Shown here in pieces: positions 1 to 64,000 of a stretch of DNA of 64,000 nt. Each line of letters starts with the position of its first letter. The stretch's first letter is position 1. The notes beneath the pieces were generated by a model that saw nothing but the letters and a program-made list of their open reading frames with translations, ran no database searches and was not told the origin of the DNA. The stretch is from Chloroflexota bacterium (GTDB taxonomy: Bacteria > Chloroflexota > UBA11872 > VXOZ01). A program made the position numbers and the translations under genes. The DNA lies in NCBI GenBank assembly GCA_963663275.1, contig OY760183.1, positions 3,328,001-3,392,000 of the forward strand, in the 5' to 3' direction.

Positions 1-46
1 CCTTTCCGTTTCTCCACGAGAATTTCTCCTACGCACTCCCATTCTA

Positions 47-97
47 CTTGGGAATGCGTTTCATTAAAAGTAAAGCAGGCTGTGGACGCCTTGTCAA
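47..97 (-). promoter_or_regulatory. Sigma70-like promoter with Fur-like box for a gene lying left of the window
   Basis: Minus strand TTGACA (92-97), 17 nt, TTTACT, then AATGAAACGCATTCCCAAG (47-65), a partial match to AATGATAATnATTATCATT. Confidence 0.5.
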
Positions 98-398
98 GGG
101 ACGCGCCATGCTGATTGGGGTAGTCCGATTCTTGCCGTACGCGCCGGCGGCTAAGCACCCAGGCGGCGGATGAGCAAGCCGCCGGCGCTCTTGGCAGCGC
201 GCGTCTGCGGGCCGCAACCTTCGGCGTCCCCGCGATGCATCCCCAGCGCAAGGCCCTCCGTCAACACATAGGCGGCAATCCGTCTCAACGACGATGAAGA
301 CGCCCTGCTCCCTGGAGAACAAGGCGTCGCTTGGATGGTAAAGTCGAGGCGTTAACCGGCGGTTTGCCTCAGAGGCCGCAAGGTGAACATATCTCTAG

Positions 399-571
399 GA
401 ACCTGTTTACGATCGTCTTGTCTGCACGAGGAACGTTCGCCCTGAGCCGCGTCGAAGGGTGAACGGAACCACTGCAAGGTGGCAAATAGCCGTTCATGCT
501 TCGACAGGCTCAGCACGAACGGTCTCTATCGGCCTTGCAAATTCCCCCCTAAGCAGATTGAAAACAGGCTC
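399..571. mobile_element. IS5-family-like MITE carrying family G REP palindromes
   Basis: TIR GAACCTGTTTAC...GAAAACAGGCTC, flanks TAG/TAA; inverted homolog at 39720-39919. Confidence 0.7.
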
Positions 572-613
572 TAAATGCGCGGCACGCGGCCCGAACCCGG
601 AACCGGTGAGAAA

Positions 614-1474
614 CTAACCGTCTTCAGAACCCGGCTTGCTCCGCGCCGGCGCGCCGGGAACGCACACATATTCCGGCACTGCCTCTCCATCCACGAGGTG
701 CTCGGCCACGATGCGGTCCACGGCGGCTGCGTCCACGCCGCCGTACCACGTGCCGTCCGGATGCACCACCATGATTGGCCCCAGATCGCACGGATACAGA
801 CAGCCGGTGCGCACGGTCATCACGCCCCGCCGGCCACGCAGTTTATTCTCTCTGAGCTTCTCCTCGAAGTAAGCCCACGTCTTCGGGGCGTTCGCCAGCG
901 TGCAGCGGGGCCCGTGGCAGAGAAACACCTGATGGCGATGGGCGGGAATGAGGTTCCAGGAACGTTCTCGGTCCGTTATGTTCGGATCGCCGCGGACTTC
1001 CACGCAGCCGTGCGCATCCGCCACCGCGGCGCTCACGGCGTCAGCCAGGTGTTCGCTATCGCCGAGCGGCGGCGCCAGCACAACGTCCATCGCGTCATCC
1101 GGGACGTTCTCCCGCACCCAATCACGGATTGCGAGTGGCAGCCACCAGCGCACCGTGCCATCCATCGGTACGAGCGCGGGCACTATCAGCAGGTGGCGCG
1201 CGCCTGCGGCCATGCACTCTTCCAGCACCGCGGGCAAGGCCGGCTTGCCCTGCTCCATGAAGGCGTAGCGCACTTCCCGATAGCGCCCGGAACCCGCAAC
1301 AGACGAAACAACCCGCTCCAGTTCTTCACGCGGCGCGCCGCCATACCCGCCGCGGCCCACGATCACAACCGTATCAAACGGCGCGCCGTTAGGTTCCAAC
1401 GTCATGCTGTCGGTTTCTACCGCGGCCCTTGGGGACGAAACGCTCGTCCCTTGCTCACTCCGGGCGTCTGGCAT
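614..1474 (-). CDS. CbiX/SirB-like domain fused to thioredoxin-like [2Fe-2S] ferredoxin
   Basis: N-terminal VVIVGRGG...YAFMEQGKPAL...LAPPLG; C-terminal CHGPRC...GCLYPCDLGP..PDGTWY. Confidence 0.75.
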   Translation of the reverse strand: MPDARSEQGTSVSSPRAAVETDSMTLEPNGAPFDTVVIVGRGGYGGAPREELERVVSSVAGSGRYREVRYAFMEQGKPALPAVLEECMAAGARHLLIVPALVPMDGTVRWWLPLAIRDWVRENVPDDAMDVVLAPPLGDSEHLADAVSAAVADAHGCVEVRGDPNITDRERSWNLIPAHRHQVFLCHGPRCTLANAPKTWAYFEEKLRENKLRGRRGVMTVRTGCLYPCDLGPIMVVHPDGTWYGGVDAAAVDRIVAEHLVDGEAVPEYVCVPGAPARSKPGSEDG

Positions 1475-1506
1475 GGCGAAATTCTTTCACTGCGCGCGAC
1501 TGGGTT

Positions 1507-2340
1507 CTAGCGTTCACCAACCAGCACCGCTGCGGCCGGCGCTTCGGCGGGCGCCGTCGCCGGCGGCGCGGCGGCGTGTGCGGGCAGAAATACAATGTGG
1601 AGTTTGCCGGTGCGGGGATGGACTTGCACCTCGGCCTCTACGCCGAAGACCTTGCGCAACAGCGCCGGCTGAAATACGTCCTCCGGCGTTCCCGCCGCCA
1701 CAATCTCTCCTTCCGCCATGATGTAGAGGCGGTCGCAGTACGTCGCGGCCAGGTTGAGATCGTGAAGCGCGGTAAAGGTAGTTACCCGCAATCCGCGCAC
1801 GAGATCGAGGATTTCGAGTTGGTAGCGCACGTCCAGGTGATTGGTCGGTTCATCCAGGATGAGAAAGCGCGCTTGTTGCGCCAAAGCGCGGGCAATCAGG
1901 ACGCGCTGCTTCTCGCCGCCGGATAGCGTCGCGAACGAGCGGTCCGCGAATGAGAGCATACCGACTTGCGACAGCGCGTTCTCCACCAGGTCGTGGTCCT
2001 CTGCGTTTTCGCGCGCGAACATGCCCTTGTGGGGTGTGCGGCCCATCAGCACCATTTCCCACACCACGAACTCAAACTCGCCGGGCGTTTCCTGCAAGAC
2101 TGTTGCCGTCCGCCGCGCGGCTTCTTTGGCATCGAGGTCCCACACGCTGTCGCCTTCGAGGGCAATGTAACCCGCATCGGGCTTGAGCGCGCGGTAAATG
2201 CAGCGCAGCAGACTCGACTTGCCGCTGCCGTTGGGTCCGAGCACCCCCACAAGCTCGCCTGCCGCCACGTCCACGGCAACATCACGCAGAATCGTCTGTT
2301 CTTCCACACTCCAGGTTACTTTTTCAACGTGCAGCGTCAT
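1507..2340 (-). CDS. Iron-chelate/cobalamin ABC transporter ATP-binding protein
   Basis: GPNGSGKS, LSGGEKQR, LDEPTNHLD, LHDLNLAA. Confidence 0.93.
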   Translation of the reverse strand: MTLHVEKVTWSVEEQTILRDVAVDVAAGELVGVLGPNGSGKSSLLRCIYRALKPDAGYIALEGDSVWDLDAKEAARRTATVLQETPGEFEFVVWEMVLMGRTPHKGMFARENAEDHDLVENALSQVGMLSFADRSFATLSGGEKQRVLIARALAQQARFLILDEPTNHLDVRYQLEILDLVRGLRVTTFTALHDLNLAATYCDRLYIMAEGEIVAAGTPEDVFQPALLRKVFGVEAEVQVHPRTGKLHIVFLPAHAAAPPATAPAEAPAAAVLVGER

Positions 2341-3452
2341 GAGCGACCCCCTCCCAGCGCATCTCGATTCCGGCGCATCAACCAGATGAAGAACGGACCG
2401 CCGATAAAGCCCGTAATCACACCCAGGGGCATCTCCTCAGGCTGCACGATTGTGCGCGCGAGCACGTCCACCCAGACCAAGAAGATAGCCCCCGCCAAGA
2501 GGCTGACCGGCAGCACCCGGCGGTGGTCGGAACCGACGAACAGGCGGACGGTGTGCGGCATCATGAGGCCCACAAAGCCGACGGCGCCGGCGAGCGCAAC
2601 CATCACGCCGGTGATCATGGCCGCTACCACCATCAGCACACGGCGAAAGCGGGTGGTATCCACGCCGAGACTGATGGCCGTTTCCTCTCCGGCAACCAGC
2701 GCGTTGAGCGGCCGCGCCTGTAAAATCAAGTACGCAGTTCCGATCACCAGCGCAATCAGCGGCAAGGTGAGGTAGCTCCACTTGGCGCCTGCCACACTCC
2801 CCTGGAGCCAGAAGAGCACCGACCTGATGCCCTCCGCGTCGTCGGCCCGGAAAATGACGAAGCTCGTCCCGGCCGACAACACATAGGAGAGCGCTACGCC
2901 GACCAGGATCAGCCGCACCGGCGAGAGCGTGCCGCGGTTTTGCGCCAGCGTGATCACGATTACAAATGCCATCACCGAGCCCAAGAATGCCGCCACCGAG
3001 AGCGAGTAGATTCCAAAGAACTTGAAGACGCCCATCAGGATGACAAGCACCGCGGCCAGCGACGCCCCTGATGAAATCCCCAGGATATAGGGGTCTGCCA
3101 GGGGATTGCGCACGGCTGCCTGCATGGCGACGCCAACCACCGCCAGCCCCGCGCCGATGATGGCCGCCAGGAAGACCCGGGGCAAGCGGATCAGCCACAC
3201 GATGTTCTCATGGGCGGCGGACCACTCGCCCGAAGCAAGACCGGTCAGGCGCGCCAAGGCAATCTGCCACACCGTAAAGGGTGAAATCGCCACCGGCCCA
3301 ATGGTCACGGCCAGTGTCAGCGTCACCAACAATGCCGCCGTTAGGGCGAGCAAAGCCAAAGGAAAGCGCGCGTCCCGGCGCTTGGATCGAGGAGCCGGCG
3401 CCGGGGGCGTTTCGCTTGGGTCCTGGCTCGCTTGTTCTACTGCTGGCCCCAT
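2337..3452 (-). CDS. FecCD-family ABC permease
   Basis: RLPR, RNPLADPYILGISSGA, GFVGL..PH motifs; 4-nt overlap with the ATPase. Confidence 0.93.
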   Translation of the reverse strand: MGPAVEQASQDPSETPPAPAPRSKRRDARFPLALLALTAALLVTLTLAVTIGPVAISPFTVWQIALARLTGLASGEWSAAHENIVWLIRLPRVFLAAIIGAGLAVVGVAMQAAVRNPLADPYILGISSGASLAAVLVILMGVFKFFGIYSLSVAAFLGSVMAFVIVITLAQNRGTLSPVRLILVGVALSYVLSAGTSFVIFRADDAEGIRSVLFWLQGSVAGAKWSYLTLPLIALVIGTAYLILQARPLNALVAGEETAISLGVDTTRFRRVLMVVAAMITGVMVALAGAVGFVGLMMPHTVRLFVGSDHRRVLPVSLLAGAIFLVWVDVLARTIVQPEEMPLGVITGFIGGPFFIWLMRRNRDALGGGRS

Positions 3453-3476
3453 GTAAATCGCTTCTCAGCTTCTCGG

Positions 3477-4484
3477 TTACTCAGGATAGAAGCCCTGGAA
3501 CAGGGTCTCGATCACGTCGACGCTGCGGGGACCGGGCTGCGTGGCCGTGAACTCCACGATGACAAAGCGCTCTTCTTGGACGGCCCGAAGCGCCGCGAGC
3601 GCCTCGGTGTCTTTCAAGTACTCGATCTTCTCCTCCGCTGTGGACCAGGTTGCGTGGTGCAGCACGATGACGTCCGGGTCGCGCTCGATGACGGATTCCC
3701 AGTTCACCGTGGCAAAGCCGCCTTCCACATCCGCGAAGATATTGATTCCGCCGGCCTCTTCCAGCAGCGCGTTCACGATGCCGGTGCCGGCGGCCGTGTA
3801 CGGCGCTTCATCGCCGCTGTCGTAGACGAACACCTTGACCTCTGCGTCCGCGGCCTGCGTCTTGGAGTGGATTTCCGCCAACCGCTCCCGCTTTTCGGCC
3901 ACGTATGCTTCCGCGCGCTCCGATACGCCGAAGATCTTCCCGATATTCAGGAAGTCGGTGAACACGTCCTCGATGGTCGCCTTGCTCTCCAGGCAATTCG
4001 CATGAGCGAGGTAAGAATTGATGTTCAATTCCAGCAAGGCTTCGCGCGGTCCGGCCACCTCATCGCGGAAGGCGCTCACCCAACCGGCGTAGATGAAGTC
4101 GGGCTCCGCAGCCAGGAACACCTCCCGGGACGGATAGGTGTCCGAGAGCACGGGGACCTGTGCGTACGCGTCGGCGAGATTGGGCAAGATCGGGTCTTCC
4201 AAGTACGCCGTGCCCACCATTTGGTCCTGCAGCCCCAGGGTCAACATCACCTCGGTGGCGTGCTGGGCCATCGCTACGGCGCGCTGCGGCGGTTCCGTGT
4301 ACGTGATGGTCACGCCGCAGTTCTCGATGGTCACCGGCTCGTAAGCTGCCTCGCTCACCTGCTCCGGCTCGGTCTCCGCTTCCTGCACTGTGACGGTACC
4401 GCAAGCGGCAACGAGAACGCTGGCAGCGCCCATAGCGCCCAACGCCAAAATGCTGCGGCGGGTTGTCCGTCGATGCTCTTTCAT
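3477..4484 (-). CDS. Iron-chelate/cobalamin ABC substrate-binding lipoprotein (Tat)
   Basis: TRRSIL twin-arginine signal, VAACG lipobox, VTIENCG..PQRAV; start moved to ATG 4484 after GGGAGG. Confidence 0.9.
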   Translation of the reverse strand: MKEHRRTTRRSILALGAMGAASVLVAACGTVTVQEAETEPEQVSEAAYEPVTIENCGVTITYTEPPQRAVAMAQHATEVMLTLGLQDQMVGTAYLEDPILPNLADAYAQVPVLSDTYPSREVFLAAEPDFIYAGWVSAFRDEVAGPREALLELNINSYLAHANCLESKATIEDVFTDFLNIGKIFGVSERAEAYVAEKRERLAEIHSKTQAADAEVKVFVYDSGDEAPYTAAGTGIVNALLEEAGGINIFADVEGGFATVNWESVIERDPDVIVLHHATWSTAEEKIEYLKDTEALAALRAVQEERFVIVEFTATQPGPRSVDVIETLFQGFYPE

Positions 4485-4540
4485 CCTGGGGGCCTCCCGA
4501 TAGTACTGATAACTATAACCAAAGTCGTTAGCATTAGCTA

Positions 4541-4584
4541 ATGACAACGCTTTTCATTAAAGATAAGTCGGTCGCCTTTGTCAA
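4541..4584 (-). promoter_or_regulatory. Promoter with overlapping Fur-like box
   Basis: TTGACA (4579-4584), 17 nt, TTTAAT; palindrome AATGAAAAGCGTTGTCATT overlaps the -10. Confidence 0.65.
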
Positions 4585-4811
4585 GGGATTCCGGGGGAAA
4601 AGTGGGCGACTTTTCTCTAAGAACAACCGCCTCCGGCGCACCGCGCCTGTCGAGAGGCAGACAAGCGCCGCGACCCTACCGTAGCAAACGCATCACACCG
4701 CGCGGTCTGCCCACCGCACGGCAGCCGGAGTGAGGGCGAACCGCAAGCCGGCGGGGTAAGGGCAAGCCGGAAGCCGTGCCCAGGGGCCAAACCTGCGCCG
4801 GATGTCATTCC

Positions 4812-4884
4812 TGTACGTGTCAGAAGTGGTACACAGAGTTGGCAGGCTCATCAAGATAATTCAGTGCCACTCACCGCACGTACA
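4812..4884. mobile_element. 73-bp miniature TIR element inserted at a family F REP
   Basis: TGTACGTG...CACGTACA termini; ATGTCATTC present on both sides. Confidence 0.55.
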
Positions 4885-4887
4885 CAT

Positions 4888-5000
4888 GTCATTCCGAACG
4901 TAGCGCAGCGGAGTGAGGAATCTCAAGCGTTTGCCTGCTGACAAAGCTCCTGGCAAGGATCCTAGATTCCTCTCTTCGCTGCGCTCCATTCGGAATGACA
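4888..5000. repeat. REP family F doublet (GTCATTCCGA...GGAATCT / AGATTCC...TCGGAATGAC)
   Basis: Inverted pair; related copies near 18499, 49635, 51408, 63349. Confidence 0.85.
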
Positions 5001-5187
5001 GAAAACCCGGTACTGCCCTCCGCTTCGATCATTACGATAGGATAGTCGGCCCCGCCCCCTCCTGGCACGAAGACATCGAAACCGGCAAGAAACTATCGGC
5101 CAGCTTCGTTAATTTATCTCTTGACTGTAGCAGTAAAAGGTGGTAGCTTACCGGTGAACGCCTGACACCGAATTCGAGGCTGGGAGA

Positions 5188-5580
5188 GTGCTGGCAATGC
5201 GGAAGCAATTCTCCGGCAGCGTGCCCGCTATGTTGCTGCTAATGGGCATTCCCGCCGTAATTCTGCTTGTTGCGCTGGCGGCAGAGGCCGGCTGGATTGC
5301 CACACTCCTGGGAAGTGAACGCGCGCCGCTCGGGACATTCGTCAACGCCTGGGCCGTTGGCGCCGCCACCGCGTTCCTCATCGGCTTCGGCGCCACACTT
5401 CTCATAGCGCGCATTGCGTTAGCCGCCAATTGGGGCTCGTTTTCCATTAGAGTCGGGCCCATCAGGCTCTTTGACTTCACCGGCAGGACCGGCGCCACCG
5501 CTTTCGCCTTTACGTTTCGGGGCGAACTCCTTCTGCTTGCGCTGCTCGCCGGACTGCTCTACGCCCTTGGCGCTTCCTAA
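5188..5580 (+). CDS. Hypothetical membrane protein
   Basis: Three hydrophobic segments; upstream TTGACT-17-TAGCTT at 5121. Confidence 0.6.
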   Translation: MLAMRKQFSGSVPAMLLLMGIPAVILLVALAAEAGWIATLLGSERAPLGTFVNAWAVGAATAFLIGFGATLLIARIALAANWGSFSIRVGPIRLFDFTGRTGATAFAFTFRGELLLLALLAGLLYALGAS

Positions 5581-5671
5581 CGCGCGGAGCGGGGCGGCAC
5601 GTCTTAAGGCGCTTGAGCGGGCGTACCGCGCGGCTACCGGATGCGCACATTAACCCTATGCGCCTTGCGCA

Positions 5672-6202
5672 TTAGCTCGGCTTGCCTGCGGGGAAGAGGA
5701 ACGGCACCCAGGTTTTGTGGGGGGTGGCGGGCACGTGGCGGAGGTGGGCCAGGTAGCCGTTCAGGCGCGGTTTGCCGGGATCGGCCAGCAGCCTCATGCG
5801 CGCCTCCTCGGCGGTGCGGCCGCCTTTGCGGTGGTTGCAGTCCTTACAGGCCGAGACCAGGTTTTCCCAGGTGTGGCCGCCGCCCCGGTGGCGGGGCAGG
5901 ACGTGGTCGATCGTCAGTTCCCGCGTCCGCGTGCCGCAGTACTGGCACGTGTGGCCGTCGCGGCGGAAGACCTCCTGGCGCACCAGGCGCGGGCCGCTGG
6001 GCGGCGGCTTCACCAGGTAGTGCAGCTTGATCACCGACGGGCGCGTGTAGCGGGCCTCGGCGGACATCAGGTCGTCCGCGTACCGCTCGACCACTTCCGC
6101 CTTGCCGTTCAGCAAGAGCACGAACGCGCGGCGCACGTTGCAGATGTTCAGCGGCCGGTAGTCCAGGTTGAGCACCAGCACGCGCTTGTTGATGCCGTTC
6201 AT
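5672..6202 (-). CDS. HNH endonuclease (McrA-like)
   Basis: VLVLNLDYRPL, RDGHTCQYCG, TIDHVLPRHRGG..WENLVSACKDCNHRKG; start set at ATG 6202. Confidence 0.9.
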   Translation of the reverse strand: MNGINKRVLVLNLDYRPLNICNVRRAFVLLLNGKAEVVERYADDLMSAEARYTRPSVIKLHYLVKPPPSGPRLVRQEVFRRDGHTCQYCGTRTRELTIDHVLPRHRGGGHTWENLVSACKDCNHRKGGRTAEEARMRLLADPGKPRLNGYLAHLRHVPATPHKTWVPFLFPAGKPS

Positions 6203-6345
6203 GAGCCGATCACTCGTATCCTGAGCACTTGACAAGGCGCTCATCTTCCATTGCGCTGCGGCAGACGCGCTCGCCGCCGCGCCGGTCAAAGCCCGCGCTT
6301 CCCTTTGGTATATCTTAACCCGCTGGCGGGCTCTCCACAATATCG

Positions 6346-6374
6346 TTGACCCACAGCGCGCTTCTGAGTATACT
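6346..6374 (+). promoter_or_regulatory. Sigma70 promoter upstream of the SWIM gene leader
   Basis: TTGACC-17-TATACT. Confidence 0.65.
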
Positions 6375-6559
6375 TAACAGCAGGGGCATTGTTCTGTGCG
6401 ATCTGCCGCGCGTCTTCTCTCTACCTCGCCGCCATCGTCGGCGGCGCATCTCACGAACAGCACGTATGCCGCCGTCCGGCGGCTGTGATTACGTCAATCG
6501 CGCTTGCTCGGCAGATCCACGCTGCCGCTCGTCCAGGCTTTGTAACAAGGGGGGCTTGC

Positions 6560-6841
6560 ATGTACTCCAGTCTGATTGGAAAAGTGGAGAAAGCGAACCG
6601 CTACACGGAAGAGCGGGACCGGTTCCGCTTCACGGCGTTCACGGTACAGGTGCGCGGCGACAACAACGAGCACGAGGTTACGTTCGAGAACGGTGAATGG
6701 CGTTGCGACTGCGATTTCTTCACAATCTACGGACTGTGCAGCCACGGCATGGCGCTGGAGCGCATTCTCGGCGAAATGGTAGCGTCCAAGATGACGTTCG
6801 CGGACATGATCAAGGCCAAGACGGGTTCCGCTCTGCCGTAA
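6560..6841 (+). CDS. Small SWIM zinc-finger protein
   Basis: CDCDFF...CSH (CxC..CxH); ATG after AAGGGGGG. Confidence 0.8.
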   Translation: MYSSLIGKVEKANRYTEERDRFRFTAFTVQVRGDNNEHEVTFENGEWRCDCDFFTIYGLCSHGMALERILGEMVASKMTFADMIKAKTGSALP

Positions 6842-6948
6842 GGGTCGATTGCCGCGCCCGTCCGCGCTGAAGCGCCCACGCGCGGTAGCGCCGGAACACG
6901 GGGCGCTCTGCGCGCCGCCGCCCGGCGCCGCCCCTTCCCAACCTCCGC

Positions 6949-7467
6949 ATGTACACCATCGACCCAGAAGACATCGAAATCGTCCGCAGCGCCCAGCGCA
7001 CCAAGACGGCTTCCGGCCAGTTCAAGGACGGCAAACTGCGCGTGCTCCTGCCGGCGCGTCTCGACCGGGCCGAAGAAGCGCGCCTCGTCGCCGCAATCCG
7101 CGAGCGGATCGAACGGCAAGAGACGAAGCGCCGCCTCAATGCCGGCAATCCCCTCCTCAAGCGCGCTCACGCGCTCAATGCGCAGTACTTCGACGGCAAG
7201 CTGGAGATCGCCTCGGTCACGTACGTGACGAACCAGAACTCCCGCTACGGCAGTTGCAGCGTGCACCGCAAGACCATCCGCCTGGCGCATCACCTCGCCG
7301 AGATGCCGGAGTACGTTCGCGACTACGTGCTGATGCACGAGATGGCGCACCTGGTGGAGCCGGGGCACGACCGGCGCTTCTGGGAGATCGTGAACCGCTA
7401 CCCGCGCGCGCGGGAGGCGCAACAGTACCTGAAGGCGTTGGCCAGGGAGAGTCACGCCGCGCCGTAG
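6949..7467 (+). CDS. YgjP/DUF45 zinc-dependent hydrolase
   Basis: RYGSCS, YVLMHEMAHL (HExxH), GHDRRFW. Confidence 0.88.
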   Translation: MYTIDPEDIEIVRSAQRTKTASGQFKDGKLRVLLPARLDRAEEARLVAAIRERIERQETKRRLNAGNPLLKRAHALNAQYFDGKLEIASVTYVTNQNSRYGSCSVHRKTIRLAHHLAEMPEYVRDYVLMHEMAHLVEPGHDRRFWEIVNRYPRAREAQQYLKALARESHAAP

Positions 7468-7558
7468 CAAGAATGCCGCCGTCCCGCGTTCTTCACTCGC
7501 CCGGCCGTTCCCCCAGCCAGCTATTCCCCGTTCGCCGCTCCTGTGGCATGATTTAATC

Positions 7559-8074
7559 ATGGCAACCGCAAAGACCAAGAAAGCCCGGCGCGCCGCCAAG
7601 GTCCGCGACCCCAACAACATGGTGGTGGTCACGAACCGCCGCGCCTTCCACGATTACCACGTCGATGCCGCGTACGAGGCCGGTCTGGCGCTGGTGGGCA
7701 CGGAGGTGAAGTCCGTCCGCGCCGGCCGGGTCAACCTGACCGAAGGGTTCGTGCGCGTCATCGACGGCGAGGCGTGGCTCTGGAACGCCCATATTTCGCC
7801 CTACCAACGCGGCGGCTACGTCAATCACGAAGCCACCCGCCCGCGCAAACTGCTGCTCCACCGGGACCAGATCGCCGCGCTGCGCCAGCACGCCCAGGTG
7901 AAGGGCCAAACCGTCATCCCGCTGCGCGTCTACCTGCGCAACGGCCGGATCAAGGTCGAGATCGGCGCGGCGCGGGGTAAGAAACTCTACGACAAGCGGC
8001 AAACCCTGGCCGCCAAAGACGCCCAACGCGAGGTAGACCGGGTGGCGAAAGAATATAGCCGGGGCCGCTGGTAG
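7559..8074 (+). CDS. smpB: SsrA-binding protein
   Basis: NRRAFHDY, EAGLALVGTEVKSVR, RKLLLH, GKKLYDKR. Confidence 0.97.
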   Translation: MATAKTKKARRAAKVRDPNNMVVVTNRRAFHDYHVDAAYEAGLALVGTEVKSVRAGRVNLTEGFVRVIDGEAWLWNAHISPYQRGGYVNHEATRPRKLLLHRDQIAALRQHAQVKGQTVIPLRVYLRNGRIKVEIGAARGKKLYDKRQTLAAKDAQREVDRVAKEYSRGRW

Positions 8075-8227
8075 CCGCGCTGACCGGCGCAATGCCCGCT
8101 CCGGCGAATGCTCCGGTATTCGGCTCATAAGCGCTGCGCGACGGTGGTTTCTGTGAGAGGCTGCTATACTCTCGGTGTGGGGTTGACGTGGTATACTTGC
8201 CTTGTAGCTAAAAGGAGAGACGGGATA

Positions 8228-8461
8228 ATGGAGAATATAACCGATTGGGCGCCTACAGTCGTCGCAATTGCCGCGACCATAGGCGTGGTGTGGCGCTTTG
8301 AAACCCGTATGTCCAGTCTATCGGACCGTATTGCGGGCGTGGAGACGCGACTTAGCGGGCGCATATCCGACTTGTCAGACCGCGTTTCGCGTATTGAAGG
8401 ATTGCTCGAAGGATACTTCATGCACGGGGGCAAATCAGACCCGCCGCCGCCCCCTGAATGA
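8228..8461 (+). CDS. Small protein with N-terminal TM segment and coiled coil
   Basis: AAAAGGAG RBS; RVSRIEGLLEGYF shared with 37982-38167. Confidence 0.75.
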   Translation: MENITDWAPTVVAIAATIGVVWRFETRMSSLSDRIAGVETRLSGRISDLSDRVSRIEGLLEGYFMHGGKSDPPPPPE

Positions 8462-8580
8462 AGGACCTAGACCTTCGTTTCCAACGTGCGATCAACCTAC
8501 GCGTACGCCGCCATGTCGCTCGGCAGATTCATCGCCAGCGCCTTCAACGCTCAAGCAAACTACGCGAAGCCGCACGTCCT

Positions 8581-8722
8581 CGGTTGCGCAAGTTTGTAGC
8601 CTCCATCCCCGGTAGCGTAGGTTTGTAACCTGCGTCCTCGGTAGTGCAGGTTTGTAACCTGCGTCCCCGGTAGCGTAGGTTTGTATCCTACGTCCTTGGT
8701 AGCGTAGGTTTGAAACCTGCGT
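8581..8722 (+). repeat. Tandem array of five ~29-bp family A REPs
   Basis: GGTAGCGCAGGTTTGTAACCTGCGTC variants; single copies near 8955, 11563, 23799, 23965, 29560, 32516, 63184. Confidence 0.88.
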
Positions 8723-8902
8723 CACGTGCGGTTCAATCTGTGGCCGCCCTCTTCTCACGCTCAATCCCCGCAAGCCACGCTCCAGGCCGCTTGCTCCGGC
8801 GGGGGACAAGCCCCCGCGCTACGGTAATGCCGCCTCGTGCCCCGGGCAGCGGGATATAGCCCTTATGGTCAACGGGTCCATGTAGCGCGGGGGCTTGTCC
8901 CC

Positions 8903-9064
8903 CAATGCTGTCGCATTAAACACAATGAGAGTGAAAACAACGCTCGTTTCTCCGGTAGCGCAGGTTTGTAACCTGCGTCTTCCGTAGGGTCAATCCATTT
9001 CGTTAGCATTTCTCTTATTCCGGCGGGGGACAAGCCCCCGCGCTACGTTAATGCGACAGTATTG
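8903..9064. mobile_element. 162-bp IS4-like MITE inserted in a family B REP
   Basis: TIR CAATGCTGTCGCATTAA/TTAATGCGACAGTATTG; 12-bp TSD GGGCTTGTCCCC. Confidence 0.85.
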
Positions 9065-9254
9065 GGGCTTGTCCCCCGCCTCTTCTCGTCTCCCGCTTCT
9101 TGGTGAAAATGGCAAACACCATCCCAGGCGGAACGCTCAACGCCATCTTTCCCGCTCGCCCATACGCAAGAATCCAGCTTATGCGCCCGCGCTGGTATAC
9201 TGTATGCGCGCTAATCGACGCATACACTCACGCACCTGGGATTGGAGAACGACC

Positions 9255-10421
9255 GTGGACGAGATTCGTATCGGCCTTACCGGACTGGGCGCGCGCGGCC
9301 GCCACTGGTTGAAGATGTTGGACAACTTCAACGGCTATCGCGTCACCGCCATTTGCGACCCCATAACCGAACTTCATGAAATGTCCCTCGAGCCGCTGAA
9401 GGAACCGGAATCCATAGCCGCATACGACCGCTACGAGGACTTTCTCGCCGATTCCAACGTGGACGCCGTGGCCCTGACGGTGCGTTGCAAGGAGCAGGGC
9501 GCGCTGGCGGCGCAGGCGCTGGAGGCCGGCAAGCACGTCAACTCCGAGGTGCCCGCCGCGCACACTATGGAAGACTGCTGGCGCATCGTGCTGGCGGCGG
9601 AACGCAGCGGCAAGATCTACCAGCTTGGCGAGCAGCGCCGCCACGCCGGCGAATTTGCCGCCTGGCGGGAACTGGTGCGGGAAGGGAAGCTGGGCAAGAT
9701 CACTTTCTGCGAGGGACAGTACATCGGCTACAAGGAGCCCGCGCGCTACCACCGCCTGCGCGGCACCGCGCAGACGGTACCGATTGCCGACCTGCCGAAC
9801 CATCCGGACGCCGAACCGTCGTGGATCAACCTCATGCCGCCCATTCACTACCTGCCCCACGAACTCAGCCCGATTCTCATGGTGCTCGACGACCGCGTCA
9901 CGGAAGTCACCGCCATGAGCACGCGCTCACCCAGCTACATCCACGAGGAAATCCAGCAGCCGGACATCCAACTGGCCATCATGAAAACCGCCAAAGACAC
10001 GCTCATGCGCCTGGCCGTGGCCTACACCCAGCCCACGCCGCCGCGCGACAACCACTGGTGCCACATCATGGGTACCAAAGGCTCGGTGGAACTGGCGCGC
10101 TCGCTGCGCGACATGCCCAAGCTCTGGCTGGCCGACGCGCAAATGCACGACCACGCCGAGGTCGATTGGCGTCCGCAACGCACCGACGCGCCGGCCGAGG
10201 CCCGCGGCAGCGGCCACAGCGATACCGACTACTACATCCACGCCACCTTCCGCGACGCGGTGCTCCACGGCAAGCCGCTGGACTTCGACCTCTACAAAGC
10301 CATGGACACCGCCGCGCCGGCCGTGCTGGCTTCCGAATCCATCGCGCAAGGCAGCAAGCTGATGCACGTGCCCGACTTCCGTCCGGGGCCAAACCGGCGC
10401 AAAGGCGAAATGCCCGGGTAG
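9255..10421 (+). CDS. Gfo/Idh/MocA oxidoreductase
   Basis: IRIGLTGLGARG, AGKHVNSEVPAA; GTG after GGAG. Confidence 0.9.
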   Translation: MDEIRIGLTGLGARGRHWLKMLDNFNGYRVTAICDPITELHEMSLEPLKEPESIAAYDRYEDFLADSNVDAVALTVRCKEQGALAAQALEAGKHVNSEVPAAHTMEDCWRIVLAAERSGKIYQLGEQRRHAGEFAAWRELVREGKLGKITFCEGQYIGYKEPARYHRLRGTAQTVPIADLPNHPDAEPSWINLMPPIHYLPHELSPILMVLDDRVTEVTAMSTRSPSYIHEEIQQPDIQLAIMKTAKDTLMRLAVAYTQPTPPRDNHWCHIMGTKGSVELARSLRDMPKLWLADAQMHDHAEVDWRPQRTDAPAEARGSGHSDTDYYIHATFRDAVLHGKPLDFDLYKAMDTAAPAVLASESIAQGSKLMHVPDFRPGPNRRKGEMPG

Positions 10422-10439
10422 AACGGAGAACTGCCGCCT

Positions 10440-11531
10440 ATGAACCGCGCACTGCCGTCATGGGTCACGTATCCTGCGGAAGACTGGATCACGATTTCGC
10501 CGGCTGAGGCGGGCCTGGATCCCCGCCGGTTCGAGGCGTGGCTGCGTACGCTGGGCTTTCACGGCGCTGATTTCGGCGGCGAGGACCACACCCGCAACCG
10601 CTGGGGCACGATGCTCACCCGCGGCGGCTACTGCGTGCATACCTGGGGCGACCCGCACTACCGCTTCCAGACCGCCTCCATGGGCAAGGCGTTCATGTGG
10701 GTGTTGCTTGGCTTTGCAGTGCAGGACGGCCTGCTGGACGTGGATGCGCCCATTCATGAAACCTGGACGGGTGAAGGCGAACTCTCCCATCCCCACAAAT
10801 ACCTCAACCGGGGCCATCACCAGAACCTCACCTGGCGGCACATCATCGGCACGCAGCACGGCCGCACCCACCAGGGCGGCTTTCCCATGGAAATCGGCAG
10901 TCACTATGCCGCGGGACGCGCCGGAAAGACCCAAGCGGAAGCCGACAAGGTGTGTCCGGCCTGGGCAAACTGGACCGGCGACCCGTTCTACGACCTCTAT
11001 TCACACGTTCCGCCCGGCACACAGGAACACTACAGCAGCGCCGGCTTCTGGCGCATGGGACAGGCGCTGACGCACGTCTGGCAACGCGACCTGAAAGAGG
11101 TGCTGGACGAGCGGCTCTTTGGCGCAATCGGCATCGCGCCGGACAACTGGGACTGGTACACCGGCGAGACCGTGCAGTCTCAGCAGTACTTCTACCCCAC
11201 AATCCCCGACTCCTACACCTATCTCGACCCGCCGTACCGCATCGCTGGGAACGTGGTGCGCAGCGGCCCGGGTTGGGCGGTGATGTGCGCCGCCGACATC
11301 GCCCGCTTCGGCCACCTGCTCGCCACCCAGGGCCTCTGGCAAGGCGCGCAACTCATCGCTCCCCAATGGCTGCGCGGCCACGGCGGCGGCAACCGCAGCG
11401 GCGTCAGCGGCGAAAGCGCCCACTTCACCGCCCTCGCCCAAGTCACCACCGAGGGCGTCGACCACGTCCACTCGAGCGCCACCACCAGCTTCATCCCCGC
11501 AGACGTTATCACAGGCCCCGTTCAGGTGTAA
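10440..11531 (+). CDS. Beta-lactamase-like serine hydrolase
   Basis: SMGK (SxxK), PGTQEHYSS, DIARFGHL. Confidence 0.8.
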   Translation: MNRALPSWVTYPAEDWITISPAEAGLDPRRFEAWLRTLGFHGADFGGEDHTRNRWGTMLTRGGYCVHTWGDPHYRFQTASMGKAFMWVLLGFAVQDGLLDVDAPIHETWTGEGELSHPHKYLNRGHHQNLTWRHIIGTQHGRTHQGGFPMEIGSHYAAGRAGKTQAEADKVCPAWANWTGDPFYDLYSHVPPGTQEHYSSAGFWRMGQALTHVWQRDLKEVLDERLFGAIGIAPDNWDWYTGETVQSQQYFYPTIPDSYTYLDPPYRIAGNVVRSGPGWAVMCAADIARFGHLLATQGLWQGAQLIAPQWLRGHGGGNRSGVSGESAHFTALAQVTTEGVDHVHSSATTSFIPADVITGPVQV

Positions 11532-11755
11532 TTTTTCGCCTTGGTGCGGTAATTCACCTTCCGGTAGCGCAGGTTTGTAACCTGCGTCCGCCTCCGGACA
11601 CAATAGGCTAGCAGTGTTGACTTTAACCATGCAGCACAAACGGCAACAGCGGTAGCGCGCCGGGCTGCTGCAGTGTGCAAATCGACGGCGTCGGCTTCAG
11701 CACGACGCTTGTATTCGCGGTTTATGGGTCTTAGCCCCTAAGAAGAGGGTAGAAC

Positions 11756-12610
11756 TTAGACCAGTTCATTTTGCGCAGACAAAACGAACGCGTCCTGATC
11801 CGCGCGCATGCGCAGGTGCGATACGGGAGATTCCTCGGTCAGAAACCCTGCCGTGCCGCCGTGCTTTGCCAGTTCTGATGAGAATTGCCCGGCCAATCCC
11901 GGACCCATCTGTGTACCCACGCTATGGCCAAAGTCGACCGTGACACATTGATCAATGCCAAAGTGACTTATCCCACTGAGTTTGGGAAACCAGTGACCCA
12001 TAGGAGCAAACCATCCGTGGCACTCCTTGTCATGGTGGCTGTTGCCGCACCAGACGAGGAGTTTCGTATCCGGCGGCAATGCGTCTAGAGCGTTGCATAG
12101 GTTGCGCGCCTGCTGCTCTTCGCGCCAGTTAACACTCTCCATCGCAGCGTCGCTAAGGGTAGGCGTTTCCTGCTCTCTTTCCGATTCGATGCTCTTCGCT
12201 CTTCGGAGTTTAGCGGGTTGGGCATCAAAGTCAGCTTCGTACGGCACTAGAGTCCAACCGAGGTCGAGCGCCGCTTGGATGAACAACCGCATCTCCGGTT
12301 GGGCCAGATACCCTTCTTCAGGCATGGCCGGCACCTGTCGCGTACGATTCGCCTCAGCGGCAAACGAGTAGGGCCACAACGCCTCCTTGGCCAAGTGGCG
12401 CACACCGGCCTCATGGGCAGCGGGCAGGATGCGCCGACCGATCTCCCGCGTGCGGATGCACCGCTTCAAGTCGTTGTGGGCCTCATTCATCATCACGACG
12501 GTAGAGCGCTGAAAGCCGATTGCGACAAGTTCCTCCGGCGTGCGCCAGACCGATGTAGCTTCCATACTTTGCTTCAGACCCCCGAATTCATTGGCGTACA
12601 GGTATTTCAA
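11756..12610 (-). CDS. Hypothetical protein, possibly EreA/ChaN-like fold
   Basis: VVMMNEAH, HLAKEAL, REEQQARNL, LVWCGNSH; lower GC; start uncertain. Confidence 0.65.
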   Translation of the reverse strand: MKYLYANEFGGLKQSMEATSVWRTPEELVAIGFQRSTVVMMNEAHNDLKRCIRTREIGRRILPAAHEAGVRHLAKEALWPYSFAAEANRTRQVPAMPEEGYLAQPEMRLFIQAALDLGWTLVPYEADFDAQPAKLRRAKSIESEREQETPTLSDAAMESVNWREEQQARNLCNALDALPPDTKLLVWCGNSHHDKECHGWFAPMGHWFPKLSGISHFGIDQCVTVDFGHSVGTQMGPGLAGQFSSELAKHGGTAGFLTEESPVSHLRMRADQDAFVLSAQNELV

Positions 12611-12722
12611 GTCAATTGAGACACGGATAGAGACTCGCCGACCCTGGCGCGGGATGACTATTCAACGATGCTCTTCACGCCGGTTGCAAGCCGGCGTATT
12701 GCACGAAAACTATTGGCTCCAC

Positions 12723-14279
12723 TCAGAACTCCAGGAGGCGGTCGCACACGGGGAATACTACCTCAACGTCATCGCGCGCAAGCTCTTCTGCGAAGAACTT
12801 GGGACTTTCGGTGTGGATGGGCACGAGCCGCCGGGGGCGGATTTGGCGGATTATGTCGAGTAATTCGGCGCGGCTGGCGTGGCCGGAGGCGTGTAGGGGG
12901 CCGTCGAGCGTTTCGCCGAGGCCGTGGATTTCTACGTCGAAGTGTTCCAGCCAGTTGCGCAGCCGGTTTTGATCGATTTGCATCTCCTCGTCGAACGCCT
13001 CGCTGCTGGAGTAGACGTAGACCGCCGGCAGCGGCGCGAGGCTGGCCAACTCGTTGATGTCCCAGAACGAAAAGCAGAGGATGAAGTCGCCGGGATTGCG
13101 CCGCACGTCGTCGGCATGAACGAGCAAGGCGGGGTGGCGCTCCACCAGCTTCTTTTCCCAGCCGTAGAGCCGCGCGCGGCCTTTCTGGTAGAGCGCGAAA
13201 CCGGGCGCCGCGCCGAAGTCGGGCACTTCGTCCGGCGCGGCGTAGCGCATCGCCTCCAGCAAGTAGGCGTCTTTGTTCAGCACGGCCAGGCGGCGGCCGG
13301 TCTCTCGCGCGATTTGGTGGAAGATGAGCAGCCGCTCCACGTTGCGCGGGCCGAAGTCGGCAAAGACCAGCTTGCCAGAGGCCCGCCGGACAATGTCCGC
13401 CGCCGTCGCGTGCACGTCGTGTTCCGTCCGGGGTGAACTGTCCCTGCCCGCGCTGGTGCCTTCACAGAGCAAGACCGTGGGCTTCAGCGCGGCAATCTGC
13501 GCCACAGCCTGCCGCGTTCGGTCCCCATGCGTGCCGTGCAGGCGAAAATCGCCGGTATACGCCACCCAACCGGCGGTGGTTTCCACGGCAAACGCCGCCG
13601 CGCCGTAGATGGAGTGATCGACCGGGTACCAGCGGAGCTTGCTACCCGCGCCAATCGTCCCGCCGGCCGCCTCTATAGGAGAAACTTCCATACTGCGCGT
13701 CGATTGCGGCGATTCGTGCCAGAACCGCTCCGCCTCCAGCGAGAGAGGCCCGTTCAGCACGCGCAAAGGCCGCTGCTGCAACGGCGCGCCGCGCACGGTC
13801 TGCAACACACCGTCTTTGCTTTCGCGCGGCACGGCGTACACGAGCTCGCGCTCCACGTCGCTCGGGGCGCTATCCTGGATCGCTTTGGAAATCAGGGCGG
13901 TCAGCGCCGTGGTGTAGAGCGGTATGTCCGGGCGCAGGAACGAGACCGAACCGGTGTGGTCTACGTGGGCGTGGCTTAGCAGCACGCCGTCAACATGGTC
14001 AAGTGTGCGATACAGGTCTTTGGACTTCCAGCGATCCCAAAAATCCGCCTCCGGCTCCAGGTCGGGCCGGTAGAGGCCGTGCAGCGGCGGCAACATGCCG
14101 GTCTGGAAGAAGTCGTTCAGGCCGTAGCCGGCCCGCGGATTGAGAAACTCCGCGAAATAGCGGCTCCGCACCTTGAAGGAGATGCCGAAATCGAAGAAGA
14201 GGCGGGTCGCGCCGTCCACGAGCAGGATCTTGTTGCCGCCAATCTCGTTGTTGCCGCCGTAGAAGCGCAGTTCAGGCAT
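12723..14279 (-). CDS. MBL-fold beta-CASP hydrolase (RNase J-like)
   Basis: EIGGN, SHAHVDH, YTGDFRLHG, HASGHA, PIHTE. Confidence 0.88.
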   Translation of the reverse strand: MPELRFYGGNNEIGGNKILLVDGATRLFFDFGISFKVRSRYFAEFLNPRAGYGLNDFFQTGMLPPLHGLYRPDLEPEADFWDRWKSKDLYRTLDHVDGVLLSHAHVDHTGSVSFLRPDIPLYTTALTALISKAIQDSAPSDVERELVYAVPRESKDGVLQTVRGAPLQQRPLRVLNGPLSLEAERFWHESPQSTRSMEVSPIEAAGGTIGAGSKLRWYPVDHSIYGAAAFAVETTAGWVAYTGDFRLHGTHGDRTRQAVAQIAALKPTVLLCEGTSAGRDSSPRTEHDVHATAADIVRRASGKLVFADFGPRNVERLLIFHQIARETGRRLAVLNKDAYLLEAMRYAAPDEVPDFGAAPGFALYQKGRARLYGWEKKLVERHPALLVHADDVRRNPGDFILCFSFWDINELASLAPLPAVYVYSSSEAFDEEMQIDQNRLRNWLEHFDVEIHGLGETLDGPLHASGHASRAELLDIIRQIRPRRLVPIHTESPKFFAEELARDDVEVVFPVCDRLLEF

Positions 14280-14328
14280 GGAAGCATCCTATCCGCGGTA
14301 CCGTTTCATGCAACTGTCGCAAATAGAC

Positions 14329-14354
14329 GTAGGGGCGGTTCGCGAACCGCCCTA
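14329..14354 (+). repeat. Family D REP GTAGGGGCGGTTCGCGAACCGCCC
   Basis: GTAG plus palindrome; copies at 14835-14862 and a partial near 14896. Confidence 0.85.
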
Positions 14355-14482
14355 AGTGATGGCTGTCCGCCTTACAACTCTTAGCCCTGCACTCACCAAG
14401 GAGATCTCTGCGAAGCACGGCAAAAACAGTTGGAGCCGGGATTGACCGGCGCCGGTTTCCCCCTCACCCCGGCCCTCTCCCC

Positions 14483-14770
14483 TGTACAGCCCGGGGACAT
14501 GGGTAACACATTTTCGGACACACAAGTCACGCCATCGACCTAGAGAGTTATCGTGGTATGCATTTCCCATGCCTTGACAGGTATGTCTACTCAATATCTT
14601 GTGTAGACATATTCTGCCCCTGGCACCAGCTAACAAGCTGGACATGACCGCGTTGTGTTGCCTGGAACGGTCAGCATCCCGGCCCAAGCCGGAGCACCAG
14701 TAGGTGTCAATACGCTAAATGTGTAACCCATCTTCCCAGAAAACTGTTACCCATGTCCCCGGACTCTACA
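14483..14770. mobile_element. 288-bp IS481-like MITE or deletion derivative inside a family E repeat
   Basis: TGTA...TACA ends, IR CCGGGGACATGGGTAACA, reiterated subterminal site at right end, flanks CTCCCC/CTCCCA. Confidence 0.8.
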
Positions 14771-14937
14771 CTCCCAGGGAGAGGGGGTCTTCTCGCCTGC
14801 CGGTCCGGGGTATGGAGCGGTCTTCTAACGAAACGTAGGGGCGGTTCGCGAACCGCCCCTACCGTGTTGCAGAGCTATTGTCGGCGATACCACACGCGAA
14901 CCGCCCCTACCGTGTTGCAGATCTATTGCCGGCGTTA

Positions 14938-17049
14938 CTAGATGAACAACGGCGCCAGCACCAGCGTAATCGTGGAGAAGAGCTTGATGAGCACGTGCAG
15001 CGACGGCCCGGCGGTATCCTTCAGCGGGTCGCCCACCGTATCGCCCACCACCGCCGCGTGGTGCGCCACCGTATTCTTGCCGATCGCGTTGCCGTCGGCG
15101 TCCTTCAGATGGCCCGCCTCGATGAACTTCTTGGCGTTATCCCACGCGCCGCCGCCGTTGTTGAGGATGGTTGCCAGGATGATGCCGGACATGGTGCCCA
15201 CCATCAGGAAGGCCGCTTCCGCCTCCCAGCGTAGCGCCACGCCCACGACGATCGGCGCGGCAACCGCCAGCACACCGGGCAGGATCATCTCGCGCAGCGC
15301 CGACTGCGTCGTAATGTCCACGCAGCGGGCATAATCGGGCCGCACCGTGCCCTCCATAATGCCGGGATTCTCGTCGAACTGGCGGCGCACCTCCTCGATG
15401 ATGTCGCTGGCCGCGCGCCCCACGGCGCGGATCGCCAGCGCGCTGAAGAGGAAGACCACCATCGCCCCGATGAACCCGCCGATGAAGACCTCCACCTTCA
15501 CCAGGTCCACCTGGATCGCCTCATGGGGCAGGTCCAACTTGTGGCGCACCTCATCCAGAAAAGCCTGGAAGAGCAGGAAGGCCGCCAGACCGGCCGAGCC
15601 GATGGCGTAGCCCTTGGTGAGCGCCTTGGTGGTGTTGCCGACCGAGTCCAGTTGGTCCGTAATCACGCGCGCCTCTTCCGGCGCGTCCGACATCTCGGTG
15701 ATGCCGCCGGCGTTGTCGGTAATGGGCCCGAAGGTATCCATCGAGAGCACGTAGGCCGCGCTCATGAGCATACCCATAGTCGCCACCGCGGTCGCGTAGA
15801 TGCCTTTCACCGCCGCGCTCACGCCTTCTACTTCCGCCAGCGTGCCCAGCCAGAAGGAGAGTCCCAGCGCCGCGGCAATCGCCAGCACCGACGTGGCGGT
15901 GGTTTCGAGACCGATCGCAAAGCCGCTGATGATGTTCGTGGCCGGGCCCGTGCGGGAAGCCTCCGCGATTTCCTTCACCGGACGCCAACTGCCGGAGGTG
16001 TAGTATTGCGTTATGTACACGAACGCCAGGCTGGTCAGAATGCCGACGGTGCCCGCCCAGAAGAACATCAGGTCTTCCAGCAGGTAGTAGACCGAGACGA
16101 ACATGAAAATAATCGAGAGCACGGTAATGACGTAGTAGCCCTTATTAAGGGCGTTCATGGGATTGTCCGGATTCGCGCCGCGCGCCAGCATGACGCCGAC
16201 GACCGAGGCCACCAGCCCAAAGGCGCGCACGATGAGCGGAAAGAGCACCCACGCCAGGTTGTTCGTCGCCACCGCCAGGCTCGCGCCCAGAATCATCGCG
16301 CCAATGTTCTCGGCGGCCGTAGATTCGAAGAGGTCGGCGCCGCGGCCGGCGCAATCGCCTACGTTGTCGCCCACCAGGTCGGCCACCACCGCCGCGTTGC
16401 GCGGGTCGTCTTCCGGTATGCCCTGCTCCACCTTGCCGACCAGGTCCGCGCCCACGTCGGCGGCTTTGGTGTAGATGCCGCCGCCAAGCTGGGCAAAGAG
16501 CGCCACGAAACTGGCGCCAAAGCCGAAGCCCACGATGCTGCTTACAACCGAAAGGGAGTTCTCCGGCGTGAGGTTGTTGCCGCCGTAGATCAGCAGCATC
16601 GCGCCGACGCCGATCAGGCTCAGCGCCACCACCAGGAAGCCGGACACCGCGCCGCCGCGCAGCGAGACTTTCAACGCCTCTTCCAGGCTGGAGCGCGCGG
16701 CGCTGGCCGCGCGGCCGTTCGACTGCACCGCGATGTGCATGCCGACGAAGCCGGAGATGCCGGAACACACCGCGCCCACCAGGAAAGCGATCGCGGTCTT
16801 GATGCCGAGTTCGGTATCGGACGCGAAGTAGCCGATGATCGCGCCAATCACGATTGCCGCCACGATCGCCAGCACGGCGATGGTGCGGTACTGCCGGTTG
16901 AGAAAGGCGGTTGCGCCCTCGAAAATCGTGCCCGCGATCTCCTGCATCTGCTGCGTGCCGCGGTCGCGGCGCAACACGTCGTACGCGAGCCAGATCGCGA
17001 ATATCACAGAAATGAGGCAGGCTATCGGCACTGCCCAGACAAGTTCCAC
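14938..17049 (-). CDS. hppA: Membrane-bound pyrophosphatase, K+-independent H+-pumping type
   Basis: GGIYTKAADVGADLVGK, DNVGD, GNTTKA (Lys variant); GTG after AGGAGG. Confidence 0.95.
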   Translation of the reverse strand: MELVWAVPIACLISVIFAIWLAYDVLRRDRGTQQMQEIAGTIFEGATAFLNRQYRTIAVLAIVAAIVIGAIIGYFASDTELGIKTAIAFLVGAVCSGISGFVGMHIAVQSNGRAASAARSSLEEALKVSLRGGAVSGFLVVALSLIGVGAMLLIYGGNNLTPENSLSVVSSIVGFGFGASFVALFAQLGGGIYTKAADVGADLVGKVEQGIPEDDPRNAAVVADLVGDNVGDCAGRGADLFESTAAENIGAMILGASLAVATNNLAWVLFPLIVRAFGLVASVVGVMLARGANPDNPMNALNKGYYVITVLSIIFMFVSVYYLLEDLMFFWAGTVGILTSLAFVYITQYYTSGSWRPVKEIAEASRTGPATNIISGFAIGLETTATSVLAIAAALGLSFWLGTLAEVEGVSAAVKGIYATAVATMGMLMSAAYVLSMDTFGPITDNAGGITEMSDAPEEARVITDQLDSVGNTTKALTKGYAIGSAGLAAFLLFQAFLDEVRHKLDLPHEAIQVDLVKVEVFIGGFIGAMVVFLFSALAIRAVGRAASDIIEEVRRQFDENPGIMEGTVRPDYARCVDITTQSALREMILPGVLAVAAPIVVGVALRWEAEAAFLMVGTMSGIILATILNNGGGAWDNAKKFIEAGHLKDADGNAIGKNTVAHHAAVVGDTVGDPLKDTAGPSLHVLIKLFSTITLVLAPLFI

Positions 17050-17050
17050 G

Positions 17051-18133
17051 TTACTGTGTACCTCCTGTCGTTGGCACGACACTGTGCTCCAACACCGCTC
17101 TCAGGGCGCTGAAGAATACTTCCATCTCTTCTTCGGTTCCAATCGTAATGCGCAGGTACCGCTCCAAACCGTGCTGCCGGAAGTAGCGCACCAGCACCTT
17201 TTGGGCTTTCAATGCCTCGAACACGTCCGCCGCCGCGTGCCGCGTCGGCTCCACAAAGAGGAAATTCGCATCGGAAGGGTAGACTTTGCAGGGGAAATCC
17301 CGCGCCAGCCGGGCGGCAACGCGCTTGCGGCGCGCGCCGATCTCCTGGCAGACCGTCCGCATCCATTCATAGTCGTCCAGCGTCGCCAGGGCTATCGCTT
17401 GGCTGGGACGGCTGACGCTGTACGAATCGCGCAACTTCCACATGGGTTCCAGGAGTTCGGGCCTTCCGAATGCATACCCGACGCGGACGCCGGCCAGTCC
17501 AAACGACTTGGACATGCTGCGCGAGACGATGATGTTGTCATACTGCCGCACCAGGGGCAAGGCGGAGGCCGAGGCAAAGTCCACGTAGGCTTCGTCCACA
17601 ACCACCAAGCCCGCGCACTGCTGCGCCAGACGCTCGATCTCCTCAGGCGGGGTGAACGTGCCGGTTGGCGAATTCGGATTCGAGATTGCCGTCAGCGTGG
17701 CCCCCACCGCCGCCAGTTCGTCGATGGGCACGGCAAAGTCGGGGCCCGGCTCCACCGTGACAATCTCGGCGTCCTGCATGTGCGCCCACACTTCGTAATA
17801 CGGATAGGTGGGGAAGGTGTAGGCTACGGTCTGTCCCCGGTCTACGTAGCCGCGAAAGACGAGGTTCAGAATCTGGTCGGAGCCGTTATCCAAGTAAATC
17901 CAATCGACGTCGATTTCGTAGATTTCGGATAGCTTTTGGCGCAAGTCCCGCGCCAGGGGATCGGGATACCGCGAAAGCGACTGGCTCGCCTGCCCTTCCA
18001 GCGCCGCCAGCGCCTTGGGCGAGGTGTAGGGATTCTCGTTCGTGTTGAGCTTGGTCCAGCCCGTACCCTGCGGCTGCTCGCCGGGCACGTACGGCGACAT
18101 ATCCTGGACGGCTTTGCGTGGAGTGGGAATCAC
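17051..18133 (-). CDS. hisC: Histidinol-phosphate aminotransferase
   Basis: YVPGEQP, KLNTNENPY, NPNSPTG, DEAY, SMSKSFGLAGVRVG. Confidence 0.93.
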   Translation of the reverse strand: MIPTPRKAVQDMSPYVPGEQPQGTGWTKLNTNENPYTSPKALAALEGQASQSLSRYPDPLARDLRQKLSEIYEIDVDWIYLDNGSDQILNLVFRGYVDRGQTVAYTFPTYPYYEVWAHMQDAEIVTVEPGPDFAVPIDELAAVGATLTAISNPNSPTGTFTPPEEIERLAQQCAGLVVVDEAYVDFASASALPLVRQYDNIIVSRSMSKSFGLAGVRVGYAFGRPELLEPMWKLRDSYSVSRPSQAIALATLDDYEWMRTVCQEIGARRKRVAARLARDFPCKVYPSDANFLFVEPTRHAAADVFEALKAQKVLVRYFRQHGLERYLRITIGTEEEMEVFFSALRAVLEHSVVPTTGGTQ

Positions 18134-18461
18134 GTGACGTATCGCCTCTCGAAGAACCTATGGCGCCGGCCTTGTGGGCAATTCCGGCCCTGCCGCCGCT
18201 TGACGCGCAACCGGCAGGCTTGACACATAGACAAAGTGAACCAAGACCGCGCACTGGCAACTGAGGCATTATAGCGAACATTGTGAATAATGTCACGTGG
18301 GGTAGCCGTAGGCCGCGGGCGCGCTCGCGGCGTGATGCTCAGGGGAGACCTGTGCGAAACCTCGCTGAGTGGCGAAGTGTCTCCTCTCCCTGGGGAGACC
18401 TTTGCGTAACCGGGGAGGGAACAGACGAAGCTCAGCACGCGCCTCTTATCCCCTCTCCTGG

Positions 18462-18621
18462 GCTGACAGGGGTAGGCATTCTACATCCGACTTCACGTGT
18501 CATTCCGAGCGGAGCGCAGCGGAGAGTCGCTAAGAGCGCGGAATCTAAGGCTTTCGCTGCAAAAACGTCGGTTCTAGATTCCTCGCTCCGCTCGGAATGA
18601 CACTTGCCTACCCCTGTCAGC
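18462..18621. mobile_element. 160-bp MITE inserted in a family E repeat and carrying family F REPs
   Basis: TIR GCTGACAGGGGTAGGCA/TGCCTACCCCTGTCAGC; 9-bp TSD CTCTCCTGG. Confidence 0.85.
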
Positions 18622-18859
18622 CTCTCCTGGGGGAGAGGGTTAGGGTGAGGGGGACTGTGCGGCGAATCGTGCCCAAGGCTTGCCCAATTGGCCGGATCCA
18701 ACGAGGATTCCCCCTCACCCCGGCCCTCTCCCCAGGGAGAGGGTGTCTATTTGCACGTCTTCTCCACAGGGAGCGGGAGTCTTCTCGCCTACCGGCCGGG
18801 GTTGTGCCTACGTCCCCTGTGTGCGTAAGTTCCCTCGTGTGCACACATTTTCCTTAACT

Positions 18860-18899
18860 AAGAGAAGCGGAGCGCCCCGTGAAGGGAACTCCGCTTCTT
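18860..18899 (-). terminator. Hairpin after the SBP gene
   Basis: AGAAGCGGAG...CTCCGCTTCT. Confidence 0.6.
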
Positions 18900-18921
18900 A
18901 TGTCCGTTGAGGACAAGCGGA

Positions 18922-20283
18922 CTACATTATGCAGCCGCCCTCGGCCAGCCAGTTCTCCAACTGCCCTTGGGTGCGCTCCAGGCCCTCGGGCACCGTCAGC
19001 GTACCCGCCACCATCTCGTCCCAGGTCTCACGCCAACCGGCGTTGAACTCGGACTGCTTGAGGATCGTCGGCGTGATGCGGCTGTTGGCAGCCTGCATCA
19101 GGTAGACGTCGATGTTCTCATAGTCGGTGGTCGTGGCCGGCGTCACGTTCTTGTTGGCCACGTAGCGGCCGCCGCCCATCGCGGCTACCGCGTCCACCAC
19201 GTCGGCGCTGAACGTATGCTTCAGGAACTCCCAACCGCCGTCGGGGTTCACACCGGAGCCGCCCAGGTACATGGCGTTATTCGCCAGCGCGATAACGCGC
19301 CCGGCGGGGCCGTTCGGCATCGGCGCCATGCCAATCTCGAAGAGATTGTTCGGCGTGATGTTGGCCTCGAACGTGCGCACGTTGAACGAGCCGGTGTTGA
19401 ACATGGCCTGCGTGCCCTCGATGTACGAGCCGCCCATCACCTTGTGCTTCAGCGCCACGTCCACGTGGAACTGCACCGCTTCGCGGAAGGCGTCGGTCGT
19501 AAAGGTGGGCATCGTGCAGCCCTCATCCCAGAAGTCCGCGCCGTACGCCCAGGCGTACATGCAGAGGTAGGACGTGTAACCGGCGTAGAGCCGCGCGCCG
19601 CCCTGCACGATTTCGTCGCCGTCCATCTTGGTCAGCAACTTGGCGTCTTCCAGCAAGGCGTCCCAGGTCCACTCGCCGTCGGCTTCCTTCTCGTCCGGGG
19701 CCTTCAGGCCGGCTTCGGTAAAGAGATTCCTGTTGAACCAGATCTCTTTGCCGTTGCTGAACCAGGCCATGCCGTAGATCTTGCCCTGGTACTTCTCCGT
19801 GGTGGCTTCATAGAAGTCATCGGGCGCAACGTCCGGGTCCGCGGCCAGGTAGGGATCAAGGTTCGTGATGATTTCGGACTCGATGAACGGGCCCAACCAG
19901 GCAAAGTAGCCGTACACCGCGTCGAAGGCGATGCCGCCGGCCTGGGCCGCGCCGGCCTTGGCCGGCAGTTCGCCAAAGCTCGTGCCCGTCACGGTGAGTT
20001 CCAGATCGGGATGCTTGGCCGCGAACGTCTCGAAGATGTTGCCCCACGAGTTCTGCCAGATCTCATTCTGGGCCAGGTCCACGTGCAGGTAGTTGACCAC
20101 GGCGGCCTCAGGGGCCTTGACCTCTTCCGCCGCGGGCTTCGGCTCTTCCTTCGCCTCTTCCTCAACCGCCGCCTCTTCCATCGCGACCGGCTGCGCTCCA
20201 CAAGCCGCCAGCAGCAGTCCCGCGCCGGTCAGGGCGCTACCGCCGAGAAACGCTCGGCGTGACAGTCTTCTTCGCATGCTCAA
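18922..20283 (-). CDS. Carbohydrate-type ABC solute-binding lipoprotein (Tat), orphan
   Basis: SRRAFLGG, LAACG, WTWD; TTG after AGGAGG or ATG at 20277. Confidence 0.9.
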   Translation of the reverse strand: MSMRRRLSRRAFLGGSALTGAGLLLAACGAQPVAMEEAAVEEEAKEEPKPAAEEVKAPEAAVVNYLHVDLAQNEIWQNSWGNIFETFAAKHPDLELTVTGTSFGELPAKAGAAQAGGIAFDAVYGYFAWLGPFIESEIITNLDPYLAADPDVAPDDFYEATTEKYQGKIYGMAWFSNGKEIWFNRNLFTEAGLKAPDEKEADGEWTWDALLEDAKLLTKMDGDEIVQGGARLYAGYTSYLCMYAWAYGADFWDEGCTMPTFTTDAFREAVQFHVDVALKHKVMGGSYIEGTQAMFNTGSFNVRTFEANITPNNLFEIGMAPMPNGPAGRVIALANNAMYLGGSGVNPDGGWEFLKHTFSADVVDAVAAMGGGRYVANKNVTPATTTDYENIDVYLMQAANSRITPTILKQSEFNAGWRETWDEMVAGTLTVPEGLERTQGQLENWLAEGGCIM

Positions 20284-20514
20284 CCTCCTAGTGCGGCATA
20301 CGCTTCCTCTGTTATTGCGCCCGCATGTGATTGCGCACGCGCCTGAAAACAGAGGAACTACCCCTATCGCATAGGGTTTCTACACAAACGACCACAGACG
20401 GGTTTCACCCCGTTCTTGCGCTGCTAGCATAGTCCATAAGGGCGCCATAGTCAAGTACCGCGCCGGCGCCGGCTTTCGCTCCGGCGTTTGCTGACGCGGG
20501 CGCAGGTCCGGCCT

Positions 20515-20868
20515 TCACCGCTTGCGCGGCTTCTCCAGCTTCCACTCCGCGCGCTGCAATTCGGCGCGGCGCAAGCGCGCCCGCCAGAGCCGCCCCCAGA
20601 ACACCGCCAACGGCATGAGCAACACTACAATCGCCGCCGGCGCCATCCAGTGGGTGCCGATGACGAAGATGAGCGACTCTTCCGTGCCAAAGATAATGAG
20701 AATCGCCCCGCCAATGAAGAGCTTGATGAGGATCAAAGACCAGATCAGCACCCAGCCGGGCACGGGACTCTCGTCGATCGACGGCTCGATAAGTTCCCGC
20801 GGACGCTCCGTGAGGAGCCGCAAGAGGGATTTGCCCAGGTCACGCTGTCCCGCCAATAACCGTTTCAT
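20515..20868 (-). CDS. Hypothetical membrane protein
   Basis: Two TM segments; TATAAT 8 nt before ATG suggests a leaderless transcript. Confidence 0.7.
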   Translation of the reverse strand: MKRLLAGQRDLGKSLLRLLTERPRELIEPSIDESPVPGWVLIWSLILIKLFIGGAILIIFGTEESLIFVIGTHWMAPAAIVVLLMPLAVFWGRLWRARLRRAELQRAEWKLEKPRKR

Positions 20869-21037
20869 GGTTTCCGATTATAGCGTATCGAGCCGCCGCC
20901 GCAAGCCCTTCCGCCGGGCCTGTGGCGACTAGCGCGCTTTTCCGCCTCGAGTCACCCGCCGGACACGCGCGCGGCGCGCCGGTTCACACGTCACCGCGGC
21001 CGCTACTGGGCTATACTGGAAAGGAGCGGAGCACGCT

Positions 21038-21110
21038 GCGGGAGTAGCTCAGTTGGCAGAGCGCTAGCCTTCCAAGCTGGATGTCGCGGGTTCGAGTCCC
21101 GTCTCCCGCT
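21038..21110 (+). tRNA. tRNA-Gly(TCC)
   Basis: Acceptor GCGGGAG/CTCCCGC, anticodon loop CTTCCAA, GGTTCGAGTCC. Confidence 0.95.
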
Positions 21111-21211
21111 CCCATTTGTTTGACGATGCAGGCGCGCGCTACGATGGCGTGAGGGCGCGGCGCACAGGCATTGGGGCACGAAACGATGGCGCATGGCCGC
21201 GGCGCACAGGC

Positions 21212-21239
21212 GTAGGGGCACGACATGTCGTGCCCCTAC
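21212..21239. repeat. Family C REP GTAGGGGCACGACATGTCGTGCCCCTAC
   Basis: Perfect 28-bp palindrome, identical at 40103-40130 and 63245-63272. Confidence 0.92.
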
Positions 21240-21286
21240 GCCTTTTGTCGTGATACAACGCCGTCAACCCGTGCCAATACGCCTCC

Positions 21287-21477
21287 TTGCCTGTCTCTAC
21301 GTAGCGCGGGGGCTTGTCCCCCGCCGGAGGGTGAAGCGCGAAAAGCGATCACCGGCGGTTTCGCATGGGGAAACCCGTTTCCGCATAGCAATCCCAATTG
21401 TGCGCAGGTTGCAGACCTACGCCACCGGGGATGCGTGGCGCGATGTTTTCGCCATGAAACGCATTGCGGCGGCATTG
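21287..21477 (-). mobile_element. Degenerate IS4-like MITE (subfamily 2)
   Basis: Inverted homolog of 23747-24112 without its inner insert. Confidence 0.7.
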
Positions 21478-21542
21478 GTGCGCGGACTGCCCCAACTATG
21501 TCGTCTCGCGGGGCCATTCCTCGCGCGCAGCCGGCGGCGCAT

Positions 21543-22625
21543 TTACTCCCAGCGGAAGAAGCGCCAGGAAAGCAGCGCGGACGCAATCATGAAGAGCAGC
21601 AGGATACCGGCGCCTTGCAGCAGGGAAGCATATGGCGTCGCGTCCACCATGACCTGGCGCAGGATGTCGGCCAGGTAGGTCAGCGGGAGCGCCACGGCCA
21701 CCGGCCGCAGAAACTCGGGCATGAAGTCCAGGGGAAAGAGCGCGCCCGAGAGGAACATCATCGGGAAATTTATCATCTGCACGATGGCGATCAGCGCCTC
21801 CGCGCTGGGAGCGAGCGCGCCGAGCAAGAAGCCGAGCGCGAGGAACGACAGCGTGCCAAAGACGACGATCCCAATGATTGCCGGCCAGGATCCCACTACC
21901 TGTATGCGGAAGAACACCAGTGCAACACCCAGCAGAATGCCGGTTTGCAGGAAGGCGGTCGCCAACCGCACGATGATCATGCTGAGCAGCACCATCCAGC
22001 GCGCAACCGGAGTCGCCTGCAGACGCCGCAACAGCCGCTGCTGGCGTTGCTCCACAAGCGTGATCGCGCCAAAGAGGCCGAGTTGCGCCACCGAAAGCGC
22101 CAGTATGCCCGGCGCGATGTAGTCGATGGGACGGAAGCGTTCCGCCTGCACCGCGCGCGTTTCGATTGCCACCAAACTCGGCTGCTGGGTAAACTCGCGC
22201 TGCACGCCCTCCACCACCTGCTGCGCGACGCTCAACGCCGTGTCCGCCGCTTGCTGCTGGCTTACGTCCAGATGAACGTGGACCGTGGCCGGTTCGCGCC
22301 GCTGCCACGCCGCGGAGAGACCCTCGGGAATGATGACGACCGCCCGCCGGTTGCCCTCATGCAGCGCCGCCAGTTCAGCCTCCTCCGCGCCGGTTGATAG
22401 CTCGATGAGGGGAATGCCTTCCAGCGCCTGCGCTACCGCCTGGCCGGCCGGCCCTTCGTCCAACACCACTAAACCCATCGGCAGCGACGCGCTGTCGGAT
22501 TCGCCAAAGACGGAGCCGATGATGACCATCAGCATCACCGGAAAGGCCAGCGTCCAGAAGAGCGCCACCTTGTCGCGCGCGGCCTGCACGCCGGTGTAGT
22601 AGGTGAGCGTCCAGAGCGCCTTCAC
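21543..22625 (-). CDS. ABC-2 type exporter permease
   Basis: LFWTLAFP, FLSGALFPLDFMP, LPLTY. Confidence 0.92.
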   Translation of the reverse strand: MKALWTLTYYTGVQAARDKVALFWTLAFPVMLMVIIGSVFGESDSASLPMGLVVLDEGPAGQAVAQALEGIPLIELSTGAEEAELAALHEGNRRAVVIIPEGLSAAWQRREPATVHVHLDVSQQQAADTALSVAQQVVEGVQREFTQQPSLVAIETRAVQAERFRPIDYIAPGILALSVAQLGLFGAITLVEQRQQRLLRRLQATPVARWMVLLSMIIVRLATAFLQTGILLGVALVFFRIQVVGSWPAIIGIVVFGTLSFLALGFLLGALAPSAEALIAIVQMINFPMMFLSGALFPLDFMPEFLRPVAVALPLTYLADILRQVMVDATPYASLLQGAGILLLFMIASALLSWRFFRWE

Positions 22626-23536
22626 TCGCGGATCGTCCTTCCCGTGAGGTGGAGAAACACGTCCTCCAGCGTGCCCCGCTGTATCCGCAGGTCATCCAGA
22701 CTCATGGCGGCATCGCCGGACTCTTGCAGCATGGCCGTCATGGTTTCGCGTATGTTCGTCGTGTGTATCGCGGCCGACCCATTCTCCACGTCAACGCGCG
22801 AGACCGCCGGCAACGACTCCAGCCGGCCTTGCGCCCCGCTGTCGGCAAGCGGAATCTCGATGGCGCGTTCCGGCACGTATTCGTCCACCAGGTCGCGGGG
22901 TGTGCCGAGCGCCAGAATCCTGCCGTGGTCGATGATGGCAACGCGCTGGCACAAGACCTCGGCTTCTTCCATGTAGTGCGTCGTTAGCAACACCGTCTTG
23001 CCCTGATCCCGCATCCGCTCCACGATGTCCCAGAGCGCCCGGCGCGCCTGGGGGTCCAGGCCGGTCGTGGGCTCGTCCAGGAAGACAAGATCCGGATCGT
23101 TGATGAGCGTCAGCGCCAGAGAGAGCCGTTGCTTCTGGCCGCCGGAGAGGTGCTGGTACTTGGCCTTGCGGCGCTCCCGCAAGCCTACCAATGCCAGCAG
23201 GTCGTCGGTGGGCGCGCTATTGCGGTAGAAGCTGGCGAAGAGCCGCAGGATTTCCTCCACGTTGAGCAGCGGGTAGAGTTGCGTCTGCTGCAACTGCACG
23301 CCGATCCGCGCCTTGACCGCCTCGCTCTCCCGCGCCGGATCAAGTCCCATCACGCGCGCGTTGCCGCCGTCCCGCTGGCGCAAGCCAATGAGAATCTCTA
23401 CCGTGGTTGTCTTGCCGGCGCCGTTCGGCCCCAGCAAGCCGAAGACCTCGCCTTCCTCTACGCTGAAACTCAAGCCGTCCACCGCCCGCAGATCGCCATA
23501 GGATTTTTGCAGGTCTTCAACGACAACTGCCGCCAC
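22622..23536 (-). CDS. ABC exporter ATP-binding protein
   Basis: GPNGAGKTT, LSGGQKQR, DEPTTGLDP, TTHYMEEA. Confidence 0.94.
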   Translation of the reverse strand: MAAVVVEDLQKSYGDLRAVDGLSFSVEEGEVFGLLGPNGAGKTTTVEILIGLRQRDGGNARVMGLDPARESEAVKARIGVQLQQTQLYPLLNVEEILRLFASFYRNSAPTDDLLALVGLRERRKAKYQHLSGGQKQRLSLALTLINDPDLVFLDEPTTGLDPQARRALWDIVERMRDQGKTVLLTTHYMEEAEVLCQRVAIIDHGRILALGTPRDLVDEYVPERAIEIPLADSGAQGRLESLPAVSRVDVENGSAAIHTTNIRETMTAMLQESGDAAMSLDDLRIQRGTLEDVFLHLTGRTIRE

Positions 23537-23626
23537 AAGCAGGCCCTCTCTTCTCCGCCGCCCGTATCAAACACATCAAGCTGTTGCAGATTCCTCTTTA
23601 TACACTCCCATATTTGGGGGGAAATT

Positions 23627-23678
23627 GTTGCAATTGGCAACTTCAAAGATAGTAGCATGAAAGGTTGACATTTGCAAT
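23627..23678 (-). promoter_or_regulatory. Extended -10 promoter with two operator-like palindromes
   Basis: TTGCAA-17-(TGc)TACTAT; GTTGCAATTGGCAAC and GTTGACATTTGCAAT. Confidence 0.6.
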
Positions 23679-23746
23679 TCGCCGCGGCGCCGGCGCAAAC
23701 GGGTGTGACCTCTCGACTGCCCATGCGTACCCCGGAGGGTTGTCCC

Positions 23747-24112
23747 CAATGCTGTCGCATTGAGCTCCATGGCGAACATTCCGCGTCACACACCCCCGGT
23801 AGCGCAGGTTGGCAACCTGCGCAAGCGTAAGATCACTCTGTGGGCGCCGTTTTCCCATGCGAAACCGCCGGTGATCGCTCTCTGTGCTTCACGCTCCGGC
23901 GGGGGACAAGCCCCAATGCTGTCGCATTAAACGCAATGAGAATGAAAACTGCGCTCGTTTCTCCGGTAGCGCAGGTTTGTAACCTGCGTCTTCCGTAGGG
24001 TCAATCCATTTCGTTTTCACTTTTCTTGTTCCGGCGGGGGACAAGCCCCCGCGCTACGTTAACGCGACAGCATTAGGGACAAGCCCCCGCGCTACGTTCG
24101 TGCGACAGGCAA
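23747..24112 (+). mobile_element. Nested IS4-like MITEs (162-bp inner copy at 23914-24075)
   Basis: Two CAATGCTGTCGCATT left ends; inner TSD GGGACAAGCCC (11 bp). Confidence 0.8.
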
Positions 24113-24156
24113 TCCCCAGGCGGCCTCCCGTCAGGACAACGACGGCCAAGCGCGCC

Positions 24157-25338
24157 TCATTCGGCGGCCGCGGGCTCGTCTTCGTCAACCGCGCCGCCGA
24201 ACAATTCTCCAACCAGCGGCCGCACCCGCGACCAATCCGCCAGCAGCACGTGCGCGCCGCCCGCGGTCACGTAGTTGTACACCAGCGGCGGCTCGATCAC
24301 CAGCGCGTTCACCGGCGCGTCGCGCAGCCAATAGAGGTCGCGCAGCAAGTAGAGTTGCTCGCCCAGCGTGAGATCGGTCTCGATGACCTGGTTGAATTGC
24401 TCGTAGAGGAACGGCAGCCGCAAGAGCGTCTCGTCCGCAAAGAGCTTTGTCCGCGCCGAGAGCAGCAGGTTTTGCTGGCGTCCCATGCGCTTGAAGTCGT
24501 TGTCCGGGTGCCGCGTGCGCGCGTAGACCAGCGCCGTGCCGCCGTCCATGTGCTGCAACCCTTCGGGAATAACGATGCTGGTGTAGCCGTAATCCAACGT
24601 CGGATACTGATTGTCGACAAGGGTCTTGGCGACCGTGACGTCAACGCCGCCAAAGGCATCGACGAGCGCGGTGAAACCGGCAAAGTCAACCGCCGCCACG
24701 GCGTGAATGGGCACGTCGAAGACCGCTTCCACTGTCCGGCGCGCCAGTTCAGGCCCGTCGCCCTGGTAGACCTCGCCAAAGAAGTACGCCGCGTTGATGC
24801 GGTACCAGCCGTAGCCCGGAATGGTCACCCAGAGGTCGCGCGGAATGGAGAGGAGGGAGAGCGAGCGGCTCTTGCGCTCGATGCTGAGCAGCATGATTAC
24901 GTCGCTGCGCGACTGCTCCGTGGCCTGCCGCCGGTCGAGGCCGACCAGCAGGAGGGTAAACCGCTCGCCGGCGCGCAGGTCGGGGCCCGCTGCTTGCGCT
25001 TCCCCCTCACCCCGGCCCTCTCCCCAGGGAGAGGGAGTGGTTGCGGAGGCGGTTGCCGATGCGGCGCCACCGCGGCTCTCTCCCCAGGGAGAGGGAGTGA
25101 TTGCGGCTACGGTTGTGGGCGCGGTGTCGGCCCTGACGATGGCGCTGCTTTCCGCCCAGGCGATGGCGACGTTGAACGGCGTGAACGCGCCGCAAAGCGC
25201 CAGCAGGACGCAGAGCGCGCCCATCCGGAGCGCCGGAAGGGCGCAGAACGCACTCGGTCGGAGCGCTGGGAGGACGCAAAGCGCGCCCAAGCGGAGGGCC
25301 GGCGCACGGCGATACGGAGAGCGGGCCCGGACGTTCAC
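24157..25338 (-). CDS. LCP (LytR-CpsA-Psr) family protein
   Basis: LLVGLD, RSDVIML, LSIPRDLWV, RINAAY, YARTR, DFKRMGRQQ. Confidence 0.92.
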   Translation of the reverse strand: MNVRARSPYRRAPALRLGALCVLPALRPSAFCALPALRMGALCVLLALCGAFTPFNVAIAWAESSAIVRADTAPTTVAAITPSPWGESRGGAASATASATTPSPWGEGRGEGEAQAAGPDLRAGERFTLLLVGLDRRQATEQSRSDVIMLLSIERKSRSLSLLSIPRDLWVTIPGYGWYRINAAYFFGEVYQGDGPELARRTVEAVFDVPIHAVAAVDFAGFTALVDAFGGVDVTVAKTLVDNQYPTLDYGYTSIVIPEGLQHMDGGTALVYARTRHPDNDFKRMGRQQNLLLSARTKLFADETLLRLPFLYEQFNQVIETDLTLGEQLYLLRDLYWLRDAPVNALVIEPPLVYNYVTAGGAHVLLADWSRVRPLVGELFGGAVDEDEPAAAE

Positions 25339-28300
25339 GTGCCCGGCTTCCGCATGGGGGCCGTGCCCAGCAGACCCTCGATCTCGTCCTCCACTTCCGG
25401 CGTCAGCGCGATGCGATCGTGGGTGTCGATGCGCACCTGCGTGCCGTTGAGCACGATCCGCAATGCCACCCGCATCTCGCCGGGATTCCGGCTCATGACC
25501 GCGGCCAGTTGCTGCAGCCGCCGCAAGTCGCGCGCGTCGTCCTCCGTGCGTTGGAGCACCAGTTCCACCGCCGGGCCTGCCGGTTCCGCCGCCTCCGCGG
25601 CCGGCCGGTCTTCCCGTTCGCCGGCGCGCTCGCTTGCTCCGGACGGCGCCTGCGCGCGGGGAGCCGCCGTTTCAGCGGGCGCGGGCGCGGCGCCTGCGGT
25701 TTCCGGTTCAGCGCCTTCCGCCAAGCCAGCGTCATTGGCGGAGCCGGCAACCTTGACAGAGTCAGCGTCTTTGACACGGTCACCGTCTTCCACAGATTCA
25801 CCCGCCGCGGCGGGCGCTTCCGTAGAGGCGTCATTGCCGTCCAGCACCCAGTCGGGCAGGCCGTCTTCCCGCGCGGGCGGTGTGCCCGCCGCGCTGGCGG
25901 ACGTCGGCTCGGCGTTGTCCCACGCCGGTGGCGCCGCGCCAGTCTCTTCCTTGACCGGCGCCGCGGCGGCCGCATCATCCAAAGGCCGCACGTTTTCCGC
26001 CAGCACGCGCACCGCGTCGTCGCGGCTATCCGTTTCCACCCGCCCCCGCACCACGATGAACGTCCCGCCGGTCAGCAGCGCGGCGTACTCCGCGTACTGC
26101 TTGGGGAAGACCGTCACCCCAATCTGGCCGTGCTCGTCCTCCAGCGCCAGGACCGCCATGTACTCCTGCTTGCGCGTGAAGATCTTGCGCACGGACTCGA
26201 TCCGTCCCGCAACCGTGACCCGCCGTCCCTCTTTCTCCCGCGAAACCTCCGCCGTAGTGGTATTTGCCGCCGCCCGCAATTGCGCGCTATGCGCCTTGAA
26301 CGGGCTTTCCGAGAGGTAGTCGCCCAGCAGTTCCTTCTCCCAGAGACCCTTCTCTTCCGGTGTGGCCGGGGCCGTATCCGGCAGGGTGAAACTGGTCAGT
26401 TCAGCCGCCTGCTCCTCGCCCAGGAAGGTCTCGAAGAGTGTCGGGCCCTGGTTCTTGGCGCTCTGCGCCCGCTGTGTCGCCGCCAGCACGTCGTCCAAAC
26501 TCGCCAACAGCGCCGCCCGCTCGCCCATCGAGTCCAACGCGCCCACCTTGATCAAGCTTTCCAACGCGCGGCGGTTCACCACGCGCTGGTCGATGCGCAG
26601 GCAGAAGTCGTAGAAATCCTGATACGGCCCGTCCGCCCGCTGCGCGGCGATTGCCTCAGCCGCGGCCGCGCCCACATTTTTGACCGCGGCCAGGCCGAAG
26701 TAGACCGTGCCCTCTTTGATCGCGAAATTTGATTCGCTCTCGTTCACGTTCGGCGGCGCCACCCTCACTTCCAGACGGCCGCACTCGCGCACCGCCTCGA
26801 TGATCTTCTCCGCATTGCCAAGTTCGGTGCTCAGCACCGCCGTCATGTACTCGGTGGGGTAGTTTGCCTTCAGATAGGCGGTCTGGTAGGCGATGGTGCC
26901 GTAGCACGTGGCGTGCGCCTGATTGAAACCGTAGCGCGCAAACGGCTCGAAGTCGTCGAAGATCGCCTCCGCGAGATTCTTCTTCACGCCTTTTTCCACC
27001 GCGCCTTGCACGAAGCGCTCCCGGTGCTCCTGCAACTCGTGGGCGATCTTCTTGCGCACGGCGTAGCAGAGCTTGTCGGCCTCGGCCAGGGTGTAGCCGG
27101 CCACCGCCTGGGCCACGGCCATCACGTCCTCCTGGTAGACCATGATGCCGTAGGTGCGTTCCAGCACCGCCGTCATCAGCGGATGCCGCGCCGCCGCTTC
27201 CTCGCGCCCGTGCCGCCGCGCCACGTACTGCGGGATGTACGCCATCGGCCCCGGCCGGTAGAGCGCCACCAGCGCCATCACGTCCTCGATGCGGTCCGGC
27301 TGCAACTCCTTCACGTAGCGCCGCATCCCATCCGATTCCAACTGGAAGACGCCGGTGGTCTCGCCCGAGGAGAGCAGGGCAAAGGTCTTGCCGTCGTCCA
27401 CGGGAATCGTCTTCAGGTCGATGGTTTCGCCGCGCGTAGCCGCGATGAAGCGCACGGCCCGGTCCAGCACAGTGAGATTGCGCAGGCCGAGGAAGTCCAT
27501 CTTGAGCAAGCCGATCTTCTCGATGGCGTTCATCTCGAACTGGGTCATCACGCCGTCGTCGCCGACGTTGCGCTGCAAGGGCACGTACTCGGTGAGCGGC
27601 TCCCGCGAAATCACCACCCCGGCCGCGTGGGTCGAGGCGTGGCGCGCCACGCCTTCCAGTCCTTCGGCCAGACCCAGCAGGCGCTTCACCTGGGGGTCGT
27701 CCTCCATCAGATTCTTCAAGTCCGGCGCGGCCTCCAGCGCGTCCTTCACCGACGACATCAGGGGAATCAACTTAGCCACCCGATCCACCTCGCCGTAGGT
27801 CATGCCCAGCGCCCGGCCCACGTCGCGCACCGCCGCCCGCGCCTTCATAGTGCCAAAGGTGATGATCTGCGCCACGTGATCGGCGCCGTACTTCTCCGTC
27901 ACGTACTCGATGACCTCGTCCCGGCGCACGTCCATCAGGTCTACGTCGATGTCCGGCATGGTGTAGCGCGAGGGATTGAGAAAACGCTCGAAGATGAGGC
28001 CGTAGTGCAGGGGATCGATGTCGGTGATGCCGGCGGTGTAGCACACCAAACTGCCGGCCGCCGAACCCCGCACGGTGGTGGGTATGCCCTGCTCTTTGGC
28101 CCAGTTCACGAAGTCCGCCGCAATCAGCAGGTACGATGAAAAGCCCATCTCGCCGATTACGCCCAGTTCGTACTCCAGCCGCTCCCGCGCCGCGGCGTCC
28201 GGCTCTGCATAGAGCGTTTCCAAGCCCGCGGTGCAGAGTTCGTGCAGATAGGTGCTCTCGGTGTGCCCTGCCGGCACCTCGAAGTGGGGCAGGATGCGCT

Positions 28301-29138
28301 GGTCCAGCGCCAACTCCACGTTGCACGCATCCGCGATCTTCATGGTGTTCTCAAGGGCCTCGGGCAGGTCGGCGAACCGCCCCCACATCTCGTCGGCGCT
28401 GCGCAGGAAGAACTCCTCGGTCTCCATGCGCATGCGGTTCTCGTCTTCCACCTTGCTGTTGGTCTGGATGCACATCAGCACGTCGTGGGCCTCGGCGTCC
28501 TCCCGGCGGGTGTAGTGCCCGTCGTTGGTGGCGACCAAGGGCAGGTCGAGTTCCCGCGCCAGCGCGACGAGTTTTCTGGCGACCTCCTGCTCCCACTCCA
28601 TGCCGTGGTCTTGGATTTCGATGTAGAAGTTCTCCGCGCCGAACAGTTCCTTGTAGAATTGCGCCGTTTCCCGCGCCTTCTCCTCGTTGCCGTCTTGCAG
28701 CGCGCGCGGGATTTCGCCCGAGGGACAGCCGGAGAGGCAGATGAGGCCCTCGTGGTACTGCTCCAGCAGTTCCCGGTCCACCCGCGGCTTGTAGTAGAAG
28801 CCCTCCAACTGCGCCTGCGTGGCCAGCTTGACCAGGTTGCTATAGCCCCGGTTGTCCTTGGCCAGGAGCGTCAGGTGGTACTGCCGGTCGTCCAGCTTCG
28901 GCTCCTTGTCGAAGCGCGTGCGGGTCGCCACGTACACCTCGCAGCCCAGAATCGGCTTGATGCCCCGGCTGCGGGCTTCTTCATAGAATTCGATCGCGCC
29001 GTAGAGCACGCCGTGGTCGGTGAGGCCGATCGCCTCGAAACCGAGTTCTTGGGCACGCTCCATCAGTTCCGGCATACGGCTCATGCCGTCCAGCAGGCTG
29101 TAGTGCGAGTGCAGATGCAGGTGGGTAAATTGCTTCAT
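25335..29138 (-). CDS. dnaE: DNA polymerase III alpha subunit
   Basis: FTHLHLHSHYSLLDG PHP domain, RGSAAGS, MPDIDVD, KMDFLGL, OB fold. Confidence 0.97.
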   Translation of the reverse strand: MKQFTHLHLHSHYSLLDGMSRMPELMERAQELGFEAIGLTDHGVLYGAIEFYEEARSRGIKPILGCEVYVATRTRFDKEPKLDDRQYHLTLLAKDNRGYSNLVKLATQAQLEGFYYKPRVDRELLEQYHEGLICLSGCPSGEIPRALQDGNEEKARETAQFYKELFGAENFYIEIQDHGMEWEQEVARKLVALARELDLPLVATNDGHYTRREDAEAHDVLMCIQTNSKVEDENRMRMETEEFFLRSADEMWGRFADLPEALENTMKIADACNVELALDQRILPHFEVPAGHTESTYLHELCTAGLETLYAEPDAAARERLEYELGVIGEMGFSSYLLIAADFVNWAKEQGIPTTVRGSAAGSLVCYTAGITDIDPLHYGLIFERFLNPSRYTMPDIDVDLMDVRRDEVIEYVTEKYGADHVAQIITFGTMKARAAVRDVGRALGMTYGEVDRVAKLIPLMSSVKDALEAAPDLKNLMEDDPQVKRLLGLAEGLEGVARHASTHAAGVVISREPLTEYVPLQRNVGDDGVMTQFEMNAIEKIGLLKMDFLGLRNLTVLDRAVRFIAATRGETIDLKTIPVDDGKTFALLSSGETTGVFQLESDGMRRYVKELQPDRIEDVMALVALYRPGPMAYIPQYVARRHGREEAAARHPLMTAVLERTYGIMVYQEDVMAVAQAVAGYTLAEADKLCYAVRKKIAHELQEHRERFVQGAVEKGVKKNLAEAIFDDFEPFARYGFNQAHATCYGTIAYQTAYLKANYPTEYMTAVLSTELGNAEKIIEAVRECGRLEVRVAPPNVNESESNFAIKEGTVYFGLAAVKNVGAAAAEAIAAQRADGPYQDFYDFCLRIDQRVVNRRALESLIKVGALDSMGERAALLASLDDVLAATQRAQSAKNQGPTLFETFLGEEQAAELTSFTLPDTAPATPEEKGLWEKELLGDYLSESPFKAHSAQLRAAANTTTAEVSREKEGRRVTVAGRIESVRKIFTRKQEYMAVLALEDEHGQIGVTVFPKQYAEYAALLTGGTFIVVRGRVETDSRDDAVRVLAENVRPLDDAAAAAPVKEETGAAPPAWDNAEPTSASAAGTPPAREDGLPDWVLDGNDASTEAPAAAGESVEDGDRVKDADSVKVAGSANDAGLAEGAEPETAGAAPAPAETAAPRAQAPSGASERAGEREDRPAAEAAEPAGPAVELVLQRTEDDARDLRRLQQLAAVMSRNPGEMRVALRIVLNGTQVRIDTHDRIALTPEVEDEIEGLLGTAPMRKPGT

Positions 29139-29336
29139 TGAAAGACGGCACTCCTAGAGAATTGCGCAGCGCAATGCGGGGGACTTAACACGATTAAGGA
29201 TACCTGGAACACGGCGAGAATGAAAGCGAAAACATGCCTTGAAGGGTGACTCATTTGAGACCCTCAGACCGCTGATTCCGCTTGCCGTCACGGTCTCACA
29301 CGGGTTGAGAAAAAACCAAGAATCAGGGCGCGGCGT

Positions 29337-29502
29337 TCCCTCTCCATCGAGGGAGAGGGCTAGGGTGAGGGTGATCCATTCCCTCTCCATTGAGGGAGAG
29401 GGCTAGGGTGAGGGTGATCCGTCCCCTCTCCATCGAGGGAGAGGGTTAGGGTGAGGGTGATCCATCCCCTCTCCATCGAGGGAGAGGGTTAGGGTGAGGG
29501 TG
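29337..29502. repeat. Four tandem ~40-bp family E repeats
   Basis: CCCTCTCCATCGAGGGAGAGGG(C/T)TAGGGTGAGGGTGA x4, no unique spacers. Confidence 0.9.
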
Positions 29503-29650
29503 AAAACGCAGCGTTCGGTCATTGCCATGACGCCAGCCGGCCCAGGCCGCCCCACTCCGGTAGCGCAGGTTTGCAACCTGCGCCCGCCGCCCGTCATTAA
29601 TGCACCGGCGGGAATCCATCATCGCTCCCACCCGGCGCACTCACCAAACC

Positions 29651-29681
29651 AAAAAGCCCCGCTCCACCAGGAGCGGGACTT
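29651..29681 (-). terminator. Rho-independent terminator of iscA/erpA
   Basis: CCCGCTCC-acca-GGAGCGGG with T-run on the minus strand. Confidence 0.7.
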
Positions 29682-29708
29682 CCCATTCCAATCCAATTCA
29701 AGATCACG

Positions 29709-30068
29709 TCACGTGCTGCACGGCCGCGCCTCGCCGGCGCTCTCCGCCGTATCGAACGACTGGCCGCAGGAGCACGACTCCGCCGCGTTGGGATTGAGGA
29801 TCGTAAACCCGCCGCCAATCAAGGCGTCGCTGAAGTCGATCTCCGAGCCGCTGAGGTACATCAGGCTGAACGGGTCCACGAACACCCGCACTCCCTCCTC
29901 CTCGATCACCTCGTCGCCGTCGTCCGCCCGCTCCTCCATCGACATCCCGTACTGAAACCCCGAACACCCCCCAGGCGACACAAACACCCGCAACCCCGCC
30001 TCAGGATTCCCCTGCTGCGTCAGCAAGTCCTTCAACTGCTCCACCGCCGTCGGCGTCACCGATAACAT
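29709..30068 (-). CDS. iscA: A-type Fe-S cluster carrier (IscA/ErpA/HesB)
   Basis: GGCSGFQYGM, NPNAAESCSCGQSF. Confidence 0.93.
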   Translation of the reverse strand: MLSVTPTAVEQLKDLLTQQGNPEAGLRVFVSPGGCSGFQYGMSMEERADDGDEVIEEEGVRVFVDPFSLMYLSGSEIDFSDALIGGGFTILNPNAAESCSCGQSFDTAESAGEARPCST

Positions 30069-30318
30069 AAATGAAAGTCCTACTAACTCAACACTACGGC
30101 CACCGCTCGCGCGTGCCACTACAGTAATCGTACTAGCTCGAAGCCCAATAGTCAAGCGGAGCAATGCTGTGAGTTCTACGTCATCAGACACTACACTTGT
30201 ATCGCCTCATCTCATACTAATCTCGGGCCCATTTAATGGGATTTGGACTGATATACTGAATCCTGGTGCATAAACAGCAAAGCAGTTGGCGGAGAGATAC
30301 CTGTAAAGGAGCACGGTC

Positions 30319-31779
30319 ATCGAAGAGACTAAGGCACTGCCTAATCCGAGAGAAGAATTACCTCTGAAGCTGCCTGAATCAGGCGTTTCGCCGACAGACC
30401 CTTGGAATGACGATGTGCTTGGGCGGCGGGATCTTGCGACAAGGCTGACAAAGCTGATCCAAAGTCAGACGGCTCCCTTTGTCATCAGCATTGATGGAAA
30501 CTGGGGCACAGGCAAGACCTTTCTCTTGCAGCGCTGGCAGTCAGAGTTGGAGAAAGAGGGCTTCAAGGCCATTTACTTTAACGCCTGGGAAGACGACTTT
30601 TGCGACGACCCCCTTCTCGCCATTCTTGGCCAACTGTCTGAATACTTCGAGGAAGGCGAACTCAAGAGGTTTGCCGGTCAAGTCGCTAATGTCGCAGGCC
30701 CTTTACTCAAACAGAATCTCCTGAGCGTCTTGCACAAGCACACTGGATTAGTGCTAGAAATCGAGAGCAAAGAGCAGCCTCAGAGAAATCTGCTACAAGA
30801 GTATCTTGACCAGAGAGCGACGAAGGACGAACTAAAGAATCACTTGCAGAAGCTGTCTAACGCAGTGGTGAATGAGACAGGCCACCCTCTGGTTTTCATC
30901 ATCGACGAACTCGATAGATGCCGTCCCACATTCGCCATCGAGCTTCTGGAAAGAGTAAAGCACATCTTTGATGTTCCCAATTTGGTGTTCGTATTTGGGG
31001 TCAACCGTGATGAGCTTTGTTCGGCACTACAGTCGATTTACGGTGACATTGACGCGGAAGTATATCTCCGAAGGTTTTTCGATTTGGAGTTCATGCTCCC
31101 GGAGACAAATCCGGCGGACTTCTGCAGAAATCTGCTCGATCGCTTTCAATTTGCTGAGTTCTTCTCTGAGTTAGGCAAGAATGCCGGTACCAATCTGCAC
31201 GACAACGAATTCAGAAACCTTTCTGAATGGATTCCGATCTTTTGGAGCGGATTCGGCATGTCTCTGCGCGACATGGACTATTGCGTGCGGACAATCGCTT
31301 TGGTTTGCCGGAGCCTCGAGCCAAGGCATTACATGTATTCTTACCTGCTAAGCGTCCTTATTCCTCTAAGGCTCACAAACCAGAGTCTGTATCGGCAATT
31401 CATCCAAGGCGATTGCCACGCCAGCGCAGTGATGGATTATTTGGACCGTACTGTCCAAATCACGAACTCTTCTGTTGGCTACGCTATGGACGTGGAACTC
31501 ATCATGGAAATCATAGAGGTTGAGTTGTATCGCGCTGAAAGCCAAAGAGACGAAGATCCCCAACACCGGGATGCCTTATTACAAATCAGGTTACTGTCTA
31601 GAGGCGAGGACATGACTCAGCCTAGTCTCGTTTCTGAAAAGACCCGAAGATCAGACAAGAATCGGATTGACAGTCTCCTTAGGCTGTATAGTCCTCAAGG
31701 AATGCAAGGCTATAGTGGGGACGCGGTTGACCACGTTGCAAGGATGATTGACCTCCATCAAACCGTGCTAAGAAAGTAG
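30319..31779 (+). CDS. KAP-family P-loop NTPase
   Basis: GNWGTGKT Walker A, FNAWEDD, IIDELDRCRP, YLRRFFD; low GC; start at ATC 30319 or GTG 30415. Confidence 0.9.
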   Translation: MEETKALPNPREELPLKLPESGVSPTDPWNDDVLGRRDLATRLTKLIQSQTAPFVISIDGNWGTGKTFLLQRWQSELEKEGFKAIYFNAWEDDFCDDPLLAILGQLSEYFEEGELKRFAGQVANVAGPLLKQNLLSVLHKHTGLVLEIESKEQPQRNLLQEYLDQRATKDELKNHLQKLSNAVVNETGHPLVFIIDELDRCRPTFAIELLERVKHIFDVPNLVFVFGVNRDELCSALQSIYGDIDAEVYLRRFFDLEFMLPETNPADFCRNLLDRFQFAEFFSELGKNAGTNLHDNEFRNLSEWIPIFWSGFGMSLRDMDYCVRTIALVCRSLEPRHYMYSYLLSVLIPLRLTNQSLYRQFIQGDCHASAVMDYLDRTVQITNSSVGYAMDVELIMEIIEVELYRAESQRDEDPQHRDALLQIRLLSRGEDMTQPSLVSEKTRRSDKNRIDSLLRLYSPQGMQGYSGDAVDHVARMIDLHQTVLRK

Positions 31780-31873
31780 GCAGTTGAACCGAAGCGCTGA
31801 TTCGCTCTTGATCACCTACGCATAGGGCAAGACTCCTTGACGTTTGGACGCTGCATTGCGTAGCATTAACCCT

Positions 31874-32146
31874 GAGGCCGTGCTAGATGGGGAGTTAGCG
31901 GTGCCCTGTACCCGCAATCCGCTATAGCGGGGTTGACAGCTTTCCGTGAGGTTCGGGTTCTTTGGAGGCTGCCGCGTGGTTGCGGCGTTGATGGCTGGGT
32001 CTTGCGCGGCGAGAGGCCGTGAACCCCGTCAGGTCCGGAAGGAAGCAGCGGTAAGCGGTAACTTTCGGGTGCCGCAAGGAAGCTTGGCCGGAGCTAGCGC
32101 CGCGTGGGCGCTCCAGGGAACGCAATCGATGGGAAGGCGCGGCCTC
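31874..32146 (+). ncRNA. ffs: Large (Alu-containing) bacterial SRP RNA
   Basis: CGTCAGGTCCGGAAGGAAGCAGCG helix 8; 5' Alu-like GCCGTGCTAGATGGGGAGTTAGCGGTGCCCTGTACCCGCAATCCGCT; terminal pairing; upstream of dnaX. Confidence 0.93.
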
Positions 32147-32419
32147 TTTGCGCTTTCTTGACGACGGTGTGACAGACTGGCGACGCGACGCGCGTTGCCA
32201 GCGCGCCGGGACGCGGTGTCTTTGCCCTCGAACGCGATGCCGTAGACCTGCGTTTGCGGCTCGGGCGCGGGATGCCGGCGCGGCGACGGGTGATTTGCCG
32301 GGCGAACCAAGCTTTCCGGTGTGCGCGGGTCTCTGCTGTTTTTCCTCTTTCTTTGTCCCTTTGTTCCTGCCTATACTGTCTGTGCGCGCCGCATTTGGGA
32401 TGACGGGCTTCGCGTCCGA

Positions 32420-32615
32420 CGGTGATCGCTTTTCGCGCTTCACGTTCCGGCGGGGGACAAGCCCCAATGTTGTCGCATTAAACGCAATGAGAGTGAAAGC
32501 GGCGCTCGTTTCTCCGGTAGCGCAGGTTTGTAGCCTGCGTCTTCCGTAGGCTCAATCGATTCCGTTCTCATTTTTCCTGTAAAGGCGGGGGACAAGCCCC
32601 CGCGCTACGTTAACG
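32420..32615 (+). mobile_element. Truncated nested IS4-like MITE
   Basis: Same GGGACAAGCCC|CAATG junction (32465) as at 23914; right TIR lost. Confidence 0.75.
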
Positions 32616-32737
32616 AGCCAATATTTCCCCCTCACCCTAGCCCTCTCCCAGTGGGAGAGGGGACAAGAGCGGTGCTTGGCTTTTCACCGGCAACTGGTTG
32701 ACGGATAACTGTGTCCTAGCGAGGAGATGCTGCACCC

Positions 32738-34435
32738 ATGTCGCGGGTGGTGTTGTACAACAAGTGGCGGCCGCAGACGTTTGGCGACGTGGTCGGCCAG
32801 GAGCCGACGGTGCGCACGCTGCAGAACTCGCTGGCGTCCGGGCAGGTGGCGCACGCCTACATCTTTGCCGGGCCGCGCGGCTCGGGCAAGACCTCGTTGG
32901 CGCGCATCCTGGCCAAGGCGCTCAACTGTCTGCAAGGCGTCCAGCCGGAGCCGTGCGGCAAGTGCAACGCCTGCGCGGACGTGGTGGAAGGCCGCTTTCT
33001 CGACCTGGTGGAACTCGACGCCGCCTCCAATCGCGGCATCGAGGACATTCGCGACCTGCGCGAGCGCGTGAATTTTGCCCCGGTTAACGGCCGCTACAAA
33101 TTCTACCTGATAGACGAGGTGCACCAACTCACGCCGGAGGCGTCGAACGCGCTCCTGAAGACCCTGGAAGAGCCGCCGGAACACGCCGTGTTCGTGCTGG
33201 CCACCACCGAAATCCACCGGGTGCTGCCCACCATCCTCTCGCGCTGCCAGCGGTTCGATTTCCGCCGCATTCCGGTGCGGGACCTGGTGGCGCGCTTGCA
33301 GGAAATCGCCGGCGCCGAGAGGGTGAGCGCCGAAACGGAGGCGCTCAATATCCTGGCGCGCATGGCCGGCGGCAGCGCCCGCGACGCGGTGAGCCTCTTC
33401 GACCAGGCCATCATCTTCGCCGACGCCAACGTGACCGCCGCCCAGGTGCGCGAGATGCTGGGACTGGCCCACACGGCGGTGGTGGCCGAGTTCGTCGATA
33501 CGCTCGCCCGCCGCGACACCGGCGAGGGCCTGCGCGTCCTCGGCCAGGCCGCCGACCAGGGGCTGGACATGCGCCAGTTCGCCCGCGAGACCATCCGCTA
33601 CCTGCGCGGCACGCTGCTCCACAAGAGCGGCATGGAGGCGGCCGAACTCCTGGAGATGAGCGAGGAAGAAGCCGCGCTCATGGACGGCCTGGCCGGACGC
33701 ATCACGCTGGGCGAGATCGTGAAGGCGATCAGGCTCTTTTCGGAAGCCGAACAGGCGCTGCGCCTGGGGGTCTTCCCGCAACTGCCGGTGGAACTGGCGC
33801 TGGTGGAGTTCTGCGCCGCTGATGAAGCCGCAAGCGCTTCCCCGCCAACGGCGTCAACCGCAAGCGCCCCGCACGCAACGACCAGTGCGCCCACGCCCGC
33901 GCCCGGCCCGGCGGCTTCACCCGGCGCGCCGCCCGCGGACGCGGCGCCGGCAGCCGCTCCCGGCACCGCGCCACCGCCGGACACCGCCGCCGACGCCCCG
34001 GCCGCCGAGACTCAGGCTCAACCCGCGAAACCGCCCCCGGACGCGCCTCCGGCGGACACACCCCTGGCGGAAATCCAGCAGCGCTGGGACGCGGTGGTAA
34101 ACTCCTTCCGCCGGCCGAACGTCCATCTGCGCGGCGTGCTGCGCGACTGCACGCCGATCTCCGTGCGCGACCGCGCGCTCACGCTGGAGTTCGCCCACGC
34201 CTGGCACCGCGACAAGGTGCGCCAACCGGACAATCTCATCCTGGTGGAAAAAGCCGTGGCGCAGACCCTGGGCCGCCACTATTCCATCGAGTGCACGTTG
34301 GCGCAGAAGCCATCGTCCACGAAGCTCAACGCCAAAGATCCCGCCCAGGACCCGGTGGTGCGCGAGGCGCAGCGGCTCTTCCACGGCGCCATCACTTTCG
34401 AGGACTCCGCCGAGCACCCGCCTCCCGCCGAGTAA
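32738..34435 (+). CDS. dnaX: DNA polymerase III gamma/tau
   Basis: KWRPQTFGDVVGQ, GPRGSGKT, DAASNRG, IDEVH, LLKTLEEPP, SRCQ. Confidence 0.97.
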   Translation: MSRVVLYNKWRPQTFGDVVGQEPTVRTLQNSLASGQVAHAYIFAGPRGSGKTSLARILAKALNCLQGVQPEPCGKCNACADVVEGRFLDLVELDAASNRGIEDIRDLRERVNFAPVNGRYKFYLIDEVHQLTPEASNALLKTLEEPPEHAVFVLATTEIHRVLPTILSRCQRFDFRRIPVRDLVARLQEIAGAERVSAETEALNILARMAGGSARDAVSLFDQAIIFADANVTAAQVREMLGLAHTAVVAEFVDTLARRDTGEGLRVLGQAADQGLDMRQFARETIRYLRGTLLHKSGMEAAELLEMSEEEAALMDGLAGRITLGEIVKAIRLFSEAEQALRLGVFPQLPVELALVEFCAADEAASASPPTASTASAPHATTSAPTPAPGPAASPGAPPADAAPAAAPGTAPPPDTAADAPAAETQAQPAKPPPDAPPADTPLAEIQQRWDAVVNSFRRPNVHLRGVLRDCTPISVRDRALTLEFAHAWHRDKVRQPDNLILVEKAVAQTLGRHYSIECTLAQKPSSTKLNAKDPAQDPVVREAQRLFHGAITFEDSAEHPPPAE

Positions 34436-34662
34436 CCGCCGCCGCGGCGCGCGCCGCTCATAGATCTAGCAAAACGGCGGCAGAGCAACACCGCGCGCCG
34501 GCCACCGGCGGGCCTCGCGCCCCGGCGCGGCGCTCATTTGCAGACAACATCCGCCGGCAGTGGTACATTAACCAGAAGAAGCCGAGCCGGACACGAGCCA
34601 TGCGCGCCGGCGTTTGTCAAGATAGTCGCGCAGCGTCGCAACGCATAAGGAGATCTGCAACC

Positions 34663-35970
34663 ATGTCTCTGGAGATATTCGAGCGGGGCACGCTCCCGCG
34701 TTGGGTCAGAGTGCGGCAGGAGCTTTACACCGACACCATCGACGACGTAGCGGCCGCCGTCGCCCAGGAGTTCGCGCGCCCGGAGATCCGCGAGACCATC
34801 CAACCGGGCCAGCGCGTGGCGCTCACCGGCGGCAGCCGGGGCATCGACCGCATCGCTCAGGTGCTCAAGGCGGCGGCGCGGGAGGTCAATCGCCTCGGCG
34901 CGGAGCCGTTCATCGTGCCCGCCATGGGCAGCCACGGCGGCGCGACCGCCCAGGGACAAGTCGAGGTGCTCGCCCATTACGGCGTTACCGAAGAAGCCAT
35001 GGGCTGCCCCATCCGCTCCAGCATGGAGACCGTCCTGCTCGGCCACGTGGAAGACAACGTGCCGGTCTGGTTCGACAAGATCGCCTATACCGAGGCGGAC
35101 GTCACCATCCCCGTCAACCGCGTCAAGCCCCACACCGACTTTCACGGGCACATCGAGTCCGGCCTGATGAAGTTGCTGGCCATCGGCCTGGGCAAGCAGA
35201 AGGGCGCGGACACGTTCCACGGGCGCAGTTTTGCCGAGTTTCCCACGCTCATTCCCGCGGTGGGGCAATTCGCCCTGAGCAAAGCGCCGATACCCTTCGG
35301 CCTGGCGCTGGTGGAAGACGGCCACTCCCGCCTCTCGCTGGTTAAAGCCGTGCCGGCCGCCCGCATCCTGGAAGAAGAGCAGGAGTTGCTCAAAGTCGCC
35401 CGCGAGCGCATGGCGCGGCTGCCCGGCGAGGAGATCGACGTGTTGATCGTCGATCAGTTCGGCAAGGACATCAGCGGCATCGGCGCGGACACCAACGTGG
35501 TCAACCGCTACTGGAGCGGCCCGCTGCCGCACCCGCCGCGCATCCAGCGTTTGGTCATGCGCGACTTGACCGCAGACACGGAAGGCAACGCCTGCGGCAT
35601 CGGCCTGGGCGACGTGGTGCTGCAACAGGTAGTGGATAAGCTGGACCCGGTGCAGACCTACATGAACACCATCACCGCCAAGGGGCCGGAAGGCGCGCGC
35701 ATTCCGCTCACGGTGGCCAACGACCGGGAGGCGCTCTACGTGGCGCTGGCCTGCTGCTTGCAGACCGAGAACGAGTCCGCCCGCATCATGCGCATCCAGG
35801 ACACCAAGCGCCTGGAAGACCTCTGGGTCTCCGAGCCGCTGCTGCCGCAAATGGAAGCCACCGGCCGGGTGCGCCAGGTAAGCGAGCCGGAAGAGATCGC
35901 GTTCGACGCCCAGGGCATGTTCACGCAGTCCAGCTTCTCCCGGAATGGCGCGGCAGTCGCGGCTTCATAG
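34663..35970 (+). CDS. Lactate racemase (LarA/DUF2088)-domain protein
   Basis: GSRGI, PAMGSHGGAT, NRVKPHTDF, SGLMK; ATG after AAGGAG. Confidence 0.8.
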   Translation: MSLEIFERGTLPRWVRVRQELYTDTIDDVAAAVAQEFARPEIRETIQPGQRVALTGGSRGIDRIAQVLKAAAREVNRLGAEPFIVPAMGSHGGATAQGQVEVLAHYGVTEEAMGCPIRSSMETVLLGHVEDNVPVWFDKIAYTEADVTIPVNRVKPHTDFHGHIESGLMKLLAIGLGKQKGADTFHGRSFAEFPTLIPAVGQFALSKAPIPFGLALVEDGHSRLSLVKAVPAARILEEEQELLKVARERMARLPGEEIDVLIVDQFGKDISGIGADTNVVNRYWSGPLPHPPRIQRLVMRDLTADTEGNACGIGLGDVVLQQVVDKLDPVQTYMNTITAKGPEGARIPLTVANDREALYVALACCLQTENESARIMRIQDTKRLEDLWVSEPLLPQMEATGRVRQVSEPEEIAFDAQGMFTQSSFSRNGAAVAAS

Positions 35971-35983
35971 CAAAGGACTATTC

Positions 35984-36182
35984 ATGCTCGACGCATTCGA
36001 CCTCACCGGCAGCACGGTCATCGTCACCGGGCGCCAGCCGGGGCATTGGCCGCACCACGGCGGAAGTGCTCGCCGCTGCCGGCGCGCCAACGTGGTGGCC
36101 GTCGCCCGCACCGAGAGCGCGCTTGCCGCGCTGGCGCAGGACATCTCCGGCGCCGGCGGCACGGCGGTGGCCGTGCGCGCCG
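35984..36182 (+). pseudogene. Duplicated 5' fragment of the SDR gene
   Basis: Near-identical to the start of 36262-37017 with +1 and +2 insertions. Confidence 0.8.
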
Positions 36183-36261
36183 TTAATGGTTGCGTTCGTA
36201 ATGCCAGAAACGCCAGCGTAGATGAGCGCAGTCCAAGACATAGCAAGAGAGGTATCCTTAC

Positions 36262-37017
36262 ATGCTCGACGCATTCGACCTCACCGGCAGCACGGTCATC
36301 GTCACCGGGGCGAGCCGGGGCATTGGCCGCACCACGGCGGAAGTGCTCGCCGCGGCCGGGGCCAACGTGGTGGCGGTCGCCCGCACCGAGAGCGCGCTTG
36401 CCGCGCTGGCGCAGGACATCTCCGGCGCCGGCGGCACGGCGGTGGCCGTGCGCGCCGACGTGAACGTGCCGGAGGATACGGAGATGCTGGTGGAGCGGAC
36501 GCTGGCGGCGTTTGGCGCGGTGGACGCGCTGGTGAACAACGCCGGCGAGTCCGGCAGGAACGGCCCCATGGGCGAGACCTCCGCCGCCGATTGGGACGAC
36601 CTGCTGGGCAACAACCTGCGCAGCGCCTTCCTGTGCAGCAAGGCCGTCTTTCCCATTATGGAGCGGCAGCGGCGCGGCAGCATCGTCAACATGGCGAGCA
36701 TCAGCGGCCAGAACGGCGGCCAGAGCGCCCGCGTGCACTACGCCGCCTCGAAAGGCGGCATGATCGCCTTCACCAAGGCCCTCGCCCGCCAGATGGCGCC
36801 CTGGGGACGCGCCAACAACATCGCCCCCGGCCAGATCGACACCGGCTTTGCCCGCATTCCCGAAGAGCGTCTGCGCATCGTGCTCGACCGCACCCCGCTG
36901 GAACGCCTAGGCAAACCGGAGGAAATCGCCTACGGCGTGCTCTACCTCGCCAGCGACGCCTCGGCGTTCATCACCGGCCACACGCTGGCGATCAACGGCG
37001 GGATGATCATGGACTAG
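36262..37017 (+). CDS. SDR family oxidoreductase
   Basis: TGASRGIG, NNAG, YAASK, NNIAPG. Confidence 0.94.
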   Translation: MLDAFDLTGSTVIVTGASRGIGRTTAEVLAAAGANVVAVARTESALAALAQDISGAGGTAVAVRADVNVPEDTEMLVERTLAAFGAVDALVNNAGESGRNGPMGETSAADWDDLLGNNLRSAFLCSKAVFPIMERQRRGSIVNMASISGQNGGQSARVHYAASKGGMIAFTKALARQMAPWGRANNIAPGQIDTGFARIPEERLRIVLDRTPLERLGKPEEIAYGVLYLASDASAFITGHTLAINGGMIMD

Positions 37018-37105
37018 AGCGAGCGCGCGTGCAGGCGGATCGCGCGCAAGGCAGGGCAACCGCCCTGCGCGCGACGCACGCACTCATGCGCTTTACCGCA
37101 CCACC

Positions 37106-37756
37106 ATGGCAGCCCTCGAATCATTCGTTCTCGTCTTCGCCGCGTCGTTCTCCATCGGCCTCTCCGGCGCGATGTCGCCCGGCCCGTTGACGATCTTCGT
37201 CATGAGCCAGAGTACCCGCCACGGCGTGCTGGCCGGCCCGCTGGCGTCGCTGGGGCACGGGCTGCTGGAAGTCGCGCTGGTCGTGCTCCTGTGGCTGGGT
37301 CTTGCCCGCATCCTGCAATGGGGCCCGGTGCTGGCCGCCATTGGCGTGACCGGCGGCCTGGTGATGATTTGGATGGGCTGGAAGATTATCAGCGGTGTGC
37401 GGCGGGAAGGCGCGACGCTGCAAGAATCTATCTCCGGCCGGCACGCGGGCAACCCGCTGCTGGGCGGGGCCGTGCTCAGCCTGGCGAACCCCTACTGGTC
37501 CTTCTGGTGGGCCACGGTCGGCATCTCCACCATCACCACGCTGGCGCTGCCGCGCGGCGCAGTGGGCCTCACGGCATTCACCATCGGCCACGTCGCCAGC
37601 GACTTCGCCTGGCTGACCATCGTTGCCATCGTCTTCGCCACCGGCCGGCGCTTCATCACCGACCGGGTGTACCGCTGGACGCTCTACCTCTTTGGCGTCC
37701 TGCTGGCGCTCTTTGGGGTCTCCTTCATCTGGCACGGCGCATCCATGTTCCTCTGA
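37106..37756 (+). CDS. LysE family transporter
   Basis: GAMSPGPL, GHGLLE, ANPYWSFWW. Confidence 0.88.
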   Translation: MAALESFVLVFAASFSIGLSGAMSPGPLTIFVMSQSTRHGVLAGPLASLGHGLLEVALVVLLWLGLARILQWGPVLAAIGVTGGLVMIWMGWKIISGVRREGATLQESISGRHAGNPLLGGAVLSLANPYWSFWWATVGISTITTLALPRGAVGLTAFTIGHVASDFAWLTIVAIVFATGRRFITDRVYRWTLYLFGVLLALFGVSFIWHGASMFL

Positions 37757-37981
37757 GCGCGATATGCAATGCCAGCCATAGCGCCGTGAAAGTCATACTA
37801 TCTTGCGCCGGTTGCGGCAATATGGAGCCACAGCCCGCTCTCGTGTTGAGCCAATCCCCATTGAGGCCCGCGCATGGGCGCTACGCGGACTGCGGCAAGT
37901 TCGGCAGAATCCATCTCGCTGCGCAAGAAGCTATGCTATAGTGGAGTTGAGAAGCACGCCGAGCAACTATGGTGGGTACAC

Positions 37982-38167
37982 ATGGAAAACTATGAATTCA
38001 TCAGCACGATAGCGGCAGTGATTGTTGCGGCAGCCGCGGTCGGTGGCTTGGTCTTGCGCATCGAGGTTCGTTTAGGAGAACGCATGACCGCGCTCGAGCA
38101 GCGCGTATCCCGCATTGAAGGTCTGCTCGAAGGCTACTTCCTGCAAGCCAGCAAGCGGGATGAGTAG
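37982..38167 (+). CDS. Small TM plus coiled-coil protein, paralog of 8228-8461
   Basis: RVSRIEGLLEGYF; upstream TGcTATAGT. Confidence 0.72.
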   Translation: MENYEFISTIAAVIVAAAAVGGLVLRIEVRLGERMTALEQRVSRIEGLLEGYFLQASKRDE

Positions 38168-38278
38168 CAGAGACCACGGACCGGTTTAGCCGCCGTGTTC
38201 GTCACCGTAAACTCCGGTTGCGCGTTGTTCTGCGCAAAGAGCTAAGCGTATCCGCCGCGCGCCAGGGAGGCGCTGAGA

Positions 38279-39694
38279 ATGGCCGCAAATGCGCTCGACA
38301 GCCGGCGGGACAAGCCGCCCGGCCCCCGCGATTTCCTGGGCCTGCGCACCGTGGGCGCCCTTAAAGACAACCCGCTTCGGATGATGCGGGACGTCTGGAA
38401 GACCTACGGGGACATCGCCCATCACACGCTGCTCTTCGACCGGGTCTACTTCCTGTCCCATCCCGATTACGTCGGTCACGTCCTGTTGGAGAATCACAAG
38501 AACTACCGGCGCGGCCCGGACTACAAGAAACTCCGGCGGCTGCTGGGCGACGGCCTCGTGACCAATGACGGCGCATCGTGGCTCGCGCAGCGCCGCCTGA
38601 TGCAGCCGGCCTTCCACCGGCGGCACATTGCCGGCTTTGGCGAGACCATGATCGCGGAGACCGAGAAGATGCTGGCGGGATGGGCGGAACCGGCCGCCCG
38701 CGGCGAGCCGCTGGACGTCAGCAGCGAGATGATGCGCGTTACGCTTAACATCGTGAGCCGCGTGATGTTCGGCGCCGACGTGCAGGACGACGCCGAGCGG
38801 CTGGAGCCCCTGGTTACCACGGCGCAGCGCGAGGCCCGCAAGCGGATGTACGTGCTGGTTGACTTTCCGGAGTGGGCGCCCTTGCCGGGCATTCGCCGCG
38901 CCGTCCTGGCGCGGCAGACCATCGACGACGTGGTGCAGCGGTTCATCGACGCCCGCCGCCGGTCGGACGCTTCCCAGGAAAACGACCTGCTCACCCTGCT
39001 GCTGGACGCCAGAGACGAGGATACCGGCGAAGCGATGGACGACGATCAACTGCGGGACGAGGTGCGCACCATCTTCCTGGCCGGACACGAGACCACCGCC
39101 AACGCGCTTTCGTGGACCTGGTACCTGCTGGGACACAATCTCGACGCCGGCCGCAAACTGCGGGAGGAACTCGCCAGTGTCTTGGGCGGCCGGCCGCCCA
39201 CTGTCGCCGACGCCGCGAAACTGCCCTATACGAAGATGGTCGTCCAGGAATCCATGCGTCTCCTGCCGCCGGTGTGGAGCATGTCCCGCGGGGCCATCGG
39301 CGACGACGAAATCGGCGGCTACACCATTCCCGCGGACAGCACCGTTATCTTGAGCCAGTACATGACCCACCGCCACCCGGAATTCTGGGAAGATCCGGAA
39401 GCCTTCATCCCGGAACGCTTCGCGCCGGAGCGCGTGAAAGAACGCCACCGCTTTGCCTACTTTCCCTTTGGCGGCGGGCCGCGGCTCTGCATCGGCAACA
39501 ACTTCGCCATGCTGGAAGCGCAACTGCTGCTCGCTACGATCGCCCAGAAATACGAACTCGACCTGGTTCCCGACCATCCGGTGGAATTGGACCCCCTCAT
39601 CACCCTGCGTCCCAAGTACGGGGTGAAGGTGATGCTCAGGCCGTGCGCGCAGCCTGCCCGGCGCGAAGTTCCCGCTACCGCCGCCGGCGCCTGA
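38279..39694 (+). CDS. Cytochrome P450
   Basis: AGHETT, ESMR (ExxR), PERF, FGGGPRLCIG. Confidence 0.96.
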   Translation: MAANALDSRRDKPPGPRDFLGLRTVGALKDNPLRMMRDVWKTYGDIAHHTLLFDRVYFLSHPDYVGHVLLENHKNYRRGPDYKKLRRLLGDGLVTNDGASWLAQRRLMQPAFHRRHIAGFGETMIAETEKMLAGWAEPAARGEPLDVSSEMMRVTLNIVSRVMFGADVQDDAERLEPLVTTAQREARKRMYVLVDFPEWAPLPGIRRAVLARQTIDDVVQRFIDARRRSDASQENDLLTLLLDARDEDTGEAMDDDQLRDEVRTIFLAGHETTANALSWTWYLLGHNLDAGRKLREELASVLGGRPPTVADAAKLPYTKMVVQESMRLLPPVWSMSRGAIGDDEIGGYTIPADSTVILSQYMTHRHPEFWEDPEAFIPERFAPERVKERHRFAYFPFGGGPRLCIGNNFAMLEAQLLLATIAQKYELDLVPDHPVELDPLITLRPKYGVKVMLRPCAQPARREVPATAAGA

Positions 39695-39719
39695 CGCCCG
39701 CTACCGCCGCCCGGGCTTA

Positions 39720-39919
39720 GAACCTGTTTACTATCTGCTTAGAGATAGAACCTGTTTACTATCTGCTTTGAGGGAGTTTGCAAAGCCGGTGTAAACCGTT
39801 CGTGCTGAGCCCGTCGAAGCATGAACGGTTGCTTGCCAGCGTGCAACGACTCCAATCACCCTTCGACAAGCTCAGGGCGAACGTTCCTCGATGCAGACAA
39901 GACGATCGTAAACAGGTTC
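39720..39919. mobile_element. IS5-family-like MITE with duplicated left end
   Basis: GAACCTGTTTAC at 39720 and 39748, GTAAACAGGTTC at right; TTA TSD. Confidence 0.75.
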
Positions 39920-39953
39920 TTAGGGTATAATTCAAGAGTCCCGCCCCTGCCGT

Positions 39954-40026
39954 GCCCCCGTAGCTCAGTGGACAGAGCAACTGCCTTCTAAGCAGTTGGT
40001 CGGGTGTTCGAATCACCCCGGGGGCG
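39954..40026 (+). tRNA. tRNA-Arg(TCT)
   Basis: Acceptor GCCCCCG/CGGGGGC, anticodon loop CTTCTAA, GTTCGAATC. Confidence 0.95.
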
Positions 40027-40460
40027 CCTCTGTTCCCCAACAGTCCTCAGTCGCCGGCCCTGCCCGGAAAGACGTGCGCTAGCCACGATTCCCCCCACCC
40101 CGGTAGGGGCACGACATGTCGTGCCCCTACCGGGGGCGTGGCGCGCGTCCTGCGAGTTAAGGCACCTCAAGACCCTGCCGGGAGACCTTTGTGCAACCAT
40201 AGTCTGCGCACAATGAAACTCCCTCTCCCTGGGGGAGAGGGCCGGGGTGAGGGGTGAATCTCCGTCGGTTCGGCTCCATTGCGCAAAACTTGGGAGTGAG
40301 GCGCCGCACAATTTCCCCCTCACCCTAACCCTCTCCCCCAGGAGAGGGAACAGGAGGCGCCCGCTCCGCCAGTGCGCCTGCTCACCACGCGCCTCCACTT
40401 GCGCCGCCAAATGCGCGTATAATGAGGAAAACCCGTAAACACAGGAGCGGATTACACACC

Positions 40461-41417
40461 ATGGTGACACTTGGCGACGGCAAGTACACGTACGCCACCA
40501 CGGGAGCCAACTGGGGCAACCTGCCGGACGGGGCCAACTACAAAGAAGCCACGTCGGTAGCCGTAGACTCCCAGGACGACGTCTACGTCTTCAATCGCGG
40601 CACGCACCCCATGGTCGTCTACGACTCGGAAGGCGCCGTGCTGCGCACGTGGGGGCACGGCCTCTTCGACACGCCCCACGGTGTGTCGGTGGGGCCGGAC
40701 GACAGCGTGTACTGCATCGACAGCGGCGATTCTACCGTGCGCAAATTCACGCCGGAGGGCGAGTTGCTCATGACCCTTGGCACGCCGGGCGAACCGGCGG
40801 CGCCCATGAGCGGCCAGCCGTTCAACCGTCCGACGACGGTCGCGTTCGAGCCCGGCACGGACGCCTTCTACGTGGCGGACGGCTACAGCAACGCCCACGT
40901 GCACAAGTTTTCCGGTGACGGAGAACTGCTGCACTCGTGGGGCGCGTCCGGCACGGAGCCGGGCCATTTCAACATCGTGCACGACATCGCGGTGGACGCC
41001 GCCGGACGGGTCTACATTGCCGACCGCGAAAACCACCGCGTGCAGATCTTCTCCGCCGACGGCGCGTTCCTGACGCAGTGGGTGAATCTTTCCAAGGCCG
41101 CCTGTGTGCTCGTGGACCCGCGCGGTGAAGACCTCGTGTACGTCGGCGAGTATTTCGGCGGCATCGACTCCAACGCCATGGGCATGGACCTCGGCCCGCG
41201 CGTCTCCATTCTGGACACCGCCGGCAACGTGCTGGCGCGCCTGGGACGGGAAGCCTACGGCGACGCGCCCGGCCGCTTCTACTCGCCGCACAGCCTCGCC
41301 GTCGACTCTAAGGGCGACATCTACGTGGCTGAAGTCTCGTGGAGCGAGTACGGCAGGAATCTCGACCCGCCGCGGGAATTGCGCTCGCTGCAGAAACTCA
41401 TTCACCAGCCGGCGTGA
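40461..41417 (+). CDS. NHL-repeat beta-propeller (PAL-like)
   Basis: VAVDSQDDVYV, FNRPT, VADGYSN, ADRENHRVQIF; ATG after AGGAG. Confidence 0.9.
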   Translation: MVTLGDGKYTYATTGANWGNLPDGANYKEATSVAVDSQDDVYVFNRGTHPMVVYDSEGAVLRTWGHGLFDTPHGVSVGPDDSVYCIDSGDSTVRKFTPEGELLMTLGTPGEPAAPMSGQPFNRPTTVAFEPGTDAFYVADGYSNAHVHKFSGDGELLHSWGASGTEPGHFNIVHDIAVDAAGRVYIADRENHRVQIFSADGAFLTQWVNLSKAACVLVDPRGEDLVYVGEYFGGIDSNAMGMDLGPRVSILDTAGNVLARLGREAYGDAPGRFYSPHSLAVDSKGDIYVAEVSWSEYGRNLDPPRELRSLQKLIHQPA

Positions 41418-41467
41418 TACGAGTTTGGTGCAAGTAGAGTAAACGCGCAATGAGCAGGAAGGTAGAA

Positions 41468-41506
41468 CAGAGAGCGGGCCGACTGGAATGGTCGGCCCGC
41501 TCTCTG
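41468..41506. terminator. Hairpin between convergent genes
   Basis: CAGAGAGCGGGCCGAC...GTCGGCCCGCTCTCTG. Confidence 0.75.
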
Positions 41507-41564
41507 ATTTCCGCTCTATCGCCTCTGTCAGCCCATCAAGAGACTGTCAGAGCGCAGCCCGGAT

Positions 41565-42998
41565 CTACCCGCTGCCTGCATCATCGATAATGGAATTCAA
41601 CTGATCCTGCAACTGATTCAAGCCCTCAGGTACAGTGATCTCATTAGCGAAGATCGGGGTCATGTTGGGATTGACTGCCTCACGGATCATCTGTGTCCAC
41701 GTCACGACATCGTGGGTCGGCAGCGAGATGGTAGCGCGTAGCGAATCCTCCAGCATGGCGCGTGACGCAGGCGGCCCCGCTGCCTCTGTGTTGGTGTAGA
41801 ACGCAATTGCGGAGTCTAGCCGTGCCGGCACCTCGTTGAAGAGTTCCACCACGCGGTCCTGCACCGACTTCGTGATCGAATGCGCCATCCACTTCCACGC
41901 CGCATCCGGATTGTTGGACGCCGCGTTCATGACGGTGCCGCGGAAGTTGCTGTTGTTGCCGGTCTGCCCGGTGTTTGGTGACTTCGCCAGAAACGTCACG
42001 TCCCAATTCAATGCGGGATCTTCGAAGTAGCGGTTGAAGTACCAGTCGCCGGCCGCGTGGATCGAAACCAAGCCCTGGTTCAAGAAGTAGGCGGGGTGGA
42101 TCCTGTTTTCGCCGCGAAGCGCCGTGTACTCGTCCGGCGTCGGCGCGACCCTGTGCTTGTGCACCATATCGACGCAGAACTGCACCGCATCAATCGATTC
42201 CTGCGTGGCAATGACGCACTTCGACCGGTCCTCGCTCAGCACGCTGCCGCCGTTCATCTGGATGAAGTTGCCCCAGCCGGTCTCGATGCCGTGCAGGTGC
42301 CCCTGGCCGAAGCGCGTGATGTTTTCGCCTTCGCGCTGCGTCAGCTTTTCACCGTATTCCTGCATCGCGTTCCAGTCCCAGCCGTCGCCGAGTTCGGCGG
42401 GCGGCGCCAGGCCGGCGGCTACCACGTGGTCCACGTTGTACTGCGTGTTGCTCGTGCTGTAATTCCACGGCGTGCCGGACGCCTTGCCGTCGGTTGAGTA
42501 CCAGTCGACGAATGACGGCAGCGCGGCCCCCAAGTCGTCCGTGGCCTGCTTGTCGCCGGAAACGTACTGGGACAGGTCGGTGGCGACACGACCGCCCGTA
42601 ATCCACGACTTGATGTTCACGCCGTTCATCAGGAAGATGTCGGGGCCGGTCTGCGCGGCAAGCGCCGCCAGCACTTTGTCCCAGTAGCCGGACGGATTCT
42701 CGACCGTCAGATCGACTTCATCCTGCATCTCGTTGTACTCGTTCACCAGCACGTCGAAGCCGGGCACGTAGGTGGAACCCCACTGCCAGAAGAGTACCGC
42801 CTCTGCCCCCGCGGCCGCGGGCGCTTTGGCTTCCTCTTTCGCCGGCGCGTCCGCCTCCCCGGCGTCTCCCGCGTCACCGGACGGTCCAGCCTGCATGCCG
42901 CAGGCCGCCAGCACTATGCCAGCGCCCGACAGCGTCGCTCCACCCAGGAACGTCCGCCGCGAAACGCCATAGAGCCTGCTCTCTTTCGTCTTATCCAT
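41565..42998 (-). CDS. Carbohydrate-type ABC solute-binding lipoprotein (Tat), orphan
   Basis: SRRTFLGG, LAACG, WDWN; GAGGAGG RBS. Confidence 0.9.
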   Translation of the reverse strand: MDKTKESRLYGVSRRTFLGGATLSGAGIVLAACGMQAGPSGDAGDAGEADAPAKEEAKAPAAAGAEAVLFWQWGSTYVPGFDVLVNEYNEMQDEVDLTVENPSGYWDKVLAALAAQTGPDIFLMNGVNIKSWITGGRVATDLSQYVSGDKQATDDLGAALPSFVDWYSTDGKASGTPWNYSTSNTQYNVDHVVAAGLAPPAELGDGWDWNAMQEYGEKLTQREGENITRFGQGHLHGIETGWGNFIQMNGGSVLSEDRSKCVIATQESIDAVQFCVDMVHKHRVAPTPDEYTALRGENRIHPAYFLNQGLVSIHAAGDWYFNRYFEDPALNWDVTFLAKSPNTGQTGNNSNFRGTVMNAASNNPDAAWKWMAHSITKSVQDRVVELFNEVPARLDSAIAFYTNTEAAGPPASRAMLEDSLRATISLPTHDVVTWTQMIREAVNPNMTPIFANEITVPEGLNQLQDQLNSIIDDAGSG

Positions 42999-43089
42999 CG
43001 CGAAACCTCCTCGCTGTAGAGAGCGTCACCACTCCGGCTGCGCGCACGCGCAACCGCTGTGTGCAGCATAGCGAGCTTTGCCGTGAGCG

Positions 43090-44244
43090 TCAAGAATCGG
43101 ATATCCGCCTCTCCGCGCCGTACGCCAGGCCGTGAACTAGCTGGCGGTACATCAGCACGGTCTTGGCGGCGATGCGTTCCTGGGTAAACTCGCGCAGCAC
43201 GCGCTGCCGCCCTTGCGCGCCCAGTTGGCGGCGCAGCGCCGGTTCGCGGTTGAGCGCGGCCAGCGCCTTCGCCAGCGCCTCCGCGTCTCCCTCCGGAAAG
43301 GTCATGCCGGCCCGCTCCCCATCGTCGCCGCCCACGATTTCAGGAATCTCCCCGGACTCCGACCCCACCACCGGCACGCCGCACGCCATCGCCTCCACGA
43401 GCGCCCGGCCAAACTGCTCTTTCCAACGCGGCGTGGTGAGCGAGGGCAGGACGCAGACGTCCATTTCCCGGTAGTGCGCCGGCATGTCGCCGCTGGGCGC
43501 GTGGCCGCGAAAGTCCACCCGGTCCTGGATGCCCAGTTGCTCGGCCTGGGCGCGCAGCGCCGGCTCCGCAGCGCCGGTACCGAATAGCTGGACGCGATAC
43601 GGAAAATCCAGGCGCGCGGCGGCGGCGAGCAGCACGTGCACCCCTTTCGCCGGCGTCAAGCGCCCCACGTAGCCGATCCGCAAGACCTCGCCGGGATCCG
43701 CCGCCGGAGCCGGCGCGAAAAGCGCGGCGTCCACGCCAAATTGCGGCAAGACCGCGGAAGGACGCGAATAGCGCTTGCGCCGCAGCACTTCCTGCGCCGC
43801 GCGCGTGCCCGCCTGCGCGGCATTCGACCTGAGCAGGCTGTAGAGTTCGAAGAGGTGGAACGGCAGCGGATAGACCCGGTAGATGTTCTGCCAGGCGAAG
43901 AAGACCGTCTTCGCGCCCACCCGCCGCGCCTGCCAGATCGCGTGGGCGGTGGCCAGATTATAGGGTTCCTCATCCACGTGCACCACGTCGGGCCGCCACT
44001 CCCGCAGATGCCGCCGCAGATTGGGGTAGTAGTGCAGATGGTAGTGGCCGTTGAAGCGCATCTCCTCCGCCGCCAACTCATAGCCCGCGGTATAGCGGCG
44101 TTCCAGTTCTTGGCGGTGTTCGCCCTCTTGCCAGTAATGGGGCGCGATGGCGCGCAGTTCCACGTCCGAAAACTTGGCGATCTCTTCCAGCTTGCGCTGG
44201 TACGCGCCCACCACCAGCGCCTTGGAGAGGTAGAGCACGCGCAT
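43090..44244 (-). CDS. GT4 glycosyltransferase
   Basis: YVGRL..KG, EQFGRALVEAMACG; TGATG coupling. Confidence 0.92.
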   Translation of the reverse strand: MRVLYLSKALVVGAYQRKLEEIAKFSDVELRAIAPHYWQEGEHRQELERRYTAGYELAAEEMRFNGHYHLHYYPNLRRHLREWRPDVVHVDEEPYNLATAHAIWQARRVGAKTVFFAWQNIYRVYPLPFHLFELYSLLRSNAAQAGTRAAQEVLRRKRYSRPSAVLPQFGVDAALFAPAPAADPGEVLRIGYVGRLTPAKGVHVLLAAAARLDFPYRVQLFGTGAAEPALRAQAEQLGIQDRVDFRGHAPSGDMPAHYREMDVCVLPSLTTPRWKEQFGRALVEAMACGVPVVGSESGEIPEIVGGDDGERAGMTFPEGDAEALAKALAALNREPALRRQLGAQGRQRVLREFTQERIAAKTVLMYRQLVHGLAYGAERRISDS

Positions 44245-45374
44245 CACCGCACCTGCTTGTAGACGGCCGCCGTCTCCGCGGCCGTGCGTTCCCACGAAAA
44301 GGTCCGCGCCTGCGCCAGCGCCCGCGCGGCGTACTCCCGCCGCTCCGCTGCGGACTCCCACAGGCGGCCGATCGCTTCCGCCCAGGCGGGCGCGTCGTCG
44401 GGCGCGGCCAGGATGCCGCCCGCGCCCACCACCTCCGGCAGGGACGTGGCGTCGCTGCACACCACCGGCGTGCCGCAGGCCATGGCTTCCAACGGATCCA
44501 GGCCGAAACCTTCGTAGAGCGAGGGAAAGACGAAGAGCGTCGCGGCGCGGTACAGCAGCGGCTTGTCCGCTTCGGGAATGCCGCCCAGGAAGCGCACCCG
44601 CTCACCCACGCCCAACGCGGTCGCCTGGCCCACCCAATCGGGAAAGAGCGCCGCTTTGCCGTGGCGCGTGCGGCCCGCCACCACCAGCGTCACCTCTTGC
44701 GGCAGCAAGGTCAGCGCCGTGAAGAGCGTCCCCAGATTCTTGCGCGCGTCCAGGCCGCCCAGGTAGAAGAGAAAACGCTCCGGCAGCGCGTAGCGCCGCC
44801 GCGCGGCCTTCACGTCCTCAGCGGGGATGTCCGGCGAAAAGCGCCCGTCCGCCGCCAGCGGCGCCACGCGCACGTTATCCGCGTCCACGTCCAGGTGCGT
44901 GATGACGTCGCGCCTGGCGGCCTCGGAATCGGTGATGATCGCGTCCGCCTTGGTCGCCGCCGCCATCGCCAGGCTGGTGTAGAGCCGCGCCAGCGGATTG
45001 CCCCGGTAGGCCGGCAGCGTCACCGGGATCAGATCGTGAATCGTGGCGACCAGCGGAAAGGGATGCGCGAGCGGCGGCCCGAAATACGGCACGTGCCCCA
45101 CCGCGTCCTCGCCCAACGCGGCGGCCTGGCGCGGCCACGTCACCTGCTCCCACCACACTTTCGCCAGATTGCCGCCGCCCAATGCGCCCCACAGCGGCGG
45201 GCGCGCGTGGATGCCGCCAACCGGACGCATGGTGTTGCGCGTGAAATAGGGCACCCGCGCGGAGAGCGCCAGGTCCGGATTGTGCTTCTCCAGCGCCCGC
45301 AGCAGGTGATAGACGTATTGCCCACTGCCGGTGTGGTGCACGTTGAGGAAGTACCCGTTTACAGCAATGTCCAT
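44244..45374 (-). CDS. GT4 glycosyltransferase
   Basis: [29 protein letters not shown]. Confidence 0.92.
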   Translation of the reverse strand: MDIAVNGYFLNVHHTGSGQYVYHLLRALEKHNPDLALSARVPYFTRNTMRPVGGIHARPPLWGALGGGNLAKVWWEQVTWPRQAAALGEDAVGHVPYFGPPLAHPFPLVATIHDLIPVTLPAYRGNPLARLYTSLAMAAATKADAIITDSEAARRDVITHLDVDADNVRVAPLAADGRFSPDIPAEDVKAARRRYALPERFLFYLGGLDARKNLGTLFTALTLLPQEVTLVVAGRTRHGKAALFPDWVGQATALGVGERVRFLGGIPEADKPLLYRAATLFVFPSLYEGFGLDPLEAMACGTPVVCSDATSLPEVVGAGGILAAPDDAPAWAEAIGRLWESAAERREYAARALAQARTFSWERTAAETAAVYKQVR

Positions 45375-45385
45375 AAGCGCGCAGG

Positions 45386-47107
45386 CTACTTCTCGAGGGC
45401 TTGCAACGCCAGATACGCCGGGCGCGGCCACAGATTCGCGTCCAACAGCGAGAAGGAGTACGTGCTGTCCGTCGGCTCGATGCGGTTGGCGAAGTTCAGG
45501 TTGAACACCACCATGCCCTGCACGTACGGATACCGCTCCTTCAAGAGTTGATAGGCCTCCACCAGATACCGCGCCTGGTCCTGCTCGGAGATGTCCGCGC
45601 CAAAGGCGAATTCCGGGTGGAGGTTGTGGGTCGTCCAGCCCATCTCGGTGAGCCAGACGCCCTTGCCGGTGTCGCCGTGCTTTCGCAGCACTTCCCAGTG
45701 CTGCTCGAATCGGCGGAAGAAGAACGACCAGTGGTCCTTGAACGAGGTACTCGACGACGTATAGTTGTCCGGCGTGTCGTTCGGCGCGTTGTTGTAGCCG
45801 TAGGGGTGCACGCCCAGCCCGTCGAAGTAGTCCCGGATCATGCCGTCGCGGTAGCGGTACATAGCGTCCAGGTAGCGCACGTCGTCCATGGCCACGCCCT
45901 CGATGTTGACTCCGGTTGACGCCAGGCCGCCGGTGACGACCAACGCGCTGGGATTGCCCCGCTTCACACCGCGATAGCCGGCGGCCAAAAGCTCCACGAA
46001 CTCTCCCGGCGCTACTTTGCCGTCCCAATTGCCGGCCAGGTTTGGCTCATTCCAAAGCTCGTACGCCTGCACCGTGTCGCCGTAACGCGCCGCCAGCAGC
46101 GCCATGAAGTTCTCGAAGTCGCTCAACTGGGCCGGCGGACCGTTGTGGTAGCGGGCGAATTGCTTCCATGAATCCCGGTACGAGCCGGCGATCTGTTGCC
46201 CCGGCGGCACGCCGCTCTGATCGTCCGCGGGCCGCACGCGGCGCATCCACAACGGCGCGGCGTAGATGCCCAGCATCACCTCCAGGCCGTGCCGGTTTGC
46301 CGCCGCCACGATGCGGTCCACCTGTCCCCAGGTATACTCGCCGGGCGCGATCTCCACCGCCTTCCACTCCACCTGCTGCTTGATGCCCGTAAATCCGGCC
46401 GCCTTTGCCAGGTAGAGCACACGCTCCAGCTTGGGATCGTAGAAGAGCGAGACCTGCGTGAAGAGCTTGAGGCCGCCCGCCGGTTGGCCCGGCGCCGGCT
46501 GCTGCCCCGCCTCGCCGCGCAACGCCAGAAACGTCCGTCCCAACGGGGCCAGGACTACCGCCCCGGGCGTGCCGGCCCGGCCTGGATCGTAGCGCAATAC
46601 CGCCCGCTCGAAGTACTGCACCGGATGACGCCACTGGTCGTCGGCCGGCAACTCGCCGGAAATCGGCAGCCCAAACGTCCGCGCGCCGCCGTGCGCCAGG
46701 AAGAATTGCAGAAACGCATGGCGCACCGTGTGTCCGGTTTCGGGAAAGTGTCGCTGCGCCGAGGTCTGCGCTACCGCCTCTTCCGTGCCGAAGAAGCGCC
46801 AGTGCGGATACAGCAGCCGGCCCAGCGGGCTGAGGCGCGCCTGCCCGCGCTCCGGCCACCACTCCAGCCGCGCGTTCTCGAAGTACTGGACGACCAGGCC
46901 GTCTTCCTGCAACTCGCCGGTCAACGGCGCTCCCAGCACCGCCGCGCCGCCCAGCCGCTCGTAATGCCGGCGCATCGCGCCTTGCACGCCCGGATCGGTG
47001 GCGGACTTCGCCTCGTCGCTTGCCATGAGCGGCGTCGGCAAGAGCACGAGACAGCAGAGCGCGAGCAGCGCCCGCGCCTGCCAACGCCGTATGCCAACTC
47101 TGCTCAT
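45386..47107 (-). CDS. Secreted clan GH-A glycoside hydrolase with N-terminal repeats
   Basis: Signal peptide; VQYFENAR, HFPETGHTV repeats; WNEPN, GVHPY, WLTEMGW. Confidence 0.85.
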   Translation of the reverse strand: MSRVGIRRWQARALLALCCLVLLPTPLMASDEAKSATDPGVQGAMRRHYERLGGAAVLGAPLTGELQEDGLVVQYFENARLEWWPERGQARLSPLGRLLYPHWRFFGTEEAVAQTSAQRHFPETGHTVRHAFLQFFLAHGGARTFGLPISGELPADDQWRHPVQYFERAVLRYDPGRAGTPGAVVLAPLGRTFLALRGEAGQQPAPGQPAGGLKLFTQVSLFYDPKLERVLYLAKAAGFTGIKQQVEWKAVEIAPGEYTWGQVDRIVAAANRHGLEVMLGIYAAPLWMRRVRPADDQSGVPPGQQIAGSYRDSWKQFARYHNGPPAQLSDFENFMALLAARYGDTVQAYELWNEPNLAGNWDGKVAPGEFVELLAAGYRGVKRGNPSALVVTGGLASTGVNIEGVAMDDVRYLDAMYRYRDGMIRDYFDGLGVHPYGYNNAPNDTPDNYTSSSTSFKDHWSFFFRRFEQHWEVLRKHGDTGKGVWLTEMGWTTHNLHPEFAFGADISEQDQARYLVEAYQLLKERYPYVQGMVVFNLNFANRIEPTDSTYSFSLLDANLWPRPAYLALQALEK

Positions 47108-47310
47108 CGTGCTGCGGCTATCTCCTCATAGACGACCCGGCGGGGGTTAATCGGGGCGCGCCGAAAGACCGTGCGCTTGGGCTCAGTATAGCAGATAGAC
47201 ACGGCGCTCCACGCCGCCATTACACCCGGGCCAACCCCACAAGCGCCGCGCGCCCGGGGCTCGGTTGGCGCCGCTCAGTGGAGGGAGCGCCGGATGGGCC
47301 GCCACCGCCC

Positions 47311-48468
47311 CTAGAACTCGCCCCCGGCCACCCGCGCCAAATGCGCGCGCAACTCGTCCGCCGCCCGCTCCCAGCTAAAGTGAGCGGCGCGTTCCCTGCC
47401 CGCGCCAGCCAGTTGACCCCGCCGGCGCTCGTCGCTTGCGAGCGTCACCAGCGCCTGGCCGATGGCGGTTTCGTCCGTAGGGTCAACCAGGATTGCCGCG
47501 TCCCCGGCCACCTCCGGCAGCGACGAGGTGTTTCCCGTAATCACCGGCGTCCCGCAGGCCATGGCTTCCAGCACGGGCAGCCCAAATCCTTCGTAGAGGC
47601 TGGGAAAGACGAAGGCCGTCGCGCCGCTGTAGAGCACCGCCAGGTCTTCATCGGCCTCGACGTCACTCAGGAAGCGCACCCGCTCGGCAACATCGTATTC
47701 CCGTGGGGCGTCCAGAATCCGCTCGTAGAGCCAGCCCGGCCGTCCCACGTGCACAAGCCGGTGCGGCAGACCGGCGGCAACCACGGCGCGCATGGCCGCG
47801 ATCATGCGGTCGATGTTCTTGCGCGGCTGTATCGTCCCCACCGAGAGGAAATATGGGTACGCGATGCCGCAGCGCCGCAACACCGCCGCCCGCGCCGCGC
47901 CCGCCGCTACCGGTTGAAAGACCGGATCGACGCCGCTGTAGAGCACGCTGATCTTGGCCGCGTCCACGCCGTACGTTGCCGCCAGGTCCCGTTGCGTGGA
48001 GGCGGAGTCCGCCAGGACCAACCGCGCCCGCGCCGCGCTGCGCGGCACCACGCGCTCCAAGTACGCGCGCAAGGACGCCGGGTAGGACTCCGGAAAGAAA
48101 CGGTACGAGAGATCGTGGACGGTGATGACCCCCGGCGCGCGCCGCAGCGGCGGCAGGGCAAAATCCGGCGCGTAGAAGACGTCCGCGCCGCCCGCCAAGA
48201 GATCGGCAAAGAGCGGCAGCCGCAAACGCTGCCAGAGGCGCGTCAGCGTGCGTTCGGAGAATGGCAGAGTCCGCAGCGTTACGTTGGATTGCTCCAGCAG
48301 GCGGAGCGGCGTTGTTGAAGCAGCCAACGCCCGCGCCGCGTCGCGCGGCGCCAGCAGCACGAACCGGTCGGACGGAAACTGCGCGGCCAGCGCGCCCACC
48401 AGCGAGCGCGTATAGCGGCCGATGCCGGCCGGTTGCGCCGCCGCCGTGAAGTCGATGCCTATTTTCAT
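47311..48468 (-). CDS. GT4 glycosyltransferase
   Basis: [33 protein letters not shown]. Confidence 0.92.
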
Positions 48469-48472
48469 GCCG

Positions 48473-49495
48473 CTAGAGGCGCAAGCGCGCGTGGGTGAAG
48501 TAGTAGACACCGCCGCCGAGCAAGACGAGCCAGTAGCTGATGAGCCGGTCGAGCAGCGCCACCGCCGCGGCCACGTCCACCGGCACGTCCAGCAGCAACA
48601 TCAGGCCCACCATGCCCCCTTCCACCGCGCCCAGGCCGCCGGGCGTGGGCACAGCCAGCAGCAGCGCGCTGGCGGCAAAGACGAACAGCAGTTGCGGCAG
48701 CGCCAGCGGCACGCCCACGGCGTTTGCCACCAGGTAGAAGCGCCCGGCTTCGGCGGTCCATACCAGCGCCGTGAGCAGAACCATGACGTGCAACGGCCGC
48801 GCCGAAGTAAAGACGCCTCGCTTGAAATTCTGGAAGCGCGCTTCCAGCTTCTGCCGCCTGCGCCGCAGCAGCGGCAACCGCGCCAGCAGGCTGCCGTCCA
48901 GCCGCCGGAAGAACAGCAAGCCGCCGGCCAGGAGCGCCGCCAGGACGCCGGCGCTGAGCAGCGCGCCTTGCATCTCGTTCAACAACTCGCCCCGGGCGAA
49001 GAAGAGCGCGGCGGCGGCGGCGAGCAAGAGCACCGCGAAAAGATCCACCACGCGCTCCGCCAGCACGCTGCCGGTGGTCAGCGCAAAGGAGATGCCCTCC
49101 CGGCGGCGCAAGATGAACCCGCGATACAGATCCCCCATCTTGGCGGGAATCAGATGGCTGATGAACCAGGAGAGGAAGATCGCTTCACCCAGCGCCCGCA
49201 ACGGCACGTCGTGCCCCAGGTTGCGCAGCATCCTCTGCCAGCGCGCCGCCCGAGGCAGCAGCGTGGTGAAGTACACCGCCAACGCCAGCGCGTAGAGGCG
49301 CGGGTCCACGTGGCGTATCTCCGACCAGATACCGCGCCAGTCCAAGCCCGTCATGCGCCACAACGCGATCAAGAGCGCCGCCGCGATGAGAAACGAGAAC
49401 AGTGTGCGCAGACTCAGGAAGCGCCGCCCAACCGACGGCGGCGCGTCAGCCGCCGCGCCGGGCGGTTCAACCGGGGAAGAAGCTGTGGACTCGAT
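48473..49495 (-). CDS. Lysylphosphatidylglycerol synthase TM (flippase-like) protein
   Basis: PAKMGDLYRG, ERVVDL, PTPGGLGAVE, DRLIS; frame extends upstream of 49372 to ATC codons. Confidence 0.85.
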   Translation of the reverse strand: MESTASSPVEPPGAAADAPPSVGRRFLSLRTLFSFLIAAALLIALWRMTGLDWRGIWSEIRHVDPRLYALALAVYFTTLLPRAARWQRMLRNLGHDVPLRALGEAIFLSWFISHLIPAKMGDLYRGFILRRREGISFALTTGSVLAERVVDLFAVLLLAAAAALFFARGELLNEMQGALLSAGVLAALLAGGLLFFRRLDGSLLARLPLLRRRRQKLEARFQNFKRGVFTSARPLHVMVLLTALVWTAEAGRFYLVANAVGVPLALPQLLFVFAASALLLAVPTPGGLGAVEGGMVGLMLLLDVPVDVAAAVALLDRLISYWLVLLGGGVYYFTHARLRL

Positions 49496-49615
49496 GGCGA
49501 TAGCCCTCGTCTCGTGCTGGGGTTTACCTGATTATCATACCCAATGCCTCCCGCTTACCGCTAACCGCAACGCCGCGGCGGCAAAGCTCCGCGTACAATC
49601 CGACCCCCTCTCCCC

Positions 49616-49790
49616 GTTGACAGGGGTATGTAAGTGTCATTCCGAGCGGAGCGTCGAACAGGGTTCGCGGAATCTAGAATCGACCGTTTTGCAGCGAAAG
49701 CCTTAGATTCCGCGCTCTTAGCGACTCTCCGCTGCGCTCCGTTCGGAATGACACGTGAATTCGGACATTAGGAAACATACCCCTATCAGC
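49616..49790. mobile_element. Diverged copy of the GCTGACAGGGG MITE in a family E repeat
   Basis: GTTGACAGGGGTATG...CATACCCCTATCAGC with internal family F pair. Confidence 0.7.
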
Positions 49791-50065
49791 CGGGGAAAGT
49801 GCCGGGGTGAGGGAAAACCGCCTGAAACCCACCCTCCGCCCACCAACTGGCACGCGCGCGCTCTGACCCCCTCTCCCCGGGGAGAGGGCCGGGGTGAGGG
49901 GAAATTACCGAGAACCCACGCTCCCACACAATCTCCACCAGTAGTCACGCGCCCCTACCGCCTGGCTCCCCCCTAGAGCGCGCGCATTCGAGAACGGGTA
50001 TCCTAAGGAGACAGTGACCGACGCCAGACTCTCAATGGCAAACTAAACGCAAGGAGCGCAAAACC

Positions 50066-51103
50066 ATGGAACTCTTGAAGCGACTGTGCGAGACCCCGGG
50101 CATTGCCAGCCGGGAGGAGCCGATCCGCGGCGTCATCCGGGCGGAACTGGAGCCGCTGGCGACCGACGTGCGCGTGGACGCCCTGGGCAACCTGATCGCC
50201 TACCGCAAAGGGCAGGGCGGGCCGAAAGTCATGATTGCCGCCCACATGGACCAGATCGGCTTCATGGCGCGGCACGTCGATGACGAGGGCTTCATTCGCC
50301 TCCAGCCCGTGGGCGGTTTCGACCCCCGCACGCTGGTGGCGCAGCGCGTGCGCGTGCACGGCCAGGAGGAACTCTCCGGCGTGCTCATGCCGGCCACCAA
50401 ACCCACGCACCTGCTGGACGATTCCGAGCGCGGCAAGGCCCTGAAGCTGGATGACCTCTTCGTGGACGTGGGGCTGTCCGGCGAGCGCGCCAAGGAGCTT
50501 GTGCCCCTGGGCACGCCAATTACGTTCGACCGCACGTGCAACGACCTGGGCGACGTGATGGTCGGCCCCGCCATGGACGACCGCGTGAGCGTTTACGTCA
50601 TGCTGGAGGCCGTGCGCGGGCTGGGCGAGCACGCGGCCGAGGTCTACGCCGTGGCCTCCTCGCAGGAAGAGGTGGGGCTGCGCGGCGCGACGGTGGCGGC
50701 ATTTGGCGTGGAACCCGACCTGGGCCTGGCGCTAGACTCGACCCTGGCGGTGGACATACCCGGCGGCACGGAAGCGGATCGGGTCTCGAAACTCGGCGAC
50801 GGCACGGCGATCAAGATCATGGATTCGTCCCTGATCTGCGACCCGCGCCTGGTGGCCCACTGCCGCGCCGTCTGCGACCAGGAGGACATCCCCTACCAGA
50901 TGGAAATCCTGCCGCGCGGCGGCACCGACGGCGGCGCGATCCAACGCACCCGCGACGGCGTGCCCGCCATCACGCTCTCCACGCCCACGCGCTACGTGCA
51001 CACGGTCAACGAAATGGTGCACAAGCGCGACGTGGCGGCTACCGTAAACCTGGTGCGCCGCTTCATCGAAACCGCCCACGAGATCGATCTGACCTGGGAT
51101 TAA
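50066..51103 (+). CDS. M42 family aminopeptidase
   Basis: AAHMDQIG, DDR, QEEVGLRGA, GGTDG, RYVH. Confidence 0.93.
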   Translation: MELLKRLCETPGIASREEPIRGVIRAELEPLATDVRVDALGNLIAYRKGQGGPKVMIAAHMDQIGFMARHVDDEGFIRLQPVGGFDPRTLVAQRVRVHGQEELSGVLMPATKPTHLLDDSERGKALKLDDLFVDVGLSGERAKELVPLGTPITFDRTCNDLGDVMVGPAMDDRVSVYVMLEAVRGLGEHAAEVYAVASSQEEVGLRGATVAAFGVEPDLGLALDSTLAVDIPGGTEADRVSKLGDGTAIKIMDSSLICDPRLVAHCRAVCDQEDIPYQMEILPRGGTDGGAIQRTRDGVPAITLSTPTRYVHTVNEMVHKRDVAATVNLVRRFIETAHEIDLTWD

Positions 51104-51116
51104 GAGGTGGGTTCAA

Positions 51117-51214
51117 AGCCAGTAGCCAAAAGCCAGTAGCCGGTAGCTAGTAGTCAGTAGCCGCTACCTAGAAATCAGTAGCCGGTAGCCGCTGACCAGT
51201 AGCCGGTAGCCGTT
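51117..51214 (+). repeat. Heptamer tandem repeat, about 14 units
   Basis: AGCCAGT/AGCCGGT/AGTCAGT/AGCCGCT units. Confidence 0.8.
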
Positions 51215-51371
51215 CGCCCTGAGCCTGTCGAAGGGTGAACGGCTGCCGGCTTTTCAAGTCCAAGCTGAACGGATTTTGGCGCCGCTAACGAAATGCCAAT
51301 GCTCCCCGTTCATAGCGGCCCGAGTTCGCGGCGACCGTTGCCTGGCCAAAGTCAACGCCCCCCTCTTGCCC

Positions 51372-51566
51372 GCTGGCAGGGGTAGGCATCTACATCCGGT
51401 TACGCCTGTCATTCCGAGCGGAGCGCAGCGGAGAGTCGCTAAGAGCGCGGAATCTAAGGCTTCCCCTGCAAGAATATCTCTTCTAGATTCCTCGCTGCGC
51501 TCGGAATGACATTCCCATCCTCTTATCCCCTCTCCCTGGGGGGAGAGGGTTAGGGTGAGGGGGGCA
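51372..51566. mobile_element. Partial GCTGACAGGGG-type MITE plus family E repeat
   Basis: Left TIR-like GCTGGCAGGGGTAGGCA and family F pair; right TIR absent. Confidence 0.65.
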
Positions 51567-51568
51567 GG

Positions 51569-53677
<2,109 letters not shown>

Positions 53678-53833
53678 TGTCCTTCACCTACCTGAATTGC
53701 TGCAAGCGCACCTATACTACACTATGCACGCTGGCAAGAGAAAAGAAAACTGCCGCGAAAAGGATGGGAGATGCCGCGCCGCCCGGCGGGCGGGCCGCTC
53801 AGTGCGCTCCGGCGAGCACAACCCAGGACTACC

Positions 53834-55126
53834 TCACGCCGGCGCGTCGCTGGCGCGCGCACGCTCCCACTCATGCAACTCACTCACATTTTCCCGAATC
53901 TTGCGCACGGCGTCAAGAACCACGTCCATGCGCCGCCGCGGTCCCAGGAAGAGCGGGTGGGAAAACGCCAGCGCCTCCGTGCCCGCGATGCGCTCCGTTT
54001 CCGGGCAGTGGAACGCCGCATAGTCCATCTCCCGCCCGTACACCCGCGTGTTGAACGGATAGCCCCCGCGCCCCAAGTCCATCCCGGTGAGCGCCGTATG
54101 CCGGTAGAGCGGCGCGGTCTGGCCCGTGTTCGCCGGCACGCCTTCGGCCTTCAGCGCCGCCAGGAACGTATCGCGGTGAATGCCCTCAAAGTCCGGCGGG
54201 ATGAAGCGCCAGTGCCAGATGTAGAAACTCCAGCGCGTCACGCGCGGGTCCCAAGCCAGGCTGTCTACGCCCGGAATCTCAGCCAATCCCTCAATCAGGT
54301 AGCGCGCGTTCGCCTCGCGGACGGCGACTTGCTCCGGCAGGCGTTCCAATCCAACCAACCCCAACGCGCCAATCCATTCCGTCATGCGCAAGTTGGTGGC
54401 GGGCAGCGACCGCGCCGGCTTGGGGCGTCCCACAATGCCGTTCACGTGCTGGTACCCAAACAGCCGCGCTTGCAGGTCGTCCCGGTCGGTGAGCGCCATG
54501 CCGCCCTCGCCCAACGGCAGGACTTTGCTGCCCTGAAAGCTGAAGACGCCCACGTCCTCCAGCGCGCCCACGCCGCGGTCCCGCCACCGGCTGCCGTGCG
54601 CGTGGGCGCAGTCGCCGACCAGCGCGATTCCATGCCGGTCTACCAGCGCCCGCAGCGCGTCCAGGTCGGCCGGCAGGCCGCCGTTGTGGACGCACATGAC
54701 CGCCCGCGTCTTGGACGTAACGGCGGCGGCAACCCTGGCGGGATCCAGGTTGTAGGTCTGCGGCTCGACGTCGACGAACACGGGCGCGGCGCCGACGGCG
54801 ATTACGGCGGTAGCCACCGTAATCCAGGTGGCCGCCGGCAGAATCACCTCATCGCCGGGCTCGACCCCCACCGCTCGCAGCGCCAGTTCCAGGCCGCTGG
54901 ACCCGGTGGCGACCGCCACCCCGTGCCGCGCATCCTGAAAGGCGGCAAAGGCGTCTTCGAACCGCCACACCCACGAGGCCGCGCCCTGCGACTTGGAGCG
55001 CGTCCAGGCCCGGCTCGTGAGCACGTCCTTCAGCGCCTGTTCGTCCCGTTCGTCGTACACGGGCCAGGGCGTGTCCAGCGGCGCCGCAACCAGCGGCTTG
55101 CCGCCGGCCAAGGCAAGCGTTCCCAT
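53834..55126 (-). CDS. DegT/DnrJ/EryC1/StrS aminotransferase
   Basis: GDEVILP, DCAHAHG, FSFQGSK..GEGG. Confidence 0.92.
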   Translation of the reverse strand: MGTLALAGGKPLVAAPLDTPWPVYDERDEQALKDVLTSRAWTRSKSQGAASWVWRFEDAFAAFQDARHGVAVATGSSGLELALRAVGVEPGDEVILPAATWITVATAVIAVGAAPVFVDVEPQTYNLDPARVAAAVTSKTRAVMCVHNGGLPADLDALRALVDRHGIALVGDCAHAHGSRWRDRGVGALEDVGVFSFQGSKVLPLGEGGMALTDRDDLQARLFGYQHVNGIVGRPKPARSLPATNLRMTEWIGALGLVGLERLPEQVAVREANARYLIEGLAEIPGVDSLAWDPRVTRWSFYIWHWRFIPPDFEGIHRDTFLAALKAEGVPANTGQTAPLYRHTALTGMDLGRGGYPFNTRVYGREMDYAAFHCPETERIAGTEALAFSHPLFLGPRRRMDVVLDAVRKIRENVSELHEWERARASDAPA

Positions 55127-55281
55127 GGGCCGATACTCCTCTTGGGGCGCGGCGTACTCTACCGTGTGTGCGCGGCCCCGGCCCTCCATCCACCGCAAAC
55201 TTCCACCAGATCACTGACCGCATGGTTCCGGGCGTACCGCGTTCCACAGCATACAAGAATTACGCCGGCGGCGGCAACGCC

Positions 55282-56682
55282 TTAGAGCGACCGGAGAAAC
55301 CGGAGCAGCGCCTGCCGTTGGGACAGGGAGAGGCTCTTGAAGACCTCGCGGGCGGCCGCCGCCTCGCCGCCGTGCCAGAGGATTGCCTCCTCCAGGTTGC
55401 GGGCGCGGCCATCGTGCAGAAAGCGCGTGTGGCCGTTTACCGCCTGCACCAGCCCGATGCCCCAGAGCGGCGGCGTGCGCCACTCGCGGCCGGTGGCCTG
55501 ACCGTCGGGCCGGTTGTCCGCCAGTTCCTCGCCCATGTCGTGCAGGAGCAGGTCCGTGTACGGGAAGATCACCTGGTCTTGCAGCGGCCGCACCGAGAAG
55601 TCCGGGGCGGTCACGTGCCGGGGGGTGTGGCATGACGCGCAGCCAACGTCCTCAAACAGGCGCGCTCCCTGGCGAACCGTGGGGTCATCCACGTTGCGCA
55701 TGGCGGGCACTGCCAGCGTCTGGATATAGAATACAACCTTCGCCAGCCGGTCGTCGGGGATTTCCGGCGCGCCGCCGTGCGGCGCTTGGTTGCACACCTC
55801 CTGCGCCGCCGGACAATTCTCCACCGGAAAGAGCGAGGACGTTATGCCAATGTCACCCAGAAACGCGCCGGCGGACTGCTGCTCGACACTGGGTTGGTTG
55901 GCCTTCCAGCCAAAGCGGCCCAGCGCATACGCTTGCGCGCGCGCGTCCCACACCATGTTGGGACGGCCGGAAATACCGTCGCCGTCACGGTCGTCGGGGT
56001 CGGCCAACGCCAGGATGCGCTCCGCCGGAATAGCTTCCAGCAAACCCATGCCGAAGACAACCGGCGCGATGCGGGGCGACACCAGCATGTCCGGCCGCGG
56101 CGGGCCAAACGCCGGGTCCAGAATGGCGTACTCCGGCTTGCGCAGCGTGTACGGCGTGCCGTCGGCATAGCTGCCGCTGATCGTCTCGTAGCGAATGGCG
56201 ATGCGGCCCTCGGCAGGCACGCCATTGATGGCGCGGTCTTGGAGTTGGCCGCCGTAGACCGGATCGGCGACCGGCCCGTCCGGCCCCGGGATGCTCAGCC
56301 TGAGCAGGAGACCCCGCACCGGGTCGTCGTCATCGTCCGGCGGCCTGGCCCGTCCGTCGTGGTCGTGGCAGGAAGAGCACGACTGGGCGTTGAAGGTTGG
56401 CCCCAAGCCGTCGCGCGCCACCGTGGAAGCCGGCGCCGTGACCCAATTCTGATTGAAGAAGCTATCGCCCACGTTGAACGTGCGGCGCTCTTCAACGTCG
56501 AGATTGCGGGCCGAAAGCTCGAACGCGTTGCGCCCGGCGCTGAAGGCCGTGGTGTCGCCGCCCAACCGCGCGTCCAGCGGCAGATAGTCTCGGCTTGGCC
56601 CAGAAGTGTGGGCTAGGCCGGATGCAATCACCAAGAGGAGGGCCGCCGCCATGCGGACGAGCGGACGGCGCTTGCGTGCCAT
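55282..56682 (-). CDS. Di-heme oxidoreductase family (DUF1111)
   Basis: CSSCH and CASCH, GRFGWKA, WRTPPLWG, LHDGRA. Confidence 0.9.
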   Translation of the reverse strand: MARKRRPLVRMAAALLLVIASGLAHTSGPSRDYLPLDARLGGDTTAFSAGRNAFELSARNLDVEERRTFNVGDSFFNQNWVTAPASTVARDGLGPTFNAQSCSSCHDHDGRARPPDDDDDPVRGLLLRLSIPGPDGPVADPVYGGQLQDRAINGVPAEGRIAIRYETISGSYADGTPYTLRKPEYAILDPAFGPPRPDMLVSPRIAPVVFGMGLLEAIPAERILALADPDDRDGDGISGRPNMVWDARAQAYALGRFGWKANQPSVEQQSAGAFLGDIGITSSLFPVENCPAAQEVCNQAPHGGAPEIPDDRLAKVVFYIQTLAVPAMRNVDDPTVRQGARLFEDVGCASCHTPRHVTAPDFSVRPLQDQVIFPYTDLLLHDMGEELADNRPDGQATGREWRTPPLWGIGLVQAVNGHTRFLHDGRARNLEEAILWHGGEAAAAREVFKSLSLSQRQALLRFLRSL

Positions 56683-56705
56683 TAGCTCACGCTAATCGCC
56701 TGCCG

Positions 56706-57860
56706 CTAGCTCACGCTGATGGTGATGCCAATCAACTGGGCGGCGGAGACGATGGTGTCCGTCTGATTCTCCAGCGCCACGATCGTCTCGAGCACGGCCT
56801 TCCTGCCGGCGGAGTCGTCGGAGACGTCAGAGAGCAGGTGTTGATCGAACGGGCTCGGAATAGCCGTGGCGAGATCCACGCTCGTGTTGATTTCCGCCGC
56901 CAGCCGGTCGGCGAGTTCCGTGTCGATTGCGGCAATCAGGTCTTTGATGCCCAGCCCGGAAACGCCGCCGAAGTTGCCGAGATAGACCATCTGAATGCCG
57001 ATCGCGTTCGCGATGATGTCGGCGGTGGTGTTATCGGAGAAGCAGGAGTGCTCGTCCTCCTGGGAACGCTCCTCGTACGCCACGGTCATGCGCTCGCCGG
57101 CCAACTCACCCCGGCTCAACTCACCGATGCCGGTGATGATCTTCTGCAGGGCTTCGTCCGCGGCGAGAGACTCGAACTCGGCGCGGTAGTTGTCGCCGTC
57201 CGGCGCCCAGGCGTCAACCATCTGCTGCAAGTGACTCACCAGCAGGTCCGACGCCACGGCCAGATAGATTGACCGGCGCTCGGCATTGGCGTTGGTGGTG
57301 TAGTCTTCCACCGGGCGCGCGCCCGGCCCGTCGTTGCTGAGATCCTGGCCCCACAACAAGAACTCGATCGCGTGCCAGCCGGTGGAGACGTTCTCCTCGC
57401 CGCCTTCCTCGTTGAGCGAGACCAGCAGGTCCGCGTCGATGGTGGGGAAGGCGTCGGGATTGTTGATGATGCCCGCTTGCGGGTCGCCTACCACGTAATC
57501 GATGTAGGCTTCGTCCAGCGGCCAGGCGTTGATCAAGCCCTCAGGCCCGTCGTCCGGATTGTCGATCGGGCCGTCGTAGAAGCGGAAGGCCTCGGTGGGC
57601 CCATACAGGTCGCGGGCGCTGAGCCACGCTTGCTTGGCCGCTTCCAGATTGGCCGCGTTCGGCTCCGCGAGAAAGGCGTCGATGGCCTTGTCCAACTCCA
57701 TTGCCGAATCGAGACTCTGGGAATACAGGTGGAACACGCCGTTGGCATAGTTCGCCACCACGTCCCGTTTCATATCGTCGCTCGGCCCGCTCGCGCCGCA
57801 TGACGTCAACAACAACACGACCATGCCGACCAAGGTCGTCAGGGTTAGGATCCTTCTCAC
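56706..57860 (-). CDS. Imelysin/IrpA-like iron-regulated lipoprotein
   Basis: LTSCG lipobox, NAWPLDE, GWHAIEFLLWGQD, EDEHSCFSDNT; GTG after GAGGAGGAG. Confidence 0.9.
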   Translation of the reverse strand: MRRILTLTTLVGMVVLLLTSCGASGPSDDMKRDVVANYANGVFHLYSQSLDSAMELDKAIDAFLAEPNAANLEAAKQAWLSARDLYGPTEAFRFYDGPIDNPDDGPEGLINAWPLDEAYIDYVVGDPQAGIINNPDAFPTIDADLLVSLNEEGGEENVSTGWHAIEFLLWGQDLSNDGPGARPVEDYTTNANAERRSIYLAVASDLLVSHLQQMVDAWAPDGDNYRAEFESLAADEALQKIITGIGELSRGELAGERMTVAYEERSQEDEHSCFSDNTTADIIANAIGIQMVYLGNFGGVSGLGIKDLIAAIDTELADRLAAEINTSVDLATAIPSPFDQHLLSDVSDDSAGRKAVLETIVALENQTDTIVSAAQLIGITISVS

Positions 57861-57985
57861 GGTTCTCCTCCTCGCTTCGAGACCCTGCATGATGAAACTT
57901 CCTGAAGCTCTACCACGTGAAGCACAGCTACCAACGATTGAGGCCATGTGCCTAAATGTTAGTTAATGCGCCTTCATCCAAGCAG

Positions 57986-58016
57986 GTAGGTTACCCTAAC
58001 GGAATCAGGGAGTCAA
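57986..58016 (-). promoter_or_regulatory. Promoter with DtxR/IdeR-like box over the -10
   Basis: TTGACT-17-TAACCT; GTAGGTTACCCTAACGGAA vs TTAGGTTAGCCTAACCTAA. Confidence 0.65.
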
Positions 58017-58173
58017 GTAATTCGTATCTCTTTGCTGGGAATTCTTGCCGGCGCCTCTTGCGGCGCGCGAAACGCTGCGGCCAAGCCAACTTGCCGCCGC
58101 CTGAATCGGTGAGAAGAGCCGCCGTCGAGGGGGAGGAAAGTGCGCCGAGCGGGGCGCGCCTGGGGAAAGGCGG

Positions 58174-59280
58174 CTAATCTTTCGCCTGCGTCAGCACGCG
58201 AAAGCCGCCGAGGCCGTCGGGCCAGATGAGGTCGGTGATGGCGCGCCGGGCGCGCTGCGTCTCCGCCGTGGCCGGTTGCCGCGCCAGCGCGGCCAACTCG
58301 CCGCCAATGCCCAGTCCCGTCAGGTATTCGGCCTGGGATTGGTAGGCTACGGCGCGCAGGCCGGCGCGCGCGCCAGCGTCCATGAGGGCGGTGAAATTAA
58401 CGTGGGCGGTGATGTCCTGCGCGCCGACGCGGGTATAGGGATCCTTGCTCACCCGGTGGCGATAGTAGCAGGCCAGCGTGCCGCCCGCGTAGCGCGGGCC
58501 GCGCAGTTCGTCCCACGCCGCGCCGTAATCGATGGTGATCACCGTGCCGCGCGTCAGCAGCCGCGCGACGCGCTCGATCCACGCCACCGCCGCCAGGCAG
58601 ATTTCACCCCGCCAGCCCTCCGGCGGCCAACCAAAGCGCTCCACGTAGGCGGTGAGTTCCGGGCAAGACGGCGCGCCGATTTCCTCCTGCAGGCGACCGT
58701 CACGCAGCGTCACGTAAGTCTCTTGCAACGCGCCGTCCTTCACGCGCACGCGATGCGCTGGCAGCGCGTCCAGCAATTCGTTGGAGAGCACGACGCCGGT
58801 AACCGGCGTTGCCAGCGCCTGGCTTATAACGACGGGATGCGCCGCCGCGTTGGCGAGCGCCTGCCGTTGGGCGCCGCTCGGGCCGGGCCCGCGCTCTACC
58901 AGGCGATAGCGCGCGCGCTCCCAGCAGTCCGGCGCGCTCCGGCGCAGGCCGCGCAGAATGTCCCACGCGAGGATGCCGCGCCCGGCGCCCATCTCGACGA
59001 CGTCGAAGCGCTCCGGTTCGCCCAGTTCCCGCCAGACCCGCGCCGCGTGGCGGGCCAGATACGCGCCAAAGACCGCGTGAACCTGCGGCGCGGTGTAGTA
59101 ATCGCGCGCCGGGCCGGGCACCGGTGCGGCGCCGTCGTCATGACCAGTGCCGGATTGCGGCGCGGTGTAGTAGCCGAACGCCGGCGCGTAGAGGGCAATC
59201 TCCATGAATTCGGCAAACGTAATGCGGCCGTTGGCCGCAATCGCCGCCTGGAGCCGTTCATCCGCCGTAGGCGCGCCCAT
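58174..59280 (-). CDS. MidA/NDUFAF7-like SAM-dependent methyltransferase
   Basis: FMEIALY..GYY, EMGAGRG, NELLDALP, IDYG, DITAHVNF. Confidence 0.9.
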   Translation of the reverse strand: MGAPTADERLQAAIAANGRITFAEFMEIALYAPAFGYYTAPQSGTGHDDGAAPVPGPARDYYTAPQVHAVFGAYLARHAARVWRELGEPERFDVVEMGAGRGILAWDILRGLRRSAPDCWERARYRLVERGPGPSGAQRQALANAAAHPVVISQALATPVTGVVLSNELLDALPAHRVRVKDGALQETYVTLRDGRLQEEIGAPSCPELTAYVERFGWPPEGWRGEICLAAVAWIERVARLLTRGTVITIDYGAAWDELRGPRYAGGTLACYYRHRVSKDPYTRVGAQDITAHVNFTALMDAGARAGLRAVAYQSQAEYLTGLGIGGELAALARQPATAETQRARRAITDLIWPDGLGGFRVLTQAKD

Positions 59281-59476
59281 GAACGCTATTCGCCCTACGA
59301 CCAACACGCAACGCTACGCGCCATCGGCAGGACGCGCGCCACAACCCGGAACTGCGCGGCAGGACTGGCTCCGCACCACTGCCATAGCCGCTGCCCGGAG
59401 CGGAAGGCCGGTGTAGCGGTTGCTGAAAGTGAGAAGGGAGAGTCGGAGACTGATACCCGCATTGGCGAGAGAGTGG

Positions 59477-59908
59477 TTAGGGAAAGAAAAGCGGCACGAT
59501 GCGATCGAAGACGCCAATCGCGGCAAGCATGACGATCACCGCTACGATGAACCCGATTACCCAACGCGACAGCGCATTGTGCTTGTCTACCATGTCGGCG
59601 CGCAAGATTGCCATGTCGGTTTGCGACTTTTGAGCCAGCAACTCTATGGCGTGTTGCATGCGCGTCAACCCGATTTCCAAGTCGGCTTTCGTGGCCTGCT
59701 GCACACGCTCCAGACCGGCCTCTAAATCTGCTTTCATGGCCCGCTGCACACGCTCTAATCCGGCTTCCAGATCGGAGCGCATGGCACGTTCCACGCTATC
59801 CAAGTCGGCTTTGGTTGTGCGCTCCAAACGCTCTAGGCCGGCTGCTAGGTCGGCTTTTGTCGCGTACTCGTTTGCGTCGGGCGGTTGCTCCGCCGCTTCA
59901 ATTGCCAT
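59477..59908 (-). CDS. DUF1640/CCDC90-like coiled-coil protein with C-terminal TM anchor
   Basis: YATKADL neck, repeated KADLEAGLERV units, hydrophobic C-terminus. Confidence 0.75.
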   Translation of the reverse strand: MAIEAAEQPPDANEYATKADLAAGLERLERTTKADLDSVERAMRSDLEAGLERVQRAMKADLEAGLERVQQATKADLEIGLTRMQHAIELLAQKSQTDMAILRADMVDKHNALSRWVIGFIVAVIVMLAAIGVFDRIVPLFFP

Positions 59909-60129
59909 CCGCGCCCTCCCTAGTGCGTGTAACGCTTGGCCCTTTCAAGCCTTCACTTTAGATGTTCTCAGGAAGTCGCTGAATTGTCAAAAGCGGTGTA
60001 ATTCTCAAGAATGTGCTCTTCAAACCAAAGGCAACCGTGCAGAGACGTTTCCACCGCGCCGTTCTTCTGTACAATAGAGGGCACGACGACAGTGGAAGAC
60101 CCGATAAGCAACGCAGGGAGGATTGGGGA

Positions 60130-61899
60130 ATGACGTTGCGCAGCCAGGAACTACGCGGCCTCAACCGCCAGGGCGACGCCCTGCGCATGGGCATGGACTG
60201 GACAGTAGAAGACCTGGGCAAGCCGCAGGTGCTGGTGGAGAGCGTGACCGGCTGCTCCCATCCTTCCAGCGTGCATCTCGGCGAGCTGGTGGAGCAGGCC
60301 AAGTTCGGCGTCTACACCCGCGGCGGCAAGCCCGCCGAATTCTACTGCACCGACATCTGCGACGGCGTGGCCCAGGCCCACGCGGGGATGCGCTTTAGTC
60401 TCCCCTCGCGGGACATCATCAGCTATATGACGGAAATCCACGCCCTGGCCCATCCGCACGACGCCATGGTCTGCATCTCTACCGCCGACAAGGCCGTGCC
60501 CGGCCACCTGATGGCCATGGCGCGCGTGAACCTGCCGGCCATCCATATCCCCGGCGGCACGCAGACCAACGGCCCGTGCAACATGTCCTCGGAGCTTATG
60601 TATCCGCTCGGCATCATGCGCGACAAAGGGCAGATCACTGAAGAAGAGCTAATCGCCAAGCAGAAGCACGCCTGTCCCACGCCGGGTTCCTGCCAGTTCA
60701 TGGGCACCGCCAGCAGCAACCAGGTGATCGCCGAGGCGCTGGGCCTGGCGCTGCCGGGGAGCGCGCTCATTCCCGCGCCGCTGCGCCAACTCACCCGCAT
60801 GGCCCGCGACGCCGGCGAACAGGTGATGACCTTGCTTGAACAAAACATCCGGCCCCGCGACATCCTGACGCCGGAGGCCTTCCACAACGCCCTCGTCCTC
60901 CATGCCGCGGTCGGCGGCTCCACAAATCTCCTGATTCACTTGCCCGCCATCGCCGCGGAAGTGGGCATCGAAATCCGCCCGCAGCAGTTCGACGAAATCG
61001 GCAGAAAAGTGCCGGTGCTGACCGACGTGAAGACCTACGGCACGCATCCGGTGGAGTACGTCTGGTACTGCGGCGGCGTGCCCGCCTTGATGAACGAGGT
61101 CAAGGACTTCCTCCACCTCGACTGCCTCACCGTCACCGGCAAGACCGTCGGCGAGAACCTGCAAGATCTCGAAGATTCCGGCTGGTTCGACGAAATCGGC
61201 GGCTATCTGGACAACCACGGCCTGCGCAAAGAAGAAGTGCTCTATCCCATCGAGCGGCCCTACAAGTCGGGCGGCACGATTGCCGTGCTCACCGGCAACC
61301 TGGCGCCGGAAGGGGCGGTGATGAAGCACGTGGCCGCCGACCCGCGCACCCATCAGATGGTCGGCCGCGCGGTGCCCTACGACTGCGAGGACGACGCCAT
61401 CGCGGGCGTCACGAATGACGAGATCAAACCCGGCGACGTGATGGTCATTCGCTACGAGGGACTGCGCTCCTCGGGCATGCCGGAGATGTACTTCTGCACT
61501 ACCGTCATTTCGGCGCGGCCCGACCTGGAGGCCAGCACCGCCATCATCACCGACGGACGCTACTCCGGCGCGGCCAAAGGCCCCGCCATCGGCCACGTGA
61601 TGCCGGAAGCGGCCTTGGGCGGCCCGCTCGCCTTGGTGGAGAAGGACGATCTCATCGAGATCGACGTGCCCGCGCGCTCGCTGGCAATCGTGGGCGTGAA
61701 CGGCGAACGCCGGCCGGCCGCGGAGATTGATGAAATCCTGGCCGAGCGCCGCGAACGCTGGCAGCCGCCAACGCGCAAGCACGAGGCCGGCGTGCTCTCC
61801 CTCTACGCCCGCGAGGCTGCCGGCGCTGACGCTGAGTCCGCAAACGGCCTCCCGGCGAATGCGGCGCTCCGCAACGTTGAACCGCTGCCGCGCCCGTGA
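60130..61899 (+). CDS. ilvD: Dihydroxy-acid dehydratase family (IlvD/Edd)
   Basis: DICDG, DKAVPG, CQFMGTA, GGSTN, TDGRYSG; substrate uncertain. Confidence 0.88.
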
Positions 61900-63164
61900 G
61901 CGCGAATGCCCCCTATCCGCTCGCTGCCGTGCGCGCCGTCATCCTCCACGCCCAGGGGCTAGACGAGCCGCAGCGCAGAGGCGCCCGGCCGGGCATCGAG
62001 GACGTCTACGCGGCGGTGCGGCGCGTAGGCTGGGTGCAGATCGACACGCTCCAGGTCGTCAATAGAGCGCAGTACCTCACGCTCTGGAGCAGGCTGGGCG
62101 CGTACGATACCACGCTGCTCGACAGGCTCCTCTTCGACGACGGCGCCACCTCGCCCGACAACGGCCGCCGGTTGTTCGAGTATTGGGCGCACGCGGCCTG
62201 CATCATCCCGCTCACCGCCTACCCCTGCTTCCTGCCCGACATGCGCCGGCGCCGCGAGGGTCACGGCACGTGGCACACGCGCTGGGCCGCCAAGCCCGAA
62301 AACCAACGCATGATGCGGACGCTTCTAAAGAGAATCCGCGCGGGGGGCGCCGCCCGTCCCGCCGACTTTCGCACCGGCAAGCGCGCCCCGGGGTCGTGGT
62401 GGAACTGGGACGACGCGAAAGTGGCGCTGGAATACCTCTATGACGTCGGCGACCTTGCCATCGCCAACCGCGTCAATTTCCAGCGCATCTACGACGCCAG
62501 CGAGCGCGTGCTGCCGGCCTGGGTTGACAGGGAAGAGCCGCCCGCGGACGCGGCGCTGCGGCAACTTCTGGAGACTTCCCTGCGGGCATTGGGAGTCTGC
62601 GCGCCGGGGCAGGTCGGCAACTACCTCCACCTGAAGTCCACCGCGGCGAAACCCCACGTGGAGGCGCTGATCGCGGACGGCACGTTCGTCACCATCCACG
62701 CCCGGTTGGCGGACCGCAAGACCCGTGAACTGCTGGTTCACCGCGACAACGCCCCCCTCTTAGAGGCGGCCGCGGACGGCGCGCTCCGCGCCCGCCGCAC
62801 GACGTTTCTCAACCCCTTCGACAGCCTCTTCTGGGCCAAGGGGCGCGACCGCGCCGTGTGGCAATTCCACCAAACCCTGGAATGCTACAAGCGCGCGCCG
62901 GACCGCATCTGGGGCTACTTCTGCCTGCCCATCCTGGACCGGGACCGCCTGGTGGGCCGCTTCGATCCGAAGCTGGAACGCAAAACCGGCCTGCTCCGGC
63001 TGAAGGCGCTCTACCTGGAACCGGGAGTAAGGCCCAGCCAACGGCTGGCATCCTCCACGGCCCGCGCCATGCGCGACTTCATACGCTTCCACGACGCGAC
63101 GGACCTGGCAATCGAACACAGCGACCCGCCGGAGTTCGGCCAAAAGCTCTCGGCGGCACTGTAA
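61896..63164 (+). CDS. YcaQ/AlkZ-like crosslink-repair DNA glycosylase
   Basis: VQID, LWSRLG, FEYWAH, PFDSL, WGYFCLPIL, VGRFDPK. Confidence 0.88.
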   Translation: MSANAPYPLAAVRAVILHAQGLDEPQRRGARPGIEDVYAAVRRVGWVQIDTLQVVNRAQYLTLWSRLGAYDTTLLDRLLFDDGATSPDNGRRLFEYWAHAACIIPLTAYPCFLPDMRRRREGHGTWHTRWAAKPENQRMMRTLLKRIRAGGAARPADFRTGKRAPGSWWNWDDAKVALEYLYDVGDLAIANRVNFQRIYDASERVLPAWVDREEPPADAALRQLLETSLRALGVCAPGQVGNYLHLKSTAAKPHVEALIADGTFVTIHARLADRKTRELLVHRDNAPLLEAAADGALRARRTTFLNPFDSLFWAKGRDRAVWQFHQTLECYKRAPDRIWGYFCLPILDRDRLVGRFDPKLERKTGLLRLKALYLEPGVRPSQRLASSTARAMRDFIRFHDATDLAIEHSDPPEFGQKLSAAL

Positions 63165-63311
63165 GCCTGTACGCCGCCCCTCCGGTAGCGCAGGTTTGCA
63201 ACCTGCGCACTCCGGCGCAATGACCGCCGGTAGTCCTCGCCGGTGTAGGGGCACGACATGTCGTGCCCCTACACCGCTTACCCCCTCACCCTAAACCTCT
63301 CCCCAGGGAGA

Positions 63312-63459
63312 GCTGACAGGGGTAGGCATTCTACATCCGACTTTACGTGTCATTCCGAGCGGAGCGAGGAATCTAGAACCGACGTTCTTGCAGCGAAAGC
63401 CTTAGATTCCTCTCTCCGCTGCGCTCCGCTCGGAATGACACTTGCCTACCCCTGTCAGC
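63312..63459. mobile_element. 148-bp GCTGACAGGGG MITE in a family E repeat
   Basis: Perfect 17-bp TIR; 10-bp TSD CCCAGGGAGA. Confidence 0.85.
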
Positions 63460-63634
63460 CCCAGGGAGAGGGACCCAGAAAGAGCCAACGCACCCACGCA
63501 ACAACACGTCCGCCTCACAGGGCGGGGGCCTGTCCTTTATGTTGTCGCACTACCGTAGCGCGGGGGCTTGTCCCCCGCCTCTGCGCGGCGCAATTGCCCT
63601 GGAATAGAGGGACGGGCCACACAACGCGCGGCGC

Positions 63635-64000
63635 TTAGGCCAACTCCCGCAGGAGTTCCAACGCCGTCTCTTGTACGCTCGCGCCCGCCGCCGCCGTGAA
63701 GCGGCTCCACCGGCCCACGTTCACCTCGTAGCCGCCTTCCTCATAGGCATTTGGTGTGGGGAAGTACCCCTGGTAGCAGTTGGCGTAGCCCACGACATAC
63801 GTGTGGGCATACGGCGATTGTTCCTTTATGTCTAGTCCAATCCGGCAGAACAACTCGCCGGGCACGCCCACCCACGCGCTCTCCCCAATCGCCATCACCT
63901 GGATTTCACCCTCCTCCTGGCGCGCGTCGTTGCGGGTCAGTTCGTACTGCTCCAGAACCAAGCGGCGCCGGTTTATCTCAGCGCGTACCTCCGCTGCCGG
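63635..64000 (-). CDS. 3' part of a neutral-ceramidase-like hypothetical protein
   Basis: VPGELF..IG, VGYAN..GYFPT..AYEEGGYE; truncated by window edge. Confidence 0.7.
   Translation of the reverse strand, partial: PAAEVRAEINRRRLVLEQYELTRNDARQEEGEIQVMAIGESAWVGVPGELFCRIGLDIKEQSPYAHTYVVGYANCYQGYFPTPNAYEEGGYEVNVGRWSRFTAAAGASVQETALELLRELA

Follow-up and report, generated by a model that had tools for sequence, protein, structure and literature searches.

Target choice is understood for only a few of the classical DDE transposases. REPs have been described as hot spots for transposases of the IS3, IS110, IS4, IS256 and IS5 families (Tobes and Pareja 2006, PMC1525189). According to the same report, all copies of ISRm22, an IS4-family element of Sinorhizobium meliloti, lie inside REP palindromes, and IS1397 and ISKpn1 (IS3 family) as well as IS621, ISPpu9 and ISPpu10 (IS110 family) also insert into REPs (PMC1525189). 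A dual target specificity is described for IS30, which inserts either into near-palindromic hot spots or beside its own inverted repeats, termed IR-targeting (PMC9333248). Chloroflexi are listed among the phyla with GTAG REPs, and for T. roseum, insertion of GTAG-23 elements within small palindromes is reported (Di Nocera et al. 2013, PMC3733652).

The window analysed here comprises 64,000 nt of the 3.53-Mb genome of a sponge-associated member of the Chloroflexota. Our comparison of the window with the rest of this genome and with related genomes suggests that short hairpin repeats are very probably the places at which a number of unrelated DDE transposons, together with their miniature derivatives, preferentially insert.

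Palindrome families and REP-associated genes

The initial annotation of the window listed at least seven dispersed palindrome families, designated A to G, and we recovered all seven motifs at the places reported, far above the expectation from shuffled sequence. With up to one mismatch allowed, the window holds 11 matches to the A motif (0.30 expected), 8 to B (0.00), 6 to C (0.07), 5 to D (0.23), 9 to F (0.38) and 3 to G (0.10), and the E head has 10 exact matches (0.22 expected). Genome-wide, the seven motifs have 79-456 copies each. The GTAG tag is present in families A-D; E and F are without it and do not belong to the GTAG/RAYT-type REPs. The following palindromes are representative:

8575..8725, + strand, five A-type REP units of 29 bp in tandem
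29335..29500, + strand, tandem array of four 43-bp E units
21212..21239, no strand, C-family GTAG...CTAC perfect palindrome, with further copies at 40103-40130 and 63245-63272
14835..14862, no strand, D-family GTAG...CTAC palindrome
434..447, + strand, G-family motif, with further copies at 39870-39883 (-) and 51211-51224 (+)
18615..18749, no strand, E doublet of two inverted E units around a spacer of ~60 bp, its left unit being the target of a GCTGACAG MITE
40217..40354, no strand, intact E doublet

The D palindrome at 14835..14862 is kept at the same locus in all five congener sequences inspected, of 16 matched. Hairpins of the B and E families occupy 0.29% and 0.16% of the genome, respectively, and a further hairpin, E', occupies 0.035%. 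E' is the subterminal hairpin at the end of an IS5-type MITE.

The known association of GTAG REPs with RAYT was borne out for the B family, which flanks the canonical RAYT gene of this genome (NF047646, REP_Tyr_transpos, 95.9 bits; cut-off 80) with forward REPs upstream and reverse REPs downstream. Three Y1/RAYT-type genes in total go with B and, more tentatively, with C and D-like REPs. The two additional Y1-like genes score 40.8 and 33.8 bits as split hits, below the cut-off of 80; one has C palindromes on both sides, and in both the HUH region is separated from the Tyr region by in-frame REPs. No Y1 gene for the A family was found in the genome. As the initial annotation held, the window itself appears to lack a mobilising enzyme: it contains no IS-family repeat of at least 400 bp, and the six ORFs that were scanned with Pfam are not transposases. 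Outside the window, the genome encodes IS4, IS481, IS30 and IS5 transposases in addition to the three Y1 genes.

An IS4-family element and its MITE in B hairpins

The TIR elements that had been noted in the window, namely CAATG, GCTGACAG, IS481-like and TGTACGTG, are all present at the positions given for them. The first had been placed in family B, and genome-wide its insertion sites are indeed concentrated in B hairpins, with the full-length IS located outside the window. Its representatives in the window are:

8903..9064, + strand, CAATG MITE copy 1, 162 bp, TIR CAATGCTGTCGCATTAA at both ends, TSD GGGCTTGTCCC, with an A REP (8955-8977) and a B REP (9023-9046) inside
8882..9080, + strand, B-family GTAG REP split by copy 1; GTAGCGCGGGGGCTTGTCCCCCGC is regained once the MITE and one of the TSD copies are removed
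23914..24075, + strand, CAATG MITE copy 2 in an oppositely oriented B REP, TSD GGGACAAGCCC, with an A REP (23966-23988) and a B REP (24034-24057) inside
32465..32625, + strand, CAATG MITE copy 3, partial, with a decayed right TIR and 87% identity to copy 1, an A REP (32517-32539) and a B REP (32585-32608) inside, abutting an E element at 32628
23747..23763, + strand, solo CAATG TIR

Copy 1 is identical to seven further genome copies (eight at 100%), and 17/53 CAATG MITEs have a nearest neighbour with 100% identity. The MITE is non-coding and has only the ~17-bp TIRs in common with a 1194-bp IS, which it outnumbers about tenfold. All four genome copies of this IS are full-length and lie in B (4/4). 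Its transposase was assigned to the IS4 family on the basis of matches to NF033592 (156.9 bits; cut-off 115) and PF01609 (81.8 bits). Members of this family generate TSDs of about 9-13 bp, and here the 17-bp TIRs are bordered by TSDs of 11-12 bp in 40/61 pairs genome-wide. Strict B hairpins contain 35/61 pairs and decayed B hairpins, judged by eye, 18/61 more; the 26/61 outside the strict target class are by eye mostly decayed hairpins. The element has the features of a MITE and, with most copies within REPs, those of a REP-targeting IS.

The insertion register is precise, the 11-bp TSD being centred on the B dyad (offset 0) in 31/33 placed copies. Variant B loops (CTCGT, CTCAT, GACGG and GACGA) are each duplicated on both sides of their own CAATG copy, and with respect to GTAG the element is found either way round (9 and 9 versus 15 and 6). 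The same 11-bp TSD is also found at non-B sites (genome positions 362660, 864280, 1928525 and 2729029). The IS4 element has relatives in MAGs of other Chloroflexota and of Rubrobacteraceae, of which 7/12 lie in GTAG/ATAG-tagged hairpins and 3/12 in E-like elements, and these target hairpins differ in sequence.

Each CAATG MITE carries one A REP and one B REP as cargo. The suggestion that MITEs disperse REPs is supported by the genome-wide counts: 51/207 A REPs and 73/432 B REPs lie inside CAATG-MITE-like sequence, and 116/189 F modules lie inside GCTGACAG elements. Three element families had been credited with REP cargo; this holds for CAATG (A and B) and GCTGACAG (F), and a third such family was not identified in the window.

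IS481-type elements in E hairpins

The assignment of an IS481-like element to family E also held: all eight genome copies are in E, seven of them by strict classification and the eighth between E halves. The single MITE that this family has in the genome lies in the window:

14483..14770, + strand, 288-bp MITE with TIRs of a 1266-bp IS481-family IS
14459..14787, + strand, E element with head CCCCCTCACCC and hairpin CCCTCTCCCC / GGGAGAGGG, whose head-proximal arm is interrupted by the MITE, with CTCCC on both sides

The CTCCC flanks were recognised by eye, and no exact TSD was scored by script at this element because of a boundary offset. The MITE is linked to the 1266-bp IS, which has seven genome copies, through comparison of the TIRs (~25 bp). 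The IS481 transposase matches NF033577 (290.2 bits; cut-off 224) and contains rve and LZ_Tnp_IS481 domains; together with 25-bp TIRs that start with TGTA and a 5-bp TSD in 5/8 copies, this places the element in the IS481 family. Insertions are offset by -3 or -3.5 from the E dyad in 5/5 cases, and 6/7 copies have a nearest neighbour with 100% identity. Across the class, 30 loci with IS481 relatives were fetched, and among the 20 with readable ends 17 are in E hairpins and one is in a palindrome nested in E.

The 288-bp MITE is more abundant in congeners, with about 20 copies in G008 and 11 in G003. Between the genes that flank it in the window, congener G006 has a D REP only, G011 has a GCTGACAG-type MITE within an E hairpin, and the end of an IS5-type MITE is present in G009. 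A precise empty site at the orthologous position was not found among the congeners, as these are different species in which intergenic DNA has turned over, and no clean joint across a MITE was seen in contigs from public runs.

An IS5-type MITE with a nested IS30 core

A 142-bp MITE shares its TIRs with the single IS5-family element of the genome, whose transposase scores 297.6 bits against NF033581. Among 97 TIR pairs genome-wide, 52 have a 3-bp TSD and 44 are in E; with 52/97 outside the strict target classes, the element is only biased toward E and has no specificity for it. In E, the 3-nt loop is duplicated, with an offset of 0 from the dyad in 20/23 cases. Outside the window, nine IS30 cores (9/9) occupy one position inside diverged IS5-type MITEs that sit in E loops. 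This position is an IR-like 31-bp palindrome within the MITE, which looks like an abutted IRL-IRR junction of IS30, and in the 142-bp element, which corresponds to the MITE shell, the IS30 core is represented at its insertion position by the fused ends alone. The IS30 transposase matches NF033563 (237.5 bits; cut-off 80), and the palindromic, own-IR-like insertion site is likewise as expected of this family. The nine cores are 99.6-100% identical, compared with a median identity of 73% for the MITE shells, and IS30 relatives in other species are without an IS5-type shell.

Since E' belongs to the IS5-type MITE as its subterminal hairpin, and the 31-bp palindrome resembles fused IS30 ends, one could ask whether the hairpins in general are by-products of transposons, such as excision footprints or solo ends, rather than independent repeats. 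We consider this extremely improbable. The B REPs carry the GTAG tag and have the classic RAYT-flanking arrangement. Uninterrupted hairpins (432 B and 311 E in the genome) far outnumber transposon copies, and hairpin stems reach past the TSDs. E has a specific head sequence, forms arrays and 68 inverted doublets genome-wide with a spacer of ~60 bp, and is found across the class.

An orphan MITE, F modules and shared junctions

The GCTGACAG and TGTACGTG elements of the window, together with the F modules, are:

18462..18621, + strand, GCTGACAG MITE of 160 bp enclosing an F module (TIRs of F at 18499 and 18589), within an E hairpin, TSD CTCTCCTGG
63312..63459, + strand, GCTGACAG MITE of 148 bp enclosing an F module, within an E hairpin (E head at 63282), TSD CCCAGGGAGA
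49616..49790, + strand, decayed GCTGACAG-type MITE with an F module
51372..51520, + strand, decayed GCTGACAG-type MITE with an F module, right end approximate, adjoining an E hairpin at 51528-51549
4812..4885, + strand, TGTACGTG element, 74 bp, between two ATGTCATTCC copies at the left end of an F module
4886..5008, + strand, stand-alone F palindromic module with TIR GTCATTCCGA..

At intact CAATG and GCTGACAG copies, target sequence is directly repeated at the borders in such a way that a whole hairpin is rebuilt, with GGGCTTGTCCC for B and CTCTCCTGG and CCCAGGGAGA for E. The placement of GCTGACAG in E proved sound genome-wide, as 59/92 pairs are in E or E'. By target, 37 pairs are in E, 20 in E', two in E/E' and one in B; the 32/92 outside the strict target classes are by eye mostly decayed hairpins. 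The TSD is 8-11 bp in 71/92 pairs, the register in E is offset by +1 to +3.5 in 17/18, and 9/61 MITEs have a nearest neighbour with 100% identity. No autonomous partner was found in the genome, and GCTGACAG, which has the other features of a MITE, is therefore an orphan.

The F modules inside GCTGACAG elements share the same junction in all copies, and represent a single ancestral junction with no repeated targeting. The same applies to TGTACGTG, which had been assigned to F: it is present there in the window, and its two genome copies, 79% alike, have the same F junction, so the association is a single ancestral event and the idea of repeated targeting falls away.

These two cases raise the question of whether the hairpin halves could generally be part of the mobile unit, as a large-loop REP that was copied by RAYT or duplicated after few ancestral insertions. 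The intact B REP carried by the CAATG MITE would also be compatible with such composite amplification. We regard it as very unlikely for the remaining elements. Half-hairpins are present as direct repeats, the TSDs that DDE insertion requires, and loop variants match within a copy and differ between copies. Both orientations relative to GTAG occur, full-length ISs have the same junctions as their MITEs (4/4 for IS4, 7/8 for IS481), a given TIR element keeps its TSD length in unrelated targets, and relatives in other species use hairpins of different sequence. Outer flanks differ between copies, and variant loops recur on both sides of their own copy. The insertions are enriched in REPs and do not descend from one shared junction, F-in-GCTGACAG and TGTACGTG-in-F being the exceptions.

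Discussion

The idea that REPs serve as landing pads is supported by the concentration of insertions in hairpins that cover 0.03-0.3% of the genome, with a register fixed for each element. Random insertion would place fewer than 0.3 insertions per family in the target hairpins, although the enrichment factor is somewhat overstated, as the patterns used for target classification were looser than those used for coverage. A similar distribution might arise if insertion were near-random and survivors remained only in harmless repeat DNA. The hairpins are all intergenic filler in which insertion should do least harm, and IS5-type MITEs outside E do persist (52/97). We nevertheless judge selection alone to be quite unlikely, since it does not account for base-exact registers (31/33 on the dyad for IS4, 20/23 for the IS5-type element, -3/-3.5 in 5/5 for IS481), for the preference of each family for a different hairpin when all are equally intergenic, or for the bias already seen in very young, 100% identical copies.

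Targeting, in turn, builds on observed elements, TSDs, registers, copy numbers, transposase families and target conservation in relatives. From these we propose that the transposases themselves probably choose the hairpins, through a two-fold symmetric or extruded target. The IS4-family IS and its 162-bp MITE would cut with an 11-bp stagger placed symmetrically around the B REP dyad. The IS481-family IS and its 288-bp MITE duplicate ~5 bp of the E hairpin, CTCCC in its head-proximal arm, and for the 142-bp IS5-type MITE the duplicated sequence is E's 3-nt loop. With the orphan GCTGACAG MITE, the duplication is of 9 bp, or 11 if its TIR starts with CTGACAG, with the TSD displaced to the head-distal E arm or centred on the E' hairpin. 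The IS30 core would have entered the 31-bp palindrome inside the IS5-type MITE. MITEs were presumably moved in trans by ISs with matching TIRs, and insertion into repeats may be tolerated as harmless to the host. As the MITEs carry hairpins of their own (A and B in CAATG, F in GCTGACAG and E' in the IS5-type MITE), each jump would spread repeats and make new landing pads, leading to nesting.

A broader reading is that the hairpin repeats in this Chloroflexota class may act as partitioned safe harbours, in which at least four unrelated DDE transposases (IS4, IS481, IS5-type and IS30) and an orphan MITE read one small hairpin set in their own fixed registers. The relations of IS481 with E and of the IS4 clade with GTAG hairpins have held across family- to phylum-level divergence despite changes in hairpin sequence, which would imply that classical DDE enzymes recognise the shape of the DNA (an extruded hairpin, cruciform or symmetric bend) instead of its sequence, and a self-feeding cycle of MITE-seeded pads. 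We offer this reading tentatively, and think it rather doubtful in its full extent.

Several families are united in this one genome, each with copies of recent activity and with transposase genes that are intact, and their registers on two small hairpins are base-precise and different. Its elements would allow recognition of target structure to be separated from that of sequence, and hairpin-specific transposases are candidate tools for site-directed insertion. For annotation, the dense mosaic intergenic regions of these sponge-associated Chloroflexota find an explanation, and some of the REPs (roughly a quarter of A and a sixth of B) move inside MITEs and not via RAYT.

Comparison with known systems

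IS110-type elements rely on a DEDD recombinase that is guided by a bridge/seek RNA, and they are without TIRs or classical TSDs. The elements described here are, in contrast, classical transposons with TIRs and TSDs, and no DEDD_Tnp_IS110 gene was found in the genome. What they share with IS1397, ISKpn1, IS621, ISPpu9 and ISPpu10 is a fixed insertion place in a repeated extragenic palindrome (PMC1525189). ISRm22 (PMC1525189) is similar, judged by family and target, as a DDE element of the IS4 family in REP palindromes; it differs in that here the host belongs to the phylum Chloroflexota and the IS is accompanied by an approximately tenfold commoner MITE carrying two REPs. Neither IS481 nor IS30 belongs to the five families named by these authors, and the term MITE is absent from their text.

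The nine near-identical IS30 cores at one position, in a palindrome resembling an IRL-IRR junction, recall the target choice of IS30 (PMC9333248), with the difference that here the IR-like palindrome is part of a MITE bounded by IS5-type ends. From its anatomy, the core may have arrived by IR-targeting. The GTAG REP/RAYT system is matched by the tag in A-D and by the RAYT gene flanked by B REPs, whereas the REP is the insert in that system and here is both target and cargo of DDE elements (PMC3733652). The 68 E doublets are reminiscent of REPINs (Bertels and Rainey 2011, PMC3116915), yet E flanks none (0/3) of the Y1 genes found in this genome, and so does not qualify as one.

That ISs target REPs was already published in 2006, and our result extends a known principle and does not found a new one. 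Several unrelated elements and their miniature copies, at fixed hairpin positions and with repeats as cargo, make this a many-layered case of known behaviour.

Repeated palindromes in the window and the genome

The window lies within a single 3.53-Mb contig, its G+C content being ~63–68% save for one 4-kb stretch at 57%, and the public runs that hold its sequence are labelled sponge metagenome. The initial annotation had named seven palindrome motifs, A to D being GTAG-tagged REPs and E and F untagged; all seven were present where it had placed them, far above shuffle expectation. Genome-wide, exact matches in forward/reverse orientation numbered 135/114 for A, 228/228 for B, 139/137 for C, 52/50 for D, 145/135 for the E head, 140/143 for F and 44/35 for G. 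Counted as hairpins, there were 207 A, 432 B, 117 C, 39 D, 311 E and 57 E' (the end hairpin of an IS5-type MITE), with 0.03–0.29% of the genome in each family. E consists of a head (CCCCTCACCC) and a hairpin; the genome holds 358 heads, which include 68 inverted doublets with a spacer of ~60 bp and some tandem arrays, and no Y1 gene with flanking E was found in it.

The orientation of E heads tracks the GC-skew replichores, with 87 forward vs 46 in positive-skew regions; across the final four bins of negative skew the figures are 27 forward vs 58 reverse. The pattern points to a process that is strand-specific, or to selection via gene direction. For A or B REPs no clear replichore bias was seen across the whole genome; locally, the A-family REPs of the window (8612–63207) are all on the plus strand (11/11), and the last twelfth of the genome has 14 forward and 0 reverse. 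The G motif belongs to a longer conserved element, in which a neighbouring AACCTGTTTACGATCGTCTTGTCTGCA sequence is shared (window 380–520, 39840–39900 and 51200–51240), and one G copy sits just upstream of a tRNA gene (window ~39960–40030).

Terminal inverted repeat elements in the window

The elements with terminal inverted repeats (TIRs) reported for the window proved to be real:

8903–9064 and 23914–24075: CAATG element, a 162-bp MITE; partial copy at 32465–32625
18462–18621 and 63312–63459: GCTGACAG element, a MITE carrying an F module; two further copies are decayed
14483–14770: TGTACAG element, a 288-bp MITE
4812–4885: TGTACGTG element, 74 bp, at an F module

When an intact element and one flanking direct repeat were deleted in silico, the hairpin became whole again. 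As TGTACGTG has just two copies in the genome, 79% alike and with an identical junction to F, it is no evidence of repeated targeting.

Two other features of the window were recorded. A near-perfect direct duplication of ~278 bp lies within a coding region (35983–36460; repeat families D14, D15 and D17). A gene for a KAP-family P-loop NTPase (30415–31779) lies in the 57% G+C stretch, with an E array on one side and a CAATG MITE on the other; this stretch may be a foreign island.

Autonomous partners and RAYT genes

Autonomous partners were sought by genome-wide TIR pairing and by genome self-comparison, in which the two EF-Tu gene copies (C1:862,129–863,331 and 2,872,804–2,874,006) appeared as one long repeat. 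Full-length insertion sequences with matching TIRs were found outside the window for two of the MITEs. The CAATG TIR also borders four 1194-bp elements encoding a 367-aa IS4-family transposase (NF033592, 156.9 bits; cut-off 115), and the TGTACAG TIR borders seven 1266-bp elements encoding a 377-aa IS481-family transposase (NF033577, 290.2 bits; cut-off 224). The CAATG MITE and its IS have just the ~17-bp TIRs in common, the MITE interior being an A REP, a B REP and a spacer. No such partner emerged for GCTGACAG, whose TIR pairs in the genome span 240 bp at most. All DDE_Tnp_1 and rve matches in the genome were explained by IS4, IS5, IS481 and IS30 elements, and no IS256, ISL3 or IS110 genes were found in it.

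The genome also encodes a canonical RAYT (383,020–383,409; NF047646, 95.9 bits, cut-off 80) with B REPs on both sides in the classic inverted arrangement, one of them interrupted by an IS4 copy. Two more Y1/RAYT-like genes outside the window, C1:681,959–682,408 (209 aa) and C1:192,639–193,226 (236 aa), fell below the RAYT cut-off and were matched in two pieces, with in-frame GTAG REPs separating the HUH from the Tyr region. C palindromes occur within the former (one) and on either side of it, and the latter contains four tandem D-like REPs; comparable split Y1 matches were obtained in congeners.

Hairpins as insertion targets

The proposal that REPs act as landing pads was supported genome-wide, with insertions in hairpins far above a random expectation of <0.3 per family, an enrichment that is somewhat overstated as the target patterns are looser than the coverage patterns. 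The CAATG TIR forms 61 pairs, 40 with an 11–12-bp target-site duplication (TSD) and 35 in a strict B hairpin. The other 26 comprise 18 in decayed B hairpins, judged by eye, and eight elsewhere. Of the latter, four are at E heads, a different GTAG palindrome and a GCTGACAG TIR account for one each, and two are unclassified. Since four of these eight have an 11-bp TSD, the CAATG TIR element moves by itself. GCTGACAG forms 92 pairs, 71 with an 8–11-bp TSD, located in E (37), E' (20), E/E' (2), B (1) and unclassified sites (32, by eye mostly decayed hairpins). Seven of the eight IS481-type pairs are in a strict E hairpin, and the remaining one, which has no TSD, is bounded by E halves.

Each family also keeps a register within its hairpin. 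For IS4, 31 of the 33 copies that could be placed have their TSD centred on the B dyad. The duplication made by IS481 is displaced by 3–3.5 bp towards the head-proximal arm of E (5/5), and that of GCTGACAG lies 1–3.5 bp towards the head-distal arm of E (17/18) or near the E' dyad (11/12). The CAATG MITE has no preferred orientation relative to GTAG. From these sequence patterns, we infer that a mechanism of hairpin recognition may operate.

Independent insertion and recent activity

A single ancestral junction that was later copied could also yield such a distribution. We found that the outer flanks differ from copy to copy, and that rare B loop variants occur duplicated on either side of the resident copy; both argue against this alternative and for independent insertion. 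Eight CAATG MITE copies are 100% identical, and a nearest neighbour of 100% identity was found for 17/53 CAATG MITEs, 9/61 GCTGACAG MITEs and 6/7 IS481 copies.

The 288-bp MITE has a single copy here, ~20 in congener G008 and ~11 in G003. No base-precise empty site for its locus was found among 16 congeners because their intergenic DNA is too different, and the comparison gives presence or absence at the level of the locus, plus other MITEs in E hairpins: a D REP only (G006), a GCTGACAG-type MITE inside an E hairpin (G011) and an IS5-type MITE end (G009). In contigs of five public runs, which end at repeats, none of the joints listed skips exactly one MITE and one TSD. In run X3, the 288-bp MITE occurs on one contig, differing at two positions and bordered on its left by unmatched sequence, which hints weakly at a further insertion site.

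REPs and F modules as cargo

The further proposal that the elements carry and spread REPs agrees with the counts, as CAATG-MITE-like sequence of at least 80 bp encloses 51 of the 207 A hairpins and 73 of the 432 B hairpins. F is a palindromic module of ~90–105 bp with 189 TIR pairs in the genome, 116 within GCTGACAG elements with both TIRs, 36 within those with one TIR and 37 standalone. Since the junction with F is identical in all GCTGACAG copies, F was captured once and thereafter spread as cargo. The terminal hairpin of F (GTCATTCC..GGAATC; for example in the module at window 4886–5008) resembles the left end of an IS30 core (GTCATTCCGGCGAAAGCCGGAAGG), and F may be an IS30-related MITE.

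An IS30 core within an IS5-type MITE

A repeat of 1155–1179 bp (nine copies) was considered as an IS30 element bounded by GGAGACCTTTGCATAAC TIRs; this was dropped, as IS30 relatives in other species, with transposase identity of up to 89%, lack GGAGACCTTTGCATAAC ends. The IS30 core proper is 1065 bp, and the nine cores are 99.6–100% identical; for the adjoining 75 bp of shell the median identity is 73%. This shell is a MITE of a type with ~50 copies of 142 bp and ~20 of ~300 bp, the latter with an additional GCTGACAG element within the E' hairpin. In the 142-bp MITE, a palindrome of 31 bp resembling abutted IS30 ends occupies the position of the IS30 core, and IS30 is described in PMC9333248 as inserting into near-palindromic hot spots or beside its own inverted repeats.

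The 17-bp TIR of the shell is that of a lone 1241-bp IS5-family element (NF033581, 297.6 bits). This element (C1:1,441,993–1,443,233), itself in an E loop (TSD TGAA), shares the TIR with ~90 MITE copies and is presumed to drive the 142-bp MITE family. Among 97 IS5-type TIR pairs, 52 have a 3-bp duplication and 44 are in an E hairpin, and 20 of the 23 placeable relative to the E head are exactly centred on the dyad. The layering is therefore IS30 core within IS5-type MITE within E loop, with GCTGACAG and its F within E' of the same MITE.

Conservation in relatives and comparison with known systems

Relatives of the IS4 transposase (37–80% identity) were placed at 12 loci in other MAGs, seven in GTAG/ATAG-tagged hairpins of varied sequence, three in E-like elements and two without a clear target. 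Among 98 genomes of the class, 36 were found to contain IS481 relatives. Thirty loci were retrieved, 10 of which were too short or had TIRs that were not located; the ends of the other 20 were readable, and these elements lie in E hairpins (17), in a palindrome that is itself nested in E (one) and elsewhere (two).

The initial observation of nested palindromes and elements is thus confirmed, and its reading as hairpin targeting is supported. In the openly accessible literature, we located nothing on REP-type hairpins as targets of IS481-family elements or MITEs and, on these repeats in Chloroflexota, only Di Nocera et al. 2013 (PMC3733652), which reports GTAG REPs in Chloroflexi and T. roseum REPs nested in small palindromes. 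Tobes and Pareja 2006 (PMC1525189) describe REPs as targets of IS3, IS110, IS4 (ISRm22), IS256 and IS5 family ISs; from their text IS481 and the word MITE are absent, and IS30 appears as an analogy only. This genome is a rich multi-family, multi-layer case of an established principle, the attraction of transposons to repeated palindromes, and adds new members to it: an E-specialised IS481 clade, IS4- and IS5-derived MITEs, and an IS30 inside a MITE.
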